Source: a bacterium | GTDB lineage: Bacteria; UBA8248 | Assembly: GCA_965204535.1 (NCBI GenBank) | Contig: CBDBEV010000001.1 | Location: 2,784,001-2,848,000, forward strand | DNA: 64,000 nt | Direction: 5' to 3' | Part shown: in pieces, positions 1 through 64,000 of the stretch | Position numbering within the stretch: the stretch's first letter is position 1 | How the letters are laid out: each line of letters starts with the position of its first letter | Notes under the pieces: model-generated | Told to the model about the DNA's origin: nothing | Database searches by the model: none | Seen by the model: only the letters and a program-made list of their open reading frames with translations | Made by a program: the position numbers and the translations under genes

Positions 1-204
1 AATCCCTGTCTCGTTGAAAACGGCGGGCGGAAACGGTGTCCGCCCGAACAGGGTCCTCATGGCCGGTCATTATGTCAGATGAGCGGGGCAGGGGGAAGGG
101 GCCAGTTCCGAAAAAAGGAATCGACTCTTCACGGTTTGATAACTGTTTTGGAAATTGATTTTAGCCAAGATAATTGGTGTTTTTAGGGTGTCGTAATGTG
201 TTGC

Positions 205-234
205 TTGACGCTGAACAAATGATTTAGGTATTTT
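205..234 (+). promoter_or_regulatory. putative sigma70 promoter of higBA (probably leaderless)
   Basis: TTGACG (205-210), 18 nt spacer, TATTTT (229-234); ATG at 240. Confidence 0.4.
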
Positions 235-239
235 GCGCT

Positions 240-530
240 ATGAAGATTCGCAGCGTGGTTCACAAAGGGCTTCGCCGATTCATAGAGGATGATAACACGG
301 CTGGTTTCCAACCTGCGGTCGTGCCGAAGTTACGGCGTATCATTTCTTTCCTGCAAGACATGGATCGGGAGGAAGAACTACGAACCGTTCCGGCTTGGAG
401 GGCGCATCAGCTTGTCGGCGACCGCAAAGGTGTTTGGAGTCTGTCGGTTACAAGAAACTGGCGGCTCACTTTCCGGATCGATCAAACAGAGATGGAAATC
501 GTCGAGTTGAACTATGAGGATTACCACTAG
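240..530 (+). CDS. higB: HigB-type RelE/ParE toxin (plasmid maintenance killer family)
   Basis: 96 aa, HKGL..F, WRAHQLVGDRKGVWSLSVTRNWRLTF..NYEDYH; toxin-first order. Confidence 0.9.
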   Translation: MKIRSVVHKGLRRFIEDDNTAGFQPAVVPKLRRIISFLQDMDREEELRTVPAWRAHQLVGDRKGVWSLSVTRNWRLTFRIDQTEMEIVELNYEDYH

Positions 531-539
531 GAGGCGATC

Positions 540-851
540 ATGAGTGCGACGGGTGGCATACGAATGAAGATCCCGGCTCATCCAGGCGGGTTCGTGAAGA
601 GCGAGATCATCGAACCGCTTGGATTGTCGGTGACCGAAGCGGCGAGGGTTTTGGGAGTCACGCGCCCCGCGCTGTCCGCGCTGCTCAACGAGCGCGCGGA
701 TCTCTCGCCTTTGATGGCGCTCAGAGTCGAGAAGGCGTTTGGCGTCTCGATGGACACGCTGATGCGAATGCAGAACAGTTACGATATCGCCCAGACCCGC
801 AAGCGCGAAGATGAAATTGAACTCGCTCCGTATAAAGGACGAGTCGCCTGA
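540..851 (+). CDS. higA: HigA antitoxin (XRE HTH)
   Basis: PAHPGG..EPLGLSVTEAARVLGVTRPALSALLN..MALRVEKAFG. Confidence 0.9.
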   Translation: MSATGGIRMKIPAHPGGFVKSEIIEPLGLSVTEAARVLGVTRPALSALLNERADLSPLMALRVEKAFGVSMDTLMRMQNSYDIAQTRKREDEIELAPYKGRVA

Positions 852-920
852 GGCGATCTTGTAGCTCGTCGGTTAAGTGCCGGGTGTTCTCGGGCATTTC
901 GTCGTGAGTACGACAATACT

Positions 921-948
921 GTAGGGGCGGTTCGCGAACCGCCCCTAC
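921..948. repeat. GTAG-tagged REP-like palindrome
   Basis: GTAGGGGCGGTTCGCGAACCGCCCCTAC perfect palindrome between convergent genes. Confidence 0.85.
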
Positions 949-972
949 GAGTTCTTTCACGGTCGAAATGGA

Positions 973-1860
973 TCACGCGAGCTTCGCCCGGAAGAAGTCT
1001 ATGGTGCGCTTCCAGGCGAGTTCGGCCGCGGCCTTGTCGTAGCGCGGCGTGGTGTCGTTGTGAAAGCCGTGGTTCGCCTTGGGATAGAAATGCGCGGTGT
1101 ATTCCTTGCCGTGTTTCTTGAGCGCGGCCTCATAGGCGGGCCAACCCTTGTTGATGCGCTTGTCGAATTCGCCGAAGTGGAGCAGCAGGGGCGCCTTGAT
1201 TCTGGCGACCTCGGCCTCGGTCCTGGGCTGGCGGCCGTAGAAGGGAACCGAGGCGGCCAGGTCCGGCTTGTGGACGGCCATGGCGTTCGAGACGCCGCCC
1301 CCGTAGCAAAAGCCCACCACGCCCACTTTTCCGTTCGCGCTCGCGTCGGCCTTCAGGTGATCGAAGGCGGCGAAGAAATCCTGCAGAAGTTTCCCCTTGT
1401 CCAGCTTGCGCTGCATGACCTTGCCGTCGGGGTCGTTGCCGGGGTATCCGCCCAGAGGCGTGAGGCCGTCGGGCGCAAGCGCCGTGAAGCCGGCGACGGC
1501 CACGCGCCGGGCGACGTCGGCGATGTAGGGGTTCAGCCCCCTGTTCTCGTGCACGACGACCACGCCGCCGCGCCTGCCCCCGCCCGCGGGCCGCACGAGA
1601 TAGCCCTTGATCTTGCCGTGGCCCTCGGGCGAGGCGTACTCGATGGTCTCCCCCTTGATGCGCGCGTCGTTCTCGTCGACCTGCTTCGCCAGCGCGTAGT
1701 CGGGCGAGAGCATGTCGAGCAGGGCGGCGGCGGTGAGGCCGCCGACGGCGAACTTGGCCGCCTTGTCGAGAAACTCCCTGCGCTCGATGACGCCGTGCAC
1801 GTACTCATCGAAGAGGTCCAGCAGTTCCTGGTCGAAATCACTCGCTTGCTTGCGCTCCAT
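973..1860 (-). CDS. dienelactone hydrolase family protein (YghX-like)
   Basis: [14 protein letters not shown] nucleophile elbow, [12 protein letters not shown]; start re-called at MERKQ (1860). Confidence 0.9.
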
Positions 1861-2044
1861 GACGGTCTCCTGGTTTTGGGAATGAATGAAATGATGATCG
1901 GCACCAGGCGGCCGGTGCGGTGGCGGGATTATACATCGTTTCCATGGGATGGCCATATGGCGTTCCGCCGGCCGGATGGTGCGCCCGCGCCCCCGTGAAG
2001 CACACGAGCGGTTTCCGGGAGCCTCCATCGCCCTCTCGGCCCGG

Positions 2045-2497
2045 TGCGCAAATGCGGACAGTTGCGGGCAAATGCGCGGGTTCCAATAAACTTTTTTTAT
2101 CGCTATATCTGAGTGCGCGGCGCTCATATTTGAATGATAACTCTTTATATAACAACCGGTTAAGCGATCAGAAATTTTCAGGAATTTATCGAAAAACCCC
2201 GTGAATTTATCGAATTTTACGGGAAATATCATTATTTTCATTTTTCCGTCGTTCTTGCTTCCGAGGGAGCGGCTCCTCTCCCGGCGCGGTTCGCTTCCGC
2301 CCGGGGAGAAAGAAACCGCCGCCTCTGCGCTCGACCCCTCATTCGGCTTCATGGGAAACCCTCTCATTCTTCATATCGACTCCATCCGGTGCGGGCCCGG
2401 ACCCGACCCTGAGGGAGAGTCCGGCTTTCCTGCGCCGCGCGCACGATACCGCAGGCCCGGATTCCGGGGCGTACGGCAAATGCGGGGAATTGCGGGC
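2045..2497. repeat. dispersed conserved element, copy 1 (copy 2 at 37769-38320)
   Basis: 61-nt block 2183-2243 identical to 37908-37968; shared GCAAATGCG motifs at both ends. Confidence 0.8.
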
Positions 2498-2528
2498 ATA
2501 TTTCGAGTAGCGAGGATTGCGGTTTGTA

Positions 2529-2588
2529 GTAGGGACAGGTCGTGACCTGTCCGGGGCCCCCGTGCCTGTCAGAGGTCGTGACCTGTCC
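2529..2588. repeat. GTAG REP-like palindromes (degenerate doublet)
   Basis: GTAGGGACAGGTCGTGACCTGTCC and AGGTCGTGACCTGTCC. Confidence 0.7.
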
Positions 2589-2655
2589 TTTCTCTTCCGC
2601 ATCGACCGAGGCAAACGGCCAAAGGCATACCAGGAGTTACTACGGGGGGACTACC

Positions 2656-2906
2656 TCACCCCAACCTCCCCCGCAGCCACCGGAACGACTCGGGCGCCCA
2701 CTCGGTGAAGTGCTTGAAGGCGCAGTGGCCGTCATCCGGGTAGACGCGCGCCTCCCTGCCGGTCACGGGGCCGTGCTCGAGCATGTAGTAGATGTTCCCG
2801 ACCGGGGCGAGGTGATCCTGTTTTCCGTTGATCATCAAGACGGGGCAGACGATTTTCTCCACGAGGCCCAGTTCGCTGAGCGACCAGCGCTTGAACAGTG
2901 CCTCTT
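2656..2906 (-). pseudogene. duplicated 3' end (251 bp) of the alpha/beta hydrolase at 6750-7901
   Basis: colinear with 6750-7000 with scattered substitutions. Confidence 0.9.
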
Positions 2907-3061
2907 TGTAACCGGTCTGGGAATGATTTGTAGGGGAAAAGCCCGATTACCGGATTCAGCCATTATCGTTTGGCGTATAAACAACTTTCGAGATAAACTG
3001 AATTGACCTCCAAGTCAGGGGGTCGCCGCTCCACCATGCAAGTGAGATAAAGAACACTGAT

Positions 3062-3595
3062 ATGAACCTCAAACAATTAATAGAAAAAATCAAACAAAGC
3101 GCACAACATAAATATTTATATCACTTTACCGACAAGGCCAATTTTCCATCTATCTCTAGACACGGCCTATTATCAAAAGAACAACTGCGGGAAAAAGGTT
3201 GGTGGCCGCCAGATGCTACAGGCGGCAATCAGCTAAGCTGGGAACTGGATACGCTACGCGGGCTGGATCCCTATGTCAGTTTATGTATGACACGAAATCA
3301 TGGGATGAAGTATCTTGCGCAAAGAGACGGACGGCTACCCAACCCTCGTTACCTGGCGATCAATCCAGAGGTTTTAGAGATTGAAGGAGTCAGGATTGCA
3401 TTTGGTGTAGCGAACTCGACCGGCGTGGACATCCTGCCTATTGCGGAAGGTATTGATAGGCTGGATATCGAAGTATTATATTCATGGACTGACTGGTCCA
3501 ATCCTGAAATTCAGAATCGGTTACAGGCTGCAGAAAAATTAGAAATCCTAGTTCCAAATGAAGTTCCCAGAAATCTAATTGTTGGGGTCTACTAA
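3062..3595 (+). CDS. darT: DarT (DUF4433) DNA ADP-ribosyltransferase toxin, DarT1 type
   Basis: YHFT..N..SI...GLLS, YVSL, C-terminal EILV; AT-rich; coupled to a NADAR-like gene. Confidence 0.8.
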   Translation: MNLKQLIEKIKQSAQHKYLYHFTDKANFPSISRHGLLSKEQLREKGWWPPDATGGNQLSWELDTLRGLDPYVSLCMTRNHGMKYLAQRDGRLPNPRYLAINPEVLEIEGVRIAFGVANSTGVDILPIAEGIDRLDIEVLYSWTDWSNPEIQNRLQAAEKLEILVPNEVPRNLIVGVY

Positions 3596-4276
3596 ATGGC
3601 GAAGCGGCCGGTATTCTTACCCGTCTACGATGGCCAGAAGCTGGTCGAAGAACGCACATTTTCTTTTGAATGGGCACCCGGGTTTTCACCAACTCAGAAA
3701 AAAAGAAACATTCATTCCTTGCACAGCGAAGCAAAGCGCTCGGGAATTAAAACCATTCTGGAAATTTCATCCAAGTCTGATGATGAGGTTGGAAAACGAT
3801 TAAGCGCTTTCAGCCTTAAATTAGAGATTGATGGTGCTGAATTCCCGCTGGAATGTGTCTACCAAGGTTCAAAGGTTTTTGAGAACTGCGGCCCATTTCC
3901 AGATCTCTTCGAATTGCAACCTATCGAAGCGAAACGATTTATCAGAGATAGGAACTGCGGAAGACTAAAATATTTCGAGCTTGAGGGAATACAATACCCA
4001 CTTTCTTCATGCCCGCTTTCTCCAAAAAACGCTTTTTATGATTGGCTCTATATTCGATGCCTTAAGAACCACGCTCAATGGATTAGCAGTAATGTCTCAT
4101 ATGACGGTTTTACCGATATCGAGTTTAACCCAGCCAAGCAAGTCAACTGCCAGGCTCGTGCATTTGCGGAATATCTGAGTCTCCTGAAACGGTCGAAATT
4201 ACAGGACGCGGCGAACAATTTCGAATATTTCATGTCGCTGCTGAATTCGACAGAATCGCTCTTCCTGCAAGATTAA
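3596..4276 (+). CDS. DarT1-associated NADAR antitoxin
   Basis: MAKRPVF, W.PGFS..QK, LEISSKS...G..LSAF, FYDWLY, FTDIEFNP.KQVNCQAR motifs. Confidence 0.8.
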   Translation: MAKRPVFLPVYDGQKLVEERTFSFEWAPGFSPTQKKRNIHSLHSEAKRSGIKTILEISSKSDDEVGKRLSAFSLKLEIDGAEFPLECVYQGSKVFENCGPFPDLFELQPIEAKRFIRDRNCGRLKYFELEGIQYPLSSCPLSPKNAFYDWLYIRCLKNHAQWISSNVSYDGFTDIEFNPAKQVNCQARAFAEYLSLLKRSKLQDAANNFEYFMSLLNSTESLFLQD

Positions 4277-4307
4277 GAAAAAGAAAAGGTCTGTCTGAGG
4301 TCCTTCC

Positions 4308-4460
4308 GAGTTACAGTCAAATCCGGTGTATATGGCCGTCCTGAATCCAGCGGCCATCCTGTCCGTTTCTCTTTCGTCCACGCCGTTGATGAACCTTACG
4401 TCAGCGATCCCGTCTGCGAGATGGCGGAAGCCGCGTAGCTGGCGCTTCCGGTTGTTCATG
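4308..4460 (-). mobile_element. IS256-family transposase C-terminal remnant with right end (partial second copy ~6577-6680)
   Basis: KRQLRGFRHLADGIADVRFINGV..AA followed by YTGFDCNS-type end GAGTTACAGTCAAATCCGGTGTAT. Confidence 0.6.
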
Positions 4461-4528
4461 GCGGTTTTGGATAATTCCAATCCACCGCGTCCGTTTCCCA
4501 CACACTCCGAATAGCCGGATATAGCCCC

Positions 4529-4653
4529 TCACCCCAACCTCTCCCTCAACCACTTAAACGATTCGGGCGCCCATTCGGTGAAGTGCTTGAAGGCGCAGTG
4601 GCCGTCATCCGGGTAGACGCGCGCCTCCTTGCCGGTCACGGGGCCGTGTTCGA
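4529..4653 (-). pseudogene. second duplicated 3' end (125 bp) of the alpha/beta hydrolase
   Basis: colinear with 6750-6874. Confidence 0.9.
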
Positions 4654-4655
4654 AA

Positions 4656-4898
4656 CTCCAGCGCCTCTTCCACGATGAGCCGCGTGGCGAGCTTCACCAG
4701 GTCGGCTCGCGCATCGGGACTCGATAGTCGGCCTTCGATCAGGTCGGACAGGGATTGGCGAGTGTGCATCGATGCCTGTATTCTCTTCTTCATGGGGTTG
4801 CCTCCTCGGTGGGACGCCGGCGCTCACCGGCATGGTTTTGTGTTGCCTCCGCCGAGGAGGCACCCCTCCAAAGTTTCCAGCAAGTTTAGGACTTAACC
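4656..4898 (-). mobile_element. IS256-family left end and first ~45 codons
   Basis: near copy of 6332-6573, ending GGTTAAGTCCTAAACTTGCTGGAAA (minus strand). Confidence 0.75.
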
Positions 4899-5066
4899 GT
4901 CTTGCACAATTCCCCCTTTAGCGTCTAACTTGAAGGGGGGGTTCGGGAACCCGGCGCGCCAAGGGACTTGGTCGTGAACGAGTCGTCCGCGCAGGCGCGG
5001 GGCAGAGGATGGGCGAAACGGATGACGGACAGTTATCTTGTAAAACGGAATAACCGGGAGGCGATC

Positions 5067-5918
5067 ATGAGGTTTACGCTTATATGGGGTTTTGCACTGG
5101 CTCTTGCGCTGTGCTGGCCGTTAAATACTTATGGAGTAGTTAATGCAATAAAATGTAAAAGTTCGGATAATTTAAACACGTATCACTATTTCCATGAAGT
5201 GGTAAAAAAAGATGCGTCAGAAAGTAGTGCTATATACACTTTAGGTTTTATCTCTGTATGTATAGGAAAAGAAGAGGAGGGCTTGTCTCATATAAAAAGA
5301 GCTGCTGATTTGGGACATATTTTGGCTATTAAGGTATTAGGTAAATATTATATGTTTAACAAGACTTTTGACTCATCCCAAAAAAGTGACGAGCAGGAGG
5401 AATTTGATGCGGCTATTTATTATTATGAAAAGGCGGCTCAGCTGATTGAGTCCCTGCCCCGTTACCCGGAAGGTGCTACTGTGGATATAAGAGAGGGTCT
5501 TGAGTACAAAACTTTTATAAGTTATCATATATTTACATATCTACCATTGCTTTACTTGAATGGGTACAGTAGAGCTATAGGGGATATTCTGAATAATCCG
5601 GAGAGGGTTTCCTACACGGATACTTTGGAAGCATTACATAAAATGCGTGAGGCTGCTGTTCGCTGTCTTAAGAGGCCGGCTCTTTCCGCCTGGAAGGAGA
5701 AACAGGAGAGGGTGTATGAGGCGCAACAAATTAAATGTGGGGCTTCATTGGAGTTTGCTGAAACAGTTTTGCCTTTAGAGCAACAAAGGCTTCAGGTGGA
5801 AAAAAGCTGTGTTGCTCACCCCAGCCAATGCTCGGAGCATCAGCAGGTGGTGGCTGAAATGACACAGGCATTTAATAAAATGAGGGCGGAAGAAGCATTT
5901 GCTCCCAAAGATTTCTAG
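5067..5918 (+). CDS. secreted Sel1/TPR-like repeat protein, Cys-rich, AT-rich foreign gene
   Basis: signal peptide MRFTLIWGFALALALC; A.YTLG..EEGLSHIKRAADLGH.LA..LG.YY and AIYYYEKAA Sel1-like motifs; RBS GGAGG. Confidence 0.65.
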   Translation: MRFTLIWGFALALALCWPLNTYGVVNAIKCKSSDNLNTYHYFHEVVKKDASESSAIYTLGFISVCIGKEEEGLSHIKRAADLGHILAIKVLGKYYMFNKTFDSSQKSDEQEEFDAAIYYYEKAAQLIESLPRYPEGATVDIREGLEYKTFISYHIFTYLPLLYLNGYSRAIGDILNNPERVSYTDTLEALHKMREAAVRCLKRPALSAWKEKQERVYEAQQIKCGASLEFAETVLPLEQQRLQVEKSCVAHPSQCSEHQQVVAEMTQAFNKMRAEEAFAPKDF

Positions 5919-5975
5919 GTCAGTATTTTACCTGGAGTTTTTTGTTGTAATTCACAGCTTCTGAATAGATCAGCC

Positions 5976-6573
5976 TCGACGCGAACTCCTGATAGTCTTC
6001 CCAGAGGCGTTCACCGAGTTCGGAGACCACCGTGCGCGAGAGCAGAAGACGACCGCTCTCGTCGGTGAAGACGTCTTCGATGTCGCGCACCGACAGGCCG
6101 CGCGCCAGAAGTTCCACCGCCGGCCCTTCGAGCGCCTCGGTGCGCCCCTTGAGGCCCTCGCGTATCTCGGAGCGGAACCCTTCCTCGCGCCCGGCAATCT
6201 GAGGCGCCGCGTACTCGATGAACCCTTCGGCCGTCTTCAGACGACCCGGGCGGCGGCCGTTGCGGTAGCCCTGGCCGGGCTTCGCGCCGTGTTCGTAGTA
6301 CTCCCGGCCCAAAGCGTCGCGGCTCTCCGCCTCCAGCGCCTCTTCCACGATGAGCCGCGTGGCGAGCTTCACCAGATCGGCTCGCGCATCGGGACTCGAC
6401 AGACGGCCTTCGATCAAGTCGGACAGGGATTGGCGGGTATGTATCGATGCCTGTATTCTCTTCTTCATGGGGTTGCCTCCTCGGTGGGACGCCGGCGCTC
6501 ACCGGCACGGGTTCATGGTTCCTCCGCCGAGGATGCACCCCTCCAAAGTTTCCAGCAAGTTTAGGACTTAACC
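5976..6573 (-). pseudogene. truncated IS256-family transposase (N-terminal ~165 aa) with left end
   Basis: EEALEAE..LGREYYE..GYRNG..LKTAEG..ARGLSVRDIE Mutator motifs; fused to an AT-rich tail. Confidence 0.85.
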
Positions 6574-6749
6574 CCCTCCTATCCGTTTCTTTTTCGTCCG
6601 CACTATTGATGAACCTGACGTCGGCGCTTATGTCTGCGAGATGACAGAAGCCGCGTAGCTGGCGCTTTCGGTTGCTCATAGCGGATTCGGATAACTCCAA
6701 CCCATCGCGTCCGATTCCCACGCATTCCGAAAACCGGATCATTCCCACC

Positions 6750-7901
6750 TCACCCCAGCCTCTCCCGCAGCCACCGGAACGACTCCGGCGCCCACTTGGC
6801 GAAGTGCTTGAAGGCGCAGTGGCCGTCATCCGGGTAGACGCGCGCCTCCTTGCCGGTCACGGGGCCGTGCTCGAGCATGTAGTAGATGTTCCCGACGGAC
6901 GCCAGGTGATCCTGTTTTCCGTTGATCATCAGGACGGGGCAGACGATTTTCTCCACGAGACCCAGTTCGCTCAGCGACCAGCGCTTGAACAGCGCCTCTT
7001 CTTTCTCGGCCGTGGTTTCGGGAAACGAGGGGCCGTCGCCGGGCGCGCCGAAGATGTAGGCCGCGCGCCTGTTCGTGTTGGCGACGTAGTTCGCCATCTC
7101 CGCCTCCGTCATGCGGTAGCCGAAGTGGTGGCCCGCGCTCGCCACGGCGGCGCGCACCTTTTCGGGACAGGAACCCGCCAGCAGCATCACCGAATGCCCG
7201 CCCCGGCTGATGCCGAACGCGCCGATGCGCTCCGCGTCCACCTCGGGACGGGCGGCGAGGTAGTCGACCGCCGCCTTCCACGCGACGACGGATTCGGGTT
7301 CGTAGGGAAAGGGGTTCTCCCCCGTGCCGGGGCCGTCCATCACCAGGGTGGCGAGGCCGTTTTCCAGGGCCATCCCGCCCGCCCAGCCGCGGTCTTCCTT
7401 GAACATGTCCCCGCCGCACATGACGAGGACGGCGGGGGCGGGGTTTGCCGCGCTCGCTTCTTTCGGCGCGCGGAAATGGGAGGTGATGCGCTCGCCCTGG
7501 CATTCTACGCCGACGACTTCAAGCGGCGGGTCGAGATGCTCGCACGCTCTCAAGTAAGCGCGTATGCAATCCTGGTTCGCTTGTTCCTTGAGCGGTGTGA
7601 GGGGGCGGGGGAATCGCGCGAGGCTGTAGTAGGTCTTGGCGAGCAGAAACTTCTCCCGCGCGGCGCTCGTATCGCCACCGGCGGCGAGTTCTTCCGCCTG
7701 CTCTTCATAGCGCGCGCCTATCCCGCGCCATACGGGAACCCAGAGATTATCCGTCGTGCCCTTAAGAGACGCGACGGCGCCTTTCAACTCCTCGATGTCC
7801 TCGATCATGGAGAGCCACCGGCGGTAGAAGCCGCCGTGCTCCACGACGAAGGGGTCTTCGCTGGGCGCGAAGGGGAGGTTGTCAAGGGAGGATTCGTTCA
7901 T
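6750..7901 (-). CDS. alpha/beta hydrolase (FrsA/DUF1100, DHPON-hydrolase-like)
   Basis: MDGPGTGE, GISRGG nucleophile elbow, D..GH triad. Confidence 0.85.
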   Translation of the reverse strand: MNESSLDNLPFAPSEDPFVVEHGGFYRRWLSMIEDIEELKGAVASLKGTTDNLWVPVWRGIGARYEEQAEELAAGGDTSAAREKFLLAKTYYSLARFPRPLTPLKEQANQDCIRAYLRACEHLDPPLEVVGVECQGERITSHFRAPKEASAANPAPAVLVMCGGDMFKEDRGWAGGMALENGLATLVMDGPGTGENPFPYEPESVVAWKAAVDYLAARPEVDAERIGAFGISRGGHSVMLLAGSCPEKVRAAVASAGHHFGYRMTEAEMANYVANTNRRAAYIFGAPGDGPSFPETTAEKEEALFKRWSLSELGLVEKIVCPVLMINGKQDHLASVGNIYYMLEHGPVTGKEARVYPDDGHCAFKHFAKWAPESFRWLRERLG

Positions 7902-7942
7902 CGTCTCTTTCTCTGCAAAACTGTCTCAAACGCCGATGGACC

Positions 7943-8181
7943 GGGGCTGTTGAAAACCCCCTGAGAGGGGAATGGCAACCCTCTGAAAGGGAAACCCCTA
8001 AAGGCAACCCCCCCTACCCCCCCTTGTCAGGGGGGTATAAAAAGTCGATGCGCCCCCGCTGGGCCGAGGGGGGTTTTGCTTTTTCTTGCCCCCCTGACAA
8101 GGGGGGGTAGGGGGGGTTGGTTTTCCCGTCAAGAGGGGCGTCCTCTCTACCCCCGAAAAAGGGGACTTTTTCCACAGCGCC
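7943..8181. mobile_element. IS1182-end MITE carrying a CCCCCCTACCCCCCTTGTCAGGGGG palindrome pair
   Basis: ends GGGGCTGTTGAAAA / TTTTTCCACAGCGCC; flanks GGACC/GGACT. Confidence 0.75.
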
Positions 8182-8206
8182 GGACTGTGGCGGATCAGGG
8201 ACGCAT

Positions 8207-8635
8207 CTAGACGTCCAGGTGCTCGTAGATTTCGACGACCATCCCGCCCTTGATGACGCCGTCGCTCAGGTGGCCTGCCAGGACTTTCTCGGGCTCGCCC
8301 GGCCCGCCGCTGATGGCCATGTGCACGTGGACGTAGGGCTGGGGTTCGTCCCAGGTCACGTCGCCGAGAGCGAGGGGCGGTTCGTCCGGCCAGGTGATGT
8401 TGCCGAGCGCCACGAGTTCGCGCCAGCCCTCGAAGTGCAGGCGGTCGACGTCGTAGCCGTCCATGCTCTTGAAGCCCGATATCATGTCCGTCTCGGCAAG
8501 GGCGCCGATGAGGAAAACCGAACCCGCGCGGATGTTCTTCTCCTTCACGAGGTCGCACAGGTTCGTATAGAAATTGTCTCCGGCCTCGAGCGTGACGCGG
8601 AAGATGCGGCCGATTCTCTTCTCTTCTACTCTCAT
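8207..8635 (-). CDS. PPC/DUF296 domain protein
   Basis: IGAL, ELVALGNI, YVHVHMAI, LAGHL. Confidence 0.85.
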   Translation of the reverse strand: MRVEEKRIGRIFRVTLEAGDNFYTNLCDLVKEKNIRAGSVFLIGALAETDMISGFKSMDGYDVDRLHFEGWRELVALGNITWPDEPPLALGDVTWDEPQPYVHVHMAISGGPGEPEKVLAGHLSDGVIKGGMVVEIYEHLDV

Positions 8636-8671
8636 TTACGCCTCCTTGTCGGATGATGATGGAGCCGGTTT

Positions 8672-9532
8672 CTAGCGCTCAGAGACGACCTCGTCATAAA
8701 GCCGTTCGAGACCGTCGCGGAAGGTGTCTTTTCTCTGCTGGAGCCAGTATTCGCCGCGCGTTTCGTCGGCGTGGAAATAGGTGAGGAATTTCGGGTCCTG
8801 GACGGCTTCGTCTTTTTCTTTTCCGGCGGCGACGACCTCGACCATGATCTCCATCATCCCGCTCAGGGTATTTTTGAGTTTTGTGGCCACTTCCTTGCCG
8901 CATATCTCCCCGTGGCCGGGGACGATGGTCTCGATATCGAGGCCCTCCACCCAGGCGAGCGCCTCAATCCACTCGCGCACGAAGGCGTCGCGCATGCCGG
9001 CCGAGGGGCCGTTGATCACGACGTCGCCTGCGAAGAGCACGCCCTCCTCGGGCACGAGGACGGAGGTGCACGCCGGGGAGTGGCCGCCCTTGCGGTGAAT
9101 CTCGAACGTGAGCGGCGGCAGGTGCAGCGTGAGGGTGTCTTCGAAGCAGAACTGGGGAAGCGGGACGGCGGCGTTCGTGATCTCGTCCGCCTCCTCGGTG
9201 AAGCCCAGGTCTCTCAACGTATTCACGAAGATTTCCTTGGAGAATGCGTTGTCGCCCTTCGATATCTCGTCGTAGACGAATTGGGGGGCGATGAGCGCCA
9301 CGTCTCCTTCGATGAACGAGGAACCCGTGGTGTGGTCGCCGTGGTAATCGGTGGCGATGAGGTAGCGCACGCCCTGCGGGCTTAGAGCCGAGACCTTTTC
9401 CTGCCAATCGCGCGAATCGCTCGGCCGCACCGGGCAGTCGAGGAGGACGACGCCGCACTCGGTGACGGCGGCGCCCACGTTCGCCCAGTCGTAGTCGGTC
9501 TCTGCGTATAGATGCTCGGACAGGCGCTTCAT
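8672..9532 (-). CDS. MBL-fold hydrolase (cyclase-like)
   Basis: TDYHGDH, GGHS, FAGD, VPGHG; start MKRLSEH. Confidence 0.85.
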   Translation of the reverse strand: MKRLSEHLYAETDYDWANVGAAVTECGVVLLDCPVRPSDSRDWQEKVSALSPQGVRYLIATDYHGDHTTGSSFIEGDVALIAPQFVYDEISKGDNAFSKEIFVNTLRDLGFTEEADEITNAAVPLPQFCFEDTLTLHLPPLTFEIHRKGGHSPACTSVLVPEEGVLFAGDVVINGPSAGMRDAFVREWIEALAWVEGLDIETIVPGHGEICGKEVATKLKNTLSGMMEIMVEVVAAGKEKDEAVQDPKFLTYFHADETRGEYWLQQRKDTFRDGLERLYDEVVSER

Positions 9533-9643
9533 GGCGGTCTCTCTTTCCGGTTGACGTGAATGAGGATGTTCGCGCAAGAATACCCCCAAGCATCCGCTCC
9601 GGCAAGACGCTCATACACTTTGGTGAAGGGGAGGAAACCCGTT

Positions 9644-10459
9644 TTGGAACTCATACTCCTGGGCGTGGGCGCGCCGCCGCCTACTCCCCAGAAAAGCGGT
9701 CCGTGCAACGCGCTCGTCAAGGGCGGGGAGCTCTATCTGGTGGACGCCGCCCGCGGCGCCGCGACCCAGATCATGAAGTCGGGCTTTCACGTCAGCAAGG
9801 TGGACCACCTGTTTTTCACGCACTTTCACTCCGATCACTACACGGGTTTCGGCGAGTTCTTCATCTCGCGATGGATCATGGGCGCATCGACGCCGCTCAA
9901 GGTCTACGGGCCTTCACCCGTCGAGGAAATCGTCGAGCGGATGCTCCGCTATTATGAGTACGACATCGATCTGAGGGCGGAGGAGGGAAAGCCCAGGGCG
10001 GGAAGCGATATCGAGGTGTCCGTCCTTGCGCCCGGCGATGCGCTCGAGGTGGACAGCATCGGAATCCGCGTTGACAAGGGCACGAATCACGGCAACGTGG
10101 ACGACATCGTCTCCTACGCGTTCGAGGCGGAGGGGAGAAAGATCGTCATTGCGAGCGACGGCAGTCCGACGGAGAAGCTGGTTCCTCTGGCGCGGGGGGC
10201 GGACGTGCTGGTCATGCACCCCTGCCTGCCGGAACTCATCAACGAGAATTACGGGAGTTTCAGGGCCACGGCGAAGATCGTGGCGGCCCACCACGCCACG
10301 GCGGAAGAAGTCGGGAGAACCGCCGCCGAGGCCGGCGTCGGTAAACTCGTTTTCTCGCACGTCGTCCCGCCCCTGGCGCCGAACGATAAGGTGAGCGAGG
10401 CGATAGCCTCTTATTTCGACGGCGAAATCGTCGCAGGCCAAGATCTGATGCGGCTGTGA
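9644..10459 (+). CDS. MBL-fold hydrolase, RNase Z/AtsA-like
   Basis: LLGVGAP, THFHSDH, FSHVVP; TTG start after GGAGG. Confidence 0.85.
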   Translation: MELILLGVGAPPPTPQKSGPCNALVKGGELYLVDAARGAATQIMKSGFHVSKVDHLFFTHFHSDHYTGFGEFFISRWIMGASTPLKVYGPSPVEEIVERMLRYYEYDIDLRAEEGKPRAGSDIEVSVLAPGDALEVDSIGIRVDKGTNHGNVDDIVSYAFEAEGRKIVIASDGSPTEKLVPLARGADVLVMHPCLPELINENYGSFRATAKIVAAHHATAEEVGRTAAEAGVGKLVFSHVVPPLAPNDKVSEAIASYFDGEIVAGQDLMRL

Positions 10460-10476
10460 GGCGGATGTCCTCTCCG

Positions 10477-10730
10477 AGGTCTGCTGAAAAAGCCCTCATC
10501 CTCAGGGGATAAAGGCAACCCCCCCTACCCCCCCTTGTCAGGGGGGCAAGAAAAAGCAAAACCCCCTCAACCCTGCGGGGGCGTATCGCCTTTTTATACC
10601 CCCCTGACAAGGGGGGGTAGGGGGGGTTGGTTTTCAAGGCGAGAGCCTGCGCCGCCGTCCGGTTTCGGGTTTTGGCCGTCATTCCGGCGGTGGACAATTC
10701 CGGGCCTGTGCGGACTTTTCCAACAACCCC
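10477..10730. mobile_element. IS1182-end MITE with palindrome cargo
   Basis: AGGTCTGCTGAAAAAGCCC ... GGACTTTTCCAACAACCCC; no matching target duplication. Confidence 0.65.
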
Positions 10731-10859
10731 GGGCAGGGCGCATTTGCCGGATGCAACGTAATCGCGCTTGTGGCATACTCCCCCCATCCAGTTCAAGAAA
10801 AGCGTTTACTCTTTCGTGAGGCAAACTGTCTATTTTCATTTTCCGAGAGGAGAAACAAG

Positions 10860-11870
10860 ATGAGAAAGTGGTTTGGATTCTTATGCCTGATTCTCGCGCT
10901 GAGCCTCGTGCCGGTCGGCTTCGTGGCGACCGACGCAGAGGCGGCCAAGTTCCGCATCGGCATGCACCGCCAGACGTTCGGCTCCTTCACGGCGGTCGCC
11001 ATGGGGATGGGCTATTTCGATGAGGAGTTCGGCAAGGGCAACTGGGACGTAAAAGTTTTCGCGCAGGGCAAGCTCGTCATCGAGGCGCTGCTCTCGCGCA
11101 GTCTGGACGTGGGCCACGGCGCCACGCGGCCCTACGTGGACGGGGTGGCGAAAAAGGCGGGCCTGGTGATGGTTTCCGCCAGTTCTTCCTGGTGTAAATC
11201 CATCTCGATCTGGGTGCCGCTCGATTCCCCGATCAAGACGGTGGCCGACTTGAAGGGCAAGACCATCGCCGAGAAGAAGGGTACGTCCACCCACTTCGTC
11301 TTTGACAACGGCATCCTGCCCGCGTTCGGCATGAAGCCGGGCGACATCAAGATCATGAACACCACCACGGCGGAACGCCTCTCGGCCTTCCGGGCCAAGG
11401 TGGTTTCCGCGATGGTCATCGGCGCGCCCACCTCGTTCCGCCTGACGGACAAGAAATGGGGCCGGCCCATCGTGGATTACTGCAAGTACGACAATCCGCC
11501 GGCGATGATCTTCATCGAACTCGCGAACCCCAGAACGCTCAAGAGCAATCCCGAAGGCGTGACGAAGTATCTGCGCGCCTATCTCAAGTCCGCGAAACTC
11601 TGGAAGAGCGACCCCGACAAGTTCGCGAAGGTCTACCACAAGTGGCTGATATCGAAGGGCCGCAAGGTGGATTACTCCATCGCCAGGCGCTCCATTGACG
11701 TGGTGCGGCCGCTCTATAAGATCACCCCGCGCATCATCAACGCGCTGAACGCGACCGCCAAGGTGCAGAAGGGCCGCGGCAAAATTCGCCGCCTGCCGGA
11801 TTTCGCGGGCGGCGAGGGCATCGAGAGAGGCCCGCTCGATAAGGCGCTGGCCAGCATGAAGATGAACTAA
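10860..11870 (+). CDS. ABC substrate-binding protein (SsuA/NMT1-like), orphan
   Basis: signal peptide, SPIKTVADLKGKTIA..GTSTH. Confidence 0.85.
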   Translation: MRKWFGFLCLILALSLVPVGFVATDAEAAKFRIGMHRQTFGSFTAVAMGMGYFDEEFGKGNWDVKVFAQGKLVIEALLSRSLDVGHGATRPYVDGVAKKAGLVMVSASSSWCKSISIWVPLDSPIKTVADLKGKTIAEKKGTSTHFVFDNGILPAFGMKPGDIKIMNTTTAERLSAFRAKVVSAMVIGAPTSFRLTDKKWGRPIVDYCKYDNPPAMIFIELANPRTLKSNPEGVTKYLRAYLKSAKLWKSDPDKFAKVYHKWLISKGRKVDYSIARRSIDVVRPLYKITPRIINALNATAKVQKGRGKIRRLPDFAGGEGIERGPLDKALASMKMN

Positions 11871-11970
11871 GTTTTTTCGGTTCGTTGCCTAAGGCTGCGG
11901 GGGCGTGTGATTGGCCTCCGCAGCCTTTGTTTTGCCGTATCGAAGCACGAGACTTGTTGGAGTATGAAGG

Positions 11971-13056
11971 GTGGCTGAACTGAAGATCACGAAGATAGAG
12001 GCGAAATCTCTCAAGGTGCCCCTGGCCCGCGCGATAGGAAGCGCGAACAGCACGAAGTCGGAACTCGATTATCTGGTGGTCTTCCTCCACACCGAAAACG
12101 GCCCGACGGGCTGCGGCTTCGTGATGGGCCTGGGCGGGGAGACCTCGACGACGCTCGTTCCCTACATCGAAAAGGAACTGGCGCCCCTGGCGGTGGGCCG
12201 GGACGCCCTGGCGCCCGAGGCGCTCTGGGCGCGTCTGTGGGGGCCGAACAAGCCGAGGATGCGCGGCGGGCTGGGCGTACAGGCGCTCTCGGCAGTAGAT
12301 ACCGCCTGCTGGGACGCGCTCGCCAGGGCGTCGGGGTTGCCTCTCTCCCGCATACTGGGCGGCTTCAGGAACGAGGTTCCCGTCTACGGCAGCGGGGGCT
12401 GGCTCACGTTCACCGACGCGGAGATGGTGGATGAGTGCATGGGCTTCATGGAGAAGGGAATCGGCGCGTACAAGCTCAAGCTGGGCACGAACCGGGATGA
12501 GGAGCGAATCCGCCTCTTGAGAGATGAGGTCGGCGATTCGGTCGTCCTGTTCACGGACGCCAACCAGAAGTACAACCCGCGTGAGGCGCTCGAGATGGCC
12601 GCGATGCTCGCCGAATACGACGTGCGATGGTTCGAGGAGCCCGTGCTTGCCGATTCGGTGGACGATCTGGCGGACGTGGCCGAAAGGAGTCCCGTACCCG
12701 TCGCCGCCGGTGAAAACGCATATATGCGCTGGGGCTTTCGCGAAATCTGCGAGAGGCGGGCGGCGGCGTATCTCCAGCCCGACGTGGGCCGATGCGGCGG
12801 CGTGACGGAGTTTCGTAAAATCGCCCATCTGGCGGATTCTTATAATCTCTCGCTGTGCGCGCATCTCCTCCAGGAGGTATCGGTAAGCCTCCTCGCCGCG
12901 ACGCCGAGCGGCTATATGGTGGAATACGTGGAGATGCTGCCTCCCGATACGCTCACGCGGGAATTCCCCGTGGTGAGCGGCTGCATGGCGGTTCCGGACG
13001 TCCCCGGGCACGGTGTGGAATTTTCTGAGGAGGCGATACGGCGATATGGCGCTTGA
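11971..13056 (+). CDS. mandelate racemase/muconate lactonizing enzyme family
   Basis: AVDTACWD, KLK, DANQ, WFEEP, GEN, QPD. Confidence 0.9.
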   Translation: MAELKITKIEAKSLKVPLARAIGSANSTKSELDYLVVFLHTENGPTGCGFVMGLGGETSTTLVPYIEKELAPLAVGRDALAPEALWARLWGPNKPRMRGGLGVQALSAVDTACWDALARASGLPLSRILGGFRNEVPVYGSGGWLTFTDAEMVDECMGFMEKGIGAYKLKLGTNRDEERIRLLRDEVGDSVVLFTDANQKYNPREALEMAAMLAEYDVRWFEEPVLADSVDDLADVAERSPVPVAAGENAYMRWGFREICERRAAAYLQPDVGRCGGVTEFRKIAHLADSYNLSLCAHLLQEVSVSLLAATPSGYMVEYVEMLPPDTLTREFPVVSGCMAVPDVPGHGVEFSEEAIRRYGA

Positions 13057-13057
13057 G

Positions 13058-13232
13058 GAGGTTGTTGAAAAAGCCTGGATGAGGAAGGGTTTGGCACGAG
13101 CGGGGAGAAGGACGGTTTTTTGTAGGGGACGCATAGTATGCGTCCCTGCCGTTTCGCCGCCCGGCGCGGGTCGCATATATGCGACCCCTACACACAAGAG
13201 ATCCGCCCGATAGAGGCTTTTTCAACAGCCCC
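13058..13232. mobile_element. IS1182-end MITE carrying a GTAG REP doublet
   Basis: GAGGTTGTTGAAAAAGCC ... GGCTTTTTCAACAGCCCC; perfect 5-bp duplication TTGAG (13053-57, 13233-37). Confidence 0.85.
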
Positions 13233-13248
13233 TTGAGGAGGAGGTAGC

Positions 13249-14133
13249 TTGGCTAAAAAAATCGCATTCCTGGGACTCGGCAACATGGGCGGGGCCGTCG
13301 CCGCCAACATGAAAAGAGCGGGCTTCGAAGTGGTGGGCTACGACCCGAGCCCGGCGGCGCAGGAGGCGGCGCGAGAAACCGGAATAACGGTTTTCGATTC
13401 TCCCGCCGAGGCGGCCCGTGGGGCGGACTACGTGTGCAGTTCGGTGCCCAGGGGAGAGCACGTGCGCGACGCCTATCTTGGGGAAAAGGGCGCGCTGCTC
13501 ACCGCGAAGGAAGGCGCTGTGTGTTTCGATTTCTCCACCATCCTGCCGGAGGAGAGCATCGCCGTGGCCGAAGAAGCCTCAGCCCGCGGCTTTCATTTTC
13601 TGGACGCCCCCATCAGCGGAAACGCCATCATCGCGCGCGATGCGAAGATCGGCTTCATGGTGGGAGGAGATAAAGAGATTCTGGATGCGCACCGCGCCGT
13701 GCTGGACTGCGCGTGTGAGCTGCTCGATTATTTCGGCCCAAACGGATCGGGACTCCGGATGAAGCTCATCACGAACCATCTCGTCTCGGCCCAGCTGTGC
13801 GCTCTGGCGGAGGGCTTCACCTTAGGCGTGAAGTCGGGCCTGGACCCGGACCAGATGATGGAATACCTCTATTCGAGCACCGTCTTTCGCGTGATGAACA
13901 CGCGCGGCCGGGGCTTGAGGAACAAGGAATACGAGCCCGTGAAGTTCGCGCTCGCCCTCATGCACAAGGACTTGGGGCTGATCCGCGAGTTCGCCCGCGC
14001 AAACGGTGCTCCCTCACCCGTTATCGACGCGGTCGGGAAGGCGTATCAGGGCGCGATGGATATGGGCCTTGGGTCTATGGATCAGGGCGTCGTGCGCGAG
14101 TGGTTCGATCGCGAGGCGGGCTTGAGCGATTAA
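13249..14133 (+). CDS. beta-hydroxyacid dehydrogenase (3-hydroxyisobutyrate DH family)
   Basis: FLGLGNMG, DAPISG, MKLITN, KDLG. Confidence 0.9.
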   Translation: MAKKIAFLGLGNMGGAVAANMKRAGFEVVGYDPSPAAQEAARETGITVFDSPAEAARGADYVCSSVPRGEHVRDAYLGEKGALLTAKEGAVCFDFSTILPEESIAVAEEASARGFHFLDAPISGNAIIARDAKIGFMVGGDKEILDAHRAVLDCACELLDYFGPNGSGLRMKLITNHLVSAQLCALAEGFTLGVKSGLDPDQMMEYLYSSTVFRVMNTRGRGLRNKEYEPVKFALALMHKDLGLIREFARANGAPSPVIDAVGKAYQGAMDMGLGSMDQGVVREWFDREAGLSD

Positions 14134-14174
14134 GCAGGAATATCTTGTCGAATGTGATTCTGGAGGATGAGCCA

Positions 14175-15050
14175 TTGGAGCAGTTGACCGAAAACGTCTT
14201 TTTTTATGATTGCTACCCCACGGTGGGGATGGTGGTGACGGATGACGGTGTCATCGCGATAGACGGCCCCATGCGGCCCTCCGAGGCCATCGCCTGGCGC
14301 GATTTCATCGCAGAGAAGGGCCCGCTGCGCTATCTCGTCAACACCGAGCACCACCAGGATCACATCGCGGCGAACTGGTTCTTACAGCCCGAGCGGATCA
14401 TTTCGAGCGAGATCACCTATGCGGATTTCTACACCTCCATCGCCACGCCCGAAGACGGCGTTGAGCGCATGCTCAAATACGACCCCGAGAACGAGGCGCT
14501 GCTCGAGGGCTTCGAGCTAAGACCTCCCGAGATCACCTACAAGGGGCGGATGACGATTCGCCTGGGCGGCAAGACGTTCATCCTCATCGAATCCCCCGGC
14601 CACACGCGCGGGCAGACGGTCGTCCACGCGGTGGAGGACCGCGTCGCCTTCACGGCGGACAACCTCACGCCCGCCTTCAACGTGGCCTGTCACTCCGCTG
14701 ACGTGTGGGGCTGGTTCCAGTCGCTGGGCGTCCTCGAAGCCCTGGACGTGGACTGGTACGTGCCCGGACACGGCAGGCCTTGTCAAAAAGACGAGATACC
14801 CCGCCAGCGCGAGAAGCTCCATGAGCTGATCGACAAGGTCAGGGTCCTCAAGAACGATGGCCTCAGCCGCGAAGAGGTGCAGGACAAGGTGTTCGAGGTC
14901 TATGAGACAGAACTCAGCAGCATGGATCACCTGGGCGAGCGCCTCACCATGCTCAGAAGGGGCGGGCTCGGTAACATTTTTGATTATCTGGAAGAGCACC
15001 CCTCGGGTCCCTTGAGCAACCGGACGGACCCGGTGTGGCCGCACATCTGA
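14175..15050 (+). CDS. MBL-fold hydrolase (paralog of 8672-9532)
   Basis: NTEHHQDH, PGHT, VPGHG; TTG start after GGAGG. Confidence 0.85.
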   Translation: MEQLTENVFFYDCYPTVGMVVTDDGVIAIDGPMRPSEAIAWRDFIAEKGPLRYLVNTEHHQDHIAANWFLQPERIISSEITYADFYTSIATPEDGVERMLKYDPENEALLEGFELRPPEITYKGRMTIRLGGKTFILIESPGHTRGQTVVHAVEDRVAFTADNLTPAFNVACHSADVWGWFQSLGVLEALDVDWYVPGHGRPCQKDEIPRQREKLHELIDKVRVLKNDGLSREEVQDKVFEVYETELSSMDHLGERLTMLRRGGLGNIFDYLEEHPSGPLSNRTDPVWPHI

Positions 15051-15104
15051 GTCGAACGCCGCTTATATCTGACTTATTCACCAAGCAATGAGAGAGACCT
15101 TGCG

Positions 15105-16568
15105 ATGAAACCGATGAACCTGCTCGTCATCATGGCGGATGAGTTGAGCGTCAAAACGCTCGGCTGCTACGGCCATCAGGTGGTGCGAACCCCGAACATC
15201 GATCGCCTGGCGGCCTCGGGCGCCCGCTTTACGGGCGCCTATACGAATTCGCCGATTTGCACCGCCGCGCGGGCGAGCTTCGCCACGGGCCGCTACGTAC
15301 ACGAGATCGGTTGCTGGGACAACGCGAGCCCCTATACGGGCGAGCCGACGGGCTGGGGGCATCGTCTGCAGACCGAGGGACACCGCGTCACCTCTATCGG
15401 CAAGCTGCACTACAGGAACACAACGGACCCCACCGGCTTCGATGAGCAGATCGTGCCCATGCACGCGCGCGACGGCGGCGTGGGCAGCGTGCTGGGCTCG
15501 ATTCGCGACGAGTTGATCGTCCAGAAGGCGGACAAGCTCGCGCGCGAGATAGGCCCCGGCGAGACGAGCTATACGAACTACGACCTGGACATCGCCGAGA
15601 ATGCCTGCGCGTGGCTGGAGAGCGAGGCGGAAAAACATGGCGGCGGCCGCAAACCCTGGATGACCTTCGTCTCCTTCGTCTCGCCCCATTTCCCCCTGAT
15701 GGCGCCGAAGAAGTATTTCGACATGTACGCAACCGATGACGTGCCCATGCCCAAAGCCCACGCGCTCGACGGCCGCCCCCGGCATCCGTGGATAGAGGCG
15801 TACAGGAAATACGTGCCTTCGGACGACTTTTTCGACGACGAAAAGAGACGCGTCGCCATCGCCTCATATTTCGGGCTTTGCACGTTCCTGGACGATCTGG
15901 TGGGCCGTGTGCTGGAGAGTCTTGCGCGCGCGGGCCTCGCGGATTCCACCCGCGTCGTCTTCGCGAGCGATCACGGCGAGAACCTGGGCGCGCGGGGCAC
16001 CTGGGGCAAAGGCACGATGTACGAGGAATCGGCCGCCGTGCCGCTCATGATGGCCGGGCCGGACGTCGAAGCGGGCGCGGTGGTCGAGACGCCCGTATCG
16101 CTGCTCGATTTGTATCCCACGATTCTGGAGTCCGTGGGCGTTGCGCCGAACGAGGGCGACAAGAGCCGCGCAGGCCGCTCGCTCTATGGAATCGCCCGCG
16201 CGCCCTATGACGCCGAACGGGTCGTCTTCAGCGAATACCACGCCTCGGGTGCGGAGACGGCGGCCTACCTCATCCGCAAGGGGGAGAAGAAATACATCCA
16301 CTACGTGGGCTATCCGTCCGAACTCTACGATCTGGAAAGAGACCCCGAGGAGCAGGACGACCTCGCCGGAAAGCCGGAGAGTGAGGAGATCATCGCCGAA
16401 CTCGAAGGTGCCCTGCGCGATATTCTCGACCCCGAAGAGGTGGATGCGCGCGCCAAGCGCGATCAGGCGGCGCTCATTGAACGCCTCGGCGGACGCGATC
16501 ACGTCATCGAAACGGCGAAAACAGGCGCCACGCCCACGCCGGGCGATTATGGGGATGACGGGTATTGA
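15105..16568 (+). CDS. sulfatase (choline-sulfatase-like)
   Basis: SPICTAARAS (CxxxR), GKLH, SDHGE, ELYDL..DP.E. Confidence 0.9.
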   Translation: MKPMNLLVIMADELSVKTLGCYGHQVVRTPNIDRLAASGARFTGAYTNSPICTAARASFATGRYVHEIGCWDNASPYTGEPTGWGHRLQTEGHRVTSIGKLHYRNTTDPTGFDEQIVPMHARDGGVGSVLGSIRDELIVQKADKLAREIGPGETSYTNYDLDIAENACAWLESEAEKHGGGRKPWMTFVSFVSPHFPLMAPKKYFDMYATDDVPMPKAHALDGRPRHPWIEAYRKYVPSDDFFDDEKRRVAIASYFGLCTFLDDLVGRVLESLARAGLADSTRVVFASDHGENLGARGTWGKGTMYEESAAVPLMMAGPDVEAGAVVETPVSLLDLYPTILESVGVAPNEGDKSRAGRSLYGIARAPYDAERVVFSEYHASGAETAAYLIRKGEKKYIHYVGYPSELYDLERDPEEQDDLAGKPESEEIIAELEGALRDILDPEEVDARAKRDQAALIERLGGRDHVIETAKTGATPTPGDYGDDGY

Positions 16569-16636
16569 CCCAGCCACCGTGCGGATTCGGTGATCGTGCT
16601 TTCCTGATGTATTGACTCAAGCATAGTATAGATGCA

Positions 16637-16659
16637 ATATAATGTCTCTGACATTATAT
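16637..16659. promoter_or_regulatory. operator palindrome overlapping the -10 of the TA operon
   Basis: ATATAATGTC-TCT-GACATTATAT perfect inverted repeat upstream of an RHH antitoxin. Confidence 0.7.
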
Positions 16660-16676
16660 GACCTCAAGGAGGAGCC

Positions 16677-16898
16677 ATGAGTCAGATTACGGCACGCTTG
16701 CCGGATGAGGTGGTCGATGCGCTGGACGCAGCAGCGAGCCGCCTCAGGCGCAGCCGGGCGGAGATCGTCCGCCAGGCGATTGAACATTATCTGGAGGATT
16801 TCGACGATCTCTCGGTGGCAGTGGAACGGCTGCGCGACCCGAGCGACCCGGTGCTCGACTGGGATCAGGTAAGGCGTGAACTTCTCGATACGGATTAA
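16677..16898 (+). CDS. ribbon-helix-helix (CopG/RelB-like) antitoxin
   Basis: ITARLPD..LD..RSRAEIVRQAIEHYLED. Confidence 0.85.
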   Translation: MSQITARLPDEVVDALDAAASRLRRSRAEIVRQAIEHYLEDFDDLSVAVERLRDPSDPVLDWDQVRRELLDTD

Positions 16899-17133
16899 GC
16901 GGAGCGCGGTCAGGGAACTGAGGCGTCTCGCGAAGGAGGATCGCATCCGGATCGTCGAGGCCGTCGACCGGCTGGCGGAGAACCCGTTTCTCGGTAGCGC
17001 GCTCAAGGGAGATTTGCGGGGTCTTCGGCGTCTTCGCGTCGGCGACTACCGCGTGATTTACGAGGTGCAGGGCGATGCCCTCGTCGTGCTGGTTATCCGC
17101 GTCGCCCACCGGCGGGAGGCGTATCGCCGGTGA
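16876..17133 (+). CDS. relE: RelE/ParE toxin
   Basis: LKGDLRGLRRLRVGDYRVIY..VAHRREAY. Confidence 0.85.
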   Translation: MNFSIRIKRSAVRELRRLAKEDRIRIVEAVDRLAENPFLGSALKGDLRGLRRLRVGDYRVIYEVQGDALVVLVIRVAHRREAYRR

Positions 17134-17163
17134 GGGGGTGGGCGCAATCACGCGCGGCAACCC

Positions 17164-17228
17164 GTGGGGGCGGTTCGCGAATCACCCACGGCAAATAGAC
17201 ATGGGGCCGTTCACGAACGGCCCCTGCG
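17164..17228. repeat. degenerate GTAG REP doublet
   Basis: GTGGGGGCGGTTCGCGAATCACCC and GGGGCCGTTCACGAACGGCCCC. Confidence 0.6.
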
Positions 17229-17281
17229 CACTTCTCTCCTTCCCGGTTGGGATTGACGCTGAAACGACACCCATCTCCGTT

Positions 17282-17644
17282 TCAATCTCCTCCCGTAATC
17301 CACCGCGCGGATTCGGCGAGCCGCTCCTTCGCCCGGGTGATTTTTCCTGAGTCGACGAGCAGTTCTCCGCCCGTTTTCACCTTCTTGCCGGCGATGAAGA
17401 CGGTATCCACGTCCGAACGCTCCGCATAGAAGACGACGGCGCGGGCGGCGTCCGCCGCAGGCGTCATGGCGAGGCCGTTTTTCCGGATGAGGATGAGGTC
17501 GGCCTGCTTGCCGGGCGTGACCGAGCCGATTCTATCCGCCATGCCCATCGCGTGCGCGTTGTTGATGGTGGCCCAGGCGAGCGCGTCGCGCGCCGAAAAA
17601 GAAAGAGAGGGCGCGCGGTAGGTGTTCTCATCCAGGCGGCGGTT
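17282..17644 (-). pseudogene. duplicated 3' end of the amidohydrolase at 19351-20697
   Basis: 17298-17644 colinear with 19367-19713 (347 bp), different C-terminal tail. Confidence 0.9.
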
Positions 17645-17697
17645 AGTCTTGATTACACCCTCAACGCGGTGTAGACGAATTGATTGGCATTGACAAG

Positions 17698-18132
17698 TTA
17701 TTTCACTTTTCTTCCTTGCACCGCATCAGAGCGCAACTTGGAACCAATCTCAGATTCGACAATTTTATCGCGAAGGGTATCGATTGTATCAGTTCGGTGA
17801 ACAGGTAGATCTAGAAAGCGAGCAAACTTTTCGATTGCTACTTTGGTTGGAAATTCATTACCCAACAATTCCCTGCCCGCTTCCCGCGTTTGGGAAGCAT
17901 GTAGTTTCTCCGAGACTTCCGAAAACACAGTATCAGAATACGGATGGCGACACTTTGTAGCCATCATTCTTGATGCTGTTCTCACTTCGTAAATCCGGAG
18001 CTTACCATTGCCCCGCAATAGAGCATCGAGCTCATCTGCCGACGATCTTTCGACTAAATCCGCTAATTTCCTCAAAAGTATGCCAACGTCTCCGGCTTCG
18101 CCGGGCGACCTCTTGTTACTTTTTCTTGTCAT
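17698..18132 (-). CDS. hypothetical protein coupled to ParA-like ATPase
   Basis: 144 aa, AT-rich, ATGA overlap with the upstream gene. Confidence 0.7.
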   Translation of the reverse strand: MTRKSNKRSPGEAGDVGILLRKLADLVERSSADELDALLRGNGKLRIYEVRTASRMMATKCRHPYSDTVFSEVSEKLHASQTREAGRELLGNEFPTKVAIEKFARFLDLPVHRTDTIDTLRDKIVESEIGSKLRSDAVQGRKVK

Positions 18133-19058
18133 AGGCCTATCCCCTTGATAAAGGTGTCTGTAACGGCCTCAAGACCCGCAACGACGCTCTGGTGGCTACC
18201 AGAATTGTATCCCTTGAGAACAGGAGGAATACCGAACTGCGGAGAATCCCCAAATATTGTGTCGTTCCGCTTGATATAAGGTTCCATTACGTCAACGCCG
18301 GACAAACGGCGGGCCTGAGTAATGAACGGCCTTTGTGTTGATATAGGTTGACCTCGGTATTCCTGGATCATAGTGAACACCACATACAAAATTCTAGGAT
18401 TGATTGAATCCGTTTCTCCGCCCGCATCCAACTCAGCGTACTCATTATATTCATGAATGAGCGTGTTTGTACTCCGAATCAAATAATCTATCCCAAGTGT
18501 CGATAGATAATCAGGACGCGCAGGCACTAAAATATAGTTGCTGGCAATAATTGCGGTCTTGGTTACGATATTGAAATTTGGCGGGCAATCAATGAGCACC
18601 ACGTCGTACTTGCCCGCATCGACTTCGCTCAATCCTATAGAAAGCATGCTGTGCACGGAGATAAAATTGCGCTTGGCTTGCGTAAGGTTCGCTCCTCCCA
18701 ATTTTGTAGCCAATTCGAGATCGACGTTGATTAGGCCCAGGTGGGATGGGATCAAGTCAACCTGCCCATTTCGTGGATGTAGGATTTCCGCGATTCGGTT
18801 CGGCGTAAAGATAATGTCTGAAAGCGGTAAAGGCGTCCCGGATTCGAATGAGTCGAACCAACTTTTGATAGTTCGATCATCCGCGTAATTATCCTGCCAA
18901 TCGTCTGGAGCTATGAACGAGAACGTCAAACTCGCTTGAGCATCCAAGTCAATCATAAGTACTTTATGACCTCGCCATGCCAACTCAGCAGCGAGATTTG
19001 CCGTCAGAGTGGTTTTCCCGACACCGCCTTTATAATTGATTATTGATACGATTTCCAT
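18129..19058 (-). CDS. orphan ParA/Soj-family ATPase
   Basis: KGGVGKTT deviant Walker A, IDLDAQ, IDCPP; no parB seen. Confidence 0.85.
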   Translation of the reverse strand: MEIVSIINYKGGVGKTTLTANLAAELAWRGHKVLMIDLDAQASLTFSFIAPDDWQDNYADDRTIKSWFDSFESGTPLPLSDIIFTPNRIAEILHPRNGQVDLIPSHLGLINVDLELATKLGGANLTQAKRNFISVHSMLSIGLSEVDAGKYDVVLIDCPPNFNIVTKTAIIASNYILVPARPDYLSTLGIDYLIRSTNTLIHEYNEYAELDAGGETDSINPRILYVVFTMIQEYRGQPISTQRPFITQARRLSGVDVMEPYIKRNDTIFGDSPQFGIPPVLKGYNSGSHQSVVAGLEAVTDTFIKGIGL

Positions 19059-19350
19059 GAGGGCCAATCTTTCCTTTGCATTGGGCCGGGATTTTCATGC
19101 TGAACTTTCCAGCAATTTTAGCTTGGATTTGTCATCCTATGTCTAACTTTGGGCTAGTGAATATGTCGCAATCAATCGCAATCGTTTAGAAATTCGTTGA
19201 GATAGCCCATTTCTATCCAAGCAACAAAATCACTATTCTCAACATGACTGACCATACCCTTTTTCTTTTCGATCTTCCAGCCTTCTTTTTCGGTACTCCA
19301 GCAAAGTTGAGGATGAATTTCTCGTGTGTCTGAAGTTCGCATTGTTCCTT

Positions 19351-20697
19351 TCACCCCCCACTCCTCATCCACCGCGCGGATTCGGCGAGCCGCTCCTTCG
19401 CCCGGGCGATTTTACCTGAGTCGACGAGCAGTTCTCCGTTCGTTTTCACCTTCTCGCCGGCGATGAAGACGGTATCCACGTTCGAGCGCTCCGCATAGAA
19501 GACGACGGCGCGGGCGGCGTCTCCTGCGGGCGTCATGTTGAGGTCGTCTTTCCGGATGAGGATGAGGTCGGCCTGCTTGCCGGGCGTGACCGAGCCGATT
19601 CTCTCCGCCATGCCCATCGCGTGCGCGTTGTTGATGGTGGCCCACGCGAGCGCGTCGCGCGCCGAAAAAGAAAGAGAGGGCGCGCGGTAGGTGTTCTCAT
19701 CCAGGCGGCGGTTGTCGAATATCCGCTGGACCTGAAGCGCGTGGCGCATGGCGTGGAGCATGTTCCCGCTCACGTAGGTCTCCAGGTCCACGCCGAGAGA
19801 AGGCCTGCCGCCCAGCGCGCTCACGCGCCCGCAGACGGCCTCGCCCCGGTTCGTCTGCATCTCGGCCGAAGGCGTGGCCGTGATAGAGGCGCCCGAGTCG
19901 ATGATGATCTTTAACTCCTCATCGTCCACGTAGTTGCAGTGCACGAGGTTGTGATCGGGGCCGAGAACGCCCTCTGCGGCCAGCGTGTGGTAACCGCCCT
20001 TCACCTTTCTGCTCGCGTCGCCCCAGATGTGCGCGCTCGATAACAGCCCGTATTCCCGCGCTAGGCGCATGTCGTGAAGCGCCACATCCAACGGGGAGTA
20101 GTCGGCGCCCAGAATGGCCATCGCCAGCGTGATGAGCCCATCGTCACCAGCCAGGCGGCCTGTCCGCAGCCGCTTGATCTCGCTCGCCGGATGCGGGATT
20201 TGCGAATAGTGGGGCTCGCCCTCCCTGGGCTTCGGCTTGGGCGTTCCGTGCCCGAAAAGGGCGCGGATGCCGGATTCTTCCAGAGCGTCTATGCCGGCGT
20301 CGGTGTGTTCGGGGGTGGGGTTGTTGTGGCACCAGTCGAACAGCGTCGTGGTGCCCGCTTCCATCTGCGCCCATGCGCCCACCAGCGTCGCGATGTAGAC
20401 GTCCTCGGGCCGGTAGCGCGGGGCGAGGGTCTCATGCGCGATCTCGAAATAGCTGCGCCCGCCCCAGTCGCCGCCCAGGCCGCGAAGCGCGGTTTGCCAG
20501 GTGTGCATGTGGGCGTTGATGAGGCCGGGCAGTAGGATCATGCCGCCGGCGTCGATGGTTTCCGCGTCCGTCTCCGGGATGTTCCCGCCCACCGCGGAAA
20601 TCAGCCCGTTCTCGATTAAGACGTCGCCGCTTTCGATCTCCCCGACCTCGGGGTCCATCGAGAGAATCATCGCGTCTCGGATGAGGATTTTCGTCAT
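19351..20697 (-). CDS. amidohydrolase (Atz/Trz-SAH deaminase-like)
   Basis: PGLINAHMH, DWCH, LGVD, GSVTPGKQADL. Confidence 0.9.
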   Translation of the reverse strand: MTKILIRDAMILSMDPEVGEIESGDVLIENGLISAVGGNIPETDAETIDAGGMILLPGLINAHMHTWQTALRGLGGDWGGRSYFEIAHETLAPRYRPEDVYIATLVGAWAQMEAGTTTLFDWCHNNPTPEHTDAGIDALEESGIRALFGHGTPKPKPREGEPHYSQIPHPASEIKRLRTGRLAGDDGLITLAMAILGADYSPLDVALHDMRLAREYGLLSSAHIWGDASRKVKGGYHTLAAEGVLGPDHNLVHCNYVDDEELKIIIDSGASITATPSAEMQTNRGEAVCGRVSALGGRPSLGVDLETYVSGNMLHAMRHALQVQRIFDNRRLDENTYRAPSLSFSARDALAWATINNAHAMGMAERIGSVTPGKQADLILIRKDDLNMTPAGDAARAVVFYAERSNVDTVFIAGEKVKTNGELLVDSGKIARAKERLAESARWMRSGG

Positions 20698-20787
20698 GCG
20701 CCGCTTCCCGCCTCGGGGAATTCATCCGGTCCGCAGGGCTTTTTCATGGACAGTAATTTTGAGGGTGTTCGGTTTCCGCGCCAAATA

Positions 20788-21003
20788 TCAGATGGCTTTT
20801 ATGGAGTGAAGGGGCAGTGCTTCGGTTTCCAGCGTGGACAGGTCGACTCGCCGCGACGCGTGGTCGATGTCGAAGCCGACCACGCCACCATCGGCGGCGA
20901 TGTCCACATTGAGTCCGTCGGAAACTTCGCGCGTCTCTGTCCCCGGTTCGGTTCTGAACTCGATATAGAGGTTGTCGGTTTCGGGATAATAATGAAGTTT
21001 CAT
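20788..21003 (-). CDS. DUF2283 family putative antitoxin
   Basis: YYPETDNLYIEF..TREV..D...G.VVGFDI. Confidence 0.8.
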   Translation of the reverse strand: MKLHYYPETDNLYIEFRTEPGTETREVSDGLNVDIAADGGVVGFDIDHASRRVDLSTLETEALPLHSIKAI

Positions 21004-21251
21004 GGCACATCCTTTCTGAATCCGCGATCGAAGAAGGCGTTGTGCACGGTTTCTCCGTCAGTAAGCGTAATCACGCGGAGCATTCGTGGAGTGTCTTCCC
21101 CGGATACCGGAATCTCTCCCCAAAAGCGAATACGTCCATCCTGTTGTTCCTCGCGGCGAAGAGGTTCGCTGATGACCTCGGCGCACCATTCGCGCTCGAT
21201 GTATGGTCGCTTGCGCAAAACCTGTTCCTCGAAATATCGTGTCGTTTTCAT
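21000..21251 (-). CDS. putative RelE/BrnT-fold toxin partner of DUF2283
   Basis: RIRFWG..LRVITLTDGETVHNAFFDR; overlaps the DUF2283 gene. Confidence 0.65.
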   Translation of the reverse strand: MKTTRYFEEQVLRKRPYIEREWCAEVISEPLRREEQQDGRIRFWGEIPVSGEDTPRMLRVITLTDGETVHNAFFDRGFRKDVP

Positions 21252-21422
21252 GCGCTGTTGCCGAATATCACTTCCAATTTACTTTCTTTTTGTTTTCTTT
21301 GCACGGGAATCGGGATGATGGATGAGATTTTGCGACAGCACCCGACACTGTCCCGAGCCACACGGCGTCTTGTAGCAGATAATGTCTCCGTCTGCCAGAA
21401 ACGACGCATACCGAAGTGTTCA

Positions 21423-21501
21423 GGGTCCATCGAGAGAACCGTCGCGTTTCGGATGAGGGTTTTCGTCATGCCCCGCTTCCCGCCTCGGGGAATTCATCCG
21501 G
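21423..21501. repeat. 79-bp direct repeat of 20651-20729 (AhpD-like 3' end plus amidohydrolase 5' end)
   Basis: direct alignment; brackets the TA pair. Confidence 0.85.
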
Positions 21502-22116
21502 CCAGTCGGCGAGCAGCGCTTCGAGATAGGCCTTCAGGTCGTCGGGATTCTTGCGGCGGATCTTGTTCCTGTCGATCTCATCTTGCGCCTCGATGGGGAT
21601 TCCCAGCGCGTCGTTGAACTTGTTCCTCATGTTGAAATAGGTGATGACCATGGTGAGTTCCACGATTTCCGTGTCCGTGAAATGCTTTTTCACTTCGGCG
21701 AAGACGTCGTCCCGCTCCCTCGCCGTGTTTAGAGTCACGTGTTCCGCCCAGAGCAGGACGGTGCGCTCTTTCTCTGTGAAAGGGCTGTAATCGCCCTCGC
21801 TGATGGCGGCTATATCCGTCTCCGTGATGCCCACCGATTGACCAACCGGCGTGTTGTGCGCCAGTCAGTAGGCGCAGTTGTTGAGCCGGCTGGTGTTGAT
21901 GATGGCGAGCTCCTTCGTCTTCGTGTCGAGGGCCGAACCGAGGCCCTGGCGCAGGAGTGAGGAGGTGAGCGGCAGCATGAACTTCGTGATGAACGGCTGG
22001 TTCGCCATCACGCGCCAGGCGTTGGGGATTCGGTTCAGCAGGACGCTCGCGTGGTCGAAGAGGTGGTTCACGACGGGGTCGTCGGCGCCTGATTCAAGCA
22101 TGGGTATGCGGGACAC
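21466..22116 (-). CDS. AhpD/carboxymuconolactone decarboxylase-like selenoprotein (CxxU), 216 aa
   Basis: ORFs ending at 21865 and 21466 are one frame: KELAIINTSRLNNC-A-Y-TGA-L-A-H; AAAGGAG RBS before GTG at 22116. Confidence 0.85.
21832..21851 (-). promoter_or_regulatory. bacterial SECIS-like hairpin
   Basis: CGCCGGUU-GGUC-AAUCGGUG; G-led loop starts 22 nt after the UGA. Confidence 0.75.
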
Positions 22117-22325
22117 GGCTTTGCTCCTTTCGGGATTCGGGTTTCTTGAGAATGTCCCATTCTCCGATGAAACGCGGATTTTTGGAACCGCGGGGGCCTT
22201 CAGGCCGCTGCTCGCGTTGGGTGCCTTTCTTTGGCGGCAGTTGTGCAGGGAGGTGGTTTGGTGAAGAATAGAAACTGTCAGCGCCTTTTGATTCTCACTA
22301 TTGTGCCGTGTCCAAGGAATGTGCG

Positions 22326-22508
22326 ATGTCCGATACGCTAATCGAGAGAAACCCGGATATCCTAGGCGGGACGCCCGTTTTCGCAGGCACCAGGGTTCCC
22401 GTGCGCACCCTGATGGAGCATCTCGAAGCAGGCGACAGGCTCGACGATTTTCTGGAAGACTTCCCGACGGTGTCGCGAGAGCAGGCACTCGAAGCGCTCG
22501 AACGCTAA
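22326..22508 (+). CDS. DUF433 antitoxin, orphan (PIN-like partner absent)
   Basis: PDILGGTPVFAGTRVPV..L.AG..DDFLEDFP. Confidence 0.8.
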   Translation: MSDTLIERNPDILGGTPVFAGTRVPVRTLMEHLEAGDRLDDFLEDFPTVSREQALEALER

Positions 22509-22715
22509 TCCGGCGCTTCCCGTCATCATCATGATCGCTCGCCGGAACCGGCTGCGGAAATTGCAACAGGGGCTGTTGAAAATCCTGATTTCGTGATTCG
22601 GCGTATGGAGCTAACCGAGAAGAGTGGAAAACCTCATTTGCTACTTCTTCGATCGCATTTAACCTTTGAGGGTTATGGCCGACTCACAAGAAAGGGAATT
22701 CACTCCCCCCTTGAG

Positions 22716-24231
22716 GGGCCTGTTGAAAAACCCCTGGTTTTGTGATCGTATGGATGTATTCCCCCTCGCCCGAGATGGGAGTTCCGGAGATGTTGGACCG
22801 CAAGAGGCGCGAGCAGATGGACTTGTTCGTGGCCGGCCCGCTGGAGAAGTTGATTCCCGAAGATCACATATTGCGCCAGGTGGACCGCGTACTGGATTTG
22901 AGTTGGCTTCGCGAGGAAGTGGCGGAGTGCTATTGCGCGGACAACGGTCGACCGGGGATCGACCCGGAAGTGGTGATCCGGTTGATGCTGGCGGGCCTGC
23001 TGCTGGGCTACGCGGAGGACCGCCGCCTGCTGCGCGAGGCGCAGGCGCACCTGGCGATCCGGTGGTTCATCGGGTACAGGCTGGACGAGGATTTGCCGGA
23101 TCATTCGAGCCTGACGCGTATCCGTCAACGCTGGGGGGAGGAGCGGTTCAAGGAGATATTTCGGCGCACGGTTCAGTCTTGCGTGGAGGCGAAGGTGGCG
23201 AAGGGAGAAGTGGTTCACATGGACGCGTCTTTGATACGCGCGGACGTGAGCTGGGAGAGTCTGGCGGAGCGCCACGCGGAGAAGGTGGTGCGGGAGAACG
23301 ACTCGGAGGATGAGGGCGGGAAGAAGGGCGGCGGCGGGGGTTCGGGTCCGGTGAGCCGAACGGACCCCGACGCGCGCCTGGCGCGCAAGAGCGCTCGGGC
23401 GGGGTTCGAGCCGAGCTACAAGCACCACGCGGTGGTGGACGATGAGCGTGGGGTGGTTCTCGACGTAGAGGTGACGGAGGGGACGTTGAACGAGCGGGAG
23501 ATGATGGAGCCGCAGTTGGATGCGGTTTGCGAGCTCACGGGTCGCGCGCCCGCGGTGGTGACGGCGGATAGTGGTTATGCGTATTCGAAGGTGTACGGCG
23601 CATTGGAGCGTCGGGGGGTCGCCGCGCTGATACCGGCGAAGAAGGAACCCACCCAGAGCCGGGTGCCGTTGCAACTGTTCCGCTACGACGAGCGGAATGA
23701 GGTGGTGAAGTGTCCGGGGGGCAAGACGCTGCGCCCCCGGAAGGAGACGGAGCGGGGGCGCTGGTATGTATCGAGGACCCGCGATTGCGCGGGGTGCGCG
23801 CTCAAGGCCGATTGTCTGTCGGCGTCTCGCACGAGCAGGGCGGTTCTGATTCCGCACGAGTATCCGGCGCTGTTGCGCGCGCGCCGTCGCCACGCGCGCC
23901 GTGGGGAGGAGGAGGGTCGGCTGTGGCGGCGCCACATGGGTCGCTCGGAGGGCTATCACGGCGAGGCGAAGAGTCGGCACGGACTGGCGCGGGCGGTACG
24001 CCGGGGTCTTGCGAACGTGAAGATCCAGGCCTACCTGACGGCGACTGCGGTGAACCTCAAGCGGCTCGCCGCCGCTGTGGCCGCGGGTTTATTCGCTCTG
24101 TGGCGGGCCTGGGCCGCCCGGAAACGCCGAATGAGCGCATATCGCGGCCTCACGCGCCGATTGGGCTTCCTCTCCCAGGCCGCGTGAGCCGCCATACATC
24201 CCGCTTCAAAACGGGGTTTTTCAACAGCCCC
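22716..24231 (+). mobile_element. IS1182-family element A, intact (1516 bp)
   Basis: terminal IRs GGGCCTGTTGAAAAACCCC / GGGGTTTTTCAACAGCCCC around a transposase. Confidence 0.9.
22790..24187 (+). CDS. IS1182-family transposase
   Basis: IPEDH.LR, GRPGIDP, PDHSSL, TDPDA, ADSGY, C..C..C, EG..GEAK..HGL.R. Confidence 0.9.
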   Translation: MLDRKRREQMDLFVAGPLEKLIPEDHILRQVDRVLDLSWLREEVAECYCADNGRPGIDPEVVIRLMLAGLLLGYAEDRRLLREAQAHLAIRWFIGYRLDEDLPDHSSLTRIRQRWGEERFKEIFRRTVQSCVEAKVAKGEVVHMDASLIRADVSWESLAERHAEKVVRENDSEDEGGKKGGGGGSGPVSRTDPDARLARKSARAGFEPSYKHHAVVDDERGVVLDVEVTEGTLNEREMMEPQLDAVCELTGRAPAVVTADSGYAYSKVYGALERRGVAALIPAKKEPTQSRVPLQLFRYDERNEVVKCPGGKTLRPRKETERGRWYVSRTRDCAGCALKADCLSASRTSRAVLIPHEYPALLRARRRHARRGEEEGRLWRRHMGRSEGYHGEAKSRHGLARAVRRGLANVKIQAYLTATAVNLKRLAAAVAAGLFALWRAWAARKRRMSAYRGLTRRLGFLSQAA

Positions 24232-24500
24232 CTCAAGGGGGGAGTGATTGTAAAGCACACGATAAGGAGGGGAGCGATGTCTCCTCCCGCCTTGGTCGGA
24301 AATAATGCCGGAATGACAGCAATCCCGGTATTGTAGGCTTTTTCAACAGCCCAACCCCTCGTCCCCGAAGTAGTCGAAATCCTGTCCGTAAACCTGCAAA
24401 GCCGCATCTGCCGCGTTCCGGCCTGAACCGGGCCGCAACTTGCGCCGCGAAGGGCACGGGTGGGAAGATGCGCCCGTTTTGAATCGACACCCTGAGAAAG

Positions 24501-25619
24501 GTGAGTTTCGTGAACGCAACGAACGAGACGAGAAGGCCCATCGGCTTGGCGGTGGTGGGATGCGGCAAGATCGGACGCATCCGCGCGGAGTTCGCGCGCC
24601 AGAACGCGGCGGTCGAATGGATCGGTCTGTGCGACATCGACGAGAAGGTGGGAAGAAAACTGGCCGAAGACGTGTCCGCCGATTTTTTCACCACGGACTA
24701 CCGCGAACTCCTGAAGCGCGATGAGGTGAACGCGACCGTCCTGGCCACCTACGCGAACGAGCGGCTCGAACCCATCCTCATCGGCGTCGAGCGCGGCCAC
24801 CGGATGCTGATCGAAAAACCCCTGGCGGTGGACGCCGGTGTATCCCAAAAGCTGGCGCGCGCCATCGACGAGGCGGGCGTCGACGCCGTCCTGGGCTACA
24901 CGCAGCGGTTTCGACGCCGTTTTCTGGTGGCGAAGGAGAAGATTCGCTCGGGCGAGTTGGGCGACGTCTCATCCGTGACGGGCCGCGCCTTCCTGAATCG
25001 CATGAACCCGGTGGCGAATTCCACCAAAACCGAGTTCCCGACGAAATTCACCCCCATGGTCATCTCCGGCACCCACAGCGTGGATCTGTGCTCCTGGCTT
25101 CTGGAGGGCCACCGCCCGGTCGAGGTGTACGCCCGCTCGGTGGACAAGGCGATGGCGCCCTACCTCACGAAGGATTCCACGTTCGCCATCGTCACCTATG
25201 AGGACGGGACGATATGGAGCATGAACGTGAGCTGGGCGCTGCCGCGCGTCTGGCCGGCGGAGGTCTATTCGCTCGAACTGGGTATCGTGGGGACAGGCGG
25301 CGTGCTCACGATTGACGACACGCACCGCGACATCGTCTTCGCCACCTCGGAGCCACACGAATCAGCACGCCTGAGAGAAGAGCGCAACGTGAGTTTTTTG
25401 ACCAGCTATCCGCCCGGCGATCTGGTGTTCGACCAACTCTGGGGCCCCATGCGCGAGGAGACGCGCTCGTGGTTCGACAGGATTTATCTGGGCGTCCCCA
25501 CGCCGCACACCACCGCGCGCGAGGCGCACGAGAACCTCATGCTGTGCCTGGCGATGGACCATTCGGCCAAGACCGGACGGGCGGTGCCGCTTCCGGTTGC
25601 GCCCGAGGATTTTGAATAA
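24501..25619 (+). CDS. Gfo/Idh/MocA oxidoreductase
   Basis: VVGCGKIG, EKPLA, GYTQRF, GTHSVD. Confidence 0.9.
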   Translation: MSFVNATNETRRPIGLAVVGCGKIGRIRAEFARQNAAVEWIGLCDIDEKVGRKLAEDVSADFFTTDYRELLKRDEVNATVLATYANERLEPILIGVERGHRMLIEKPLAVDAGVSQKLARAIDEAGVDAVLGYTQRFRRRFLVAKEKIRSGELGDVSSVTGRAFLNRMNPVANSTKTEFPTKFTPMVISGTHSVDLCSWLLEGHRPVEVYARSVDKAMAPYLTKDSTFAIVTYEDGTIWSMNVSWALPRVWPAEVYSLELGIVGTGGVLTIDDTHRDIVFATSEPHESARLREERNVSFLTSYPPGDLVFDQLWGPMREETRSWFDRIYLGVPTPHTTAREAHENLMLCLAMDHSAKTGRAVPLPVAPEDFE

Positions 25620-25718
25620 GGTGAATCTTCGCTACTTGGCGTTGCGCCTGCTGCAAGCGACGCCGGATGAGATTCCGGCGCGTTTTTACATGTCTTGATA
25701 ATTTCACGGGAGAGGGTA

Positions 25719-26849
25719 ATGGCGGTTTCGGGAGGCGAGAGGAATCCGATTGGACTGGCCGTGGTCGGCTGCGGGCGGGTGGGGCGCATCCGCGCGCGCT
25801 GCGCCAGGGAGTATCCGGGAACGGAGTGGCTCGGCTGCTGCGACATCGACGAGAAAAAGGGCCGGGCGATGGCCGGGGAGTTCGATGCCGATTTTTTCAC
25901 GACGGATTTCGCCGAACTCATACAGCGGCCCGAAGTGAACGCCGTCATCATCGCCACGGATGAGGAATGGCACGCGAAACCGCTCTGGGAGGCGATAGCG
26001 CAGGGCCACAGGATTCTGGTGGAAAAACCGCTGGCGACGAACGTGGTGGAATCGGCGAAAATCGTGGAGGCCGCCGAAGCGGCGGACGCCGAGCTACTGG
26101 TGGGCTACACCCAGCGCTTCAGGAGGCGCTGGCTCACGGCGCGCGAGCACGTGCAATCGGGCGTACTGGGCGAGGTCACCTCCGCCACGACGCGCGCGCT
26201 GCTGAACCGCCAGGTCGGCATCACGCGGCTGGCGAAAAACGAGGATCGCTCGATGTTGACGCCCATGGTGATATCCGGCACCCATGCGCTGGATGTGATG
26301 CTGTTCGTGATGGGGCCGGAAAAGCAGCCCGTGGAAGTCGTCTCGCGCTCGATATCGCGCGTGATGACGGGCATCGGCACGCAGGACGCCACCTTCAGCA
26401 TCTTCACCTTCGACGACGGGACCATCTGGAGCATGGAGTGCAACTGGGGGATGCCCACCATCTGGCCCGCCTCGACATACGGCGTCACCATCAGCGTGGT
26501 GGGCACCGAGGGCGCGCTCACCATCGACGACACCCATGCCGATTTCATCATGGCGTCCGAAAACCCGCTCGCCTCTCACCGGGGGGAGGAGCGCCACGTG
26601 CACCTGCTCGAGAGCTACCCGGCGGGCGATATGTCAAAGGGGCAGTTCTGGGGGCCGATGCGCGATGAGTCCATCGCCTGGCTATCGCACCTCTACACGG
26701 GCGTCGACATGCCCCACGCCACAGGGGCGGAGGGGCACCGTAACCTCATGCTCTGCATGGCGTGCGACTTATCCGCCAAGCGCAAGGAAGTCGTGAAGCT
26801 GCCCATTGATCCCGAGGAGCTGCACGCAGGGTTAAAAGCGAATAATTAG
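25719..26849 (+). CDS. Gfo/Idh/MocA oxidoreductase (tandem paralog)
   Basis: VVGCGRVG, EKPLA, GTHALD. Confidence 0.9.
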   Translation: MAVSGGERNPIGLAVVGCGRVGRIRARCAREYPGTEWLGCCDIDEKKGRAMAGEFDADFFTTDFAELIQRPEVNAVIIATDEEWHAKPLWEAIAQGHRILVEKPLATNVVESAKIVEAAEAADAELLVGYTQRFRRRWLTAREHVQSGVLGEVTSATTRALLNRQVGITRLAKNEDRSMLTPMVISGTHALDVMLFVMGPEKQPVEVVSRSISRVMTGIGTQDATFSIFTFDDGTIWSMECNWGMPTIWPASTYGVTISVVGTEGALTIDDTHADFIMASENPLASHRGEERHVHLLESYPAGDMSKGQFWGPMRDESIAWLSHLYTGVDMPHATGAEGHRNLMLCMACDLSAKRKEVVKLPIDPEELHAGLKANN

Positions 26850-27196
26850 TCCATCGTCGCCGTCGGAGGCGGCCAACCCTCGGATTTGTTCTTGAACGAG
26901 AGGTAGATGAACTCGCCGTCTCCATCGTTCTTGAACTCGTGCTCGGTTCCCTCGGGGATGTGGATGATGTCGCCCGCCGTGACGGTCTTTGCCTCATCCC
27001 CCACCCGGAACCAGGCCGTTCCCTCGACGACGTTGATGAGTTGTTCGCAATCGTGCGTGTGCGGGCGGGCCAGTTTGCCCGGCTGGCTCACCGAACGGTT
27101 GAGCGTTACGTGTTCGCCGATGATGATGCTGCCCTCTGAATCGGACGGTCTCGCCAGGTTTTTTCGCTTCATCTCGTCCCAACGGTAAAACGGCAT
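26846..27196 (-). CDS. cupin domain protein
   Basis: PHTHDCEQ..GD..HIP.G.EH. Confidence 0.85.
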   Translation of the reverse strand: MPFYRWDEMKRKNLARPSDSEGSIIIGEHVTLNRSVSQPGKLARPHTHDCEQLINVVEGTAWFRVGDEAKTVTAGDIIHIPEGTEHEFKNDGDGEFIYLSFKNKSEGWPPPTATMD

Positions 27197-27449
27197 GTTT
27201 CTGCTCCTTGTCGAAGAAAACGGTTTATCGGCTGGTTCCAGATCGAGAGACGAAAACGCGCGCACGACGCCCAAGTTTCATTGACAGCGAAACGCTCCCG
27301 TCTGTAAGATTCAGGCCCAAGCATACAGAAAAGAGCGCTCGTTGAGAACGCGGCGAGAGGGTTCGTTCTCACTGGAGTGTCTCTCGATGAATGGCTGCAC
27401 TTTGAAGCATCTCGTCGAAGTTTTACATCACCTGATAGGGAGAAAAAAA

Positions 27450-28433
27450 ATGAAGAGAATCGTCATGTTGTTCGCAGTTCTGGCCCTGACCCTGCCGTTT
27501 CTGACGGTGGGCGACGCCTACGCCGCGCCCGCGAAATACGACGTTGCGGTCGGCAGTCTGGGCGGCACGATGGGCAGGCTGGGCGCTGGTCTCAGCGAAA
27601 TCGTCAACAGGAAACAGAAAAAGGTCATCCTCAGCGTGGTTCCCGGCGGCGGTCGCGCGAACCCGGCGCGCGTGGGAGGAGGGGGTGCTGATTTCGGCTA
27701 TACCTTCTCGAACTTCGCCGGCGCCGCGATGGCCGGAACTACCCCCTTCAAGAAGTCCTACAAGAGCCTCCGGGGCATCGCCAGCTTCTGGCCTTCGTGC
27801 TACCACCAGTACGCCGCGAAGGAACTCTATGACGGGGGCGTAAAGACCTGGGGCGACATCATCAAGTCGAAAACGCCGCTCAAGGTCGGTGTGGCCAAGA
27901 AGGGAACCAGCACGGAGTACGTGGGGAGCCTGATCGTCAAGCACTACAAGACGAGCTACAAGCAGCTCAGGGAGCGCGGCTACAAGCTCAACTTCGCGGG
28001 CGTGAACGGCATGTCGCGCGCGATCAAAGCCCGCCAGCTCGATTTCTACTTCCACAATTCAGGCGACCCCAACGGCGCCGGCATCCAGGCGGCCCTGGGC
28101 CGGAACCTCGTGTTCCTGGATATGTCCGATGACGTGAAAAAAATGCTGGCAGGCCACGGCTTCACGTCCTGCCAGATTCCCGGCGGCATGTACAGGGGCA
28201 ATCCCAAGCCCAAAGATTCGATGGGCCTTTTCGGCGTCCTGCTCACAACGACCAAGATGAGCGCCGACGTGGTTTATTCGATCCTCAAGATAGCGAGTCG
28301 GGAGAGGAAGTTCCTCGGCGGCGTCCACAAGATCTACAAGCGATGGGATCCCAAGAAAGCCGGCATGCATCTCGGAGTGCCGTTGCATGATGGCGCCAAG
28401 CGCTTCTACAAGGAAATCGGGGGTTCGATGTAA
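27450..28433 (+). CDS. TAXI-family TRAP solute receptor
   Basis: signal peptide, GSLGG, PGGG.AN, PLHDGAKRFYKE. Confidence 0.9.
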   Translation: MKRIVMLFAVLALTLPFLTVGDAYAAPAKYDVAVGSLGGTMGRLGAGLSEIVNRKQKKVILSVVPGGGRANPARVGGGGADFGYTFSNFAGAAMAGTTPFKKSYKSLRGIASFWPSCYHQYAAKELYDGGVKTWGDIIKSKTPLKVGVAKKGTSTEYVGSLIVKHYKTSYKQLRERGYKLNFAGVNGMSRAIKARQLDFYFHNSGDPNGAGIQAALGRNLVFLDMSDDVKKMLAGHGFTSCQIPGGMYRGNPKPKDSMGLFGVLLTTTKMSADVVYSILKIASRERKFLGGVHKIYKRWDPKKAGMHLGVPLHDGAKRFYKEIGGSM

Positions 28434-28457
28434 CCATCCCGTCGAAGAGGCGAGAGC

Positions 28458-30431
28458 GTGAACGATATAAAGGAAAGAACCCCTCTGGATTGGCTCGTTC
28501 TGGCGATAGCCGTCGGCATGTCCTGGTTTCACATCCAGGTGGCCTACACGGGAGGTTATGAACCGCTTTCCCAGAGGGCGCTCTCGTATCTGTTCGGGAT
28601 GACCCTGATATTCATCGTCTACAGGAAACCCGCAGCAGGCGGGTGGCGCGCCGTCGCGGCGGCCGCCACCTGCCTCCTGGCGGTCGCCTCCATATCCTAC
28701 CCGATTATTCGTATCGACTATTACCTGAATCGTCTGCATTTCGTTGAGCCGCTCGAAACCATGGATCTGATACTGGGCACGGTGGTTCTGGTGCTCGCCT
28801 TCGAGGCGGCGCGCAGGACCATCAACCTGGCGCTTCCCCTGATATCGCTTTTCTTCATCGTCTATTCGTATTTCGGCCCCTATTTCCCGGGGTTTCTCGC
28901 GCACAAGGGCGCAACCTACATGCACATCGTGGATCACCAGTACATGACCTACGATGGCATCTGGACGGCTCCTTTAAGCGTTTTTTCGGTCTACATCTTC
29001 TTGTTCATCCTGTTCGGCGCGTTTCTGGACCGCATGGGGGCGGCTGATTTCTACGTGAAGCTCTCCATGGCGGCCGCGGGCAGGCTGCGCGGCGGACCGG
29101 CGAAGGCGGCTGTTTTCGCCAGCGCCATGACGGGCACGATCATGGGCAGCGCGAACGCGAACGTGGTCACCACGGGTTCGTTCACCATCCCGATGATGAA
29201 GCGCACCGGCTTCAAGCCCGAGCTGGCGGCCGCCATCGAGACGGCTGCCTCCACGGGGGGACAAATCATGCCGCCCATCATGGGGGCGTCGGCGTTCCTG
29301 ATCGTGGAGTTCACCGGCATTTCGTATTGGGAGATCGTGAAGGTATCGATTCTGCCCGCCGTTTTGTATTTCTTCTCCGTCTACGCGACCGTGCATTTAG
29401 AGGCGAGAAAAGAAGGTCTTGTGGGCATGCCCAGGGATTTGATTCCCCCCCTGGGTCCTATCTTGAAAGAAGGGTGGTTTTATCTCCTGCCTCCCATCGT
29501 GATCCTGGCGATTCTCATGACGGGAAGACCCGTACCCTATGCGGGTCTCGCGGGCATTCTCTCCGTCGTACTCCTGGCGGCGCTCAAGGGCGCACTCGTC
29601 ATGATGGAAAAAGCCCGAAGAGAGGGCGTGAGCCTCACGGAAGTGATTAGCGAGTTGGGCCGCGGCCTTTGGAACATCGTCCTGGCGCTCGAGAAGGGCG
29701 CCATTCAGTCGCTTCCCATATGCGCGGCGGTGGGGGCTGTGGGCATCATCATGGGCGCGCTTTTCCAGACGGGTCTCGGCCTCAAGTTCTCTTCCTTGGT
29801 CACGAATCTGGCGAACGAAAGCCTGTTCCTGGGTATCCTCCTGGTGGGCGTGGCCTCGTTCGTTCTCGGCATGGGGCTTCCGACGAGCGCGGCGTACATT
29901 GTCTTGTCCGTCATGGCCGTGCCCGCGCTCCTGGAACTCGGAGAGCCGTTCAAGCTCTCGCTCCTCGGCGCGCATCTCATCGTGTTCTGGTACAGCCTGG
30001 ACAGTTGCTTCACGCCCCCTGTATGCGTGCCCGCCTATACGGCGGCGGGCATAGCGGACGCCAACCCGGCGAAGGCCGCCTGGGCGTCTTTCCGCACGGC
30101 GAAGGGCATGTACATCGTGCCCCTGATGTTCGCCTTCACACCGATCCTGCTCATCCGCCAGCCCTGGCTCTCACTGGAGACTTTCGCCGCGGGGCTTCTC
30201 GGCTTCCAGGCGCTCGCCGCCGGCATGGTCGGGTTCATGTATTTCCGCTTCTCGACCCCGATGCGCGGGTATTTGTTCCTGGCGGCGGGGCTGTTGTTCT
30301 GGCCGGGCTACCTGAACCATCTGGCAGGCGCGATCATGCTGGGCGCGGTTTTCATCCTGCAGAGAAGGCGCCTCGCCGAGGAGGGAGAGCCCACGCCCGC
30401 CCCCGTGGCCGGAGGCGCCGCTTCCGCGTAG
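28458..30431 (+). CDS. TRAP fused 4TM/12TM permease
   Basis: RGGPAK, ASTGGQIMPPIMG, LGMGLPT, TPPV. Confidence 0.92.
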   Translation: MNDIKERTPLDWLVLAIAVGMSWFHIQVAYTGGYEPLSQRALSYLFGMTLIFIVYRKPAAGGWRAVAAAATCLLAVASISYPIIRIDYYLNRLHFVEPLETMDLILGTVVLVLAFEAARRTINLALPLISLFFIVYSYFGPYFPGFLAHKGATYMHIVDHQYMTYDGIWTAPLSVFSVYIFLFILFGAFLDRMGAADFYVKLSMAAAGRLRGGPAKAAVFASAMTGTIMGSANANVVTTGSFTIPMMKRTGFKPELAAAIETAASTGGQIMPPIMGASAFLIVEFTGISYWEIVKVSILPAVLYFFSVYATVHLEARKEGLVGMPRDLIPPLGPILKEGWFYLLPPIVILAILMTGRPVPYAGLAGILSVVLLAALKGALVMMEKARREGVSLTEVISELGRGLWNIVLALEKGAIQSLPICAAVGAVGIIMGALFQTGLGLKFSSLVTNLANESLFLGILLVGVASFVLGMGLPTSAAYIVLSVMAVPALLELGEPFKLSLLGAHLIVFWYSLDSCFTPPVCVPAYTAAGIADANPAKAAWASFRTAKGMYIVPLMFAFTPILLIRQPWLSLETFAAGLLGFQALAAGMVGFMYFRFSTPMRGYLFLAAGLLFWPGYLNHLAGAIMLGAVFILQRRRLAEEGEPTPAPVAGGAASA

Positions 30432-30590
30432 GGGATTTGGCAGCTTCAGGGGCTGCTTGATTCGTGTAAGGGCGTTTGGAACATTGCTCACCATCTGATT
30501 TCACTTCCGCTCGCGCGGCGCCGGGTTTTCTCATCCGGGAGCCGGGCGGGCGCTCCTCCATTCCAGGCAGAGCGCAGGGAGGGTTTTCTC

Positions 30591-31814
30591 ATGGAAGAAA
30601 AAGCGATCGACCGGATCGACGAATCCCGGGGGCCGCACTACGAACCCTACGGCTGGCATCACTGGCCCGAGCATCCCTGGATGTCCTATCAGTTCCGCCG
30701 CGCCCTGGGCGAGACCCAGGAGGGCGGCGGTTCCATCAGCGAGTGCTTTCTGGCCGCGAGCCGCATGACGCCCGGCGACAACGAGAGCTGGCACGCCGAA
30801 TGGACCCGCGTGGGCGACAGCAACCGCGCGCGCGGAGACGAAGCGGCATCGGCGGGGCGCATCCAGACGGCGCGCAACTGCTGGCTGCGCGCGGCGGATT
30901 ACTACCGGAGTGCAGAGTTCTGGCTGGCGTCCGACGACCCGCGCAGGCTCGAAACCTTCGAGAAGGTGGAAGCATGCTCGAAGGCGTTTTTAAGCCATCT
31001 CACGCCGCCCGGCGAGGTGGTGCGGGTCCCCTACGAGGACGGGGCGCATCTGGACGCCTATTTCGTGCCCGCGCCATTTCGCGTGGAGAGGCAACCCGCC
31101 GTCATCTGCTTCGGCGGCCTGGACGCCTACAAGGACGAGATGTGGTTCATGGCGGGGCGGGGGTTCTTGCAGCGCGGAATATCGGTCTTGATGATCGACG
31201 GCCCCGGCCAGGGGGGCACGCTGAGAAGAGGCGGCATTACGAGCCGCCACGACTACGAGGCGCCCGTGGGCCGTTGCATCGACTATCTGGAGGGGCGGGG
31301 AGACGTGGACGCCTCGCGCGTCGCCGTCTGCGGCGGGGGGATCGGCGGCCATTTCGCCGCCCGGGCGGCGTGTTACGAGCACAGGCTCGCCGCCGCGCTC
31401 TCCCACACCGCCGGGTGGAGCCTTTATGATACATGGCGCGACGCGGGCGAGGATCACCGCCTGGCCGATTCCATCAAGTGGGTCTTTGGCGCTGCGAGCA
31501 TGAAAGAAGCCGTCGAGAAGCTCGCGCCCTACACGCTCGAAGGCCACATCGGACGCATGAAGTGCCCCTATCTCATCGTCCACGGAGGTTACGACGTGTT
31601 GGGCGTCGCCCAAGCGCGTAAGGTGTACGAGGCCGCCAAAAACGCGGGGGTGGACGTGACGCTCAGACTCGTCGATCAAGAGGAGACCGGCGCGGATCAT
31701 TGCCAGCACGACAACCCCACCATCGGCCAGGAGATACTCGCCGACTGGCTGGCCGGGGTATTCGAAATCGACGAGCGCGATTTGATGTCGAAAACCCTCG
31801 CGCCGATTCTTTGA
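30591..31814 (+). CDS. alpha/beta hydrolase-fold protein (nucleophile Ser apparently absent)
   Basis: GGLD, DGPGQG, CGGGIGG at the elbow, ADHCQ. Confidence 0.8.
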   Translation: MEEKAIDRIDESRGPHYEPYGWHHWPEHPWMSYQFRRALGETQEGGGSISECFLAASRMTPGDNESWHAEWTRVGDSNRARGDEAASAGRIQTARNCWLRAADYYRSAEFWLASDDPRRLETFEKVEACSKAFLSHLTPPGEVVRVPYEDGAHLDAYFVPAPFRVERQPAVICFGGLDAYKDEMWFMAGRGFLQRGISVLMIDGPGQGGTLRRGGITSRHDYEAPVGRCIDYLEGRGDVDASRVAVCGGGIGGHFAARAACYEHRLAAALSHTAGWSLYDTWRDAGEDHRLADSIKWVFGAASMKEAVEKLAPYTLEGHIGRMKCPYLIVHGGYDVLGVAQARKVYEAAKNAGVDVTLRLVDQEETGADHCQHDNPTIGQEILADWLAGVFEIDERDLMSKTLAPIL

Positions 31815-31824
31815 GGAGGTTCAT

Positions 31825-32727
31825 GTGAGCATCACGCTGCTCGAGAATTTCAGGGCCGTTTTCTACACGCCGTTCTACGCCGCCTTCTCTTTGGGGGCTT
31901 ATGAGGAGGCGGGCGTCGACGTTCGCATCGAAACCTCGCCCGACCCCGCCCGAAACGCTGAACTGCTCATGTCCGGCGAGGCGCAGGTGAGTTGGGGCGG
32001 CCCCATGCGCGTCCTAGTGGCGTACGACAAGAACCCCGGGTGCGGCCTCAAGGTGTTCTGCGAGGTCGTCTGCCGCGACCCGTTTTTTCTCATCGGGCGC
32101 GAGCCGAACGCAGGGTTCCGGATGAGCGACCTGGTGGGTCCCAGAATCGCCACGGTGAGCGAGGTGCCTACCCCCTGGATGTGTCTCCAGCACGACCTGC
32201 GCCTGGCGGGGCTGGAGCCGCAAGGCCTGAACAGGGTCTCCGACCGGACGATGGGCGAGAACGCAGACGCCCTCCGGGCGGGTGATGTGGACGTCATCCA
32301 GGTGTTTCAGCCCTTTGCGGAGGAGTTGATCCGGGAAGGCGCGGGCCACCTCTGGTATCAGGCGGCGGATCGTGGGCTTACGACCTATACGGCGTTCTAC
32401 GCGCCCGGAAGTTTCTTGAGAGAAAATCCCGAGTCCGCCCTCGGCATGACGCGTGCCACGGCGCGGGCCGAGCGCTGGCTCGCGGAGAACGACGCCGAGG
32501 TGGTCGCCCGCCTCGTGAAGCCCTGGTTCGAGGAGATGGACTTCGAGCTTCTGACTCAGGCCATCGCGCGCTACAAGAGTATCGGCCTCTGGAACCGGAA
32601 TCCCCACCTCGCGCAAGCGAGCTTCGAGTGGCTGCGGGCCGCGTGCCTGAGCGGCGGGCTGATCACCACGGGCGTCTCCTACGAGCAGGCGGTGGACATG
32701 AGTTTCGTGGAACAAGCGATGGGGTAG
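31825..32727 (+). CDS. NMT1/THI5-like ABC substrate-binding protein
   Basis: ENFRAVFYTPFY, WGGPMR, RDPFFL. Confidence 0.8.
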   Translation: MSITLLENFRAVFYTPFYAAFSLGAYEEAGVDVRIETSPDPARNAELLMSGEAQVSWGGPMRVLVAYDKNPGCGLKVFCEVVCRDPFFLIGREPNAGFRMSDLVGPRIATVSEVPTPWMCLQHDLRLAGLEPQGLNRVSDRTMGENADALRAGDVDVIQVFQPFAEELIREGAGHLWYQAADRGLTTYTAFYAPGSFLRENPESALGMTRATARAERWLAENDAEVVARLVKPWFEEMDFELLTQAIARYKSIGLWNRNPHLAQASFEWLRAACLSGGLITTGVSYEQAVDMSFVEQAMG

Positions 32728-32752
32728 GAATCGTCCGTTGCGCTTCGGTTCT

Positions 32753-32780
32753 GTAGGGACAGGTCGCGACCTGTCCCTAC
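32753..32780. repeat. GTAG REP-like palindrome
   Basis: GTAGGGACAGGTCGCGACCTGTCCCTAC (also near 41827 and 47362; partial near 55517). Confidence 0.85.
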
Positions 32781-32885
32781 CTCCTGACGGATTCCCTTCC
32801 CAAACCAACCGACCTTCTTTGCGCTCCCCCGAAACTCTCTGGCATGATGGCGAATACTCTACCCTCCTAAACAAGGAGCCCCCCC

Positions 32886-34652
32886 ATGGCGTTTCGCCAC
32901 ACCACGCCCGAAGGACGCGAATACATCTCCCACAGGCCGCAGGTTTCCGCGCGCGAGGCGATGGTCGCCTCCGGCCATCACTACGCGAGCCAGGCGGGCC
33001 TGAGGATCCTGGAGAAGGGAGGCAACGCGATAGACGCCGGCGTCGCCGCCGGTATCTGCCTGAGCGTCCTTCACTCCGACATGGTGTCGTTCCTGGGCGT
33101 CGCGCCCACGATGATCTACCTGGCGAAAGAGCGTCGCGTCCTCACGATCAGCGGTCTGGGGCGCTGGCCCAAGGCGGCCTCTATCGAGTGGTTTGAGAAA
33201 AACTGCAACGGCGAGATTCCCGCAGGCGTCCGGCGCGCCGTCACGCCCGCGGCGATAGACGCCTGGCTCACGGCGCTTGCTCGCTACGGCACGATGACCT
33301 TCGCCGAGGTGGCCGGGGACGCCGTCTCCCTGGCCGAAGATGGCTTTCCCATGCACCATTTCATGTACGACCACATCAAGGGGGCGGAAGCGGACTACTA
33401 CCGCTGGGAATCGACGCGGCCCGTCTATTTCCCCGGCGGCGAACTCATCCCCGTGGGCGGGCGGGTGCGGATTCCCGATCTGGCCGAGACGATGCGGCGC
33501 ATGGTGCGCGCGGAGCAAAGAGCGGGCGGCGGTCGCGCCGGGGGCGTGCGCGCGGCGCGCGATGAGGTCTACACCGGCGAGACGGCCCGGCTGATGATCG
33601 ACTTCATTCAGCGAGAGGGCGGGCTGATGACCCTGAACGATCTGGCCGATTTCCATGTGCTCGAAGAAGAACCGGTCGCGACGGAATACCTGGGGCACGA
33701 GGTCTACGCCTGCGGCCCCTGGTGCCAGGGGCCGACGTTGCTGGAGGCGATGAACATTCTCGCCAATTTTGACCTCTTGGCTCTCGGCCACAATTCCGCA
33801 GGCTACCTCCATGCCCTCATGAGTGCGCTCAACCTCGCCTTCGCGGACAGGGAAGCCTTCATCGGGGATCCCGAGTTCGTGGATGTGCCCATAGACGGGC
33901 TTCTCTCCAAAGAATACGCCGCGAAGCAGGCGGAACGCGTCGATATGGACAGCGCTTTCGCCGACATGCCCGAACCCGGAGACCCCTGGGCGCATCAGGG
34001 GGGCGCTCATCCGTGGCGCTATGACGGCGCGCACAGGGTTCCGCAAGCTTCAGGGGCCGAGTACCAGCACGACACCTCCTACTGCACGGCGGTCGATTCG
34101 GAGGGAAACGCCTTTTCCTGCACGCCTTCCGACCCAGCGAACTCAATGCCCTTCGTCCCCGGCGTCGGCGCGACCGTCTCGGGGCGCGGCTCCCAAAGCT
34201 GGCTCGACCCGGCGCACCCGAGCTCTCTCGCGCCCTGGAAGCGGCCGAGGCTCACGCCGAACCCCGCCCTCACGCTAAAAGACGGCGCGTTCTACATGAC
34301 GCTGGGCACCCCGGGCGGCGACGTCCAGCCCCAGGCCATGCTGCAGGTGTTCCTGAACCACGTCCTGTTCAATATGCTGCCGCAAATGGCGATCGAAGCG
34401 CCGAGGGTCGCCACCGCCAATTTCCCCAATTCCTTCTGGCCGCACGCCTACGAGCCCGCGAGCGCGCGGGCGGAGGCGCGGCTTTTGAGCGACGCCGGCC
34501 CCGCGCTCAACGGGATGGGCTACAAGATGGGTTCGTGGCCCGATTTCAGCTGGCCGCCCGGCAGCGTCTGCGCGATCGTGAAAGACCCCGAGACGGGTTT
34601 CCTGCTCGCAGGAGCCGACCCGAGGCGCGAATCCTACGCGGCGGGGTGGTAG
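32886..34652 (+). CDS. gamma-glutamyltransferase family protein
   Basis: GGNAIDA, DTS nucleophile, GTPGGD.QPQ, GADPRR. Confidence 0.9.
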   Translation: MAFRHTTPEGREYISHRPQVSAREAMVASGHHYASQAGLRILEKGGNAIDAGVAAGICLSVLHSDMVSFLGVAPTMIYLAKERRVLTISGLGRWPKAASIEWFEKNCNGEIPAGVRRAVTPAAIDAWLTALARYGTMTFAEVAGDAVSLAEDGFPMHHFMYDHIKGAEADYYRWESTRPVYFPGGELIPVGGRVRIPDLAETMRRMVRAEQRAGGGRAGGVRAARDEVYTGETARLMIDFIQREGGLMTLNDLADFHVLEEEPVATEYLGHEVYACGPWCQGPTLLEAMNILANFDLLALGHNSAGYLHALMSALNLAFADREAFIGDPEFVDVPIDGLLSKEYAAKQAERVDMDSAFADMPEPGDPWAHQGGAHPWRYDGAHRVPQASGAEYQHDTSYCTAVDSEGNAFSCTPSDPANSMPFVPGVGATVSGRGSQSWLDPAHPSSLAPWKRPRLTPNPALTLKDGAFYMTLGTPGGDVQPQAMLQVFLNHVLFNMLPQMAIEAPRVATANFPNSFWPHAYEPASARAEARLLSDAGPALNGMGYKMGSWPDFSWPPGSVCAIVKDPETGFLLAGADPRRESYAAGW

Positions 34653-34753
34653 GGAGGGGCGACCCATGAGGAAAAAGGCGGTTTCCTTGTTCCCCGCCTT
34701 CAAGCCGTGTTATGTAACACACTTGTAGGGCCCGAAACGGGAGGGATACTCCA

Positions 34754-35038
34754 ATGGAAGTGAAGGAAGCCGTGCAAACGGCGAAAGAATACATTGTCGA
34801 TCTCTTCGGTGATGAGGCTATCACGGGTATCGGCCTGGAAGAGGTTGATCTCGACATGGGGTCAAGTGATTGGAAGATAACCATCGGTTTTTACCGCCCG
34901 CTGTCTCAGCGGGCCGCCATGACCACCGTGTTCGGTAAACAGCACGAAGCCCGCTCCTATAAAGTTGTAAGTATCAACAAGCAAAGCGGTCGAGTGTCGT
35001 CAGTCACAGACCGCGTTCTGCCTGCCGTTTCTGAATAA
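34754..35038 (+). CDS. hypothetical protein, partner of PIN protein
   Basis: 94 aa, GLEEV..WKITIGF..RSYKVV; RBS present. Confidence 0.7.
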   Translation: MEVKEAVQTAKEYIVDLFGDEAITGIGLEEVDLDMGSSDWKITIGFYRPLSQRAAMTTVFGKQHEARSYKVVSINKQSGRVSSVTDRVLPAVSE

Positions 35039-35042
35039 TTCG

Positions 35043-35504
35043 ATGCGCCCAGCTGGGTACTTCATCGATGCGAATCTTCTTGTCTTGCTTATCGTGGGCC
35101 GAGTGGGAGAGGAGTTCATCTCCAAACATAGTCGACTACAACAATTCGTAGTCGAAGATTACCGAATTTTGCGTAACCTGCTCGACCTTGTTGAGCAAGT
35201 GTTCGTTACCCCGAACACGCTTACCGAGACGTCCAACCTGCTTGCTCAGCACGGAGAACCCGAGCGTTCCCGCTTTTTCAATCAGCTTCAGGCTACCATT
35301 CAGGATAGCAAGGAAATACAAGTCGTCAGCAAGGTGGCTTCGCAAAACAGGGAGTTCAGGCGCCTCGGTCTGACAGATGCCGTGCTCCTGGAAGTCGCCA
35401 CTGTTGAGACGCCTTTGCTTACCGTGGACCTCGACCTTTACCTTGCGGCATTAACGAAAGACCTGGATACGGCTGTGAACTTCAGGCATATCCAAAACAT
35501 GTGA
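35043..35504 (+). CDS. PIN-domain protein
   Basis: IDANLL, TP..LTE.SN, LGLTDA, LLT.D. Confidence 0.8.
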   Translation: MRPAGYFIDANLLVLLIVGRVGEEFISKHSRLQQFVVEDYRILRNLLDLVEQVFVTPNTLTETSNLLAQHGEPERSRFFNQLQATIQDSKEIQVVSKVASQNREFRRLGLTDAVLLEVATVETPLLTVDLDLYLAALTKDLDTAVNFRHIQNM

Positions 35505-35558
35505 TTGGGCGTCCATCCTGTTTTTGCGGAGAATGCGGGCGTGGAGACGGAGGAGGCG

Positions 35559-35990
35559 ATGATGACTTCACCCGAAGCCGGGCGCACCGAATCCCCCGCC
35601 GCATCCGGGCAGGACGACTTTCTGCTCTATGACGGCGAGTGCCCGTTCTGCCGCTTCTACGCGCGGAAATCCGGTTTCAAGACGCCGGACGGTCGGCCCT
35701 TGAAGCTCATCGACGCGAACCGCGCGCCCGAACTCCTCGCCGCGTTGCGCGCGCAGGGCTGCGAGGCAGATGAGGGGATGGTGCTCGTCACAGGAGGCCG
35801 GCGCTATCAGGGGGCCGAGGCGATGACGGCGCTCGAGGCGATGACGAGCGGCGCCGGCTGGTGGGGCAGGCTCTCCAAATGGTTCGCCTCGGATCCCGCG
35901 CGCGCCCGCGCGTTCTATCCCTGGTTCCGAAGATTGCGCCGCGCGGCGCTGTGGGCGAGGGGGCGGCCCTCCCTCCCTGGACGAGACTGA
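35559..35990 (+). CDS. DCC1/DUF393 thiol-disulfide oxidoreductase-like
   Basis: LYDGECPFC. Confidence 0.85.
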   Translation: MMTSPEAGRTESPAASGQDDFLLYDGECPFCRFYARKSGFKTPDGRPLKLIDANRAPELLAALRAQGCEADEGMVLVTGGRRYQGAEAMTALEAMTSGAGWWGRLSKWFASDPARARAFYPWFRRLRRAALWARGRPSLPGRD

Positions 35991-36072
35991 TCCCCCAATC
36001 GTTCGCAGTCCCCCGCTCGAAACCTATCCCTCATCACCCGGCTTTACGACGCATTCGCCCGCAGACAGGGAA

Positions 36073-37200
36073 TCAGGGAGCGCTGCCGAGACAGGGAGAA
36101 ACCTCGCGGATGAAGCGCTCGGCCACGGCGCGCCAACTGTAAGCGGCTGCGCGCTCGATTCCGCGCCGGCCGAGTCGTTCGCGGGTATCCCGGTTTTTCA
36201 GGAGATGGATGAGCGCATCGGCCAGGGCGGCCTCATCCACCGGCGGCGGGAGCAGGACGCCCGCGTCACCCACGATCTCGGGCGCCGCCGCCACGTCGAG
36301 CGCCACCACGGGCAGGCCCGCCGCCATGGCTTCGAGATATGCGATGCCGAAACCCTCCTGGAGCGAGGGCAGGCAGAAAACGTCCGCCGCCGCGTATTCA
36401 CGGCGCACGGCCTCATCGCCGGGCACCTCGCCCAGGAGCGTCACGGCGTTCTCGATGCCCAGTCTGCCCACCTGTTTTTCAAGGCGCTTCAAAGACGGCC
36501 CGCCGCCCACGACGCGCAACTTCGCATCGGGCACGGCGGCGAGCACCCCCGGCATGGCCCCGATGAGGCTCCCCGTGTTCTTCCTGGGGTATTGCCGCGC
36601 CACGGAGAGGATCGTGCGGCCCGCGGGGCGCCTCGTCTCGCGCACGCGCTCCCAATGGGCCGGATGAACGCCGTTGCCCACGACGCCGACTTTCTCCGGC
36701 GGCAGCCCATACGCCTCGCAGGCCACGCCCCGGCTGTATTCGCTGGTGACGATGACCCTGTCGGCGCGATGCGCGTTGGCGCGTTCGAGATGGGAGAGGG
36801 CGCGCAGGTACTGGCGCGGCGCGCCGCGTTCGAACCGCATCTCGTCAGCCGAGATGCCGTGCAGATAGACGATGAAGGGGATTTCCATGTTCAGATCGAA
36901 GCCGTCGATGTCGAAGCCCACGATGAGGTCGAAGCCATCGGGCGATATCCGGTCCCCGAGCTCCAGGTTATACAGCAGTCTCTGGAGCAGGAGGCTCGAT
37001 GCGCGCTCGTTCGGGCCGATGATCTCCACCGCATGCCCGTTTGCTTCCAGCCCGCCCGCCAGGCCCGTGATGGCCGCCGCCGTGCCCGAGCCCTTCGCGA
37101 CCTCGAGGGTCCAGGAGTTCAAAAAGGCGATCCGCAAACCGTTCCTCTCCCGACAGACAAAAGAGGGCGCAATCCCGCGCCCTCTTCCATACGGCTTCAT
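36073..37200 (-). CDS. glycosyltransferase family 4
   Basis: PS.QEGFGIAYLEAMAAG.PVV; start uncertain. Confidence 0.9.
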   Translation of the reverse strand: MKPYGRGRGIAPSFVCRERNGLRIAFLNSWTLEVAKGSGTAAAITGLAGGLEANGHAVEIIGPNERASSLLLQRLLYNLELGDRISPDGFDLIVGFDIDGFDLNMEIPFIVYLHGISADEMRFERGAPRQYLRALSHLERANAHRADRVIVTSEYSRGVACEAYGLPPEKVGVVGNGVHPAHWERVRETRRPAGRTILSVARQYPRKNTGSLIGAMPGVLAAVPDAKLRVVGGGPSLKRLEKQVGRLGIENAVTLLGEVPGDEAVRREYAAADVFCLPSLQEGFGIAYLEAMAAGLPVVALDVAAAPEIVGDAGVLLPPPVDEAALADALIHLLKNRDTRERLGRRGIERAAAYSWRAVAERFIREVSPCLGSAP

Positions 37201-37216
37201 GAGGGGGATGCGCCCC

Positions 37217-37549
37217 TTACAGCGCCTGGTCCGACTTGGCCGCGAAGACGAAATCGCTCTCCGTCAAGCCGTCTATCTTGTGCGTCCACACGGTGACCTT
37301 CACCTTCCCCCACGCCAGGTAGATGTCGGGGTGATGCCCCTGCTCCTCGGCCATCTCGCCCACCCGGTTCGTGAAGTCGAGCGCCGCCCGGAAATCGGAA
37401 AAGCCGTATTCCTTCTCCAGATGGTGCCCGTCCACCACGCGCCAATCGCCGCCCAGCTGCTCCTGTAAGGCGGAGAGGGCCTCTCCCTCAAGCGGGGGCA
37501 CGCCGCCTTTGCAAGGCACGCATTCCTTGGCCGCAAGCTCGCTGCTCAT
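37217..37549 (-). CDS. phhB: pterin-4-alpha-carbinolamine dehydratase
   Basis: C.PCKGG.PPL, HHPDI...W..V..WTH..GLTESDF. Confidence 0.88.
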   Translation of the reverse strand: MSSELAAKECVPCKGGVPPLEGEALSALQEQLGGDWRVVDGHHLEKEYGFSDFRAALDFTNRVGEMAEEQGHHPDIYLAWGKVKVTVWTHKIDGLTESDFVFAAKSDQAL

Positions 37550-37768
37550 GGGTTTCCTGCTCCTCTATAGGGATGAAGATACAACCTGTCGATACGCCTC
37601 GAAAGGACGGCTCATCATCGCGTTTTTCGCGGGAAGCCGCAAGGCCGCGTCACCCGCTCTTGAGGGCGGGCCGCGCCCCGCAGGGGTCAAAGCCGATTGA
37701 TGAATGAGGCTTTGCCGACCGGGGATGCGAGAGCGCCGGGAACGAAGCCGGGCCTCCCGTCAATCCCT

Positions 37769-38320
37769 TGCGCAAATGCGGGCTGTTGCGGGCAAATGCG
37801 CGGGTTCCCAAAACTTTTTTTTTGCCGCCGTATCTGAGTGCGCGGCGCTAAGATTTGTGTGATAACCCTTTTGATTACAATCATTTATCTGGACGTTATT
37901 TTTCAGCAATTTATCGAAAAACCCCGTGAATTTATCGAATTTTACGGGAAATATCATTATTTTCATTTCCATGTCGTTCCCGTATCCATTCTCGTGACCC
38001 CTCCCCCCGCGATAATCGAACCGGAGTGGGGGGAGCAGGTTTACGCCTTCGTAGGGACAGCTCGCGAGCTGCCCGCGTTCTTCCGAAGACGGGAGGGCCG
38101 TTCCGGCGAAGTATGGGTTATCGCGCGCGATCGAAGACTTTTCGGAAGGGTTCGCCGTCTCCACCCTCGCCCCGGCGCCTGATTCCATGAGAACGCCTCC
38201 CTCTCCGTGCGGTGATCAATCCCGATTGGTGAATCAGGGATTGCTGTTTCTCCGCTTCGCGCGCACGATACCGCAGTCCGTGGTTTCAGGAATTACGGCA
38301 AATGCGGGGAAATGCGGGGC
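37769..38320. repeat. dispersed conserved element, copy 2
   Basis: aligns to 2045-2497 at both ends, with a different middle. Confidence 0.8.
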
Positions 38321-39248
38321 GGAGCCGGCCCCGCGCCGCGCCTCTCGCCCTGAAAGGACAGCCCCTCCTCGGGGCTGTCCAACCCCCCCTACCCCCCCTT
38401 GACGGGGCTGTTGAAAAACCCCTGGTTTTGTGATCGTATGGATGTATTCCCCCTCGCCCGAGATGGGAGTTCCGGAGATGTTGGACCGCAAGAGGCGCGA
38501 GCAGATGGACTTGTTCGTGGCCGGCCCGCTGGAGAAGTTGATTCCCGAAGATCACATATTGCGCCAGGTGGACCGCGTACTGGATTTGAGTTGGCTTCGC
38601 GAGGAAGTGGCGGCGTGCTATTGCGCGGACAACGGTCGACCGGGGATCGACCCGGAAGTGGTGATCCGGTTGATGCTGGCGGGCCTGCTGCTGGGCTACG
38701 CGGAGGACCGCCGCCTGCTGCGCGAGGCGCAGGCGCATCTGGCGGTCCGGTGGTTCATCGGGTACAGGCTGGACGAGGATTTGCCGGATCATTCGAGCCT
38801 GACGCGTATCCGCCAGCGGTGGGGGGAGGCGCGGTTCAAGGAGATATTGCGCCGCACGGTTCAGGCGTGCCTGGACGCGAAGGTGGCGAAGGGAGAAGTG
38901 GTTCACATGGACGCGTCTTTGATACGTGCGGACGTGAGCTGGGAGAGTCTGGCGGAGCGCCACGCGGAGAAGGTGGTGCGGGAGAACGACTCGGCGGATG
39001 AGACGGGGAAGAAGGGCGGTGGCGGGGGTTCGGGTCCGGTGAGCCGAACGGACCCGGACGCTCGCCTGGCGCGCAAGAGCGCTCGGGCGGGGTTCGAGCC
39101 GAGCTACAAGCACCACGCGGTGGTGGACGACGAGCGTGGGGTGGTTCTCGACGTAGAGGTGACGGAGGGGACGTTGAACGAGCGGGAGATGATGGAGCCG
39201 CAGTTGGATGCGGTTTGCGAGCTCACGGGTCGCGCGCCCGCGGTGGTG

Positions 39249-41030
39249 GAGACTGTGAAAGTATTCCCACGATTCTGGTGGGTGACGCTGGCGAGCGATG
39301 CCCGGGTTGTCTGTACATGCTATCTTTACCGGTGAGTGAGATAACCACATAAAGGGTCACCACCATGTCCGAGAGACGTTATCAGGAGGTGCAGTCCCGA
39401 AGCCAGATGATGCTGCTTCCGCCGTGTCTGGACGACTACGTGTCCGAGCACAATGCGGTGCGCGCGATCGATGCGTTCGTCGGCACGCTGGACCTGGAGG
39501 CGCTGGGGTTCGCGCATGCCGAAGCGAACTGCGGCGCCGGTCAGCCGGCTTTCGACCCGGCGCTGCTGCTGAAGCTGTATCTGTACGGCTACCAGCACCG
39601 GGTACGGAGTTCGCGCCGTCTCGAAGCGGAGACGCGGCGCAATCTGGAAGTGATCTGGCTGTGCCAGGGTGCGACGCCGAGCTACAAGACGATTGCGGAT
39701 TTTCGCAAGAACAATGTGGCTGCGCTGCAGGAGGCCAACCGGGAGTTCGTGCTGCTGTGCCGCGAACTCTCGCTGCTGGGCGGCAGCCGGGTGGCGGTCG
39801 ACGGGACTTTTTTGAAGGCCGATGCGAACCTGGACAGCTTCCAAACCAAGCGGTCCCTGGCAAGGGACCTGAGGCGTTTGGAGAAGAGGATTGCGGCGTA
39901 TCACCGGCAGTTGGACGAGGCGGATGCGCGCGGGGAGGAGTGTGGGGACGGTTCGGAGGATCCGGACCTGCCGGTGAAGCTCAAGGCCTTGATCGAGAGG
40001 CAACAAAAGAAGAAGGCACTGCAAGAGCATTTGCAGGAAAGCGGAGAGCGTCAGGTATCGGGGGTCGATGCAGATGCTCGACTTCTGAGGAACGGCGATA
40101 TAATGGTGGGCGGATACAACTGCCAGATCGCGGTGGACGACAAGCACAAGCTGATTGTCGCGGAGGATGTGGTGCAGGACGGCAATGACTCCGCTCAGTT
40201 GGAGCCGATGATGACGAAAGCCGGCGAAGCCATGGGCAGCGAACGCCTGGTCGGCCTGGCGGATTCGGGCTACTTCAACGGCGCACAGTTGAAGAGTTGC
40301 GAAGACAAGGGAATGGAGGTGTATGTTCCGATACCGAACCAGACGGCCCGCAAGGGCAAGGACGGACGATTCGGCAGCGATGAATTCCGTTACGATGCGC
40401 AGGATGACACGTATGTCTGTCCGGCCGGAGAGCGTCTGGTTCGAGGCGGCACGACCACCGTCAGGGGCAGGCTGTATTACTTTTATCGCGGGACGGCGGC
40501 GGTTTGCCGGGACTGTTCGTTGTCGGGCCGATGCCTGACAAAGTCGAGATCGACGCGCAGGATACAACGCTGGGAGCATGAGGACGTGGTGGACCGGCAT
40601 CGCAAGAAGATGAACGCCCGTGTGCCATTGATGCGCGGGCGAAGCACACTCGTCGAACATCCATTCGGTACGATCAAGCGCTGGGCGGGGATGGATCATT
40701 TTGTGATGCGCGGACTCGGCAAATGCCGCGGCGAATTCAGCCTGATGACGCTGGGTTACAACTTCAAGCGGGTCATGCGTGTGCTGGGCGGAGCTGCATT
40801 TGTGGAGCATTGTCTGCAAAAACAGCGGTTGGGGACGAATGGCGTGTGAACTTGAAGCCGATTCTTCGAGGACTTGACCGCGACCCCGAGCTGACCGGCC
40901 GCCGAGACGTTTCTCTCCCGGCTCTGCGGTGTTGTTGCTCCCGAAGTTGAAGACAGTGTCCGGCCATCGGGCTGCAAGCGTAAGCGAGCCCTGTTCCGGA
41001 GACTGTGAAATCCAATACTCTCACAGTCTC
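39249..41030 (+). mobile_element. IS1182-family element B (1782 bp)
   Basis: IRs GAGACTGTGAAAGTATT / AATACTCTCACAGTCTC; duplication CGCGGTGGTG (10 bp, or 8 bp if the ends are one base longer). Confidence 0.9.
39365..40849 (+). CDS. IS1182-family transposase (distinct subgroup)
   Basis: VRAID.FV, SSRRLE, TIADFR, VDGT, GYN.Q, ADSGY, VEHPFGTIK. Confidence 0.92.
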   Translation: MSERRYQEVQSRSQMMLLPPCLDDYVSEHNAVRAIDAFVGTLDLEALGFAHAEANCGAGQPAFDPALLLKLYLYGYQHRVRSSRRLEAETRRNLEVIWLCQGATPSYKTIADFRKNNVAALQEANREFVLLCRELSLLGGSRVAVDGTFLKADANLDSFQTKRSLARDLRRLEKRIAAYHRQLDEADARGEECGDGSEDPDLPVKLKALIERQQKKKALQEHLQESGERQVSGVDADARLLRNGDIMVGGYNCQIAVDDKHKLIVAEDVVQDGNDSAQLEPMMTKAGEAMGSERLVGLADSGYFNGAQLKSCEDKGMEVYVPIPNQTARKGKDGRFGSDEFRYDAQDDTYVCPAGERLVRGGTTTVRGRLYYFYRGTAAVCRDCSLSGRCLTKSRSTRRIQRWEHEDVVDRHRKKMNARVPLMRGRSTLVEHPFGTIKRWAGMDHFVMRGLGKCRGEFSLMTLGYNFKRVMRVLGGAAFVEHCLQKQRLGTNGV

Positions 41031-41711
41031 CGCGGTGGTGACGGCGGATTCGGGCTATGCGTATTCGAAGGTGTATGCGGGATTGGAGCGGCGGGGGGTG
41101 GACGCGGTGATACCGGCGAAGAAGGAGCCTTCCCAGAGCCGTGTTCCGCTGCAGTTGTTCCGCTACGACGAGCGGCACAAGGTGGTGAAGTGTCCGGGGG
41201 GCCAGACGCTGCGCCCCCGGAAGGAGACGGAGCGGGGGCGCTACTATGGTTCGAGGACGCGCGATTGCGCGGGGTGCGCGCTGAGGTCGGATTGTCTGCC
41301 CAAGTCGCACACGAGCAGGACGGTTCTGATTCCGCATGAATATCCGGCGCTGTTGCGCGCGCGCCGCCGGCACGCGCGCCGGGGGGAGGAGGAGGGCCGG
41401 CTGTGGCGCCGCCACATGGGGCGCTCGGAGGGCTACCACGGCGAGGCGAAGAGTCGGCACGGACTGGGGCGGGCGGTACGCCGGGGTCTTGCGAACGTGA
41501 AGATCCAGGCCTACCTGACGGCGACTGCGGTGAACCTCAAGCGGCTCGCCGCCGCTGTTGCGGCGGGTTTATTCGCCCACTGGAGGGTCTGCGCCGCCCG
41601 GAAACGCCGAATGCGCGCATATCGCGGCCTCACGCGCCGATTGGGCTTCCTCTCCGCCGCCGCGTGAGCCGCCATACCCCCTGCTTCAAAACAGGGTTTT
41701 TCAACAGCCCC

Positions 41712-42240
41712 TTGACAGGGGGGTATGAAAAGGCGGCGCCCGCCACCGAGATGAACACAAATTCACTCCCCCCTTGAGGGGGTTGTTGAAAAAGTCCGAG
41801 GAGTGAGTGTTCGACGTGAGGGGGGTGTAGGGATAGGTCGCGACCTGTCCCTACGGACGAATACGGCCGGGGAGGGTCTGGTCGTCCTTTCACCTCGATC
41901 CGCAATGTTCCCGTAGGGGCGGCCCCCTGTGGCCGCCCTGCCCCGTGGCTACGCTTCGCAGGGACAGGCACGGGGGCCTGTCCCTACAAACCCTTTACTT
42001 GCAGGGTGCTGTGCGGACTTTTTCAACAGCCTCCAAGGCGGGAGTGAATCCTTTTTTTGCGGGGGTTGCTTTTTTTACCCCCCTGTCAAGGGGGGTAGGG
42101 GGGGTTGGTTTTCAAACCGGCGGGCGGCCTCATTCGCCGTAGCGAAGCCTCGCCATCGCGCCTGCGCTGCGTGAACCTCCATGCCGCCGATCCCGAAACG
42201 GGGTTTTTCAACAACCTCGTCAAGGGGGTTAGGGGGTTGA
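41712..42240. repeat. nested palindrome/MITE cluster; 41908-42164 duplicates 42988-43242 including the recombinase 3' end
   Basis: direct alignment; TCATTCGCCGTAGCGAAGCCTCGCCATCGCGCC present twice. Confidence 0.8.
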
Positions 42241-42281
42241 ACCCGACCGGGGAGGGAGGGTTCGCGGCAAGCGCAGTTCGA

Positions 42282-42548
42282 CTACCTGGTTCGCTCGATG
42301 AGTTCGCGCAAAGAGGCCATCGCCTCCTCGTGCCTGTGTTTGGAATCTTCCTCCCTGCGGCGAGACTCGGCCATGGCCTCGTCGTGCTTGGCCATCGCCT
42401 CACGGTGCTTGCGCTCCGAATCGTCGGCGCGCATGGCGGCGTTCCTGTCCATCGTGCGGATGCCGTGGTAGATGAGGCCGAGGCCGGCGTAGGCGGCTGC
42501 GAGGTTCAGGTAGGCGGCGATGAGGTTGAGGTATTCGGACGACGTCAT
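42282..42548 (-). CDS. small membrane-anchored coiled-coil protein with HxxxM repeats
   Basis: one hydrophobic segment; HREAM/HDEAM/HEEAM; LRELIERT end shared with 48041-48604. Confidence 0.7.
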   Translation of the reverse strand: MTSSEYLNLIAAYLNLAAAYAGLGLIYHGIRTMDRNAAMRADDSERKHREAMAKHDEAMAESRRREEDSKHRHEEAMASLRELIERTR

Positions 42549-42653
42549 GGGTTTTCCCCGGAGTGGGCCACATGGAACTCTCGCGTATATTCAGTATAAA
42601 AAGAGGTTCCGCCCATCGTCAAACCCCGCGGGGCGGGGACCCGGGCCCACTCG

Positions 42654-43190
42654 CTCTCGCCCTGAAAGGACAGCCCCTCCTCGGGGCTGTCCAACCCCCC
42701 CTACCCCCCCTTGACAGGGGGGTATGAAAAGGCGGCGCCCGCCACCGAGATGAACGCAAATTCACTCCCCCCTTGAGGGGGAGTCAGTGAGCTAGGGGCG
42801 TAAGCCCCGCAAGCGAACTGGTGGGGGGAGTTTTTTCTGTGGCATGTCCCCCCACCGAATCGGCCTTCGCCAAGGCTCGGCCTCTTCGTCGGGCTTTCCC
42901 CTCGGGAAGCCCGACCCTCAAGGGGCTGTTGAATAACCCCTCGTCGAGCGGAATTGATTGCCGGAATGACAATCAAAAGCACATTCACCCGTAGGGGCGG
43001 CCCCCTGTGGCCGCCCTGCCCCGTGGCTACGCTTCGCAGGGACAGGCACGGGGGCCTGTCCCTACAAACCCTTTACTTGCAGGGTGCTGTGCGGACTTTT
43101 TCAACAGACCCTCAAGGGGGGAGTTGATCTTTTTTGGCGGGGGTTGCTTTTTCATACCCCCCTGTCAAGGGGGGGTAGGGGGGGTTGGTT
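42654..43190. repeat. nested palindrome cluster containing MITE 42922-43110
   Basis: CTCAA duplicated at 42917-21 and 43111-15. Confidence 0.8.
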
Positions 43191-43209
43191 TTCGAGCTGG
43201 CGGGCGGCC

Positions 43210-44271
43210 TCATTCGCCGTAGCGAAGCCTCGCCATCGCGCCCTGTTTCGCGAGCTGGCCCTGCGCGTAGCGCCCCGGCATGGTCGGCGACTGCCAGCGC
43301 CCGGCGATTTGCATCTCGACCAGCGACGCCCCCGCCGTGGCCAGGCTCTGCGCGCTGCCCACGCGCAGGCTGTGCCCGCTGATGCGCCCCTCCACGCCCG
43401 CGTCCCGGGCGCGCTGGATGATGATGCGCCGGATGCTCCTCTCCGTCAGGCGGCCTTCCCGCAGCCGGCCCCCCTTGAACAGCGGCCGGAACAGCGGCCC
43501 CTTCGTCAGGCCTGCCTCCAGAAGCCAGGACCGGACGCGCGCCACCGTCGGCTCGCCCAGAAACTGCACGACGCCCTCGCCCTCCTGGTCCGTCTTCGAG
43601 CGGCGGATCAGCACCGTCTGCTCGTCGAGGTCCACGTCCTCGATGTCGAGCGCCTCGACCTCCGACACCCGGAGCAGGGCGTCGCTCGCCACCGCCACGA
43701 TCGCCGCGTCGCGCAGGCCCCCCAGGGTCCCCGTCCCCTCGGCCAGCGCCGCCGCGCGGTCCGCCTGCTCCCAGCGCACCCCCACCACCTGGCCGCGGCC
43801 GCGCTCTGCGGCCAGGCGCCTGAAGCCGGCCAGCACCCGCTCCGAGGCCGCCCCCGCCGGAGAGGGCCGGCCGTTCAGCTTCGCCCGGAAGCGAAGCGCC
43901 GCGACCGCCATCGCGGCCACGGCCGCCGAGTGCCCCTGTTCGTAGAGATCCCCCAGGTACGCCGCTATCCCGGCGTCGGTCTCGGGGTTTCCCGAGCGCT
44001 CGAACCTCCGCAGGGCCGTCTCGTACACTCGCCGCGTGTTCTTAGACATCGACGCCTTCGCCAGGTCGGCGGCCGCACGGGCCGGTCGGGCCGGCCTTCT
44101 CGTCAAAGCGATGTCCTGTTCTGGGTCGGGCGGTGTTGCCCCAGTCGTCATGGCGAGAAGCCAACCTTCTAGGTCAGCGGCCGTTTCCATTCCCTGAGGC
44201 CGTCCGAGCGCCTCGTTACGCTCAAGGGCCTCGTCAAATACCGAGTATAGACGACGGCGGGAAATTTCCAA
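43210..44271 (-). CDS. Cre-like tyrosine recombinase
   Basis: RDAA..LR.SE, RRSKTDQ, GHSLRVG, GRW, terminal RY; start uncertain (44271, 44190 or ~44151). Confidence 0.92.
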   Translation of the reverse strand: MEISRRRLYSVFDEALERNEALGRPQGMETAADLEGWLLAMTTGATPPDPEQDIALTRRPARPARAAADLAKASMSKNTRRVYETALRRFERSGNPETDAGIAAYLGDLYEQGHSAAVAAMAVAALRFRAKLNGRPSPAGAASERVLAGFRRLAAERGRGQVVGVRWEQADRAAALAEGTGTLGGLRDAAIVAVASDALLRVSEVEALDIEDVDLDEQTVLIRRSKTDQEGEGVVQFLGEPTVARVRSWLLEAGLTKGPLFRPLFKGGRLREGRLTERSIRRIIIQRARDAGVEGRISGHSLRVGSAQSLATAGASLVEMQIAGRWQSPTMPGRYAQGQLAKQGAMARLRYGE

Positions 44272-44325
44272 GTAAAAAAACCGTTTTGGGGGGCAGAAAC
44301 CCGGACGAAACGGCGGGTTTCTGAA

Positions 44326-44349
44326 GTCCGATAATTACTATTATCAGAA
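44326..44349 (+). promoter_or_regulatory. putative recombination site 1
   Basis: GTCCGATAA-TTACTA-TTATCAGAA. Confidence 0.75.
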
Positions 44350-44377
44350 AATATAACACCTCTCACGGCCATGTCAA
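44350..44377 (-). promoter_or_regulatory. sigma70 promoter inside the putative invertible segment, facing the recombinase
   Basis: TTGACA-16 nt-TATATT with extended -10 TG. Confidence 0.75.
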
Positions 44378-44505
44378 GCGCAATTCCGGGGTCCCCGGAG
44401 GGGTTTCGGGCGCTGTTTTGCGCCTTTTTTCGCTTATATTTCGCTTATTTTCGTCTCAAATGCGCCCCGAATCCGGTTTTTCGGCGGAAAACGGGGGTTC
44501 TGGGG

Positions 44506-44529
44506 GCCGTTAATAGTAATTAGCGGTCA
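44506..44529 (-). promoter_or_regulatory. putative recombination site 2, inverted
   Basis: minus strand GACCGCTAA-TTACTA-TTAACGGCC; same asymmetric spacer as site 1. Confidence 0.75.
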
Positions 44530-44757
44530 CCAGGCCGGGAACGGTGGGACATACCGCAGGGATTCACCTCTCGCGGAACGACTCACCACCGGCCCGGACC
44601 ATGAAAGGGTTCAAGTCCGCCGCGTTTCAGGCGGCCGAAAATACGAATCACCAGTTTGTGAAGGCCCGAAATGAAAGCTCACGAAAGGAGGTTAATCGGA
44701 GAAAGCCGGAAATTCACGGAAAATCCCTTTTTCTATGTATTCAGGAGGACTCACTAA

Positions 44758-46791
44758 ATGACGTTCAGAGAGAAACCGATAAACAAGCTTTACGCTTTCG
44801 CGCTGGCGGCGCTCTTCGCGCTGACGCTGGCGGGCTGCGGCGGTGGCGGCGGCGGGACGACTGCCACGCCGGACTCGGAGCCGCCACCGATGCCGACGGC
44901 TTACGAGCAGGCGGTTGCGGCAATCGCGGCAGCCGAAACGGCGGAAGCGGCACAGGCGGCCTACGATGCGGTGGACCAGGCTGCTATTACTGGCGCAGAG
45001 TCGCAGAAGCTGCAGGCAGCGCTTGACGACAAACTGGATATGCTGGCGACAGCGATGCGCGCGGCAGACCAGAAAAAAGCGCTGAGTACGGCAGCCGGGG
45101 AGATAGATACCTCCGACCTGTCCACTCAGGAAGCGGTTGACGCCGCACGGACCGCCATCGCAGGGCTTCGGCAGGCGCTGGCCGACGCGGAAGACGTGAG
45201 CGATGAAGACAAGGCGATGTACATGTCGCAACTCGACGACGCCGTGGCTGCCGTGGACGAGGCGCAGGGCGGGATCGACACCGACGAGCGCCGGACGAAC
45301 CAGACGGCGGCATTGACGAGCGCTTCCGGGACCCTCCAGGCGGCCCTCGCGGCGCTTTCCGGCTCGACGCCAACGCAGGCGCAGCTCGACGCCGCCACCG
45401 CCGCTCTCGCCGCTCTGAACATGGCGATTGCGGATGGCGCAGACTTGACCGACGCGGAAAAGGCTGCGTATGTGCGAGAGGCGGCCAATGCGGCGGCGCC
45501 GATCCAAACGGCGCAAGCCGCCTTCGATAAGGCCAAGGACGCTGCCGACGACCAGATGAAGAAGGACATGGCCGCCAGCGGCAAAGCGTTGCACAAGGCG
45601 TTGACGACCGATCCGCTGGATTTCCTGGACGACGATGTCGCAGTATCCCTTGCGGCTAGCGGACTTATGGTGAACCCGAATGGAACTGCCGACGATACCG
45701 ATGGGCTAGCCTCCGTCCCCTTGAAGGCCAGCGGTTCGGCCGGATCGTTGGACGGCTGGAGCGGGATGAACTATGCCCATATGGATTCGGGCACGAAGGT
45801 CGCCAACTCTGCCGTGGTTTACACGAATCAAGGTGCGCCGACGACGGAGACCTTCGCTAGTGAATACGGGACCGGTGGTGATTCAGTGACCGAGGGTACC
45901 TACACCCCGGACAACCGTCGTCTGGCGATTGACGTATCGGCGACCGCCAATAGCAAAAAAATGAAGAGTTCGAGGTTCCCGACGGTTGGAAGCCAAAATT
46001 TCCCACCTGCGCAGTCGGGAGGCAGCGAAGTGTCGTTCTCGGGCACATATGACGGAGCGTCCGGCACATACCTGTGCACTACGGCCAATGCTGCCAATGG
46101 TTGCGCTGCCACGTATACCCCTACCGGAGGAATAACGCTCACCGGGACCTGGATATTCACCCACGCGGTCGGTGCGATGGTGTCGAGGGCAGACGGCGAC
46201 TACCTGTATTTCGGTTGGTGGTTGCGCAAGGACAAGGACGACATGCCGACGCATGCCAGCGCGTTCTCCGGTGTGGCGGGAACGGTAGCGGCCCCGACCG
46301 TCAGTTACACTACCCTTGCAGGCTCCGCGACCTATGTCGGCAAGGCGGTCGGAAAGTTCGCTCTGAGCAACCCGCTCGACGGCACGGGCAACGCCGGCCA
46401 CTTCACGGCGGACGCTACCCTGACCGCCAAGTTTGGGGCGAACGAGGCGCCCACCAACGGTGGTGTTACCGGAGTGATCGAAAACTTCATGGCCAACGGT
46501 GCCTCCGTGCCGTGGAGCGTGAAGTTGAATCGCGCTGCATGGGGTGACACCGGCTCGTTCGCCCCCGCGGATGATGCTACCACCACAACTGTTGACGAGT
46601 CGGTGACCGCCGGCACAGTTTGGTCAATCGACGGCAACGCGGCGCCGGCGTCCGGCATCTGGAGCGGTCAGATGTATGACGAGAAAGCCAGGGACGGAAG
46701 TGACGTTCCGACCACGGCCATCGGCACGTTCCAGTCCGAGTTCAGCAGCATCGGCCGCATGGTCGGCGCCTTCGGCGCGAACAAGCAGTAG
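44758..46791 (+). CDS. surface lipoprotein: Ala-rich helical stalk plus TbpB/HupA-like C-terminal barrel
   Basis: lipobox LAGC then poly-Gly; YLYFGWW, ATYVGKAVG, terminal VGAFGA; AGGAGG RBS. Confidence 0.8.
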   Translation: MTFREKPINKLYAFALAALFALTLAGCGGGGGGTTATPDSEPPPMPTAYEQAVAAIAAAETAEAAQAAYDAVDQAAITGAESQKLQAALDDKLDMLATAMRAADQKKALSTAAGEIDTSDLSTQEAVDAARTAIAGLRQALADAEDVSDEDKAMYMSQLDDAVAAVDEAQGGIDTDERRTNQTAALTSASGTLQAALAALSGSTPTQAQLDAATAALAALNMAIADGADLTDAEKAAYVREAANAAAPIQTAQAAFDKAKDAADDQMKKDMAASGKALHKALTTDPLDFLDDDVAVSLAASGLMVNPNGTADDTDGLASVPLKASGSAGSLDGWSGMNYAHMDSGTKVANSAVVYTNQGAPTTETFASEYGTGGDSVTEGTYTPDNRRLAIDVSATANSKKMKSSRFPTVGSQNFPPAQSGGSEVSFSGTYDGASGTYLCTTANAANGCAATYTPTGGITLTGTWIFTHAVGAMVSRADGDYLYFGWWLRKDKDDMPTHASAFSGVAGTVAAPTVSYTTLAGSATYVGKAVGKFALSNPLDGTGNAGHFTADATLTAKFGANEAPTNGGVTGVIENFMANGASVPWSVKLNRAAWGDTGSFAPADDATTTTVDESVTAGTVWSIDGNAAPASGIWSGQMYDEKARDGSDVPTTAIGTFQSEFSSIGRMVGAFGANKQ

Positions 46792-46813
46792 CAGCGAAGA
46801 GCAGGACGCCTAT

Positions 46814-46841
46814 GGCTTCGGGGCTTCACGGCCCCGGAGCC
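46814..46841 (+). terminator. stem-loop after the lipoprotein gene
   Basis: GGCTTCGGGGC-TTCACG-GCCCCGGAGCC; no U tract. Confidence 0.45.
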
Positions 46842-47099
46842 GGGGCGATATGAGGAGAGCGAAAAAGGGGGTTGCCCGTTGGTTGCTTCCCTCGTGATGG
46901 AGCAAACTGTACCGCTCCTGGTTGTGAGTTTGAGTCCTCGAGCCGGGAGGGGGAACAACGGGCGGCCCCTGTTTTCGTCATGCACACAGGCCGGCGCCCC
47001 GCTCGGCCGGGCCTCGGACCTCAGGGATTGTGTCGCAGCAACTCCCGCCTTCCGCCGGCCCTTCGCGGGGTGTCGGCCTTTTTTTTCTTGAGCGGATGC

Positions 47100-47960
47100 G
47101 CCCGCATCCCTGCCCTGAAAGGACAGCCCCTCCTCGGGGCTGTCCTGCCCCCCCTACCCCCCTTGACGGGGTTGTTGAAAAACCCTCCGGTGGGGAAGGA
47201 ATCCCGATCATCGAATTGTTCACCGTAGCAAGGACAGGCCCCGGCGCCTGTCCGAGGCCCCCGTGCCTGTCCGTGGCCCTCGCGCCCTTGCTGTATCCGG
47301 GTGAATACGACCGACGGGCGGCCACGGGGGGCCGCCCCTACAACTGCGGCGCGTAATCGCTGTAGGGACAGGTCGCGACCTGTCCCTACGGGGTGTCGCT
47401 TCCTCGGTCGGTTCGATTGCCCTCTCACTTGTTGAAAGGCAACCCCCCCCTACCCCCCCTTGACAGGGGGGTAAGAAAAAGCAAGATCTCAAAAAAGGAT
47501 CAACTCCCCCCTTGAGGGTCTGGCTTCCCGAGGGGAAAGCCCGACAGAAGCCGAGCGGTTTGTGCGAAGGCTGATGCGGTGGGGGGACATGCCACAGAAA
47601 AACTCCCCCCACCGAATCGCTTGCGGGCTTACGCCCTTAGCTCTTCGTCTGGCTTTCCCCTCGGGAAGCCAGACCCTCAAGGGGCTGTTGAAAAAGCCCT
47701 GATGAACGCGGGTTTTGCGCGACCGAGGAGGGGCGGTTTTGTAGGGGCCGCATACATGCGGCCCTTGTAGTGGGCAAAAAAAAATCAGGGTCGCATATAT
47801 GCGACCCCTACATACAAACAAATTTTCCTCTCGGGGGTTTTTCAACAACCCCCTCAAGGGGGGAGTGAATTTTCTCTCTCGTCGGTCTGTTATATACGAC
47901 AAATCCAGAGTTCCAGGCTTTTTCATACCCCCCTGTCAAGGGGGGGTAGGGGGGGTTGGT
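47100..47960. repeat. nested palindrome cluster containing MITE 47681-47852
   Basis: TSD CTCAA (47676-80, 47853-57); interior homologous to 13058-13232. Confidence 0.85.
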
Positions 47961-48040
47961 TTTGGGGCGAGACGACCGGTGCGGGGGACGCAAAAGAACC
48001 TCATCCCGAGTAGGCCCGAAGGGCCGTATCGAGGGGGCCG

Positions 48041-48604
48041 CTACTCGGGGTGAGGGGTATCGGGCGGCGCGGCGGTGCGGCGGATGAGTTCCTTGAGCGC
48101 CTCCATGTTCTCATGGTGCTGTTCGCTTTGCTCCCCGCGCAGCGCCTTGAGCGCCTCCATGTTCTCGCGGTGCTGATCTTTGTGCTCCTCGCGCTGGGCG
48201 GCGAACGCTTCCATGGTCGCGATGTGCTGAGCTTTTTGATCCTCGCGCTCGGCTGCGAGCGCGTTCATGGTCGCGCGGTGTTGATCTTTGTGCTCTTCGC
48301 GCTGTGCGGCGAGCGCGCTCATGGCTTCGCGGTGCCGGGTGTCGAGCGCCTCCATGTTTTCGCGGTGCGTGCGCTCCATCGCCTCCATGGTTTCGCGGTG
48401 CTGGGCGTCGCGGTGGCGCGCGGCCTGGCGCATGAAGTAGAGGCCGTAGGCGATCAGGGAGCACTGCGCGGCCCCGACGAGCGCGGCGACCCACACCGAG
48501 GCCTGCTGCGCCGCGAGGGACGCTTTCTGGATGGCCAGGGATGCTTCCTGCAGCGCGAGTGTGGATTCCTGGATGGCGAGGCTTGCGGCTTCGTATTCCG
48601 TCAT
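48041..48604 (-). CDS. membrane-anchored coiled-coil protein with 11/18-aa HxxxM repeats
   Basis: heptad ASLAIQx repeats, TM segment, seven HxxxM units; TTGACA promoter-like element upstream. Confidence 0.75.
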   Translation of the reverse strand: MTEYEAASLAIQESTLALQEASLAIQKASLAAQQASVWVAALVGAAQCSLIAYGLYFMRQAARHRDAQHRETMEAMERTHRENMEALDTRHREAMSALAAQREEHKDQHRATMNALAAEREDQKAQHIATMEAFAAQREEHKDQHRENMEALKALRGEQSEQHHENMEALKELIRRTAAPPDTPHPE

Positions 48605-48721
48605 TCGGTTTTCCCCCACGTTAGTGGGTCCTCATAGGCGTTACTCTAATGCGCCGCCGCGCGTTTTGTCAAGATGAATGCCGGGCGGTGGGGGAGCGAG
48701 ACCGAACGGGGAGAAGAGCGT

Positions 48722-49090
48722 TTCACTCCCCCCTTGAGGGTCTGGCTTCCCGAGGGGAAAGCCAGACGAAGAAGCCGAGCGATTTTTGCGAAGGCTGAAT
48801 CGGTGGGGGGACGATTCTAAAGTAAAAGCTCCCCCCACCGAATCGCTTTCGGGCTTACGCCCTCAGCTCTTCGACTCCCCCTCAAGGGGGGAGTGAAATA
48901 CCTTGGGGGTCATTGCTGACTGATGAAGGAAGAACCAACGCAAGGGGGTTTTTCTTCCACCCCCTCGTTGGCGGGCGTCGCCTTTTCATACCCCCCTGAC
49001 AAGGGGGGGCAGGGGGGGTTGGTTTTGGGGCGAGGGAGATGTAGTGACAGTCCCTCCTCGGGGCTGTCCGAGGCCCCCGTGCCTGTCCGA
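48722..49090. repeat. CTCCCCCCTTGAGGG-type palindrome plus neighbouring repeat arms
   Basis: TCACTCCCCCCTTGAGGG ... CCCTCAAGGGGGGAGTGA. Confidence 0.8.
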
Positions 49091-49148
49091 AAAAAGACAA
49101 CCGCAGAGGGCAGGACAACGCCCGTCATTTTTCTCTGCTATTCATCCC

Positions 49149-50993
49149 TCAAAACACCATCCTTAGGGCGAGCGAGAGGTGGTGGCTGCGGCGCGAGTCT
49201 TCGCCGAAGCGTCCGGAGTAGCTCAGGAGGCCGCTCGCGCGCTCGCCGAGTTTCGCGCTCAGCCCAAAGTCTGCGCTCACGGTGCTGACCGAGGGCGTGA
49301 AGCCCGGAAGCGTGAAGCGTCCGGGCATGGTGTTCGAACCCGCCGAGACGAGGACGGGGTCGTCCTCGAGTTCGCGCTCATAACCGATGCGGGCGTAGGG
49401 GCGGAACCCGCCGACGCTCCAGTCGAAGCCGTAGCCGCCGCGCATGACGAGCGAGTTGCGCGAGAAGTCCGAAAAATTCATCGCGGCCGAAGAATTTCCG
49501 TTCTCCCGGTAGCCCTTGACCTCCTGGTTGAGCAGCGAGAGACCGAAGAACGGGCCGTGCCGGAGAGTCTCCGAAGCGCCCAGCGTACACGTCAGGTCGA
49601 GTTCGCCCCCGAACTGGGCGGCATCGGTGGAGCCGCGCTCGGTGCGCACCGCCGCGCCCAGGGCGATGGAGCGCTCGACGTCCACCGAGGTCTGCCCCAG
49701 GGTCAGGGCGACGCTCACCTGGAGGCCGCCGCTGCGCCACGCGCCGTGCAGCGAGCCGAGCACCGCGTCGCCTTCGAGGTTCGCGCCCGCGAGTTCGTTC
49801 TCATGAAGGGCGATGCTGAGCGCGGCGCCCCAGGAGAGGTCGGGACCTGCGCGGTGGCCCGCGCCCAGGGTGAGCGCCGTCATGTCGGATTCGATATCCC
49901 CGAGGCGCGCGAAGGCGCCCGCGTCGCTCATGCCGAACCCGCCCCGCGCATAGCCGCGCCAGCTCCCGACGGGCAGCGCGAAATCCGCGGCCCGCTCCGC
50001 CGAGATGACGCCGTGGTGCGCCTCCGCCGCCTCGACGCCCGCCTCGCCCGCGAGCGAAACCTGGAGCGGGGCCGCGAGCGCGGCGGTGACGAGGTTCGCG
50101 AGCATCGCGTGGACGGCGCCGCCCGGGTGGCTGCGGTCCGCGAACAGATGCGTTTCGCCTGCGCCCGGCGCGTAGGTGACGGGAAAAGGAGAACCCTCGG
50201 GCCCGCACTGGATGGAGAGGGCGCTGTCTGCGTTCGGCGCCCCGCAGGCCGTCCCCGTGACGCTGGTGAAGCCGTACCTCCCGGGATTCGCGGCGATTTC
50301 GCCCAGCAACGCATGGGCGTTGACGGAGATGACGCCCTCCTCACGCTCGCGAATGCCGGCATGGAGTTTCTCGTTGTATTGGCCGACCAGCGCGGAAAGC
50401 CCCGCCTGAACGGCGGGACCCAGGGTGACGGCGTAGGGCGCCTGGCCGGCGTCGGGCATGTTGAAGACCACGACGCGGCGGGCGCCCGCCGCGCGGAGTC
50501 GCCCAATCTGCGCGGCGTTCACGTCCGCAGCCGCAAGGATGTGGGCCAGCGCGTTGGGGGAGTCGTTTTGCGCGGCGTCCGAGATGTCGTTCGAGCCGCC
50601 GAAGACGGCGTAGAGCGCGTTCGGGTCGAGGCTTCCGCCGCTGGCGGCGAGATGCATGCCAATCTGCTCCGTCACCGTCGGCACGTCGGGCTGATCGCAG
50701 GGCGTGGCCGGGTTCATGCACGCCCCGGCGAAGGCGTAGTTCGGCCCGCCGGCGAGCGAGTTGCGTCCCGATGCGCCGAAGGCCCCCGCGACGAGCTCGG
50801 CCCAGACGGGGTCGGGGTTCGTGGTGAAGCTCGTGCCCGCGGGGAGCCCCTGCGTCTGGCCCACGTTGCCCGAGTCGCTCAGGCTGTCGCCGAACACGAC
50901 GAAGTCGGAGAAACTCTGGGCCGGGGCGCTCCCGGCGAACCCCAGGGTGAGAGCGAAAACGATGACGAGGAGCAGACGAAAACGATGCGGCAT
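49149..50993 (-). CDS. GDSL lipase/esterase autotransporter (EstA-like)
   Basis: VFGDSLSDSGN, G.ND, D..HP, C-terminal barrel ending in F. Confidence 0.9.
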   Translation of the reverse strand: MPHRFRLLLVIVFALTLGFAGSAPAQSFSDFVVFGDSLSDSGNVGQTQGLPAGTSFTTNPDPVWAELVAGAFGASGRNSLAGGPNYAFAGACMNPATPCDQPDVPTVTEQIGMHLAASGGSLDPNALYAVFGGSNDISDAAQNDSPNALAHILAAADVNAAQIGRLRAAGARRVVVFNMPDAGQAPYAVTLGPAVQAGLSALVGQYNEKLHAGIREREEGVISVNAHALLGEIAANPGRYGFTSVTGTACGAPNADSALSIQCGPEGSPFPVTYAPGAGETHLFADRSHPGGAVHAMLANLVTAALAAPLQVSLAGEAGVEAAEAHHGVISAERAADFALPVGSWRGYARGGFGMSDAGAFARLGDIESDMTALTLGAGHRAGPDLSWGAALSIALHENELAGANLEGDAVLGSLHGAWRSGGLQVSVALTLGQTSVDVERSIALGAAVRTERGSTDAAQFGGELDLTCTLGASETLRHGPFFGLSLLNQEVKGYRENGNSSAAMNFSDFSRNSLVMRGGYGFDWSVGGFRPYARIGYERELEDDPVLVSAGSNTMPGRFTLPGFTPSVSTVSADFGLSAKLGERASGLLSYSGRFGEDSRRSHHLSLALRMVF

Positions 50994-51230
50994 GCGAAGG
51001 ACTCCTTTTTCGGGAGAGAATTTACGTCGATAGCGAAAAGACCCGCGCGTCGAATGAGGGCAAGATAGCAAATTCACGGCGCCTGCGGCAATCAAAAACG
51101 CGCCGCTCGCAAACGCTTTGCGCATCGGGAAGGGCTCTCCTGCGGCGTTTCGCGGGATTCGGGCCTGCGGGAGTGAAACCGCCGCGAATCGTGGTATAAT
51201 GCCGTATCCGTTTCGGTTACGTCCTTAAAA

Positions 51231-51506
51231 ATGGAGTGCGGCATGGCGGACGGGTTGTCCGGTTTCAGGGAGCGAATCGACGCGTGCGATGCGCAGATCG
51301 TCCGCCTCGTCAACGATCGGCTCAAAATCTGCCTCGAAGTCGGTGAATACAAGAGCGCGCGCGGCATCGCCGTCAAGGACGAAGCGCGCGAGGGCGAGGT
51401 GCTCGCCAGGGTGCTGGACGGCAACGAGGGTCCGTGCCCGCCCGATGTCCTCAGGCGGATCTACCGCATCCTGATCGACACCGCCGTCCGCCTCGAGGAG
51501 AAATGA
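51231..51506 (+). CDS. chorismate mutase type II (AroQ)
   Basis: RERIDACDAQIVRLVNDR..VGEYK..D.ARE. Confidence 0.85.
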   Translation: MECGMADGLSGFRERIDACDAQIVRLVNDRLKICLEVGEYKSARGIAVKDEAREGEVLARVLDGNEGPCPPDVLRRIYRILIDTAVRLEEK

Positions 51507-51509
51507 TTT

Positions 51510-52054
51510 CACAGGGGGCTTTTTCAACGGTCCCCTTGCCGGTCGGTCGGGATTCCACCGCAGGGACAGGCCCCTGTGCCTGTCCGTATGGACTCGAAAA
51601 GCAACCCCCCCTACCCCCCCTTGTCAGGGGGGTATAAAAAGGCAACCCCCCGCAAAAAAAGATCAACTCCCCCCTTGAGGGTCTGGCTTCCCGAGGGGAA
51701 AGCCCGACGGTGAGGTGAGGGGGTTTTTGTTTTTCCTTGCCCCCCTGACAAGGGGGGGTAGGGGGGGTTGCTTCCAAACAGGGAATGGATTTCTCGATTG
51801 ACGTAGACTTATGAATCAACTCCCCCCTTGAGGGGGAGTCGGCAAGACGAGGGCGAAGCCCGAAGTCGCGCCGGTGGGGGGAGATGCCACAGAATAAATC
51901 TCCCCCCACCGATTCAGCCTTCGCACAAATCGCTCGGCTTCATCGACTCCCCCTCAAGGGGGGAGTTGATTTGAAATTCTTGAGGAGTGAAGTCTCCCTC
52001 TCCCCGATCGGCTACATACGCCGAATCACGAAATCAGGCCTTTCTCAACAACCC
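51510..52054. repeat. palindrome/MITE-end cluster
   Basis: palindrome pair 51604-51769, intact second-type element ~51818-51968, MITE end at 52054. Confidence 0.8.
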
Positions 52055-52175
52055 CTCGCGCCCCGGATGCGCCGCGCTTCCGCCCGTCGCGCATTTTCGC
52101 GCGAACCCTGATACAATGGCTGCTGCAATATCCATCGCCCGCCACGAGAGATCATCGCCCCGGGAGAATCCCCGC

Positions 52176-53672
52176 ATGGAACTCTGGCACGCCGCCTTGG
52201 GAGCCGCCGCTCTCGCCTTGTGCTTCTGGATCGCCGTGAGGACGCGGATATCCGCCCTGTCCACGATGCTGCGCAGCGCCGAGACGGAAAAGGCGGACGC
52301 GAAGGCGGCCCACGCCGCCGCGCAGGAGGAGAACGCGGGTTTGCGGTCGGACGTGGCGCGCCTGGAATCCGACCTGGCGCACGAGCGGAAATCGGCGCAG
52401 GAGAAGATCGACCTGCTTCGCCGCGCGACCGAAGAGATGCGCGAGAGCTTCGGCGCGCTGAGCGCCGACGCGCTCAAGAGCAACAACGCCTCGTTCCTCG
52501 ACCTGGCCAAGTCGACCCTCGAGAAGTTCCAGAGCGAGGCCAGGGGCGACCTCGAAGCGCGCCAGAAGGCGGTGGAGACCCTCGTCGCTCCCATCCGGGA
52601 GTCGCTCGACAAGGTGGGCACGCAGGTCGAGGACCTCGAACGGGCCAGGCGGGAGGCCTACGGCTCGCTCACCGAGCAGGTCAAATCCCTCGCGAGCAGC
52701 CAGAAGGAGCTTCAATCGGAGACGGGGAATCTCGTGAAGGCCCTGCGCGCGCCCAACGTGCGCGGCCGCTGGGGGGAGATGCAGCTCAGGCGCGTGGTGG
52801 AGATGGCCGGCATGGTGGCGCACTGCGACTTCGTGGAGCAGCAGACGCTCGAGGGCGAGGAGGCGCGCCTGCGCCCCGACCTCATCGTGAAGCTGCCCGG
52901 CGGGAAGAACGTGGTGGTCGACGCCAAGGCGCCGCTCGAAGCCTACCTCAACTCGCTCGAGGCGGAGGACGAGGAGGCGCGCCGCGCCTTTCTGGGAGAG
53001 CACGCGCGCCAGATTCGCGACCACATGAACCGCCTGAGTTCGAAGGCGTATTGGGATCAGTGCGAGTCCACGCCCGAGTTCGTGGCGATGTTCCTGCCCG
53101 GCGAGAGCTTCTTCAGCGCGGCGCTCGAACAGGACCCCGGCCTGATAGAGGAGGGCGTGAGCCGCCAGGTGATACTGGCGACGCCCACGACGCTCATCGC
53201 CCTCTTGCGCGCCGTGGCCTACGGCTGGCGGCAGGAGAAGGTGGCCGAGAGCGCCCAGACGATGAGCGCGCTCGGCCAGGAGCTTTACGGGCGCATCAAG
53301 ACGTTCTCTAGACACTTCGAGGCCATGGGCCGGGGGCTGGACAGGGCGGTCGAGGCGTACAACAAGGCGGTGGGCTCGTATGAGTCGCGCGTGCTGGTGT
53401 CGGCGAGAAAGTTCCGGGAACTGGGCGCCGTATCGGAAAGCGAAGGCGAGCTCGAACAGATATCGCCCCTGGAGAGAACCCCGCGCGCGATTCAGGCGCG
53501 CGAGACGGACGAGGAGGGCGGCGTTCCCGTCTTCTCCGGAGACGACCCCCCGGAGGCGGTGGAAGCCGCCGGGGCGAAAGAAGGGGAAGCGGACGAGCGG
53601 GGGTCATCTCCCGATGAGACGCCCCGCGCCGAGGATGAAAGCGACGCGAACGTCCTGAAAATCAGTCCCTGA
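52176..53672 (+). CDS. rmuC: DNA recombination protein RmuC
   Basis: [34 protein letters not shown]. Confidence 0.92.
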
Positions 53673-53690
53673 TTCGCTTCACCGAGTCAC

Positions 53691-54164
53691 CTACAGACGC
53701 CTCAGCCAGGGGTGTTTTCGCCGCATCCCGTCCTGGAACCAGCGCGGGTACTCCGGCCAGCGGGCCTCGATGTGGTCGAGATCGTCCGCGTCGGGGTCGA
53801 GGTCGTTGAGCAGGAGCGTGGGGGGAAGCCGCAAGGGGAGCGTGACGACCTCGCCCCTGAGCGCGAGGATTTTCCGGGCCTCGACGAGGCGGACCCGGGC
53901 GTCTTCCGCCTCCTCTACCGCGTGAAAGCCCTTGACCACCTGGTGGAGATAGGCGCTGAAGGCTTCGAGGTTTTTCGGGAATTCCTCGAGAGGCTCCGGG
54001 CTTTCGTGCTCGAAGTGGAGGTGTCCCTCGCGGATTTTTTCCGCGATCTCCCAGATGGGCATCTGCGCGGTGAGGGGCAGGTATTCGTCCACGATGCAGT
54101 CGGCGAGGTTGTATTTGTCCATCCCCTCAAGTATGAGGTCGAAATAGTAACGGTGCCGGCGCAA
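53691..54164 (-). CDS. hypothetical protein
   Basis: 157 aa, native codon bias, GGAGG upstream. Confidence 0.65.
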   Translation of the reverse strand: MRRHRYYFDLILEGMDKYNLADCIVDEYLPLTAQMPIWEIAEKIREGHLHFEHESPEPLEEFPKNLEAFSAYLHQVVKGFHAVEEAEDARVRLVEARKILALRGEVVTLPLRLPPTLLLNDLDPDADDLDHIEARWPEYPRWFQDGMRRKHPWLRRL

Positions 54165-54332
54165 GCGGAGTCCCTCCCCTCTCGATTATCCGGTCCGAGG
54201 GTGTGTTTCGCGCTGGATTTTGTCAAGAGATGGGTTCATAATCCCCCGAAAGCCAGGGCGGGGGAGTTTCCGGCCGCGCCCGCTTCGCATATACGGTGTT
54301 CGATGAGCAAAGCAATGAAGGAGAAACGAAGA

Positions 54333-54626
54333 ATGCGCAAGACCCTCGGCATGGGATTGGCGCTTCTCGCCGCCTTTCTCGTTTTGAGCGGGTGCGGCGA
54401 CATGGTGCCGCGCGGCGTGGAGGTGATCACCGATCCTCCGGGCGCCACGGTGAAGCTCGGCAAGGAGAAGATAGGCGAATCGCCGGTCCTCATCCCCTGG
54501 AAGAAGATAAAGGATCATTACGCGGATACGTTCACGGTCGAGATCGTCAAGGAAGGGTATCGCCCCCATCATCTGGTGGCCGCGCAGTACGGGGGGACGA
54601 TACGGGTGGCCCTCCAGAAGAAATAG
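54333..54626 (+). CDS. PEGA-domain lipoprotein
   Basis: LSGC lipobox, ITDPPGATV..IGESP, KEGY. Confidence 0.75.
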   Translation: MRKTLGMGLALLAAFLVLSGCGDMVPRGVEVITDPPGATVKLGKEKIGESPVLIPWKKIKDHYADTFTVEIVKEGYRPHHLVAAQYGGTIRVALQKK

Positions 54627-54674
54627 TGTAGACTCTCCTTATTCTGTTTCCCGGCGCCAAAGAGGCAAGACGGT

Positions 54675-55340
54675 TTGGTACGCACACATGGCATGGGTTT
54701 GCTCGCCGAGTTGTTCGACTTCGCAGAAGGCGGGGAAGACGAGGCGCGCGCGTGGCTCGACGAGGTTCGCTTGTCACGGATGCTCGAAGTTCCCGGCATG
54801 GGCGGAGGCGCAAGCTATGAGGCGGTAGACGGCGCGCCGCGCTTTCTGAACCTCGTGGAAGCGGAGAACGTCCACGCCTTCTACGGCGAGGAGTTCACCG
54901 CGCTTCTGGACTCGGCCGGGATGCGCCCTCCCGTCGCGCCCGAGGCCCACATTCGCCTCGTGTGCGCGCAGGTCTATCCCGGTCTGCCGGCCCGGCCGCC
55001 CGAATTCCCCTCGGTGGACGCGGCGGGTCTCGCTCCCGTCGTTCAGTTCGGCAGGATCAACGTGCCCGAGGAGCATCTCGCCGATTTCAACGGCTGGTAC
55101 GCCTGCGACCGCGGCCCCCTCTGCGAGAAGGTGCCGGGGGTGAGGCGCCTGCGTCGCTACAACACCGTCGAGGGGCCGAGGCTCATGATCGTCCTCTACG
55201 AGATGGAAGGCGAATCCGTGCGCGAGACGCCCGAGTGGAAACACATGAACGCTTCGGAGTGGACGGCGCGCGTACGGAGCTACTACCGCCAGGAGCCCGG
55301 CTCTCCCGGCGTCTACAAGCGCAGGGGCTACGCCCGTTAG
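54675..55340 (+). CDS. EthD/DUF4286-like dimeric alpha-beta barrel protein
   Basis: duplicated FN.WY..VPG..RRY domains; start probably slightly downstream. Confidence 0.65.
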   Translation: MVRTHGMGLLAELFDFAEGGEDEARAWLDEVRLSRMLEVPGMGGGASYEAVDGAPRFLNLVEAENVHAFYGEEFTALLDSAGMRPPVAPEAHIRLVCAQVYPGLPARPPEFPSVDAAGLAPVVQFGRINVPEEHLADFNGWYACDRGPLCEKVPGVRRLRRYNTVEGPRLMIVLYEMEGESVRETPEWKHMNASEWTARVRSYYRQEPGSPGVYKRRGYAR

Positions 55341-55564
55341 GGGCGATTCGCGCCGCCGTTATTTCCGCAGCAACCGCTTTTTCCTTTTTCATTAAGCCAT
55401 CGCTCCCCCCTCTATAAGGGTCAAACCCGATCGGAGAGGGACGTTCCGACTGCCGGGGAAGAGAATATCGTTCAATATCTCATCCCGCAGCCGCGCGCAG
55501 GGGTATCGAGTCCACTGTAGGGACAGGCCCCCGTGCCTGTCCGAAGTCGCGACCTGTCCCTACG

Positions 55565-55785
55565 GGGAGTGTTGAAAAAGTCCCTGAGAGGGGAATGGTA
55601 ACTTCTTGAAAAGCAACCCCCCCTACCCCCCCTTGTCAGGGGGGCAAGAAAAAGCAAAAGCCCCTCAACCGGCGGGGGCATATCGCCTTTTTTACCCCCC
55701 TGACAAGGGGGGGTAGGGGGGGTTGCCTTTCTATCCGAGAGGGGCTTCTCCTCTACCCCTGAAATGTGGGCTATTCAGCAACCCC
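55565..55785. mobile_element. IS1182-end MITE inserted at a REP end
   Basis: TSD CTACG (55560-64, 55786-90); interior homologous to 7943-8181. Confidence 0.8.
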
Positions 55786-55822
55786 CTACGGGTGCGGCGG
55801 CCGGGATGATGCGTCGCTCCCC

Positions 55823-56605
55823 CTACCTCGGGAAGCGGCTGAAGTCGGGCGGCCTTTTCTCCTTGAACGCGTTCATCCCCTCGACGGATTGCTCGTTGTT
55901 CCACACGGCGTTGAGCAGTTCGCTGCCGTGCATCCAGGAGGGGTAGTGGAGGTCGCCCAGGAAGTTCAGGTTCGTCTTCATGTAGCGCAGCGTGGCCGGG
56001 GCGTGGGAGTTGATGGTGGCGCACCACTCCTCGGTCGTCTTCTCCAGTTCGTCATCCGGCACGACTTCGTTGATGAGGCCGACTTCCTTGGCCTCCTGCG
56101 CGGGGTAGCGCTTGGCCAGGAACAGCATCTCGCGCGCCCTGCGGTCGCCCATCAGAAGCGGGAGGTACTGCGTGGCGCCCACCACGGGCAGCGCGCCCAC
56201 GCGCGCGCCCGATTGCCCGAACGTCGCGTTCTCGCTCGCGATGCAGAGGTCGCAGTAGAGCTGCCACTCGTTGCCGCCGCCGATGCACCAGCCGCGCACC
56301 ATGGCGATGGTGGGCTTGCCCGAGTTCCTGAGCGTCATGCACAGGCGCCGCATCTTGTTGTTCCAGACGTGGCCCGTCTGGTAGTTCAGCCCCAGCATCA
56401 TGTCCATGTCGCCGCCCGAGGAGAAGTTCCCGTTCAGGCCGTACAGGACGCCCACGCCGATGTCGGGGTCCTCATCGAGCTGCGTGAAGGCTTCGATGAC
56501 TTCGTTGATCATCTGGAAATTCATCGCGTTCAGCGTTTTGGGGCGGTTGAGCCCCACCCAGAGGGTTCTGTCTTTCACCTCTACGACGGTTACTCTGTCC
56601 GACAT
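55823..56605 (-). CDS. crotonase-family enzyme (BadI/MenB-like)
   Basis: LNRP..LNA, FSSGGD, G.CIGGG.E, FGQ.G.RVG. Confidence 0.85.
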   Translation of the reverse strand: MSDRVTVVEVKDRTLWVGLNRPKTLNAMNFQMINEVIEAFTQLDEDPDIGVGVLYGLNGNFSSGGDMDMMLGLNYQTGHVWNNKMRRLCMTLRNSGKPTIAMVRGWCIGGGNEWQLYCDLCIASENATFGQSGARVGALPVVGATQYLPLLMGDRRAREMLFLAKRYPAQEAKEVGLINEVVPDDELEKTTEEWCATINSHAPATLRYMKTNLNFLGDLHYPSWMHGSELLNAVWNNEQSVEGMNAFKEKRPPDFSRFPR

Positions 56606-56747
56606 GTTCAAACTCTCCTTCTCGTCTTCGCCCGCCGCGCCGGGCGGACGCCTTGTTGAATGGAATGAATGGAATTGTCCTTGTGGTCTTTCACCAGAGG
56701 CCGCATTCTCACACACGACGCGTCGTTTTGCCAGACCGCCGCGAGAT

Positions 56748-57584
56748 CTACCAGAGCCACTCGCTCGCCCCCTTGTAGAGAAGCTGCAGGGAGACGAGCG
56801 TCATCAGCACCGCCAGGATGCGCGTGAGGGTCAGGGATTTCACCCGGTGCGAGATCGCGGCGCCCGCCTGCGCGCCCACGATGATCCCCATCGCGAGGGG
56901 AAGAATCACGCTCTTCATCGCGTGGAGGTTGCCGAGGATGAAATGAAACGCGACGGCGAGTGCGGTGGTGAAGAGAAGCTCGCACTGCGAGGTGGCGGTG
57001 GCGATGTGGGGCGGAATCCGGAGAATCCGTATCATCAGCGGCACGTGCATGGGGCCGCCCCCGATGCCCAGAAAGGTCGCCAGAAAACCCACGATGGAGC
57101 TCAGGAAGGCCCCGAGCCGGAAGCGGAAGGCGTATTCATAGACTTTGCCCTGGCTGTCCACGATGCGCCGGTGCGCGAGCGCGCCGATGCCGCCCGGGCT
57201 CTCGCGCGTCGCCTCGAAGGGAGGCGGCGGGTTGATGATGGAGATGCACAGGATCAGCAGGGCCAGACCCAGCAGGAAGTCGAACGGCCCCCGCGCGACC
57301 TCGCTCGTGGCGAAGACGCCGATTACCGCCCCGACCGAGCCGGCCAGGGCGAAAGAGACGCTCGTCTTGATGTCGATCCGTCTTTGGCGGTAATAGGCGA
57401 CCGAGCCCGAGAGGGCGTTCAGGCAGACCACGCTGAGCGAGGTGGCGGCGATGACTTCCGAGGGCTGGTCGGTGAAGATCAGCAGGAGCAGGGGCGTCAG
57501 GATGAAGCCGCCGCCCGCGCCGACCAGCGTGCCCAGCAGGCCAACGCCCAAGCCCATCGCCAGGAACTGAATGAAAAAAAGCAT
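56748..57584 (-). CDS. TauE/SafE (TSUP) transporter
   Basis: G.GGG..TP.L, GIGGGP..VP, ATATS. Confidence 0.88.
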   Translation of the reverse strand: MLFFIQFLAMGLGVGLLGTLVGAGGGFILTPLLLLIFTDQPSEVIAATSLSVVCLNALSGSVAYYRQRRIDIKTSVSFALAGSVGAVIGVFATSEVARGPFDFLLGLALLILCISIINPPPPFEATRESPGGIGALAHRRIVDSQGKVYEYAFRFRLGAFLSSIVGFLATFLGIGGGPMHVPLMIRILRIPPHIATATSQCELLFTTALAVAFHFILGNLHAMKSVILPLAMGIIVGAQAGAAISHRVKSLTLTRILAVLMTLVSLQLLYKGASEWLW

Positions 57585-57824
57585 GAAAAACCTTTCTTCG
57601 GGTGCCAGATCGTCGTCGGGGCGCTTCGGGAGGCTTCGGGAGGCGATGCGTCTTTGGGACTCGCTTGTCCTGCCTTGCGCTGATGGGGCCAGAGTCTATT
57701 ACAGGATACGGGCGAAAGACAATTTCATGCGGCGAATATCTCCTTGCGCTCGGGTTTCACTCCCGCATCGTCGGACGAGTAAAATCACAATCATGGAAGA
57801 ATGGTTTCGCCATAAATCCCTTCA

Positions 57825-58108
57825 GGGGTTGTTGAAAAACCCCGCAAAGGATGGTTTGACCCGACCAATCAGAGAGGGCGTGCCGACTCCGCTTTTGTTC
57901 GTCATTCCGGCGCATGCCGGAATCCAGGCGGACGGGAATGGAAGAAGGCGAAAATGCGGCGTCCGATACGGATGGCTGGTTTCCCTCGACCCCAGGTATT
58001 CGCATCGGCTCTGGATTCCGGCATGCGCCGGAATGACGAGCAAGGCGAGAACCATTCCCTCATCTCCATATGACAAATCGCGAAAATCAGGACTTTTTCA
58101 ACACTCCT
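57825..58108. mobile_element. MITE carrying a GTCATTCCGGC-type palindrome pair (57901-58037)
   Basis: GTCATTCCGGCGCATGCCGGAATCCAG ... CTGGATTCCGGCATGCGCCGGAATGAC inside TGTTGAAAAA/TTTTTCAACA ends. Confidence 0.7.
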
Positions 58109-58148
58109 TCTTCGGTCGTGTTTGACCCCTGAGCAACCCGCCGCTCCG

Positions 58149-58284
58149 CCTCACCCTGAGTAGCGGCGAAGCCGTGTATCGAAGGGCGAGATTCGCGCTC
58201 GCCGCAGAAATGCGCCTTTTAACCCTCCCTCCACGGTCGGCTCAAACCTTCGATACGGCGCTCACGCGCCTACTCAGGATGAGG
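58149..58284. repeat. CCTCAYCCTGAG-type palindrome pair (half copy near 48000)
   Basis: CCTCACCCTGAGTAG..GTATCGAAGG ... CCTTCGATAC..CTACTCAGGATGAGG. Confidence 0.75.
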
Positions 58285-58598
58285 TTTTGTGGCCGCCTGC
58301 GCGGTATGAAAGAGGACCGCTGTAGCAGGGCGGTCTCCAATGATCGCCCTGACCCCCCGTGGCCGCCCGCATCGGATATGTCCATCCGCGTGGTTGCGCT
58401 TCATGAGGACAGGCACAGGGGCCTGTCCCTACGGCCCCCTCCCTGGTCGGCTCCATACTCCGAATCACGAAATCAGGCTTTTTCAACAACCCCCTCAAGG
58501 GGGAGTGAGAGAGACCCTGACAGTTTCGCAAAACCTGCCCTTCGGGGTAGAATGGATTGTTCGGGATAAATAACCACCTTCTTCGGGAGGATGTGAGA

Positions 58599-59678
58599 AT
58601 GATCGTTCCACTCGATACGCCGGTGGCGACGCGGGCCGAGAATTTCAGGAAAGTCCTCGATTTCGATGAATCGGCCGCCTACCGCGCGCTCCAGGAAACC
58701 AAGAAGGAATACCCCGAAGCGGAAGTCCCGCCGCTTCGCAGCCCCAGGCTCAAGAGAGAGGACAGGAGCCTCGTGGCCATGGTGCGCGGGGAGACGCGCG
58801 ATGAGGCCATACGCCTGGCGGTGGAGAAACTGGGCGGGGTCCGGCATATCATCGATTCGCCAGCACCCGCGCTCCTGAAACCCAATTTCAACTCCGCCGA
58901 TCCGTTCCCGGCCTCGACGCATCCCGATACGCTCGAGACCGTCGTCGCGCTGCTGAAAGAGGCGGGTTGTGAGGAGCTGGCCGTGGGCGAGATGGGCGGC
59001 CTGCTCTCCCTGCCCGCGCGGGGGAATTTCGAGCGCTGGGGGATGAACGATTTCCAGGAGCGAACGGGCGTTGGCCTCCTGCGCTTCGACGAGGAGCCCT
59101 GGGTGAAGGCCCGGGTTCCTGGGGCGATCCGCTGGGGCGGCTGGGTGCACTGCATCGAGCGCCTGATGACGCCCGGCCAGCACGTCGTCAACCTGCCCAC
59201 CATGAAGAGCCACGGCGGCGGGCCGCGCTTCAGCCTCTCGCTCAAGAACGTCTACGGGTTCGTGCACCCGAGGGACCGCGTCCGGGCGCATTTCGTATCC
59301 CAGATGGCGGAGATGATCATGGAGACGAACCTGTTGTATTCGCCCTCGCTGATCGTGCTCGACGGGACGAAGTGCTGGATTTCGGGCGGCCCCTACACCG
59401 GCGAGGAGCGTGCGCCGAACGTGATCATCGCAGGGGACGACAGAATCGCCGTGGACGTCGTAGGGGCGTCCGTCGTGCGGGCCATGGGCTCCGAACTCCT
59501 GCGCGATTATCCCGTCTGGTCGCACCGGCAGATCAGGCGCGCGGTCGAACTCGGGCTCGGTGCGAGCGGGCCTGGAGAAGTCGAAATCCTCGCCGAGGAC
59601 ACGACGGGCGCCGCCGATTTCACGGAGCTTTCCGATCAGGTGCATGCGTTCGCCGGGGAGCCGGATCCGGGAAGTTAA
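58599..59678 (+). CDS. DUF362 domain protein
   Basis: LLKPNFN, THP, NLPTMKSH, SLKN..G, D.IAVD. Confidence 0.85.
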   Translation: MIVPLDTPVATRAENFRKVLDFDESAAYRALQETKKEYPEAEVPPLRSPRLKREDRSLVAMVRGETRDEAIRLAVEKLGGVRHIIDSPAPALLKPNFNSADPFPASTHPDTLETVVALLKEAGCEELAVGEMGGLLSLPARGNFERWGMNDFQERTGVGLLRFDEEPWVKARVPGAIRWGGWVHCIERLMTPGQHVVNLPTMKSHGGGPRFSLSLKNVYGFVHPRDRVRAHFVSQMAEMIMETNLLYSPSLIVLDGTKCWISGGPYTGEERAPNVIIAGDDRIAVDVVGASVVRAMGSELLRDYPVWSHRQIRRAVELGLGASGPGEVEILAEDTTGAADFTELSDQVHAFAGEPDPGS

Positions 59679-59775
59679 GGAAGTTTTATCCTGCTCCTTC
59701 CCGCGTTGACGCGGAAGCGCGGTTTCCGCTACATTCCTTCGCACCCCTCGGGGAGTCAGGAAATTCCACCTGTAT

Positions 59776-59851
59776 GGGGCTGTAGCTCAGCTGGGAGAGC
59801 GCATGACTGGCAGTCATGAGGTCAGGGGTTCGATCCCCCTCAGCTCCACCA
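59776..59851 (+). tRNA. tRNA-Ala (GGC)
   Basis: GGGGCTGTAGCTCAGCTGGGAGAGC, anticodon arm CATGA-CTGGCAG-TCATG, GGTTCGATCCC, encoded CCA, G3:U70. Confidence 0.97.
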
Positions 59852-59987
59852 AATAAATCAATGACATAGAGGATTTTGCTGTCAGGCGAATTTCTCGACG
59901 TCCGTTTTTATGCCTGTTACATCAATAGACAGCGACAGTTTGGCGATTGGCGCCGGGATTCCTGCGAGGATCTAATTGTCCCGGTTC

Positions 59988-60288
59988 AAGGTTGTTGCAA
60001 AAGCCCCTGAGAGGGTAATGGCGACCTCCTTGAAAGGGAAATCCCATAAAACCAACCCCCCCCTACCCCCCCTTGTCAGGGGTCAAACGCGAGTGATGAA
60101 CGAGCGTTTGCATGAGCCATTGACGAGAAACACAACGTCTTGCAAAACCTCCCTCTTCGGTCGGTTTTGACCCCTGACAAGGGGGGGTAGGGGGGGTTGG
60201 TTTTCGACGAGGGAGGTCAGGGGTTCGCGCGAAAGCGGTCTTCCCGCTAAAGGCAATACCCCACGACAAGGACTTTTTCAACAACCCC
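59988..60288. mobile_element. IS1182-end MITE with palindrome pair
   Basis: TSD GGTTC (59983-87, 60289-93). Confidence 0.8.
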
Positions 60289-60306
60289 GGTTCGCGGGAG
60301 TTTGCC

Positions 60307-61386
60307 TCAGACGAGCGTCACGCCGGATTCCGGGTCGAAAGCGTGGACGCGCGCCGGGTCGGGGCGGAGGCGGACGCGCTCGCCCTGGCTCATCCGGACG
60401 CTGGACTCCACCCGCGCGGTGAGGGAGGCGCCCCCCACGTTCAGGTCGAGGAAGATGTCCGAACCCACCGGCTCGATGATCTCGACCGCCCCCTCAATCT
60501 CGCCCTCCGCGCCCAAGCGCATGTCTTCTGGCCGAATGCCGAATACGATCTCACCGCCCCCGCGCCCCTGGAGTCCGCCCGCGCGCTCCGCCGGCAGGGG
60601 AACCCGGAAGCCTTCGCCTTCGAGGAACGTCCGCCCCGCCTCGAAACGCACCGTGGCGGAGAGGAAGTTCATCGAGGGGCTCCCGATGAAGCCCGCCACG
60701 AACTGGTTCGCCGGGTTCTGGTATACCTCCATCGGGGGGCCGACCTGCTGGATGACCCCCTCGTGCATGACCACGATCCTGTCCCCCATGGTCATGGCCT
60801 CGACCTGATCGTGGGTGACGTAGATCGAGGTGGCGGCGAGGTGCTGGTGGAGCTTGAGGAGTTCCACCCGGGTCTGGACCCGCAGCTTGGCGTCGAGGTT
60901 CGAGAGCGGCTCGTCGAAGAGGAAGACGCGCGGGTCGCGGACGATGGCGCGCCCGAGTGCGACTCGCTGGCGCTGGCCGCCGGAGAGTTTGCCCGGGTAG
61001 CGCCCGAGCAGGGTTTCGATGCCCAGGATGCCGGCGGCGCTCTTGACCCTGCGGTCGATCTCCTCCTTGGCGACCTTGCGCATCTTGAGGCCGAAGGCCA
61101 TGTTCTTGTAGACGCTCATGTGGGGGTAGAGCGCGTAGTTCTGGAACACCATGGCGATGTCGCGATCGCGCGGGTGCACGTCGTTCAGCACGCGGTCGTC
61201 GAGCAGGATGCGCCCGCTCGTGATCTCCTCGAGACCCGCGATCATCCGCAGCGTGGTGGTCTTGCCGCACCCCGATGGCCCCAGCAGCACGACGAACTCC
61301 CCGTCGTGGATCGTGAGGTTCACCTCCCGGACCGCTATCACCTCGCCGAAATCCTTGGTGAGGTCTTCGAGTAAAACTTCCCCCAT
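60307..61386 (-). CDS. carbohydrate ABC ATPase (MalK/UgpC-like)
   Basis: GPSGCGKTT, VFQNYALYPHM, LSGGQRQR, DEPLSNLDA. Confidence 0.95.
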   Translation of the reverse strand: MGEVLLEDLTKDFGEVIAVREVNLTIHDGEFVVLLGPSGCGKTTTLRMIAGLEEITSGRILLDDRVLNDVHPRDRDIAMVFQNYALYPHMSVYKNMAFGLKMRKVAKEEIDRRVKSAAGILGIETLLGRYPGKLSGGQRQRVALGRAIVRDPRVFLFDEPLSNLDAKLRVQTRVELLKLHQHLAATSIYVTHDQVEAMTMGDRIVVMHEGVIQQVGPPMEVYQNPANQFVAGFIGSPSMNFLSATVRFEAGRTFLEGEGFRVPLPAERAGGLQGRGGGEIVFGIRPEDMRLGAEGEIEGAVEIIEPVGSDIFLDLNVGGASLTARVESSVRMSQGERVRLRPDPARVHAFDPESGVTLV

Positions 61387-61518
61387 CTCAGTTTCCCCTA
61401 TCTGCGAGAAGCACGATGGACACTGGCGTGGAACCTTCCCCCCTCCATAGGGCCGGAAGGCGGGTCTTCAAGGGCTTGATGGCTGAAAACAAGTTTAGCA
61501 AAAGCGCTTTCATGCTCC

Positions 61519-62352
61519 TCACTCCTTCAGCCCCGTGAGCGTAATCCCTCGGACGAAGGCGCGCTGGAAGAACAGGAAGATGAATGCCGCCGGGATCATC
61601 CCCAACACCGCGAGCGCCATAATCTCATGGTAGGCGGCCGAATCGATGCCCTCCAGCTGGGCCAGGCCGAGCGGGAAGGTCTTCAAATGGTCGCTCGTCG
61701 CCACGATGAACGGCCAGAGGAACTGATCCCAGTTGTCACGAAAGGCGAGCAGCGCCAGCGCGCCCAGCGCGGGCTTGCAGTTGGGAAGAATGATGCGCCA
61801 GAAGATGCCGAACTCGCTGCATCCGTCCATCCGCGCCGCCTCGATGAGGGAGTCCGGTATATCCCTGATGGACTGGCGCATGAGGAAGACGCCGAAAGCG
61901 TCCACCGCCAATGGAGCAATCAGCCCGCCATAGGTGTTGACGAGACCCAGTTCCCGCACCACCAGGAAAGTAGGCACCAGCACGATCTCCAGCGGAAGCA
62001 TCAGGGTGCTCAGTATGAAGCGGAAGCACAACTCCCGGTGGGGAAAGCGGAACTTGGCCAGCCCGTAGCCCGCCAGGGTGCAGAAAACGAGGTTCCCCCC
62101 CATGACCGCGAAAGCCACGACGAAGCTGTTATAGAAATAGACCCCGAAAGCCCCTTTGGAAAGAGCGTTGGGGTAGTTCTCCCACCGGATCACCTTCGGG
62201 ATCCATTGAATGGGGAGATCGAATACCTCGATTCCCGTCTTGAGAGAGGAGGAGACCATCCAGAAGTAGGGAAGCAGCATCACCACGACTCCGGCGACAG
62301 TGAACAGGGAGATGAGCGCGCCTCCCAAGCGGAGCATCGTCTTTCGGCTCAT
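61519..62352 (-). CDS. carbohydrate ABC permease
   Basis: EAARMDG, W..FLWP. Confidence 0.92.
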   Translation of the reverse strand: MSRKTMLRLGGALISLFTVAGVVVMLLPYFWMVSSSLKTGIEVFDLPIQWIPKVIRWENYPNALSKGAFGVYFYNSFVVAFAVMGGNLVFCTLAGYGLAKFRFPHRELCFRFILSTLMLPLEIVLVPTFLVVRELGLVNTYGGLIAPLAVDAFGVFLMRQSIRDIPDSLIEAARMDGCSEFGIFWRIILPNCKPALGALALLAFRDNWDQFLWPFIVATSDHLKTFPLGLAQLEGIDSAAYHEIMALAVLGMIPAAFIFLFFQRAFVRGITLTGLKE

Positions 62353-63290
62353 TCCACCCCTCCCCGGCGCAAGAGCCGCAACTGAATCAGGGTCAGGCCG
62401 AATAGAAAGACGAAGAGCACCGTCGAAGCCGCGGCGGCCTCTCCCATCCGGAAGAAGGCGAATCCCGTTTCATAGATGAAGTAGGGAAGCACCCGGGTTG
62501 TCCCGTTGGGACCGCCTTCGGTCATGACCAGAGGGTTCAGGAACACCTTTACGGCCGAGAGAAGAGACAACACCATGACGAAGAGTATTGTGGGCAGAAG
62601 CAGGGGGATCGTCACGTAAATGAAGCGCTGGAACACGCCAGCGCCGTCGATGACGGCCGCCTCATGATATTCCTTCGGGATGGCCTGGAGGCCCGCCAGG
62701 TAAATCACGCCGAAGAGCGGGATGCCCCGCCAGATGCCGATGGCGATGAGGGCGGGCAGCGCCGACTCCTCCATCGAGAGCCAGTTGATGCGGCCGACTC
62801 CGAAAGTCTCCAGAATCGTGTTCACCAGGCCGTAGGGGTGGTACATGAACTTCCAAACCATGGCCACCACGATTTGCGACATCGCGATGGGGAAGAAGTA
62901 CGCCAGACGGATGACCGAACGCCCCGGCATCCTTCGGTTCAGGAGGAGGGCCAGGGCCAGCGCGAAGAACCACTCCGGGATGGAGACGCCGAACATGTAC
63001 TTCACCGAAACCCAGAAGGACTGGTGGAAGAGCGGGTTTTCCCAGAGGAGGTTGTAATTCTCAAGCCCCGTGAATACGGGCGGGCTCATGAGGTCGTAGC
63101 GGTAGAAACTCAGCCGGAAGGCCTGCAACATGGGGTAGAACTTGAAGATTACGAGATGAATGAGCGCAGGAAGAACGAAGAGAAACCCCGCCCAGCGGAG
63201 GTGGCTGTGGAGGGAGCGTTTCCCCCCGCCAGCCACCATCCGCCGCATGATCGAAGGTAAAGCCCGGCCGGCTCCGATCTCGCGACCCAT
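62349..63290 (-). CDS. carbohydrate ABC permease
   Basis: YLAGLQAIP..EAAVIDGA, GGP, G.AAA. Confidence 0.92.
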   Translation of the reverse strand: MGREIGAGRALPSIMRRMVAGGGKRSLHSHLRWAGFLFVLPALIHLVIFKFYPMLQAFRLSFYRYDLMSPPVFTGLENYNLLWENPLFHQSFWVSVKYMFGVSIPEWFFALALALLLNRRMPGRSVIRLAYFFPIAMSQIVVAMVWKFMYHPYGLVNTILETFGVGRINWLSMEESALPALIAIGIWRGIPLFGVIYLAGLQAIPKEYHEAAVIDGAGVFQRFIYVTIPLLLPTILFVMVLSLLSAVKVFLNPLVMTEGGPNGTTRVLPYFIYETGFAFFRMGEAAAASTVLFVFLFGLTLIQLRLLRRGGVE

Positions 63291-63301
63291 CGATTCTCCG
63301 C

Positions 63302-64000
63302 CTACTTCTTGGCCAGCGCCGCGTCGATCTCCTTACACGCCCTGTCGAGCGACTTCTTGGGGTCGTCCTTTCTCAAGACCACGCGCTCCATCGCACGGTG
63401 AATGGCCTGGTTGATCTCGATGATCTTGGCGGAGCGCTGGACATAGCGTCCGTTCGAGATGTCATTTACGAACACGTCCAGGTAGCGCGTCTTTCGCGCC
63501 TCTTCCATCCCGGGAAGGTTCAAGAAACCTTTGTCGGGATGGGGATAGGCCGTCCGCTCGTACCACGTCTTGGGGTCCTTGACGACGTATTTGATCACGT
63601 CATGCACTATCTTCTGCTTCGCCTCGGAAATATGGGGATTCACCGCGAGGGCGAAGCCGTAAATCGGCGTCACGGGCTTTTTGGGGTCCACCTGCGGGAA
63701 GGGCACCACCTTCACGTACTTCATCACCTTGGGGCCGAATTGCGCCACGCTCCCCGCGTGGGTGATGAACATGGAGACGCGCCCCTTGGGCAAATCGTCC
63801 GCCGGGAGGGCGTTGGTGCCCAGGCTGATGGTGGGGTCCGAGGCCTTGTAGTGGTGCGCAATCCTGGCCCGGACGTTCATGGCCTTCACGCCCGCCTCGC
63901 TGTTGGCCGTGCACTTCTTCCCGGAGGCGTCGAGGACTTCTCCCCCGTATTGCCGAATCGTCGTGTTGAAGTACCACATCGTCCAGGTGGAGGAGTGCAT
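63302..64000 (-). CDS. carbohydrate ABC substrate-binding protein (5' truncated by window)
   Basis: operon context; QYGG.VLD, G.VSM, DPKKSLD.A. Confidence 0.85.
   Translation of the reverse strand: MHSSTWTMWYFNTTIRQYGGEVLDASGKKCTANSEAGVKAMNVRARIAHHYKASDPTISLGTNALPADDLPKGRVSMFITHAGSVAQFGPKVMKYVKVVPFPQVDPKKPVTPIYGFALAVNPHISEAKQKIVHDVIKYVVKDPKTWYERTAYPHPDKGFLNLPGMEEARKTRYLDVFVNDISNGRYVQRSAKIIEINQAIHRAMERVVLRKDDPKKSLDRACKEIDAALAKK

Follow-up and report, generated by a model that had tools for sequence, protein, structure and literature searches.

Cargo blocks between working gene ends and their diverged copies in a Nitrospinota genome

Introduction

Insertion with long target duplication has been published for restriction-modification (RM) genes and ascribed to the DNA breaks made by these genes (Furuta, Abe, Kobayashi 2010, PMC2853133); such insertions were treated earlier by Nobusato et al. 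2000, as cited in PMC3154945. As described by Furuta et al., the inserts are <20 kb, are flanked by direct repeats that vary in length (40-400 bp), contain no mobile-element gene and have an empty site in relatives (PMC2853133). The repeats often span a start or stop codon, so that the gene survives; the copies are not identical (e.g. 195/208 and 384/412 in Table 3 of that paper), and the hosts are mostly naturally competent.

In E. coli, single-crossover integration of circularised linear DNA leaves gene-end duplications of 109-950 bp (Amarir-Bouhram et al. 2011, PMC3240628). That case concerns a laboratory plasmid delivered by conjugation, with identical homology and no natural cargo. The circularised-DNA route was commoner there (56/60 clones) than homology-facilitated illegitimate recombination, which the abstract defines as one homologous anchor with one illegitimate joint (PMC3240628) and which predicts deletion of the target, whereas here the target is duplicated. 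Unconventional circularizable structures, in which resistance genes lie inside mobile elements between near-identical long direct repeats, excise as a circle with one repeat copy, as shown by PCR (PMC7843796); they share with the present blocks a cargo that is flanked by long direct repeats and encodes no recombinase. In interchromatid integration, incoming DNA pairs at a repeat and forms a duplication joint without a transposase (Johnston et al. 2013, PMC3784515), but the resulting merodiploids, as described there, need pre-existing chromosomal repeats, duplicate 100-900 kb of host DNA and add no foreign cargo. No work deriving such scars from allele exchange was found in the literature searched, which lay mostly outside subscription journals.

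The window analysed here is a stretch of 64,000 nucleotides (GCA_965204535.1, contig CBDBEV010000001.1, positions 2,784,001 to 2,848,000) from a metagenome-assembled Nitrospinota genome with 5.26% contamination (G000). It was compared with 22 relatives in the genus (congeners), which provide filled and empty alleles, and with unitigs or contigs of sequencing runs X1, X21 and X22, of which X21 and X22 may include the source sample; X2-X19, X23 and X24 were set aside for small word shares and X20 as too shallow.

Results

Duplicated gene ends in the window

The initial annotation had described five cargo captures between diverged copies of host gene ends. All five repeat pairs are present, and the duplication of a host gene end is clean in three of them (DarT-NADAR, ParA and DUF2283), the other two having been mis-assigned. 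Repeats in the window measure 82-365 bp, and the three clean cases have one copy at the empty site.

The first anchor gene, an intact alpha/beta hydrolase (FrsA-like, 383 aa, PF06500; 6750..7901, minus strand), is single copy in 18/19 congeners whose locus reached it. Its 3′ end (working copy 6747-7000, minus) is repeated as a 254-bp orphan at 2653..2906 (minus) that is 94.5% identical and stops 3 bp past the stop codon; 9 differences are silent and 5 are replacements, and 13/14 of the orphan's variants are found in relatives. The cargo that follows (2907..4353, GC about 0.46) encodes a DarT toxin (3062-3595, plus; PF14487, PADLOC DarT) and a NADAR antitoxin (3596-4276, plus; PF22397). The whole cassette was not found among the 22 congeners searched, and its depth is near 0 in run X1.

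A second orphan hydrolase end (4527..4653, minus; 127 bp, 90.6% to the working copy) is a genuine host tail with 9 silent and 3 replacement differences and with 11/12 variants found in relatives. Directly behind it lies the right-end remnant of an IS256-family element (4304..4526, minus), which matches the 3′ end of a full element at G000:C1:753338-754740, and a sister remnant (6574-6746) lies behind the intact hydrolase; the tail runs on into the shared remnant (4354-4653/6574-6874, 302 bp, 85%). An IS remnant behind the hydrolase is also seen in G016. At 4653/4656 the orphan is joined to a cut left end of an IS256-family element (4656..4898, minus; PF00872 and NF033543 on the longer piece); the parents share the same two adjoining bases at this joint, and the window carries two others. 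The 243-bp repeat formed by this piece (4656-4898/6331-6573, 94.2%), which had been counted as a duplicated host gene end, proves to be the element's end, with 8 matches in the genome; the nested 127-bp host tail is real. The Sel1-like label likewise has to be dropped for the cargo itself, an AT-rich ORF of 283 aa (5067..5918, plus) that has no Pfam or NCBIfam match and belongs to a small unnamed family with 7 relatives at 38-77%. Beyond it, the 5′ 600 bp of an IS256-family element (5974..6573, minus) is truncated at 5974 and continues in frame into an AT-rich tail that runs to 5920. The IS256 pieces of this stack are thus cut mid-gene at the joints and not at element ends. Orphans of 254, 127 and 174 bp occur with three different cargos at the hydrolase.

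The second anchor gene, an intact amidohydrolase (448 aa, PF01979; 19351..20697, minus), is present in 16/20 congener loci examined and is duplicated at both ends. Its 3′ orphan (17280..17644, minus; 365 bp, 93.4% to 19349-19713) shows 8 silent and 16 replacement differences, with 22/24 variants found in relatives, and relatives match the working copy to about base 232-259 of the repeat and the orphan beyond. The cargo (17645..19348, minus; GC 0.46) comprises a ParA-family ATPase (18129-19067, minus; PF13614), a 144-aa partner with unnamed look-alikes only (17698-18132, minus) and an AT-rich, stop-ended stretch of 57 codons (19172-19345, minus). Cargo and joint are shared with G011 only (1/16), and 15/16 congeners have a single-copy allele. 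For the ATPase, a weak PADLOC match to a defence model (PDC-M28B, 3e-8) was not accepted. The 57-codon stretch and 5920-5973 had been proposed as broken ends of donor genes; both are AT-rich, stop-ended open stretches, and no source gene was found for the former in a weak search, the latter being too short to search.

At the other end of the amidohydrolase, an 82-bp repeat carries the gene's start in its working copy (20648..20729, minus), and the upstream copy (21420..21501, minus; 92.7% identical) combines the true 3′ end of an AhpD-related gene with a dead amidohydrolase start. The enclosed cargo (20730..21419, minus) consists of an 83-aa ORF without a family match (21000-21251, minus) and a DUF2283 protein (20788-21003, minus; PF10049), which likely form a toxin-antitoxin (TA) pair. 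The insertion is full in G002, G013 and G016 and partly deleted in G011, G012 and G014; 10/16 congeners have a single copy.

The fifth repeat (41910-42162/42988-43242, 256 bp, 94.5%) is anchored at a tyrosine recombinase (43210..44271, minus; PF00589), one of at least 8 near-copies in the genome. The working copy (42988..43242, minus) overlaps the recombinase stop, and the orphan (41910..42162, minus) contains the recombinase's last 33 bp and a mosaic of palindromic repeats that occur genome-wide. Between them lies an 88-aa helical-repeat protein (42282..42548, minus) without a Pfam or NCBIfam match and with 10 other family matches in the genome (tblastn). G002 has the recombinase with one tail and no 88-aa gene at this site, and its own 216-bp repeat there. 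Rfam returned tRNA only in the window; a duplication of the tmRNA 3′ end is present in the genome.

Genome-wide census

Self-comparison of the genome, the check that the initial annotation had proposed, gave 66 locus-unique direct repeats against 3 inverted ones, and the repeat pairs exceed chance. A gene-centred census of 3,068 called genes, whose repeats are not multi-copy and whose blocks hold no mobile-element gene, found 28 same-strand orphan gene ends, all in the gene-sparing orientation (28/28, opposite orientation 0), so that the host gene stays intact as claimed: 23 are 3′ ends, all downstream, and 5 are 5′ ends, all upstream. The 3′ class covers 19 unrelated anchor genes, and homology stops ≤9 bp from the stop codon in 15/23 cases. 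In this one genome, about two dozen small cargo blocks are flanked by a functional gene end on one side and its dead duplicate on the other. The 28 intervals measure 606-7,194 bp (median 1.6 kb; all <20 kb). At other loci, overlapping single-copy matches were obtained at 6/7 (tested in 5 genomes), the AbiE locus having other inserts instead. Thirteen long tandem gene pairs were also examined: two (comM, ABC permease) begin within the upstream gene's tail and fit the pattern, and the remainder were dropped as plain tandem paralogues.

The cargos include TA, Abi and DarT-NADAR systems, repeat proteins and metabolic genes and are, by gene content, rich in TA and defence genes, as had been noted; two are type II RM, and most encode no nuclease. 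Both RM findings lie outside the five window cases: one clear pair (Eco29kI-type with its methylase) and a second methylase whose partner gene has no assignment. That the cargos lack an integrase holds inside all 28 of them, the nearest of the genome's 42 tyrosine recombinase matches being 3.6 kb away, and fails at the fifth window case, which duplicates the tail of an adjacent recombinase. No large-serine-recombinase domain was found in the genome. The absence of a common att core stands: across 23 joints the best 4-, 5- and 6-mers are shared at the random level (P about 0.2).

A control outside the genus (47 loci, 0.56 Mb), too small to reveal enrichment over about 5 per Mb, gave 2 locus-unique repeats, one of them of the 3′-end type in a Nitrospinae record; the rate may be no higher than in other bacteria. 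A metagenome scan returned no conspecific locus (best 89% protein identity).

The joints in unitigs and in other assemblies

Chimeric assembly of co-occurring strains could have made the duplications, given a metagenome-assembled genome with measurable contamination. Unitigs of X21 and X22, though, match 2773-4604, 4869-6059, 17615-19396 and 19684-22000 with 0 differences, although at the 17644 joint the match extends just 30 letters to one side. Assemblies of up to 5 other species per locus contain identical joints. This explanation is therefore largely refuted and extremely improbable; on this evidence the duplications are not an assembly artefact. Cargo depth resembles core depth in X22, and no cargo-skipping or circle joints were among those listed for X21 and X22, in contigs from which rare variants are dropped.

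Allele-like divergence of the copies

The paired copies differ mostly at silent sites. Among 21 gene-end pairs picked by eye from 45 repeats (the remainder being repeat proteins, intergenic or element-linked), 99 silent differences at 488 sites and 92 replacements at 1,569 sites give a pN/pS of 0.29, and at 11 loci the copy pairs have a pN/pS of 0.26, while true orthologues there have 0.19. Variants private to an orphan are very rare; those it carries recur in the working genes of relatives. This supports the reading that paired copies behave like alleles of different lineages.

Within the repeats, single-copy relatives follow the working copy and then the orphan (pooled p 0.003, 10 pairs; amidohydrolase alone p 0.0004, without it p 0.09), the amidohydrolase crossover point being placed from assemblies of other species. 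The same hybrid signal would be produced by gene conversion or if a filled ancestor had lost its cargo by pop-out. Run X1 is without the DarT and ParA cargos, yet it agrees with 16851-17310 at every position, the orphan's tail included, and the 3 hydrolase variants listed for it are orphan bases. The cargo edge equals the flank of the same gene in other lineages at the hydrolase (IS remnant, G016), a metallophosphoesterase (upstream flank) and an asparaginase (lactamase stub behind it), and recipient-type flank is retained behind the orphan at the 5 loci with such relatives, the target being duplicated and not deleted.

At comM, G008 carries a 156-bp joint. In trees, the proximal monooxygenase copy of G008 falls within the other clade (100/100), and its placement in its own clade is rejected (p-AU 1.4e-4), whereas the distal copy groups with the single gene of G004 (100/100); the two comM-linked monooxygenase clades as sisters are not rejected (p-AU 0.07). 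The best reading of these trees is that a joint of another clade moved across species while G008 probably kept its own downstream gene.

Discussion

As in the insertions described by Furuta et al. (PMC2853133), the repeats exceed 30 bp, one copy is present at the empty site and the inserts are <20 kb. The DarT-NADAR block proper, ParA and DUF2283 also lack a mobile-element gene and a multi-copy repeat, unlike the 243-bp IS256 repeat and the fifth case. None of the five window cases has both restriction and modification genes, so that the match is to the general structure and not to the class defined by RM genes. Most cargos here are non-RM, there are about two dozen per genome, stacked at the same genes, and the copies were tested and found to be allele-like. 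The suggestion of an undescribed capture route does not hold, since the architecture, including start- or stop-spanning repeats, is already in that paper; the scar type is known and is not a new machine. With respect to integrase islands, no cognate integrase lies in or beside an insert (0/28), only the fifth window case adjoining one, and the 23 joints have no shared att core.

It seems fairly probable that these insertions arise by a rare illegitimate joint and then spread between congeners by RecA-type recombination, with the gene end as homology; neither step would use a dedicated recombinase. At birth, which we infer to be rare, a joint with 0-3 shared bases would tie the far end of a block inside the preceding gene, either because an incoming fragment circularises and enters by one crossover or through duplication during repair. 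For the first of these the plasmid work in E. coli is an experimental precedent (PMC3240628); Ku was looked for in G000 and not found. The mutase/binding-protein joint shows 3 bp of microhomology when compared with the setting in which G020 and G013 carry the cargo; the microhomology that had been suggested as a check is readable only where a cargo end has a second context, and in the genomes compared about 14 joints offer none. Gene-breaking insertions would be purged, and only the gene-sparing geometries observed here would survive. In the spread, which is supported in part, the duplicated gene end would serve as portable homology by which host recombination moves block and joint into congeners, the recipient's own downstream DNA remaining behind the orphan. 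The two copies would then be alleles of different lineages, and homology would end where the lineages cease to be alike, in most cases at the stop codon. Cargo would accumulate at the same genes through successive rounds, and deletions would subsequently trim the orphans. Natural transformation as the uptake route, circular intermediates and pop-out are putative parts of this scheme, and linear double-crossover transfer of a pre-formed joint fits the allele pattern equally well.

Several observations count against this two-step explanation. Seven of the 10 pairs show no switch trend singly, relatives with a proven orphan-type flank show no gradient (33:15 proximal against 42:16 distal), the amidohydrolase, which carries the switch signal, is the locus whose differences are least biased towards silent sites (6 silent, 11 replacement), and the G008 locus is a multi-part mosaic. 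The youngest case (ctpA, below) shows no foreign allele. Unequal orphan lengths do not prove separate births, because left edges can be trimmed later: compared with G002 and G012, the G000 transketolase joint has lost sequence at a 12-bp near-repeat. Competence genes exceed the cut-off in nearly all of the 23 genomes (ComEC 22/23, DprA 23/23, ComM 22/23), but they also score in 8-10/14 control genomes. MutS, intact in 22/23 genomes, should obstruct crossing-over within stretches of 60-100 bp that are 85-94% identical.

Alternatively, foreign DNA may have been patched in by break repair or template switching while the host copied its own gene end, the copies later drifting or the working gene alone being overwritten by allele exchange, so that no joint need be transferred. 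This is close to the model of Furuta et al. (PMC2853133) and may well be the birth step of the two-step explanation; as the whole account it is rather unlikely. The youngest case, ctpA (404 bp, 99.0%, extending 246 bp past the stop, in G000 only), fits it, since there is no foreign allele, both copies are about 13% from the nearest relative and the cargo lies elsewhere in G014, as do the identical 51-bp copies at the HicB locus. It is also favoured by the binding-protein cargo, both ends of which are truncated when compared with its surroundings in G020, and by the older orphans (mutase, transketolase, arginase), which carry more replacements. Drift after such an insertion should give about 65% replacements under neutral decay (hand arithmetic), as against the 41/93 (44%) observed, and it accounts neither for orphans nearly without private variants nor for the cross-clade joint of G008; homology that ends so often beside the stop codon is unlike a random insertion point. 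A restriction cut by the cargo cannot be the general cause, since most cargos are without a nuclease.

Elements that target coding genes are established to leave silent divergence and an edge at the stop codon. Remnants of an element with a replacement 3′ end, which lost its integrase later or integrated in trans, would account for both features here, and the 42 tyrosine recombinase matches, one touched by the fifth case, the tmRNA 3′ duplication, comM among the anchors and a transketolase cargo ending in sequence also found beside recombinase clusters point the same way. This origin is nevertheless improbable with 19 unrelated 3′-class anchors, 5′-end cases, a median cargo of 1.6 kb, neither recombinase nor remnant inside 28/28 cargos, no core motif and an amidohydrolase switch that lies about 230-260 bp within the repeat and not at its edge. 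Capture by an IS256 or IS1182-like element or by a Y1 transposase that acts on the abundant palindromic repeats, which would move neighbouring DNA and leave long variable duplications, finds some support in the IS256 pieces of the hydrolase stack, in the palindromic repeats of the fifth case with the separate 216-bp repeat of G002, and in slightly G-rich stop regions of the anchors (0.40 against 0.32, p 0.04). We consider it very unlikely, because the IS pieces are cut mid-gene at joints, most cargos are without element ends, the genome has one partial Y1 transposase match only, and duplications made by a transposase start out as perfect copies and would not resemble alleles.

Beyond the two-step explanation, it is a tentative possibility that the duplicated gene end makes any cargo a self-addressed cassette, able to move without a gene of its own: it would pop out, or travel in linear form, and insert again at that gene in congeners. 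If so, a guild of co-hosted symbiont species would share a decentralised, reversible defence library through dozens of gene ends, and a general channel of gene flow would be missed by island finders based on integrases and transposases.

How insertions with long target duplication form has been debated since 2000, and the published proposal invokes restriction enzymes. In this genus each genome offers about two dozen of them, mostly lacking a nuclease, and the 22 relatives supply filled and empty alleles; added to these are one very recent insertion and one joint that passed ready-made between species. The likely cause thereby shifts to host recombination, and there are named loci for direct tests. 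Orphan gene ends are also enough by themselves to locate small defence islets.

Duplicated gene ends in the window

The initial annotation described five cargos, each bracketed by direct, slightly diverged copies of the end of a host gene. We call the copy inside the intact anchor gene the working copy and the dead spare copy the orphan. Self-alignment of the window recovers all five repeat pairs, and three of them are clean duplications of host gene ends, each confined to its own locus in the genome under study (G000; 4.56 Mb in two contigs, C1 and C2, with the window at C2:2784001-2848000). The 3′ end of an FrsA-like hydrolase gene (254 bp) flanks DarT-NADAR, the 3′ end of an amidohydrolase gene (365 bp) flanks a ParA ATPase and its partner, and an 82-bp duplication of the upstream gene's end and the amidohydrolase start flanks a DUF2283 pair. 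The remaining two pairs are of another kind. The 243-bp repeat next to the "Sel1-like" gene represents the left end of an element of the IS256 family, with eight genome matches. What is truly duplicated around this cargo is another copy of the hydrolase tail, the third (127 bp), together with a remnant of the IS256 right end (302 bp, 85%). Followed in the direction of the hydrolase gene, the stack starts with the intact hydrolase and continues through an IS remnant, a cut IS, the 283-aa gene and a second cut IS to the 127-bp tail; beyond that tail come a further IS remnant, NADAR, DarT and the 254-bp tail. The fifth repeat combines a tyrosine recombinase gene's final 33 bp with a mosaic of palindromic repeats; it is shaped like the others, but its anchor is a multi-copy recombinase, and in the relative G002 the repeats at this spot are shuffled differently.

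Near-identical, very GC-rich tyrosine recombinase genes (43210-44271 in the window; loci L186-L189) form a family of at least eight scattered through G000; several of them face a convergent HTH_17 gene and have large unknown or repeat proteins upstream, and the family looks like a small self-moving element. Another family, which is unnamed, comprises proteins of 60-100 aa that have helical repeats and a hydrophobic N-terminus; it has at least 11 matches, some of them arranged in tandem, with members at 42282-42548 in the window and at G000:C2:1315500-1317900 and 2869108-2869802. Several families of palindromic repeats (GTAG-hairpin type, C-run hairpins and IS-end-like pieces) form dense mosaics at 7940-8160, 10500-10645, 41700-43200, 47100-49100 and 51550-52050; a search across G000 for a Y1 transposase gave one partial match only, despite hundreds of palindromic-repeat copies in the genome. 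IS1182-like transposase genes (DUF772 plus DDE) are found at 22705-24242 and 38393-41723. The second is interrupted by a different IS (39365-40849), of which the genome contains 11 or more further copies at 99-100%, and this nested pair recurs at G000:C2:1234249-1237579. An AhpD-related gene is apparently split at TGA into two ORFs (21466-21834 and 21865-22116, minus strand), which may encode one selenoprotein, because the second part matches "(seleno)protein" models and G000 has tRNA-Sec. Small TA-like pairs at which no duplication was detected (HigBA, RHH-ParE and one unassigned pair) lie at 240-851, 16677-17133 and 34754-35504.

Distribution in the genome

Genome-wide self-alignment, a check suggested in the initial annotation, gives 66 direct against 3 inverted locus-unique repeats of at least 40 bp lying no more than 12 kb apart. 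Genes were called with our own hexamer model, which missed some AT-rich genes, and a census taken gene by gene over 3,068 genes finds 40 partial copies. Copies of 3′ ends number 23 (from 19 genes), every one on the same strand and downstream; the same-strand copies of 5′ ends (five) are all upstream, one further 5′ copy is on the opposite strand, and the remaining 11 are mid-gene.

The cargos span 0.6-7.2 kb, and 14 of 28 have a GC content under 57%, against 60.5% for the genome. They include type II RM genes, AbiE, PDC-M57, NYN/HEC-09, RelB, HicB and BrnTA, and further HepT-nucleotidyltransferase, HigBA, DUF5678, DUF1902 and Sel1/TPR proteins, some of which may act in defence. Asparaginase, hydantoinase, amidase, a binding protein and a CobW cluster are encoded as well, and a monooxygenase and a permease are present as second alleles. 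As had been proposed, the cargos are integrase-free and share no att core: none of the 42 tyrosine recombinases of G000 lies inside any of the 28 cargos, a search of G000 for domains of large serine recombinases came back negative, and no shared motif was found at 23 joints, the boundaries between orphan and cargo. The tyrosine recombinase load of G000 is unusually heavy, with many of the 42 matches in adjacent pairs. A duplicated tmRNA 3′ end (65 bp) surrounds an 865-bp insert lacking an integrase at G000:C2:2623369-2624362.

Filled and empty alleles

Strain-chimeric assembly would also produce such duplications, and the unitigs and relatives argue against it. Unitigs of sequencing runs X21 and X22, which may include the source sample, cross the joints with 0 differences; in X22, cargo depth (14-19) equals core depth (12-15), again in a run that may include that sample; and other species supply evidence independent of these runs. 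In X1, a sponge metagenome from another study, depth is near zero over DarT-NADAR and ParA and 10-20 on their flanks. The comparison set comprises 22 same-genus genomes at 78-97% DNA identity. The hydrolase tail is single in 18 of 19 other species, and in G016 a 174-bp orphan encloses a different gene; whole DarT-NADAR was not found in the 22 congeners. The ParA cargo and its joint occur in G011 only (1 of 16 relatives), and the DUF2283 insertion is whole in three, partly deleted in three and absent in ten of 16. Empty alleles, another proposed check, are likewise found outside the window, where loci are patchily filled, empty or otherwise filled (seven loci in five relatives, four in up to 22). 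At site 26849, G000 itself is empty and five relatives carry an orphan.

At the sites 3′ of the hydrolase and the amidohydrolase, the cargo differs in nearly every relative (loci L021-L032 and L041-L051), and includes IetAS, a PIN domain, SDH protease, tyrosinase, a phospholipase A2 domain, ParD and an ABC-adenine deaminase cluster. A 901-aa lipoprotein-like gene stands in tandem at 99.9% identity at G000:C2:561570-567108; unless this pair is an assembly echo, the gene was duplicated very recently.

Nature of the two copies

The copies may have arisen identical, with decay of the orphan, or as different alleles. In 21 gene-end pairs selected from 45 repeats, there are 99 silent differences (488 sites) and 92 replacement differences (1,569 sites), giving pN/pS 0.29; at 11 loci, the ratio is 0.26 between working copy and orphan and 0.19 in the control of working copy against orthologue, and about 0.6 is expected by hand arithmetic for a decaying identical copy. 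The orphans of the amidohydrolase, mutase, arginase and transketolase lean towards replacement. Relatives carry nearly all of the orphan bases in their own working genes (13 of 14, 11 of 12 and 22 of 24), and with the silent-site bias this makes the copies, originally called diverged, allele-like. Homology stops within 9 bp of the stop codon in 15 of 23 cases; in the other eight it continues into shared flanks, up to one whole duplicated gene. Along the amidohydrolase repeat, single-copy relatives match the working copy for the first 230-260 bp and the orphan thereafter (p 0.0004). Pooled over 10 pairs, this switch has p 0.003, or 0.09 with the amidohydrolase excluded, and a cruder count over relatives shows no gradient along the repeat. 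G002 shares the joint at the arginase gene, with the variants partly exchanged between the copies, a pattern consistent with conversion or with a different crossover.

Proposed birth and spread of joints

Three cargos begin or end with flank that is native to the same gene in other lineages, and therefore represent the surroundings of that gene in another lineage. The binding-protein cargo 3′ of the mutase, whose joint has three shared bases, is common to six genomes and placed elsewhere in G020 and G013. In one clade, a 156-bp comM orphan lies between two monooxygenase alleles; comM of G008 groups with single-copy species, yet the same 156-bp joint is present. In a tree of all 32 monooxygenase copies above 900 bp (two partial copies excluded), the first G008 copy is nested in the joint-bearing clade and the second groups with the single gene of G004; placing the two G008 copies together is rejected (p-AU 7e-139), as is own-clade grouping (p-AU 1.4e-4). 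A ready-made joint thus moved between species, even though the G008 locus is a multi-part mosaic.

The youngest case, ctpA (G000:C1:175872-180633), has a 404-bp repeat with four differences (99%) that extends 246 bp beyond the stop. The insertion occurs in G000 only, with its cargo genes elsewhere in G014, and both ctpA copies are host-type, which argues against a universal foreign-allele origin. Orphans are trimmed later, as in transketolase. Downstream of ctpA in G016 is a 1.76-kb tandem pair at 84% identity (L361 706-4739), possibly another captured allele. Because the G008 joint crossed species while ctpA has host-type copies and orphans are trimmed later, we lean towards a two-step process, in which a joint would be born by a rare illegitimate event and would then spread by recombination, the gene end serving as homology. 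The observed product is expected equally from a circle and one crossover, or from linear DNA with the orphan as right homology arm. Circularisation followed by a single crossover is reported to give gene-end duplications of 109-950 bp (PMC3240628), an interchromatid route gives duplication joints (PMC3784515), and recombinase-free excision between bounding repeats has been shown (PMC7843796); the insertions described here may pass through circles and be reversible.

Spread may proceed by transformation and depend on RecA. ComEC, DprA and ComM are near-universal across the genus and common in control genomes too; MutS is present in the genus set, and a search for Ku in G000 found none. Extra DprA and recombinase matches have identical scores on both contigs (C1:212005 and C2:11292; C1:219684 and C2:32911), which suggests that a stretch of tens of kb is duplicated.

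The architecture is that of "insertion with long target duplication", in which repeats span start or stop sites and hosts are mostly competent (Furuta 2010; PMC2853133); in the excerpted text, a virus-like cycle is proposed for RM genes without evidence of release or re-entry. Gene gains have been tied to recombination in flanking genes, in an account whose excerpted text does not use the word "duplication" (PMC12359135). The present cases behave as the insertions of Furuta 2010 do and agree with them in structure, but they lack the RM content that is part of that definition. They are real, three of the five as originally described, and are a generalised, allele-like variant of a known scar.

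Follow-up and report, generated by a model that had tools for sequence, protein, structure and literature searches.

In the sections of the published accounts on which we draw, bacterial MITEs (Correia/NEMIS, RUP, ERIC and Nezha) are non-coding units of 70-300 bp, bounded by terminal inverted repeats of 15-30 bp and mobilized by a transposase that recognizes the ends (PMC3733652, PMC3184786). IS1397, IS621 and IS1594 are IS elements that target REPs (PMC3184786), and the means by which CGTC repeats move, RAYTs or other transposases, is left open (PMC3733652). For the neisserial NIMEs a dRS3 recombinase has been hypothesized (PMC1797815), and IS copies lacking target duplications, adjoining deletions, have been described together with large rearrangements (10.1101/2024.06.02.596822). 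Titles and abstract openings, a scope that leaves most subscription papers and ISfinder outside, mention neither REP-carrying IS1182 MITEs nor the replacement of interiors in place. The DNA analysed here, a 64-kb stretch hereafter called the window, comes from a sponge-associated bacterium. Comparison with the rest of the genome and with related genomes indicates that non-coding elements with the ends of an IS1182 element (element A) and a mosaic palindrome filling probably move by the IS transposase, and that their interiors are probably replaced by nested insertion followed by deletion between same-facing ends.

The full element A of the window is 1516 bp long (22716..24231, plus strand) and is flanked by TTGAG and CTCAA without a duplication. 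Its transposase ORF (22742..24187, plus strand) codes for 481 aa from a GTG, upstream of the start at 22790 given by an earlier, sequence-only reading of this DNA, and scores 347 bits against NF033551 (cut-off 270), with matches also to DUF772 and DDE_Tnp_1_6. Another copy (38404..41711, plus strand) has the TTGAC duplication previously attributed to it and is split by a second IS1182 whose ends differ (39249..41030, plus strand; NF033551 397.5 bits), on whose flanks CGCGGTGGTG is repeated. A second interrupted copy of the same 3308 bp lies at C2:1234261-1237568, with TATCA flanks when read with a one-base shift. The two are identical in the middle and show 91 differences towards both ends, hence homologous exchange between IS copies occurs. 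Genome-wide, 26 full IS1182 copies are present, 16 with a perfect 5-bp duplication (4.4 expected) and 10 without a strict one, and a perfect duplication was found at 46 of 77 IS loci in the relatives. Element A thus has the transposase, the terminal inverted repeats and the short target duplication of the IS1182 family. Most IS ends adjoin a palindrome half-site (46 of 52), and 34 of the 52 lie inward of another same-facing end.

The 15-19-bp ends of element A also bound many short elements. At a PWM score of at least 14, 710 end matches were obtained, against 11 in the reversed genome, and these form 184 short pairs (up to 700 bp apart, most 150-350 bp). A perfect 5-bp duplication surrounds 25 of the 184 pairs (2.3 expected, maximum 7 in 300 permutations), and 44 when a one-base register shift is allowed (6.2 expected, maximum 15). 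The five duplications that had been listed for the window, at 13058..13232, 42922..43110, 47681..47852, 55565..55785 and 59988..60288, are all real; they are nevertheless the best cases, since most short pairs have none, including those at 7943..8181, 10477..10730, 41779..42033 and 57825..58108. Contigs from runs X19 and X21, probably of the source sample, span six junctions with zero differences, which rules out an assembly artefact. Insertion into extruded hairpins was also considered, but inverted 5-mers are not enriched (5/184 against 3.0 for the short pairs and 2/26 against 3.6 for the IS).

The interiors consist of modules of at least four palindrome families, including GTAG, poly-C/poly-G and GTCATTCC. 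The elements are short, non-coding as judged by size and content, and bounded by terminal inverted repeats shared with an IS, as expected of MITEs, and they have the target duplications and empty sites of such elements. They do not form a homogeneous family, however, since a twin of at least 90% identity exists for only 31 of the 184 (54 have none that passes the k-mer filter), nor do they look like internal-deletion derivatives of the IS, whose sequence beyond the repeat is kept at 5 of 658 non-IS ends. One candidate for gene cargo, C1:1142485-1143981 (ends, a GAGGA match and a 280-aa ORF), was set aside because the gene has the same left neighbour, by coordinates, in four relatives (G002, G016, G011 and G014) and is thus resident.

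Empty sites in relatives, each with a single 5-mer, were recovered for four of the five sites with listed duplications. For the element at 13058..13232 (GTAG doublet; TTGAG), 5 of 9 relatives have an empty site with a single 5-mer, and judged by length the site is empty in 7 of 11. All five genomes of one clade, and none of 7 outside it, contain the element; it is one ancestral insertion, now with three different cargoes. The sites of 42922..43110 (GTAG modules; CTCAA; a 0.90 twin elsewhere; three C's in the right end put the register one off relative to the 15-mer) and of 59988..60288 (poly-C doublet; GGTTC) are empty with one 5-mer in G002, the latter cleanly. The element at 55565..55785 (poly-C doublet; CTACG), which sits at the end of a GTAG repeat and has a degenerate end at 55785, is present in G011, whereas G016 has one 5-mer and G003 one 5-mer with one change. 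For 47681..47852 (GTAG doublet; CTCAA) the search for orthologues in relatives recovered none; its twins at three other sites (0.94-0.97 identity) each have their own duplication. These observations support the insertion of the elements as units with their palindrome cargo. Ends occur in 16 of 22 other genomes, all of one genus, and no statistical test was applied to these cross-genome counts because they are confounded by kinship, the genomes without ends being the most distant.

The target is broader than the TTGAS bias proposed from the window. Among the outer 5-mers of the 710 ends, TTGAG occurs 75 times, CTCAA 30, TTGTC 26, GACAA 23 and TTGAC 6, and the preferred site is a 25-bp quasi-palindrome composed of a C-rich part, 5 bp and a G-rich part. 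With a matrix trained only on the relatives' IS copies, 20 of 25 reconstructed targets lie above the genome's 99th percentile, which supports the view that the short elements share the target profile of the IS. Such a target is found inside 83 of the 184 short elements. Taken together, the short elements cover 1.07% of the genome and contain 154 of 544 strong target sites, and median target scores at the junctions are 11.5 and 12.8, compared with a 99.9th percentile of 5.8. Poly-C cargo often contains the preferred target and the GGGG/CCCC tips re-create a good one at each junction, so that new copies would tend to land in or beside old ones. The full IS is nested in the poly-C palindrome of an outer short element (22569..24353; end order L,L,R,R), and the palindrome doublet is uninterrupted at this locus in G011.

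Where a relative has an end at the same base, the sequences diverge within 26 bases of the tip in 28 of 52 cases in G002 and 19 of 31 in G011. These counts covered 1.36 Mb and 0.88 Mb, respectively, and describe ends in unique DNA only, since 354 of the 710 ends, with repetitive outer flanks, and a further 29 of 98 (G002) and 12 of 50 (G011), for which the aligned flank ended over 10 bases short of the junction, were left out. In the window, the junctions of 7943..8181 (poly-C/poly-G doublet; decayed duplication GGACC/GGACT) are identical in G011, where they enclose a GTAG interior, and the element is absent from five other relatives. The L,R,R cluster at 57825..58493 comprises a GTCATTCC doublet, an inner right end at 58108, a TCTTC half-target and then the older interior; its left junction is common to G011, G012 and G016 with three interiors, and is absent from G013 and G008. 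Two right ends (51513..52055, minus strand; tips 51534 and 52055) surround poly-C modules, and the 52055 junction is common to G002 with a different interior. The right part of 41779..42033 (GTAG modules within a poly-C palindrome arm) is near-identical to that of 42922..43110, and an extra right end lies at 42197..42218 (minus strand).

Taken as a family of fixed units, the MITEs of the sequence-only reading would owe differing interiors at one site to independent insertions into a hot spot. The strong target preference, the targets re-created at junctions and the 31 twinned elements all speak for this, but orthologous ends have rare variants and decayed duplications in common far more often than chance predicts, the element at 13058 is confined to exactly one clade, and twins with different flanks mostly lack a duplication (a strict one in 8/31). 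Shared rare end variants number 25 against 3.4 expected (maximum 11 in 5000 permutations), and C/T agreement at end position 5 is 0.81, against 0.44 in random pairs, with sharing declining inward (14/35, 6/16 and 5/33). These comparisons indicate that orthologous ends are inherited. The idea of fixed units, with interiors replaced at fixed sites and so few twins, is largely refuted and very unlikely.

Several features suggest that replacement proceeds through nested insertion. In 30 of 36 and 40 of 47 cases, the sequence that now adjoins the end is also found next to another end elsewhere, over at least 45 bases. In 20 of 61 clusters ordered L,L,R or L,R,R, the single end agrees at 4/5 or better with the flank of the outer opposite end (7.5 expected, maximum 17), and in 7 of the 61 the inner pair has a perfect duplication (1.5 expected). 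Half of a transposase target adjoins the extra inner ends in 32 out of 80 short cases. An unpaired left end lies in the window at 47168..47189 (plus strand), after a CCCCCTTGAC half-target. At C2:966353, the GACAA target just inward of the left end is intact in G002, and the genome under study (G000) has the replaced form. Pairs of tandem and hybrid ends were seen at C2:516287 and at window positions 13232 and 10477. The left end of 10477..10730 (poly-C doublet and a GTCATTCC half) is such a hybrid: there are two left ends, some 50 bp from each other, in G012 and G016, and a single one in G000 and G002, where the outer letters are those of the first end and the inner letters and interior those of the second. 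At 13232 and 10477 the tandem state is likely ancestral, because it is present in both subclades of the tree. A tandem intermediate survives at only 1 of 53 junctions that diverge early in pairwise comparison (at most 45 bases shared), and an automated search for pre-insertion states gave 6 matches in 70 tests, only C2:516287 being convincing by eye. Read contigs searched for within-population joints yielded none that was usable, being confounded by repeats.

Alternatively, the elements transpose, but gene conversion or template switching exchanges their interiors. In this scheme the transposase, a repeat nuclease or the processing of a hairpin would break the DNA at an end or within a palindrome, and repair would copy from another element, guided by the 15-20-bp homology of the ends. 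P-element replacement resembles such a swap. The breakpoints are concentrated where the end meets the interior, donors exist elsewhere, mosaicism between IS copies is graded, and the genome has three candidate nucleases. Moreover, only in G016 does 7943..8181 have an additional inner right end and one more module; the two ends share one rare variant there, a state more readily explained by recombinational duplication than by insertion. Against this stand the half-targets beside extra inner ends, the excess of inner pairs with perfect duplications and the ancestral look of the tandem state at two sites, and a homology of 15-20 bp is short for RecA. We therefore regard gene conversion as a serious but rather unlikely explanation.

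No repeat nuclease was detected in the 55 window ORFs scanned, as had been remarked, but the genome has three: RAYT-like, DUF559 and GIY-YIG genes, each flanked by one palindrome family. The RAYT-like gene lies among GTAG repeats, with Y1_Tnp above cut-off and NF047646 at 63 bits (cut-off 80). The palindromes might thus move by these enzymes of their own into resident MITEs that serve as passive landing places, and 124 of 462 palindrome clusters (in an intergenic table based on crude longest-ORF gene calls) have no end within 300 bp, some of them missing in G002. In addition, a search of G007, which has 88 GTCATTCC palindromes and whose GIY-YIG-like frame requires reading through a single TGA, returned no end matches and no transposase match, so that the IS is one vehicle and not the only one. 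However, the other 338 clusters adjoin an end, as do 223 of 248 poly-C clusters, whole cargo-bearing elements entered empty sites with 5-bp duplications, and the changes replace the interior from the end inward and do not add palindromes. G012, G016 and G002 have 214-553 poly-C matches and no match to this DUF559 query. Movement by the palindromes' own enzymes is accordingly very unlikely indeed. For these elements the mobile unit is not the REP doublet, since what was inserted extends from one end to the other and is flanked by a 5-bp duplication; end-free doublets may still be REPINs. The GTAG pattern used across genomes caught mainly one subtype and cannot show that the RAYT-bearing G001 and G007 are without GTAG repeats.

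Under the preferred reading, nested insertion and deletion, elements entered empty sites and duplicated 5 bp, and the element A transposase would act on them in trans, as ends and target profile match. New copies land preferentially in or beside old ones at the quasi-palindromes. Deletion between directly repeated ends or repeated palindrome arms, probably by hairpin-assisted slippage, would then remove one end and part of the old interior, so that a new interior, bounded by a hybrid end, is left at the old host junction. Any left-right pair could subsequently transpose and spread new mosaics. It is probable that the palindromes originated together with nucleases of their own and are now passengers. 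More tentatively, IS1182 ends could be self-refreshing frames, with the junction fixed across species and the contents exchanged repeatedly because the cargo includes the transposase target; one DDE transposase could then be the main carrier, through a cargo-target feedback loop, of several palindrome families that are unrelated to one another, CGTC-type and poly-C repeats without a known transposase among them.

The spread of palindromic repeats without a dedicated transposase is treated as an open question in the part of the literature considered (PMC3733652), and carriage between IS1182 ends offers a concrete route. In-place turnover supplies a mechanism by which intergenic arrays could become mosaic, and a target profile of an IS1182 transposase was derived from the data. 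Since the interior and the insertion of a MITE can differ in age, dating or classifying elements by interior or target duplication can mislead. The scope is one genus, and each single step is familiar chemistry.

As far as the cited sections describe them, the known systems resemble this one in part. Like bacterial MITEs, the elements are short non-coding units bounded by IS-type terminal inverted repeats, but they have no consensus interior, being mosaics of unrelated palindromes replaced at fixed sites. Like IS1397, IS621 and IS1594, the IS lands in palindromic repeats, although here the targeted palindromes also lie inside its own non-autonomous relatives, which closes a cargo-target loop. 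GTAG-tagged and GTCATTCC doublets and a RAYT-like gene among GTAG repeats recall the REPIN/RAYT system (PMC3116915, PMC3733652), whereas the inserted units are bounded by DDE ends and 5-bp duplications. Syntenic arrays with genome-dependent content and short inverted repeats around varied interiors are shared with the NIMEs (dRS3 and RS; PMC1797815); in contrast, the repeat at the flanks is here the end of an IS that has a transposase gene and target duplications, and the dRS3-like GTCATTCC repeats are cargo and not frame. Finally, the 10 of 26 full copies without a strict duplication parallel IS movements of that kind (10.1101/2024.06.02.596822), but the outcome here is an exchange of interiors with both junctions kept and not large rearrangements.

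All five short elements described in the sequence-only reading (13058-13232, 42922-43110, 47681-47852, 55565-55785 and 59988-60288) were recovered in the window with their ends and 5-bp duplications, as was the TTGAC flanking the copy of IS1182 element A (hereafter the IS) at 38404. The window (G000:C2:2784001-2848000) belongs to a 4.56-Mb genome; related sequence is found mainly in sponge metagenome runs, and six junctions are crossed by contigs of two runs with zero differences. Genome-wide, a weight matrix detected 710 ends (11 in the reversed control), which make 184 left-right pairs no more than 700 bp apart and 26 full IS copies. A perfect duplication flanks 25 of these short pairs (2.3 expected), 44 when a one-base shift is allowed (6.2 expected), and 16 of the full IS copies (4.4 expected); the duplicated elements first reported are thus real, yet a minority rather than typical of the genome. 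The duplication length is 5 bp, since unlike bases adjoin the 5-mer in TCATC and GAGAA. Relatives bore out the insertions read from the window, with one-5-mer empty sites for 13058, 42922, 55565 and 59988, and in the opposite direction empty sites were found for two elements of the relative G011 (TGCAA and, with one change, CCGCG). Of the 22 other genomes in the genus, 16 carry 33-457 copies of the end motif; each of the 28 genomes searched from other genera has it no more than twice. In addition, a 66-bp tandem duplication in the G000:C1:1421299 region contains one whole end and its outer flank, and an end pair flanked by matching TTTTG (G000:C2:2472911-2476659) surrounds a 3413-bp multicopy element.

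The protein of 22742-24187 scores above the cut-off of the IS1182 model. A poly-C doublet that is intact in G011 has lost its entire loop to this IS copy (22716-24231), which now spans the interval between TTGAG of one arm and CTCAA of the other. A second IS1182 with other ends (39249-41030) occupies the identical base in two copies of the IS, the other at G000:C2:1234261-1237568; the two inserts are identical to each other, while the surrounding arms differ at 91 positions. Elsewhere in the window, adjoining DarT-like and NADAR antitoxin ORFs (3062-4276; PF14487, PF22397) are likely a toxin-antitoxin or anti-phage pair, and a stretch with a tyrosine recombinase ORF (43210-44271) and a 677-aa ORF without Pfam match (44758-46791) is repeated in part at many places in the genome.

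The target deduced from IS copies is a 25-bp quasi-palindrome in which 5 bp separate a C-rich left part from a G-rich right part and AA/TT stands close to the edges; in one relative the preferred type is AAACGC...GCGTTT. We infer a tie between the short elements and the IS transposase because 20 of 25 short-element targets score above the genome's 99th percentile with a matrix built from 34 distinct targets in relatives. Strong targets lie inside 83 of the 184 short elements, which hold 154 of the genome's 544 such sites, and element junctions are still good targets after insertion; consequently, a palindrome half-site adjoins 46 of 52 IS ends, and 34 of the 52 have another end of the same orientation on their outer side. 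Several right ends have a left end 4-8 bases beyond. The insertion site at 13053-13057 and 13233-13245 overlaps a stop codon and the ribosome-binding site of the next gene; its right side reads TTAAGGAGG in three relatives, a change possibly selected.

The interiors are mosaics of GTAG, poly-C/poly-G and GTCATTCC palindromes, plus a fourth family, CATCCTGAG. Palindromes occur in 254 of 289 end-bearing intergenic gaps versus 134 of 1667 end-free ones, and an end lies no farther than 300 bp from 338 of 462 palindrome clusters (poly-C 223/248, GTAG 179/270, GTCATTCC 104/146); for end-free clusters, a relative shows an end in 10 of 33 orthologous comparisons. Only 31 of the 184 short elements have a twin at 90% identity or more, and IS sequence beyond the terminal repeat is kept at only 5 of 658 non-IS ends.

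The genome harbors one Y1/RAYT-like gene (G000:C1:983506-984099), which lies among GTAG repeats, has such repeats within its own reading frame and scores below the RAYT model cut-off; a tandem repeat upstream of it holds the IS target motif AAACGC...GCGTTT. Single DUF559 (G000:C2:1233581-1233967) and small GIY-YIG (G000:C2:927523-927840) genes are flanked by poly-C doublets and GTCATTCC repeats respectively, much as RAYT genes are by their REPs, and our literature search found no paper on either pairing. The comparison genome G007 has 88 GTCATTCC matches, no IS ends and no transposase match, so this family need not rely on the IS to spread. Three others (G012, G016 and G002) have 214-553 poly-C matches and no DUF559 match, which fits IS carriage or loss of the DUF559 gene.

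Turnover at fixed sites was compared for ends whose outer flanks are unique. Of 69 such cases testable in G002 (95.7% identical), 52 have an end at the identical base, as do 31 of 38 testable in G011; in 28 and 19 of them, respectively, the sequences diverge no more than 26 bases from the tip. By their sequence, these ends are inherited rather than repeat insertions, since they have rare variants in common (25 versus 3.4 expected, maximum 11), position 5 agrees (0.81 overall, 0.93 with interior kept, 0.44 at random) and sharing drops from the tip inward. In 30 of 36 and 40 of 47 cases, the new interior sequence also comes after a different end at another location. For example, the 13058 site is occupied in exactly the five genomes of one fully supported clade (G000, G002, G016, G011 and G012; tree on 19.6 kb) and empty in seven others, with GTAG in G000, poly-C in G002, G012 and G016, and CATCCTGAG in G011. 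In the four relatives of the clade its right flank is TTAAG or TGAAG; hence the perfect duplication in G000 says nothing about the age of the interior there. The C2:959229 junction is common to six genomes, with at least four different fillings.

Interiors are probably replaced mainly by insertion then collapse, in which a new copy would nest inside an old element and deletion between same-facing ends would reduce the two to one. Under this route, extra inner ends should stand by half-targets, some single ends should be hybrids and the outermost flanks should retain old duplications; all three were observed. Among 366 end clusters, 26 are L,R,R, 15 L,L,R and 14 L,L,R,R; 20 of 61 single ends match their outer partner (7.5 expected), and hybrid ends lie at C2:516287 and at window positions 13232 and 10477, the tandem-end state at the latter two being present in both subclades. 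At C2:966353, the target just inside the left end is intact in G002 and replaced in G000. An in vitro study has dealt with slippage between direct repeats that flank a hairpin (PMC13465473). Against collapse, an intermediate is kept in only 1 of 53 pairwise cases, and the search for pre-insertion states gave mostly noise. Swapping of interiors by gene conversion or template switching, akin to P-element replacement, is a rather unlikely main source, favored by the conversion-like mosaicism of IS copies and by site 7943 in G016, which resembles duplication by recombination; both processes may operate.

MITEs, REP-targeting IS elements, REPINs and NIME arrays (PMC3733652, PMC3184786, PMC3116915, PMC1797815) and IS copies without duplications (10.1101/2024.06.02.596822) are already known, and within its coverage our literature search found no description of this combination of features. 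The short elements resemble MITEs in their ends, duplications and empty sites, but differ in forming no homogeneous family and in not being internal deletions of the IS. They are a real new variation on known MITE-type elements, with enzymatic steps predicted from sequence.

Follow-up and report, generated by a model that had tools for sequence, protein, structure and literature searches.

The window (the whole 64,000-nt stretch of DNA that was analysed) contains genes for a Cre-like tyrosine recombinase and a lipoprotein, which diverge from an intergenic region holding two inverted recombination sites (Table 1).

Table 1. Features of the switch locus (positions in the window).
Feature	Position	Strand	Basis
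Cre-like tyrosine recombinase, 326 aa from ATG 44190	43210–44190	−	PF00589, E 9.8e-17; PDB matches
Predicted fixed promoter of the recombinase (P2), TTGGAA-16-TATACT, not part of the invertible segment	44244–44271	−	consensus scan, 9/12
T7 run (44274–44280) and upstream hairpins	44274–44323	−	RNA folding
Recombination site 1 (recombinase side): arm A, spacer (TTACTA, 44335–44340), arm B	44326–44349	.	sequence and family alignment
Invertible segment, OFF orientation here, core-to-core 179 bp	44341–44513	.	flipped homologues
Predicted invertible sigma-70 promoter P1, TTGACA-16-(TG)TATATT	44350–44377	−	11/12 consensus match only
Recombination site 2 (payload side), inverted; spacer (44514–44519) identical to that of site 1	44505–44528	.	
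Leader, 235 nt, Shine-Dalgarno AGGAGG at 44743–44748	44523–44757	+	promoter scan
Lipoprotein, 677 aa, with lipobox LAGC (Cys27), an Ala-rich region and, at the C terminus, a predicted handle and barrel	44758–46791	+	

The recombinase was called Cre-like in a preliminary description of this DNA, and its best PDB matches are indeed Cre (E 3.8e-13 over residues 78–322, against 3.3e-7 for Xer-like proteins). By these match scores it lies nearer to Cre than to Xer or FimB, and all NCBIfam matches fall far under their cut-offs. The catalytic residues R174, K199, H273, R276, W299 and Y308 all align with those of Cre, and the R-K-H-R-W-Y set is present in 8/8 full-length recombinases of the window's genome (G000). 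We infer ATG 44190 as the start codon because a deletion variant at C2:2397418 keeps that start; ATG 44151 and TTG 44271 are alternatives. A search of a phage collection gave no match to the recombinase, and among the plasmid matches listed there was nothing beyond site-specific integrases at 32–36%.

Site 1 lies exactly where the preliminary description placed it (core TAA-TTACTA-TTA at 44332–44343). Site 2 is present and inverted as described there, but its 24-mer spans 44505–44528 rather than 44506–44529, with its core at 44511–44522. All four arms fit KNCYGNTAA, and both sites share the proposed spacer. The 12-mer common to the two sites appears a single time on each strand of the 4.56-Mb genome, in both cases at these sites. 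The pair had been expected to escape inverted-repeat scanners; a repeat finder detected it nonetheless (23 nt, 83%), ranking it second among 227 inverted pairs in 43000–47000.

P1 points out through site 1 toward the recombinase, as had been proposed, and arm B of site 1, which abuts the −10 box, likely covers the P1 start site. A consensus scan of 43000–47200 found three promoter-like sites against 0.6 ± 0.8 in shuffled sequence, and none on the plus strand. One of the minus-strand motifs, P2 (44271–44244), is absent from the preliminary description. That description had held that a constitutive lipoprotein promoter past site 2 would count against switching; the leader contains no sigma-70-like site of at least 9/12, the best being 8/12 at 44713. 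An Rfam search over 41500–48800 returned a single chance-level match, and the leader is without a notable match.

The lipoprotein has no Pfam or NCBIfam match. Residues 270–677 were modelled with AlphaFold2 at a pLDDT of 93.7, and the best Foldseek matches of the model are fHbp, HpuA and TbpB. VIA-align matches the model to hemophilin (Z 14.7, rmsd 3.5, 193 aligned residues) and the TbpB C-lobe (Z 14.1). The fold is thus predicted to be of the TbpB/fHbp/HpuA type, that of Slam cargo, and together with the lipobox Cys27 this prediction agrees with the earlier label of a TbpB-like lipoprotein. A full-length Slam (SlipAM) gene is found elsewhere in the genome (C2:795287; PF04575, 104 bits), where it adjoins a paralogue, and surface export of the window's protein via Slam is predicted. 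Other lipoprotein paralogues in G000 lack any switch.

Paired sites and orientation across the cassette family

The preliminary description had suggested searching the genome and its relatives for similar site pairs. This search revealed 17 paralogous cassettes in G000 and 54 across 12 genomes. A 20-bp pattern for the site was found at 32 places in G000, against one for its reversed control. There are 28 TAA-N6-TTA pairs within 1 kb in G000, and 16 of the 28 are inverted, spacer-matched and 168–180 bp apart; all 16 complete G000 cassettes enclose TTGACA. The 17th is split across the ends of contig C1. The 54 exclude this split cassette, L063, which lacks TTGACA, and L057, whose partner site has no TAA core; in each of these three the spacers match. 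A second, overlapping way of pairing sites at L058 is excluded too. Genomes besides G000 and G002 contributed some, not all, of their matching loci to the 54, and the payload side of each cassette was assigned by hand. Among the G000 payloads, a TbpB-like C-terminal motif ends 15/17 and a lipobox start is found in 13/17. Scans of JGI metagenome contigs gave no match. The G000 bacterium is likely sponge-dwelling, on the basis of a sponge metagenome (X3, share 0.31); runs with a small share were left out.

The two 6-bp spacers are identical in 53 of the 54 cassettes (L044 being the sole mismatched pair), over 22 spacer types; shuffling gives a mean of 3.3 matched pairs and a maximum of 12. Within a pair, identity is 0.98–1.0 at all six positions, against 0.37–0.86 between cassettes. 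The Cre strand-exchange stagger is 6 nt, and the 6-bp variable core fits it. Two outer-arm positions also show a within-pair excess (0.54 vs 0.31 and 0.41 vs 0.22), which probably reflects subfamily structure. A unique spacer "barcode" for each cassette was considered and rejected: there are 13 types among the 17 G000 cassettes, and one spacer recurs four times in G002.

Seven of the 54 cassettes are flipped, with the promoter toward the payload (ON), and 47 are OFF. In the flipped copies the outer arms stay in place and the inner arms are exchanged at the spacer. A segment tree needs seven orientation changes (bootstrap 6–7), although the tree is weak and its starred branches alone force only one. 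One syntenic locus without a recombinase is ON in G002 (L042) and OFF in G000 (C2:2207108); the two genomes share one recombinase-deletion junction there, and synteny of 94–97% extends for many kilobases to either side. An orthologous segment is 88% identical when flipped and 46% when left unflipped. Since this locus has no recombinase of its own, its differing orientation implies action in trans. An exact short-read contig (X1) crosses the ON junction at C2:567356. The orientation contrasts all lie between paralogues or between genomes, none within one population.

It is highly improbable that the sites serve solely as operators for autoregulation, as resolution sites or as the termini of a small mobile element that has kept the orientation in which it inserted. 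Distant relatives do carry single-site modules, and close genomes differ by cassette gain and loss, both of which would suit such roles. However, fixed elements would not swap inner arms at the spacer while keeping outer arms constant, nor occur in both orientations at one syntenic locus, and operators have no need for 53 of 54 matched spacers over 22 types. Tyrosine recombinases invert DNA between inverted sites and do not do so between direct ones; the sites here are inverted, which speaks for inversion rather than resolution.

At the window's own cassette only the OFF state is seen. Assembled contigs from X1 and X2, of a kind that drops rare variants, cross both sites unflipped with 0 differences, and no flipped joints were found at the window in the assembled contigs of X1, X2, X3 and X9, which lose rare variants. 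Two opposite-strand joints at the sites of C2:567356 (X2) were rejected as evidence from that locus: one joint contig carries the sequence of the paralogue C2:1583268 (its six listed differences match the seven between the paralogues), and the other joint is unplaceable.

Inversion could be real in the family while the window's copy, or most copies, is now locked in OFF or hardly ever flips; the orientations would then record past events, not current phase variation. The window's cassette is OFF, and so is its orthologue L035; in site 2 of the window, arm C deviates from the family consensus, and some cassettes carry broken payloads or recombinases. Against this, the window's recombinase is intact, and its spacers still match each other and differ at both sites from those of L035, which has changed the same spacer base at its two sites. 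Contig C1 also starts within a spacer (about 6e-5 by chance), and the locus is contiguous in G002; mixed orientations would cause such a break. We therefore consider a frozen copy unlikely.

Control of the recombinase and a model of switching

The preliminary description proposed that flipping aims P1 at the lipoprotein, and the two orientations among paralogues and relatives, together with spacer co-variation, strongly support this. It went on to propose a self-limiting toggle in which the recombinase is driven mainly by P1 in the OFF state, so that a flip to ON silences the recombinase and holds the ON state. P1 does point at the recombinase in the OFF orientation. In single-site relatives from Poribacteria (L096, L101 and L102), a 10–12/12 promoter likewise reads through the site toward the recombinase, with no partner site within 450 bp, and four Latescibacterota cassettes (L092, L093, L095 and L107) are all ON with matched spacers.

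The region between site 1 and the recombinase bears on the same question. Among 30 recombinase-bearing cassettes, picked by a regular expression that missed the remnants L033, L044, L046, L065 and L066, a P2-type fixed promoter motif is found in 22 and a T-run ahead of it in 25. Many G000 and G002 copies have stems of −17.7 to −24 kcal/mol immediately before the T-run by RNA folding. A conserved terminator at the window copy is not supported: the predicted probability of the terminator stem is 0.004, against 0.99 for an alternative stem at 44294–44323, which favours the toggle. The T-run could also serve P2 as an UP element. Because no terminator stem is predicted and the single-site relatives share the promoter-site-recombinase layout, read-through from P1 in the OFF state plausibly adds to recombinase expression at the window.

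The self-limiting toggle appears improbable. In addition to the widespread P2 motif and T-run, G000 holds eight intact recombinases, seven of them in OFF cassettes, and seven cassettes without one, and the recombinase-less locus differs in orientation between genomes. A self-limiting switch would also sink into ON, yet 47 of the 54 cassettes are OFF, unless ON cells are removed by selection.

The locus in the window is very probably one copy of a multi-copy invertible-promoter cassette that switches a predicted Slam-exported surface lipoprotein on and off. A predicted sigma-70 promoter lies on a segment of about 175 bp that is bordered at either end by an arm-spacer-arm site, the two being inverted. 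A Cre-like recombinase would flip this segment by strand exchange across the 6-bp spacer, turning the lipoprotein ON or OFF. A pool of at most eight recombinases, each with its own fixed promoter, would act in trans, so that up to 17 surface proteins could hold independent states, the majority OFF.

Spacers drift between cassettes yet match within one, and we propose that copying at inversion accounts for this. Inversion would leave a spacer heteroduplex, which replication would segregate, thereby copying a spacer variant to the partner site. RecV recombination is reported to complete only between identical spacers (PMC12282940), and under that rule the copying step would require that a mismatch is, on rare occasions, tolerated. 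Alternatively, compensatory mutations could be selected.

A broader history is possible, though we put it forward tentatively. The starting point may have been an autoregulated unit of promoter, site and recombinase, from which a mobile Cre-derived module spread through sponge-type symbionts belonging to several phyla. There it may have been joined to exported proteins of unrelated kinds (Slam lipoproteins, Calx-beta/cadherin adhesins, TonB receptors and a haloperoxidase-like enzyme). With each inversion equalising both spacers, the result could be a self-evolving, partly orthogonal address code of at least 22 natural spacers, allowing up to 2^17 surface states per symbiont.

Relation to known systems

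The principle, inversion-based promoter switching of surface proteins, is already known, and such phase variation is documented mainly in pathogens and gut commensals. Our literature searches found no paper on this cassette system. In the DeepInverton study (PMC11602134) the word "sponge" is absent from the main text, and its supplementary inverton tables could list these segments. The array of 17 switches over TbpB-like proteins makes surface variation against phages or in host recognition testable in an uncultured, likely sponge-associated lineage. For spacer rules the family is a natural experiment in which one Cre-like enzyme meets 22 spacers in 54 pairs of sites; it bears on the "spacer code" idea from Clostridioides difficile and offers a candidate orthogonal recombinase toolkit.

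The payload resembles the Slam/T11SS lipoproteins TbpB, fHbp, HpuA and hemophilin, as described in PMC5449769, in its lipobox, handle and barrel (structural Z 12–15). It differs in being at most 20% identical to solved members, in its long Ala-rich region and in its occurrence outside Proteobacteria. For the recombinase, phage P1 Cre is the best structural homologue, with the six catalytic residues aligned, although the similarity is distant (E about 4e-13). Cre resolves replicon dimers at one site with 13-bp palindromic arms, whereas the sites here are paired, inverted and asymmetric, have conserved arms of about 9 bp and flank a predicted promoter.

Dispersed invertible promoters for surface molecules, acted on globally, are described for the Bacteroides Mpi/Tsr-type systems; Mpi is described as a serine recombinase, and lineage, payload and site architecture differ as well. 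E. coli fimS/FimB-FimE and the Proteus mrp IE/MrpI are described as having a sigma-70 promoter on an invertible element beside a tyrosine recombinase gene, controlling a surface structure (PMC8777976, PMC7444556), and mrpI is reported to have its own transcript (PMC7444556). These are single loci with fimbriae as payload, and 9-bp repeats in fim, in contrast to the lipoprotein here, and FimB-type invertases match the window's recombinase weakly (NF007371, 24 bits vs a cut-off of 222). Of the features that mark fimS, mrp and mpl, three were found here: inverted sites around a short segment, an outward predicted promoter, and both orientations in the family and at one locus.

The RecV system of C. 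difficile is described as sharing two binding arms around a 6-bp spacer, with the same spacer at both ends of a switch (PMC12282940), and several dispersed switches served in trans (PMC12282940, PMC5903667). From its "spacer code," identical spacers per switch are shared (53/54) and a unique spacer per switch is not. The Cre-like N-terminal domain found here is missing from RecV as PMC12282940 describes it, and here a predicted promoter lies on the segment and the recombinase gene moves as part of the cassette.

The mpl (P35) family of Mycoplasma penetrans is likewise a multigene family of surface lipoproteins, each gene with an adjacent invertible promoter through which members are thought to be independently ON or OFF (PMC10502178, PMC2268961), and a tyrosine recombinase is reported to mediate the inversion (PMC3599477). 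The mpl family comprises 38 genes in three clusters with a single recombinase, whereas the system described here has 17 dispersed cassettes, eight intact Cre-like recombinases linked in cis, and a payload of the TbpB-like, Slam type in a genome that also encodes Slam.

Sites, predicted promoters and products of the window locus

The window cassette consists of two inverted sites (each arm, 6-bp spacer, arm) around a short segment, with a recombinase gene beyond site 1 and a leader and lipoprotein gene, the payload, beyond site 2. Site 1 lies exactly where the preliminary description placed it; site 2 is present too, one base to the left of the earlier figure of 44506-44529. They share the core TAA-TTACTA-TTA, a 12-mer found once per strand in the source genome, G000. 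The promoter described between the sites, pointing out through site 1, is recovered as predicted motif P1, and a second, fixed promoter-like motif, P2, is also found. A consensus scan of 43000-47200 found no plus-strand promoter-like sites, and none above 8/12 was found in the 235-nt payload leader. Outer arm A (site 1) and inner arm C (site 2) are similar along some 20 bp, as across the family, so that ON, in which P1 faces the payload, would create a single extended, nearly palindromic site on the side of the recombinase gene. This site may set a directional bias of inversion.

Features of the window cassette and its surroundings (window positions)
Feature	Position	Strand	Remarks
Transposase-like ORFs	38430-41667		Upstream of cassette; read from translations
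Small protein	42282-42548		Flanks cassette
Recombinase gene	43210-44190	minus	PF00589
Predicted promoter P2 motif	44271-44244	minus	TTGGAA-16-TATACT; outside invertible segment
Arm A	44314-44334		Outer arm
Site 1	44326-44349
Predicted promoter P1	44377-44350	minus	TTGACA-16-(TG)TATATT; consensus match 11/12
Arm C	44493-44513		Inner arm
Site 2	44505-44528
Small protein	48041-48619	minus	Flanks cassette
GDSL-esterase autotransporter	49149-51125		Downstream of cassette

The recombinase is Cre-like, as first described: Cre is its best solved-structure match (E 3.8e-13), and catalytic R174, K199, H273, R276, W299 and Y308 are all kept. The eight intact G000 recombinases are 72-96% identical to the window copy. 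A helix-turn-helix/excisionase-like ORF appears, on inspection, to recur 3′ of many copies (e.g., minus strand, 4697-5416 of homologous locus L038) and may be part of cassette movement.

The 677-aa lipoprotein has no family match in Pfam/NCBIfam profile searches. Its predicted model (residues 270-677, pLDDT 93.7) matches hemophilin (Z 14.7), the TbpB C-lobe (Z 14.1) and fHbp (Z 13.9), with rmsd 3.5-3.8 over 189-200 residues, which agrees with the TbpB-like character originally proposed. G000 encodes a full-length Slam gene, and a TbpB-like lipoprotein without a switch is found directly upstream of the sole SlipAM gene found (C2:792561-796156). Fifteen of the 17 G000 payloads end in a TbpB-like C-terminal motif, 13 of those with a lipobox start; the others are a 1253-aa protein of an adhesin-domain subfamily and one of no assigned type. 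Cassettes of a subfamily driving exported proteins of ~1000-1300 aa are found in G000 (C2:2387365-2391126) and the related genome G002 (L031-L033, L038-L040, L044-L046); both proteins tested contain Calx-beta domains, and one also has cadherin-like and fn3 domains. Two payload lipoproteins (C2:374847-376594 and that of L035) are out of frame, one just past a Gly codon run behind the lipobox and the other mid-gene, which may reflect sequencing error, slippage or decay. The small flanking proteins have a hydrophobic N-terminus and charged repeats, with no confident family in profile searches; a similar ORF adjoins the cassette at C2:2207108.

Evidence for inversion

The proposal of an invertible promoter between matched inverted sites is well supported, and the locus is very probably a phase switch of this kind. 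The comparison took in 54 complete cassettes in 12 genomes (16 each from G000 and G002, plus 22 from some of the loci in ten further genomes), which include kin and are not independent. Spacers are identical within the pair in 53, the exception being L044, and comprise 22 types; 10,000 shuffles gave a mean of 3.3 matched pairs and a maximum of 12. At each of the six spacer positions the two sites of a pair agree with an identity of 0.98-1.0, versus 0.37-0.86 between cassettes; the arms are not homogenised within pairs, and two outer positions show a smaller within-pair excess. Despite kinship, the 22 types require at least 21 changes, each touching both sites. L035, the orthologue of the window cassette, is OFF (P1 facing the recombinase), with the same spacer base altered at both sites.

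Seven of the 54 cassettes are flipped, their inner arms swapped at the spacer and their outer arms unmoved; they need 7 changes (bootstrap 6-7) on a weak segment tree whose starred branches alone force 1. L042 of G002 is ON and its counterpart at C2:2207108 in G000 is OFF, with both flanks syntenic for many kb at 94-97% and a segment identity of 88% flipped versus 46% unflipped. The recombinase is missing from both, with an identical deletion junction, so at least one flip likely took place in trans. An exact short-read contig in sequencing run X1 spans the ON junction at C2:567356, and thus ON is not a long-read artefact. Joints in run X2 were rejected as evidence of a same-locus flip there, not being creditable to that locus. 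At the window, no flipped joint was found in assembled contigs, the read-derived data examined. G000 contig C1 starts and ends inside a site 2 spacer (C1:1-185 and C1:1593640-1593653, 4-nt overlap), where a start by chance has a probability of about 6e-5; its ends suggest, indirectly, that mixed segment orientations broke the assembly. In G002 the flanks of this locus are contiguous, with ~0.2 kb in place of ~5.2 kb, and G002 therefore has an empty site.

Proposed mechanism and control of the recombinase

Four tyrosine recombinase subunits bind the arms and exchange strands at the spacer edges, and inverted sites give inversion. Here, a tetramer on arms A-D would carry out this exchange at the borders of the 6-bp spacer and invert the segment; in the ON orientation, transcription from P1 would cross site 2 and enter the leader and SD. 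Throughout the family arm B directly adjoins the −10 box of P1, so recombinase on its sites would probably weaken this promoter as well. From strand geometry, inversion would leave each spacer heteroduplex, giving one daughter with spacer 1 at both sites and another with spacer 2; if inversion on rare occasions went ahead despite a mismatch, a spacer mutation would therefore be copied to the partner site. Alternatively, compensatory mutation under selection, in place of copying, could keep spacers matched, since excerpts on C. difficile RecV report that mismatched spacers block completion of recombination (PMC12282940).

The preliminary description further held that the toggle limits itself, a flip to ON silencing the recombinase and holding ON. 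Such a lock is unlikely. Among the 30 cassettes that bear a recombinase, 22 have a P2 motif ahead of it and 25 a T-run, which in many G000 and G002 copies immediately follows a strong stem. The eight intact G000 recombinases could also serve in trans. Moreover, an enzyme-silencing switch should accumulate ON unless selection removes ON cells, whereas 47 of 54 cassettes are OFF, including 7 of the 8 in G000 with an intact recombinase. The lock would gain from a terminator stem predicted to be unformed in the window copy (P 0.004), from three Poribacteria loci in which a strong predicted promoter faces the recombinase across a lone site, and from four of four Latescibacterota cassettes being ON. 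P1 may therefore be the ancestral recombinase promoter, still adding to recombinase expression in OFF.

Cassette family, distribution and comparison with known systems

The suggested search for similar site pairs beside recombinases or lipoproteins revealed a multi-copy family. G000 harbors 16 complete inverted, spacer-matched pairs, 168-180 bp apart and all enclosing TTGACA, and a 17th cassette split across both ends of C1; of the 17, eight carry an intact recombinase and two a remnant, while the remaining seven lack one. Intergenic DNA of the window is matched in 16 of 22 same-genus genomes, in some by the leader alone; G013 and G022 contain the leader, with no segment and no recombinase at E<=1e-40; across the phylum, a recombinase reaches this threshold in 14 of 51 genomes. 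Only 3 of 16 G002 cassettes have both flanks syntenic to a G000 cassette, and empty sites occur in both directions between these genomes. The bacterium is probably sponge-associated, because close recombinase relatives come from records with the title Nitrospinota or Tectimicrobiota bacterium and near-identical pieces of the locus are found in one sponge-metagenome run (X3).

An orphan full site in G000 (C2:561247-561266) has spacer TCGTTA, also found in two cassettes elsewhere. A leader remnant lies on one side of it and the 3′ end of a pair of tandem lipoprotein genes on the other; the site is possibly a rearrangement scar. Four loci titled Latescibacterota (L092, L093, L095, L107) contain a related recombinase and inverted sites ~270-290 bp apart, with matched spacers of three types and one degenerate arm; their predicted promoter faces a TonB-dependent receptor. 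In L076 and L078 the same switch precedes a haloperoxidase-like gene (PAP2/VCPO domain in the L076 product), and both L076 spacers are 7 bp. L066 (G005) is flipped, and its first downstream ORF seems to look less like a surface protein than like the N-terminus of an integrase. L081 (Dehalococcoidia) has a full matched pair, OFF. Single sites are found upstream of related recombinases in loci titled Poribacteria (L096, L101, L102), in Binatia (L079, L086, L090) and in L084 and L105, directly behind a promoter in the Poribacteria loci and L079; such loci could represent an ancestral autoregulated module.

Going by excerpts of the sources, the cassettes resemble Mycoplasma penetrans mpl, in which 38 lipoprotein genes have independent invertible promoters and one tyrosine recombinase (PMC10502178, PMC2268961, PMC3599477), and C. 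difficile RecV switches in their arm-6bp-arm layout and matched spacers (PMC12282940, PMC5903667). Unlike the RecV switches as excerpted (PMC12282940), spacers here are not unique per switch, with 13 types among 17 G000 cassettes. As in the passages on E. coli fim (PMC8777976) and Proteus mrp (PMC7444556), a recombinase gene adjoins the switch, and the payload fits the Slam-cargo description (PMC5449769). Our literature search found no paper on this cassette system, a look-up with the sequence of the window recombinase gave no return, and the main text of DeepInverton (PMC11602134) does not contain the word "sponge". The system belongs to none of the mpl, RecV, fim, mrp or Slam-cargo systems proper.
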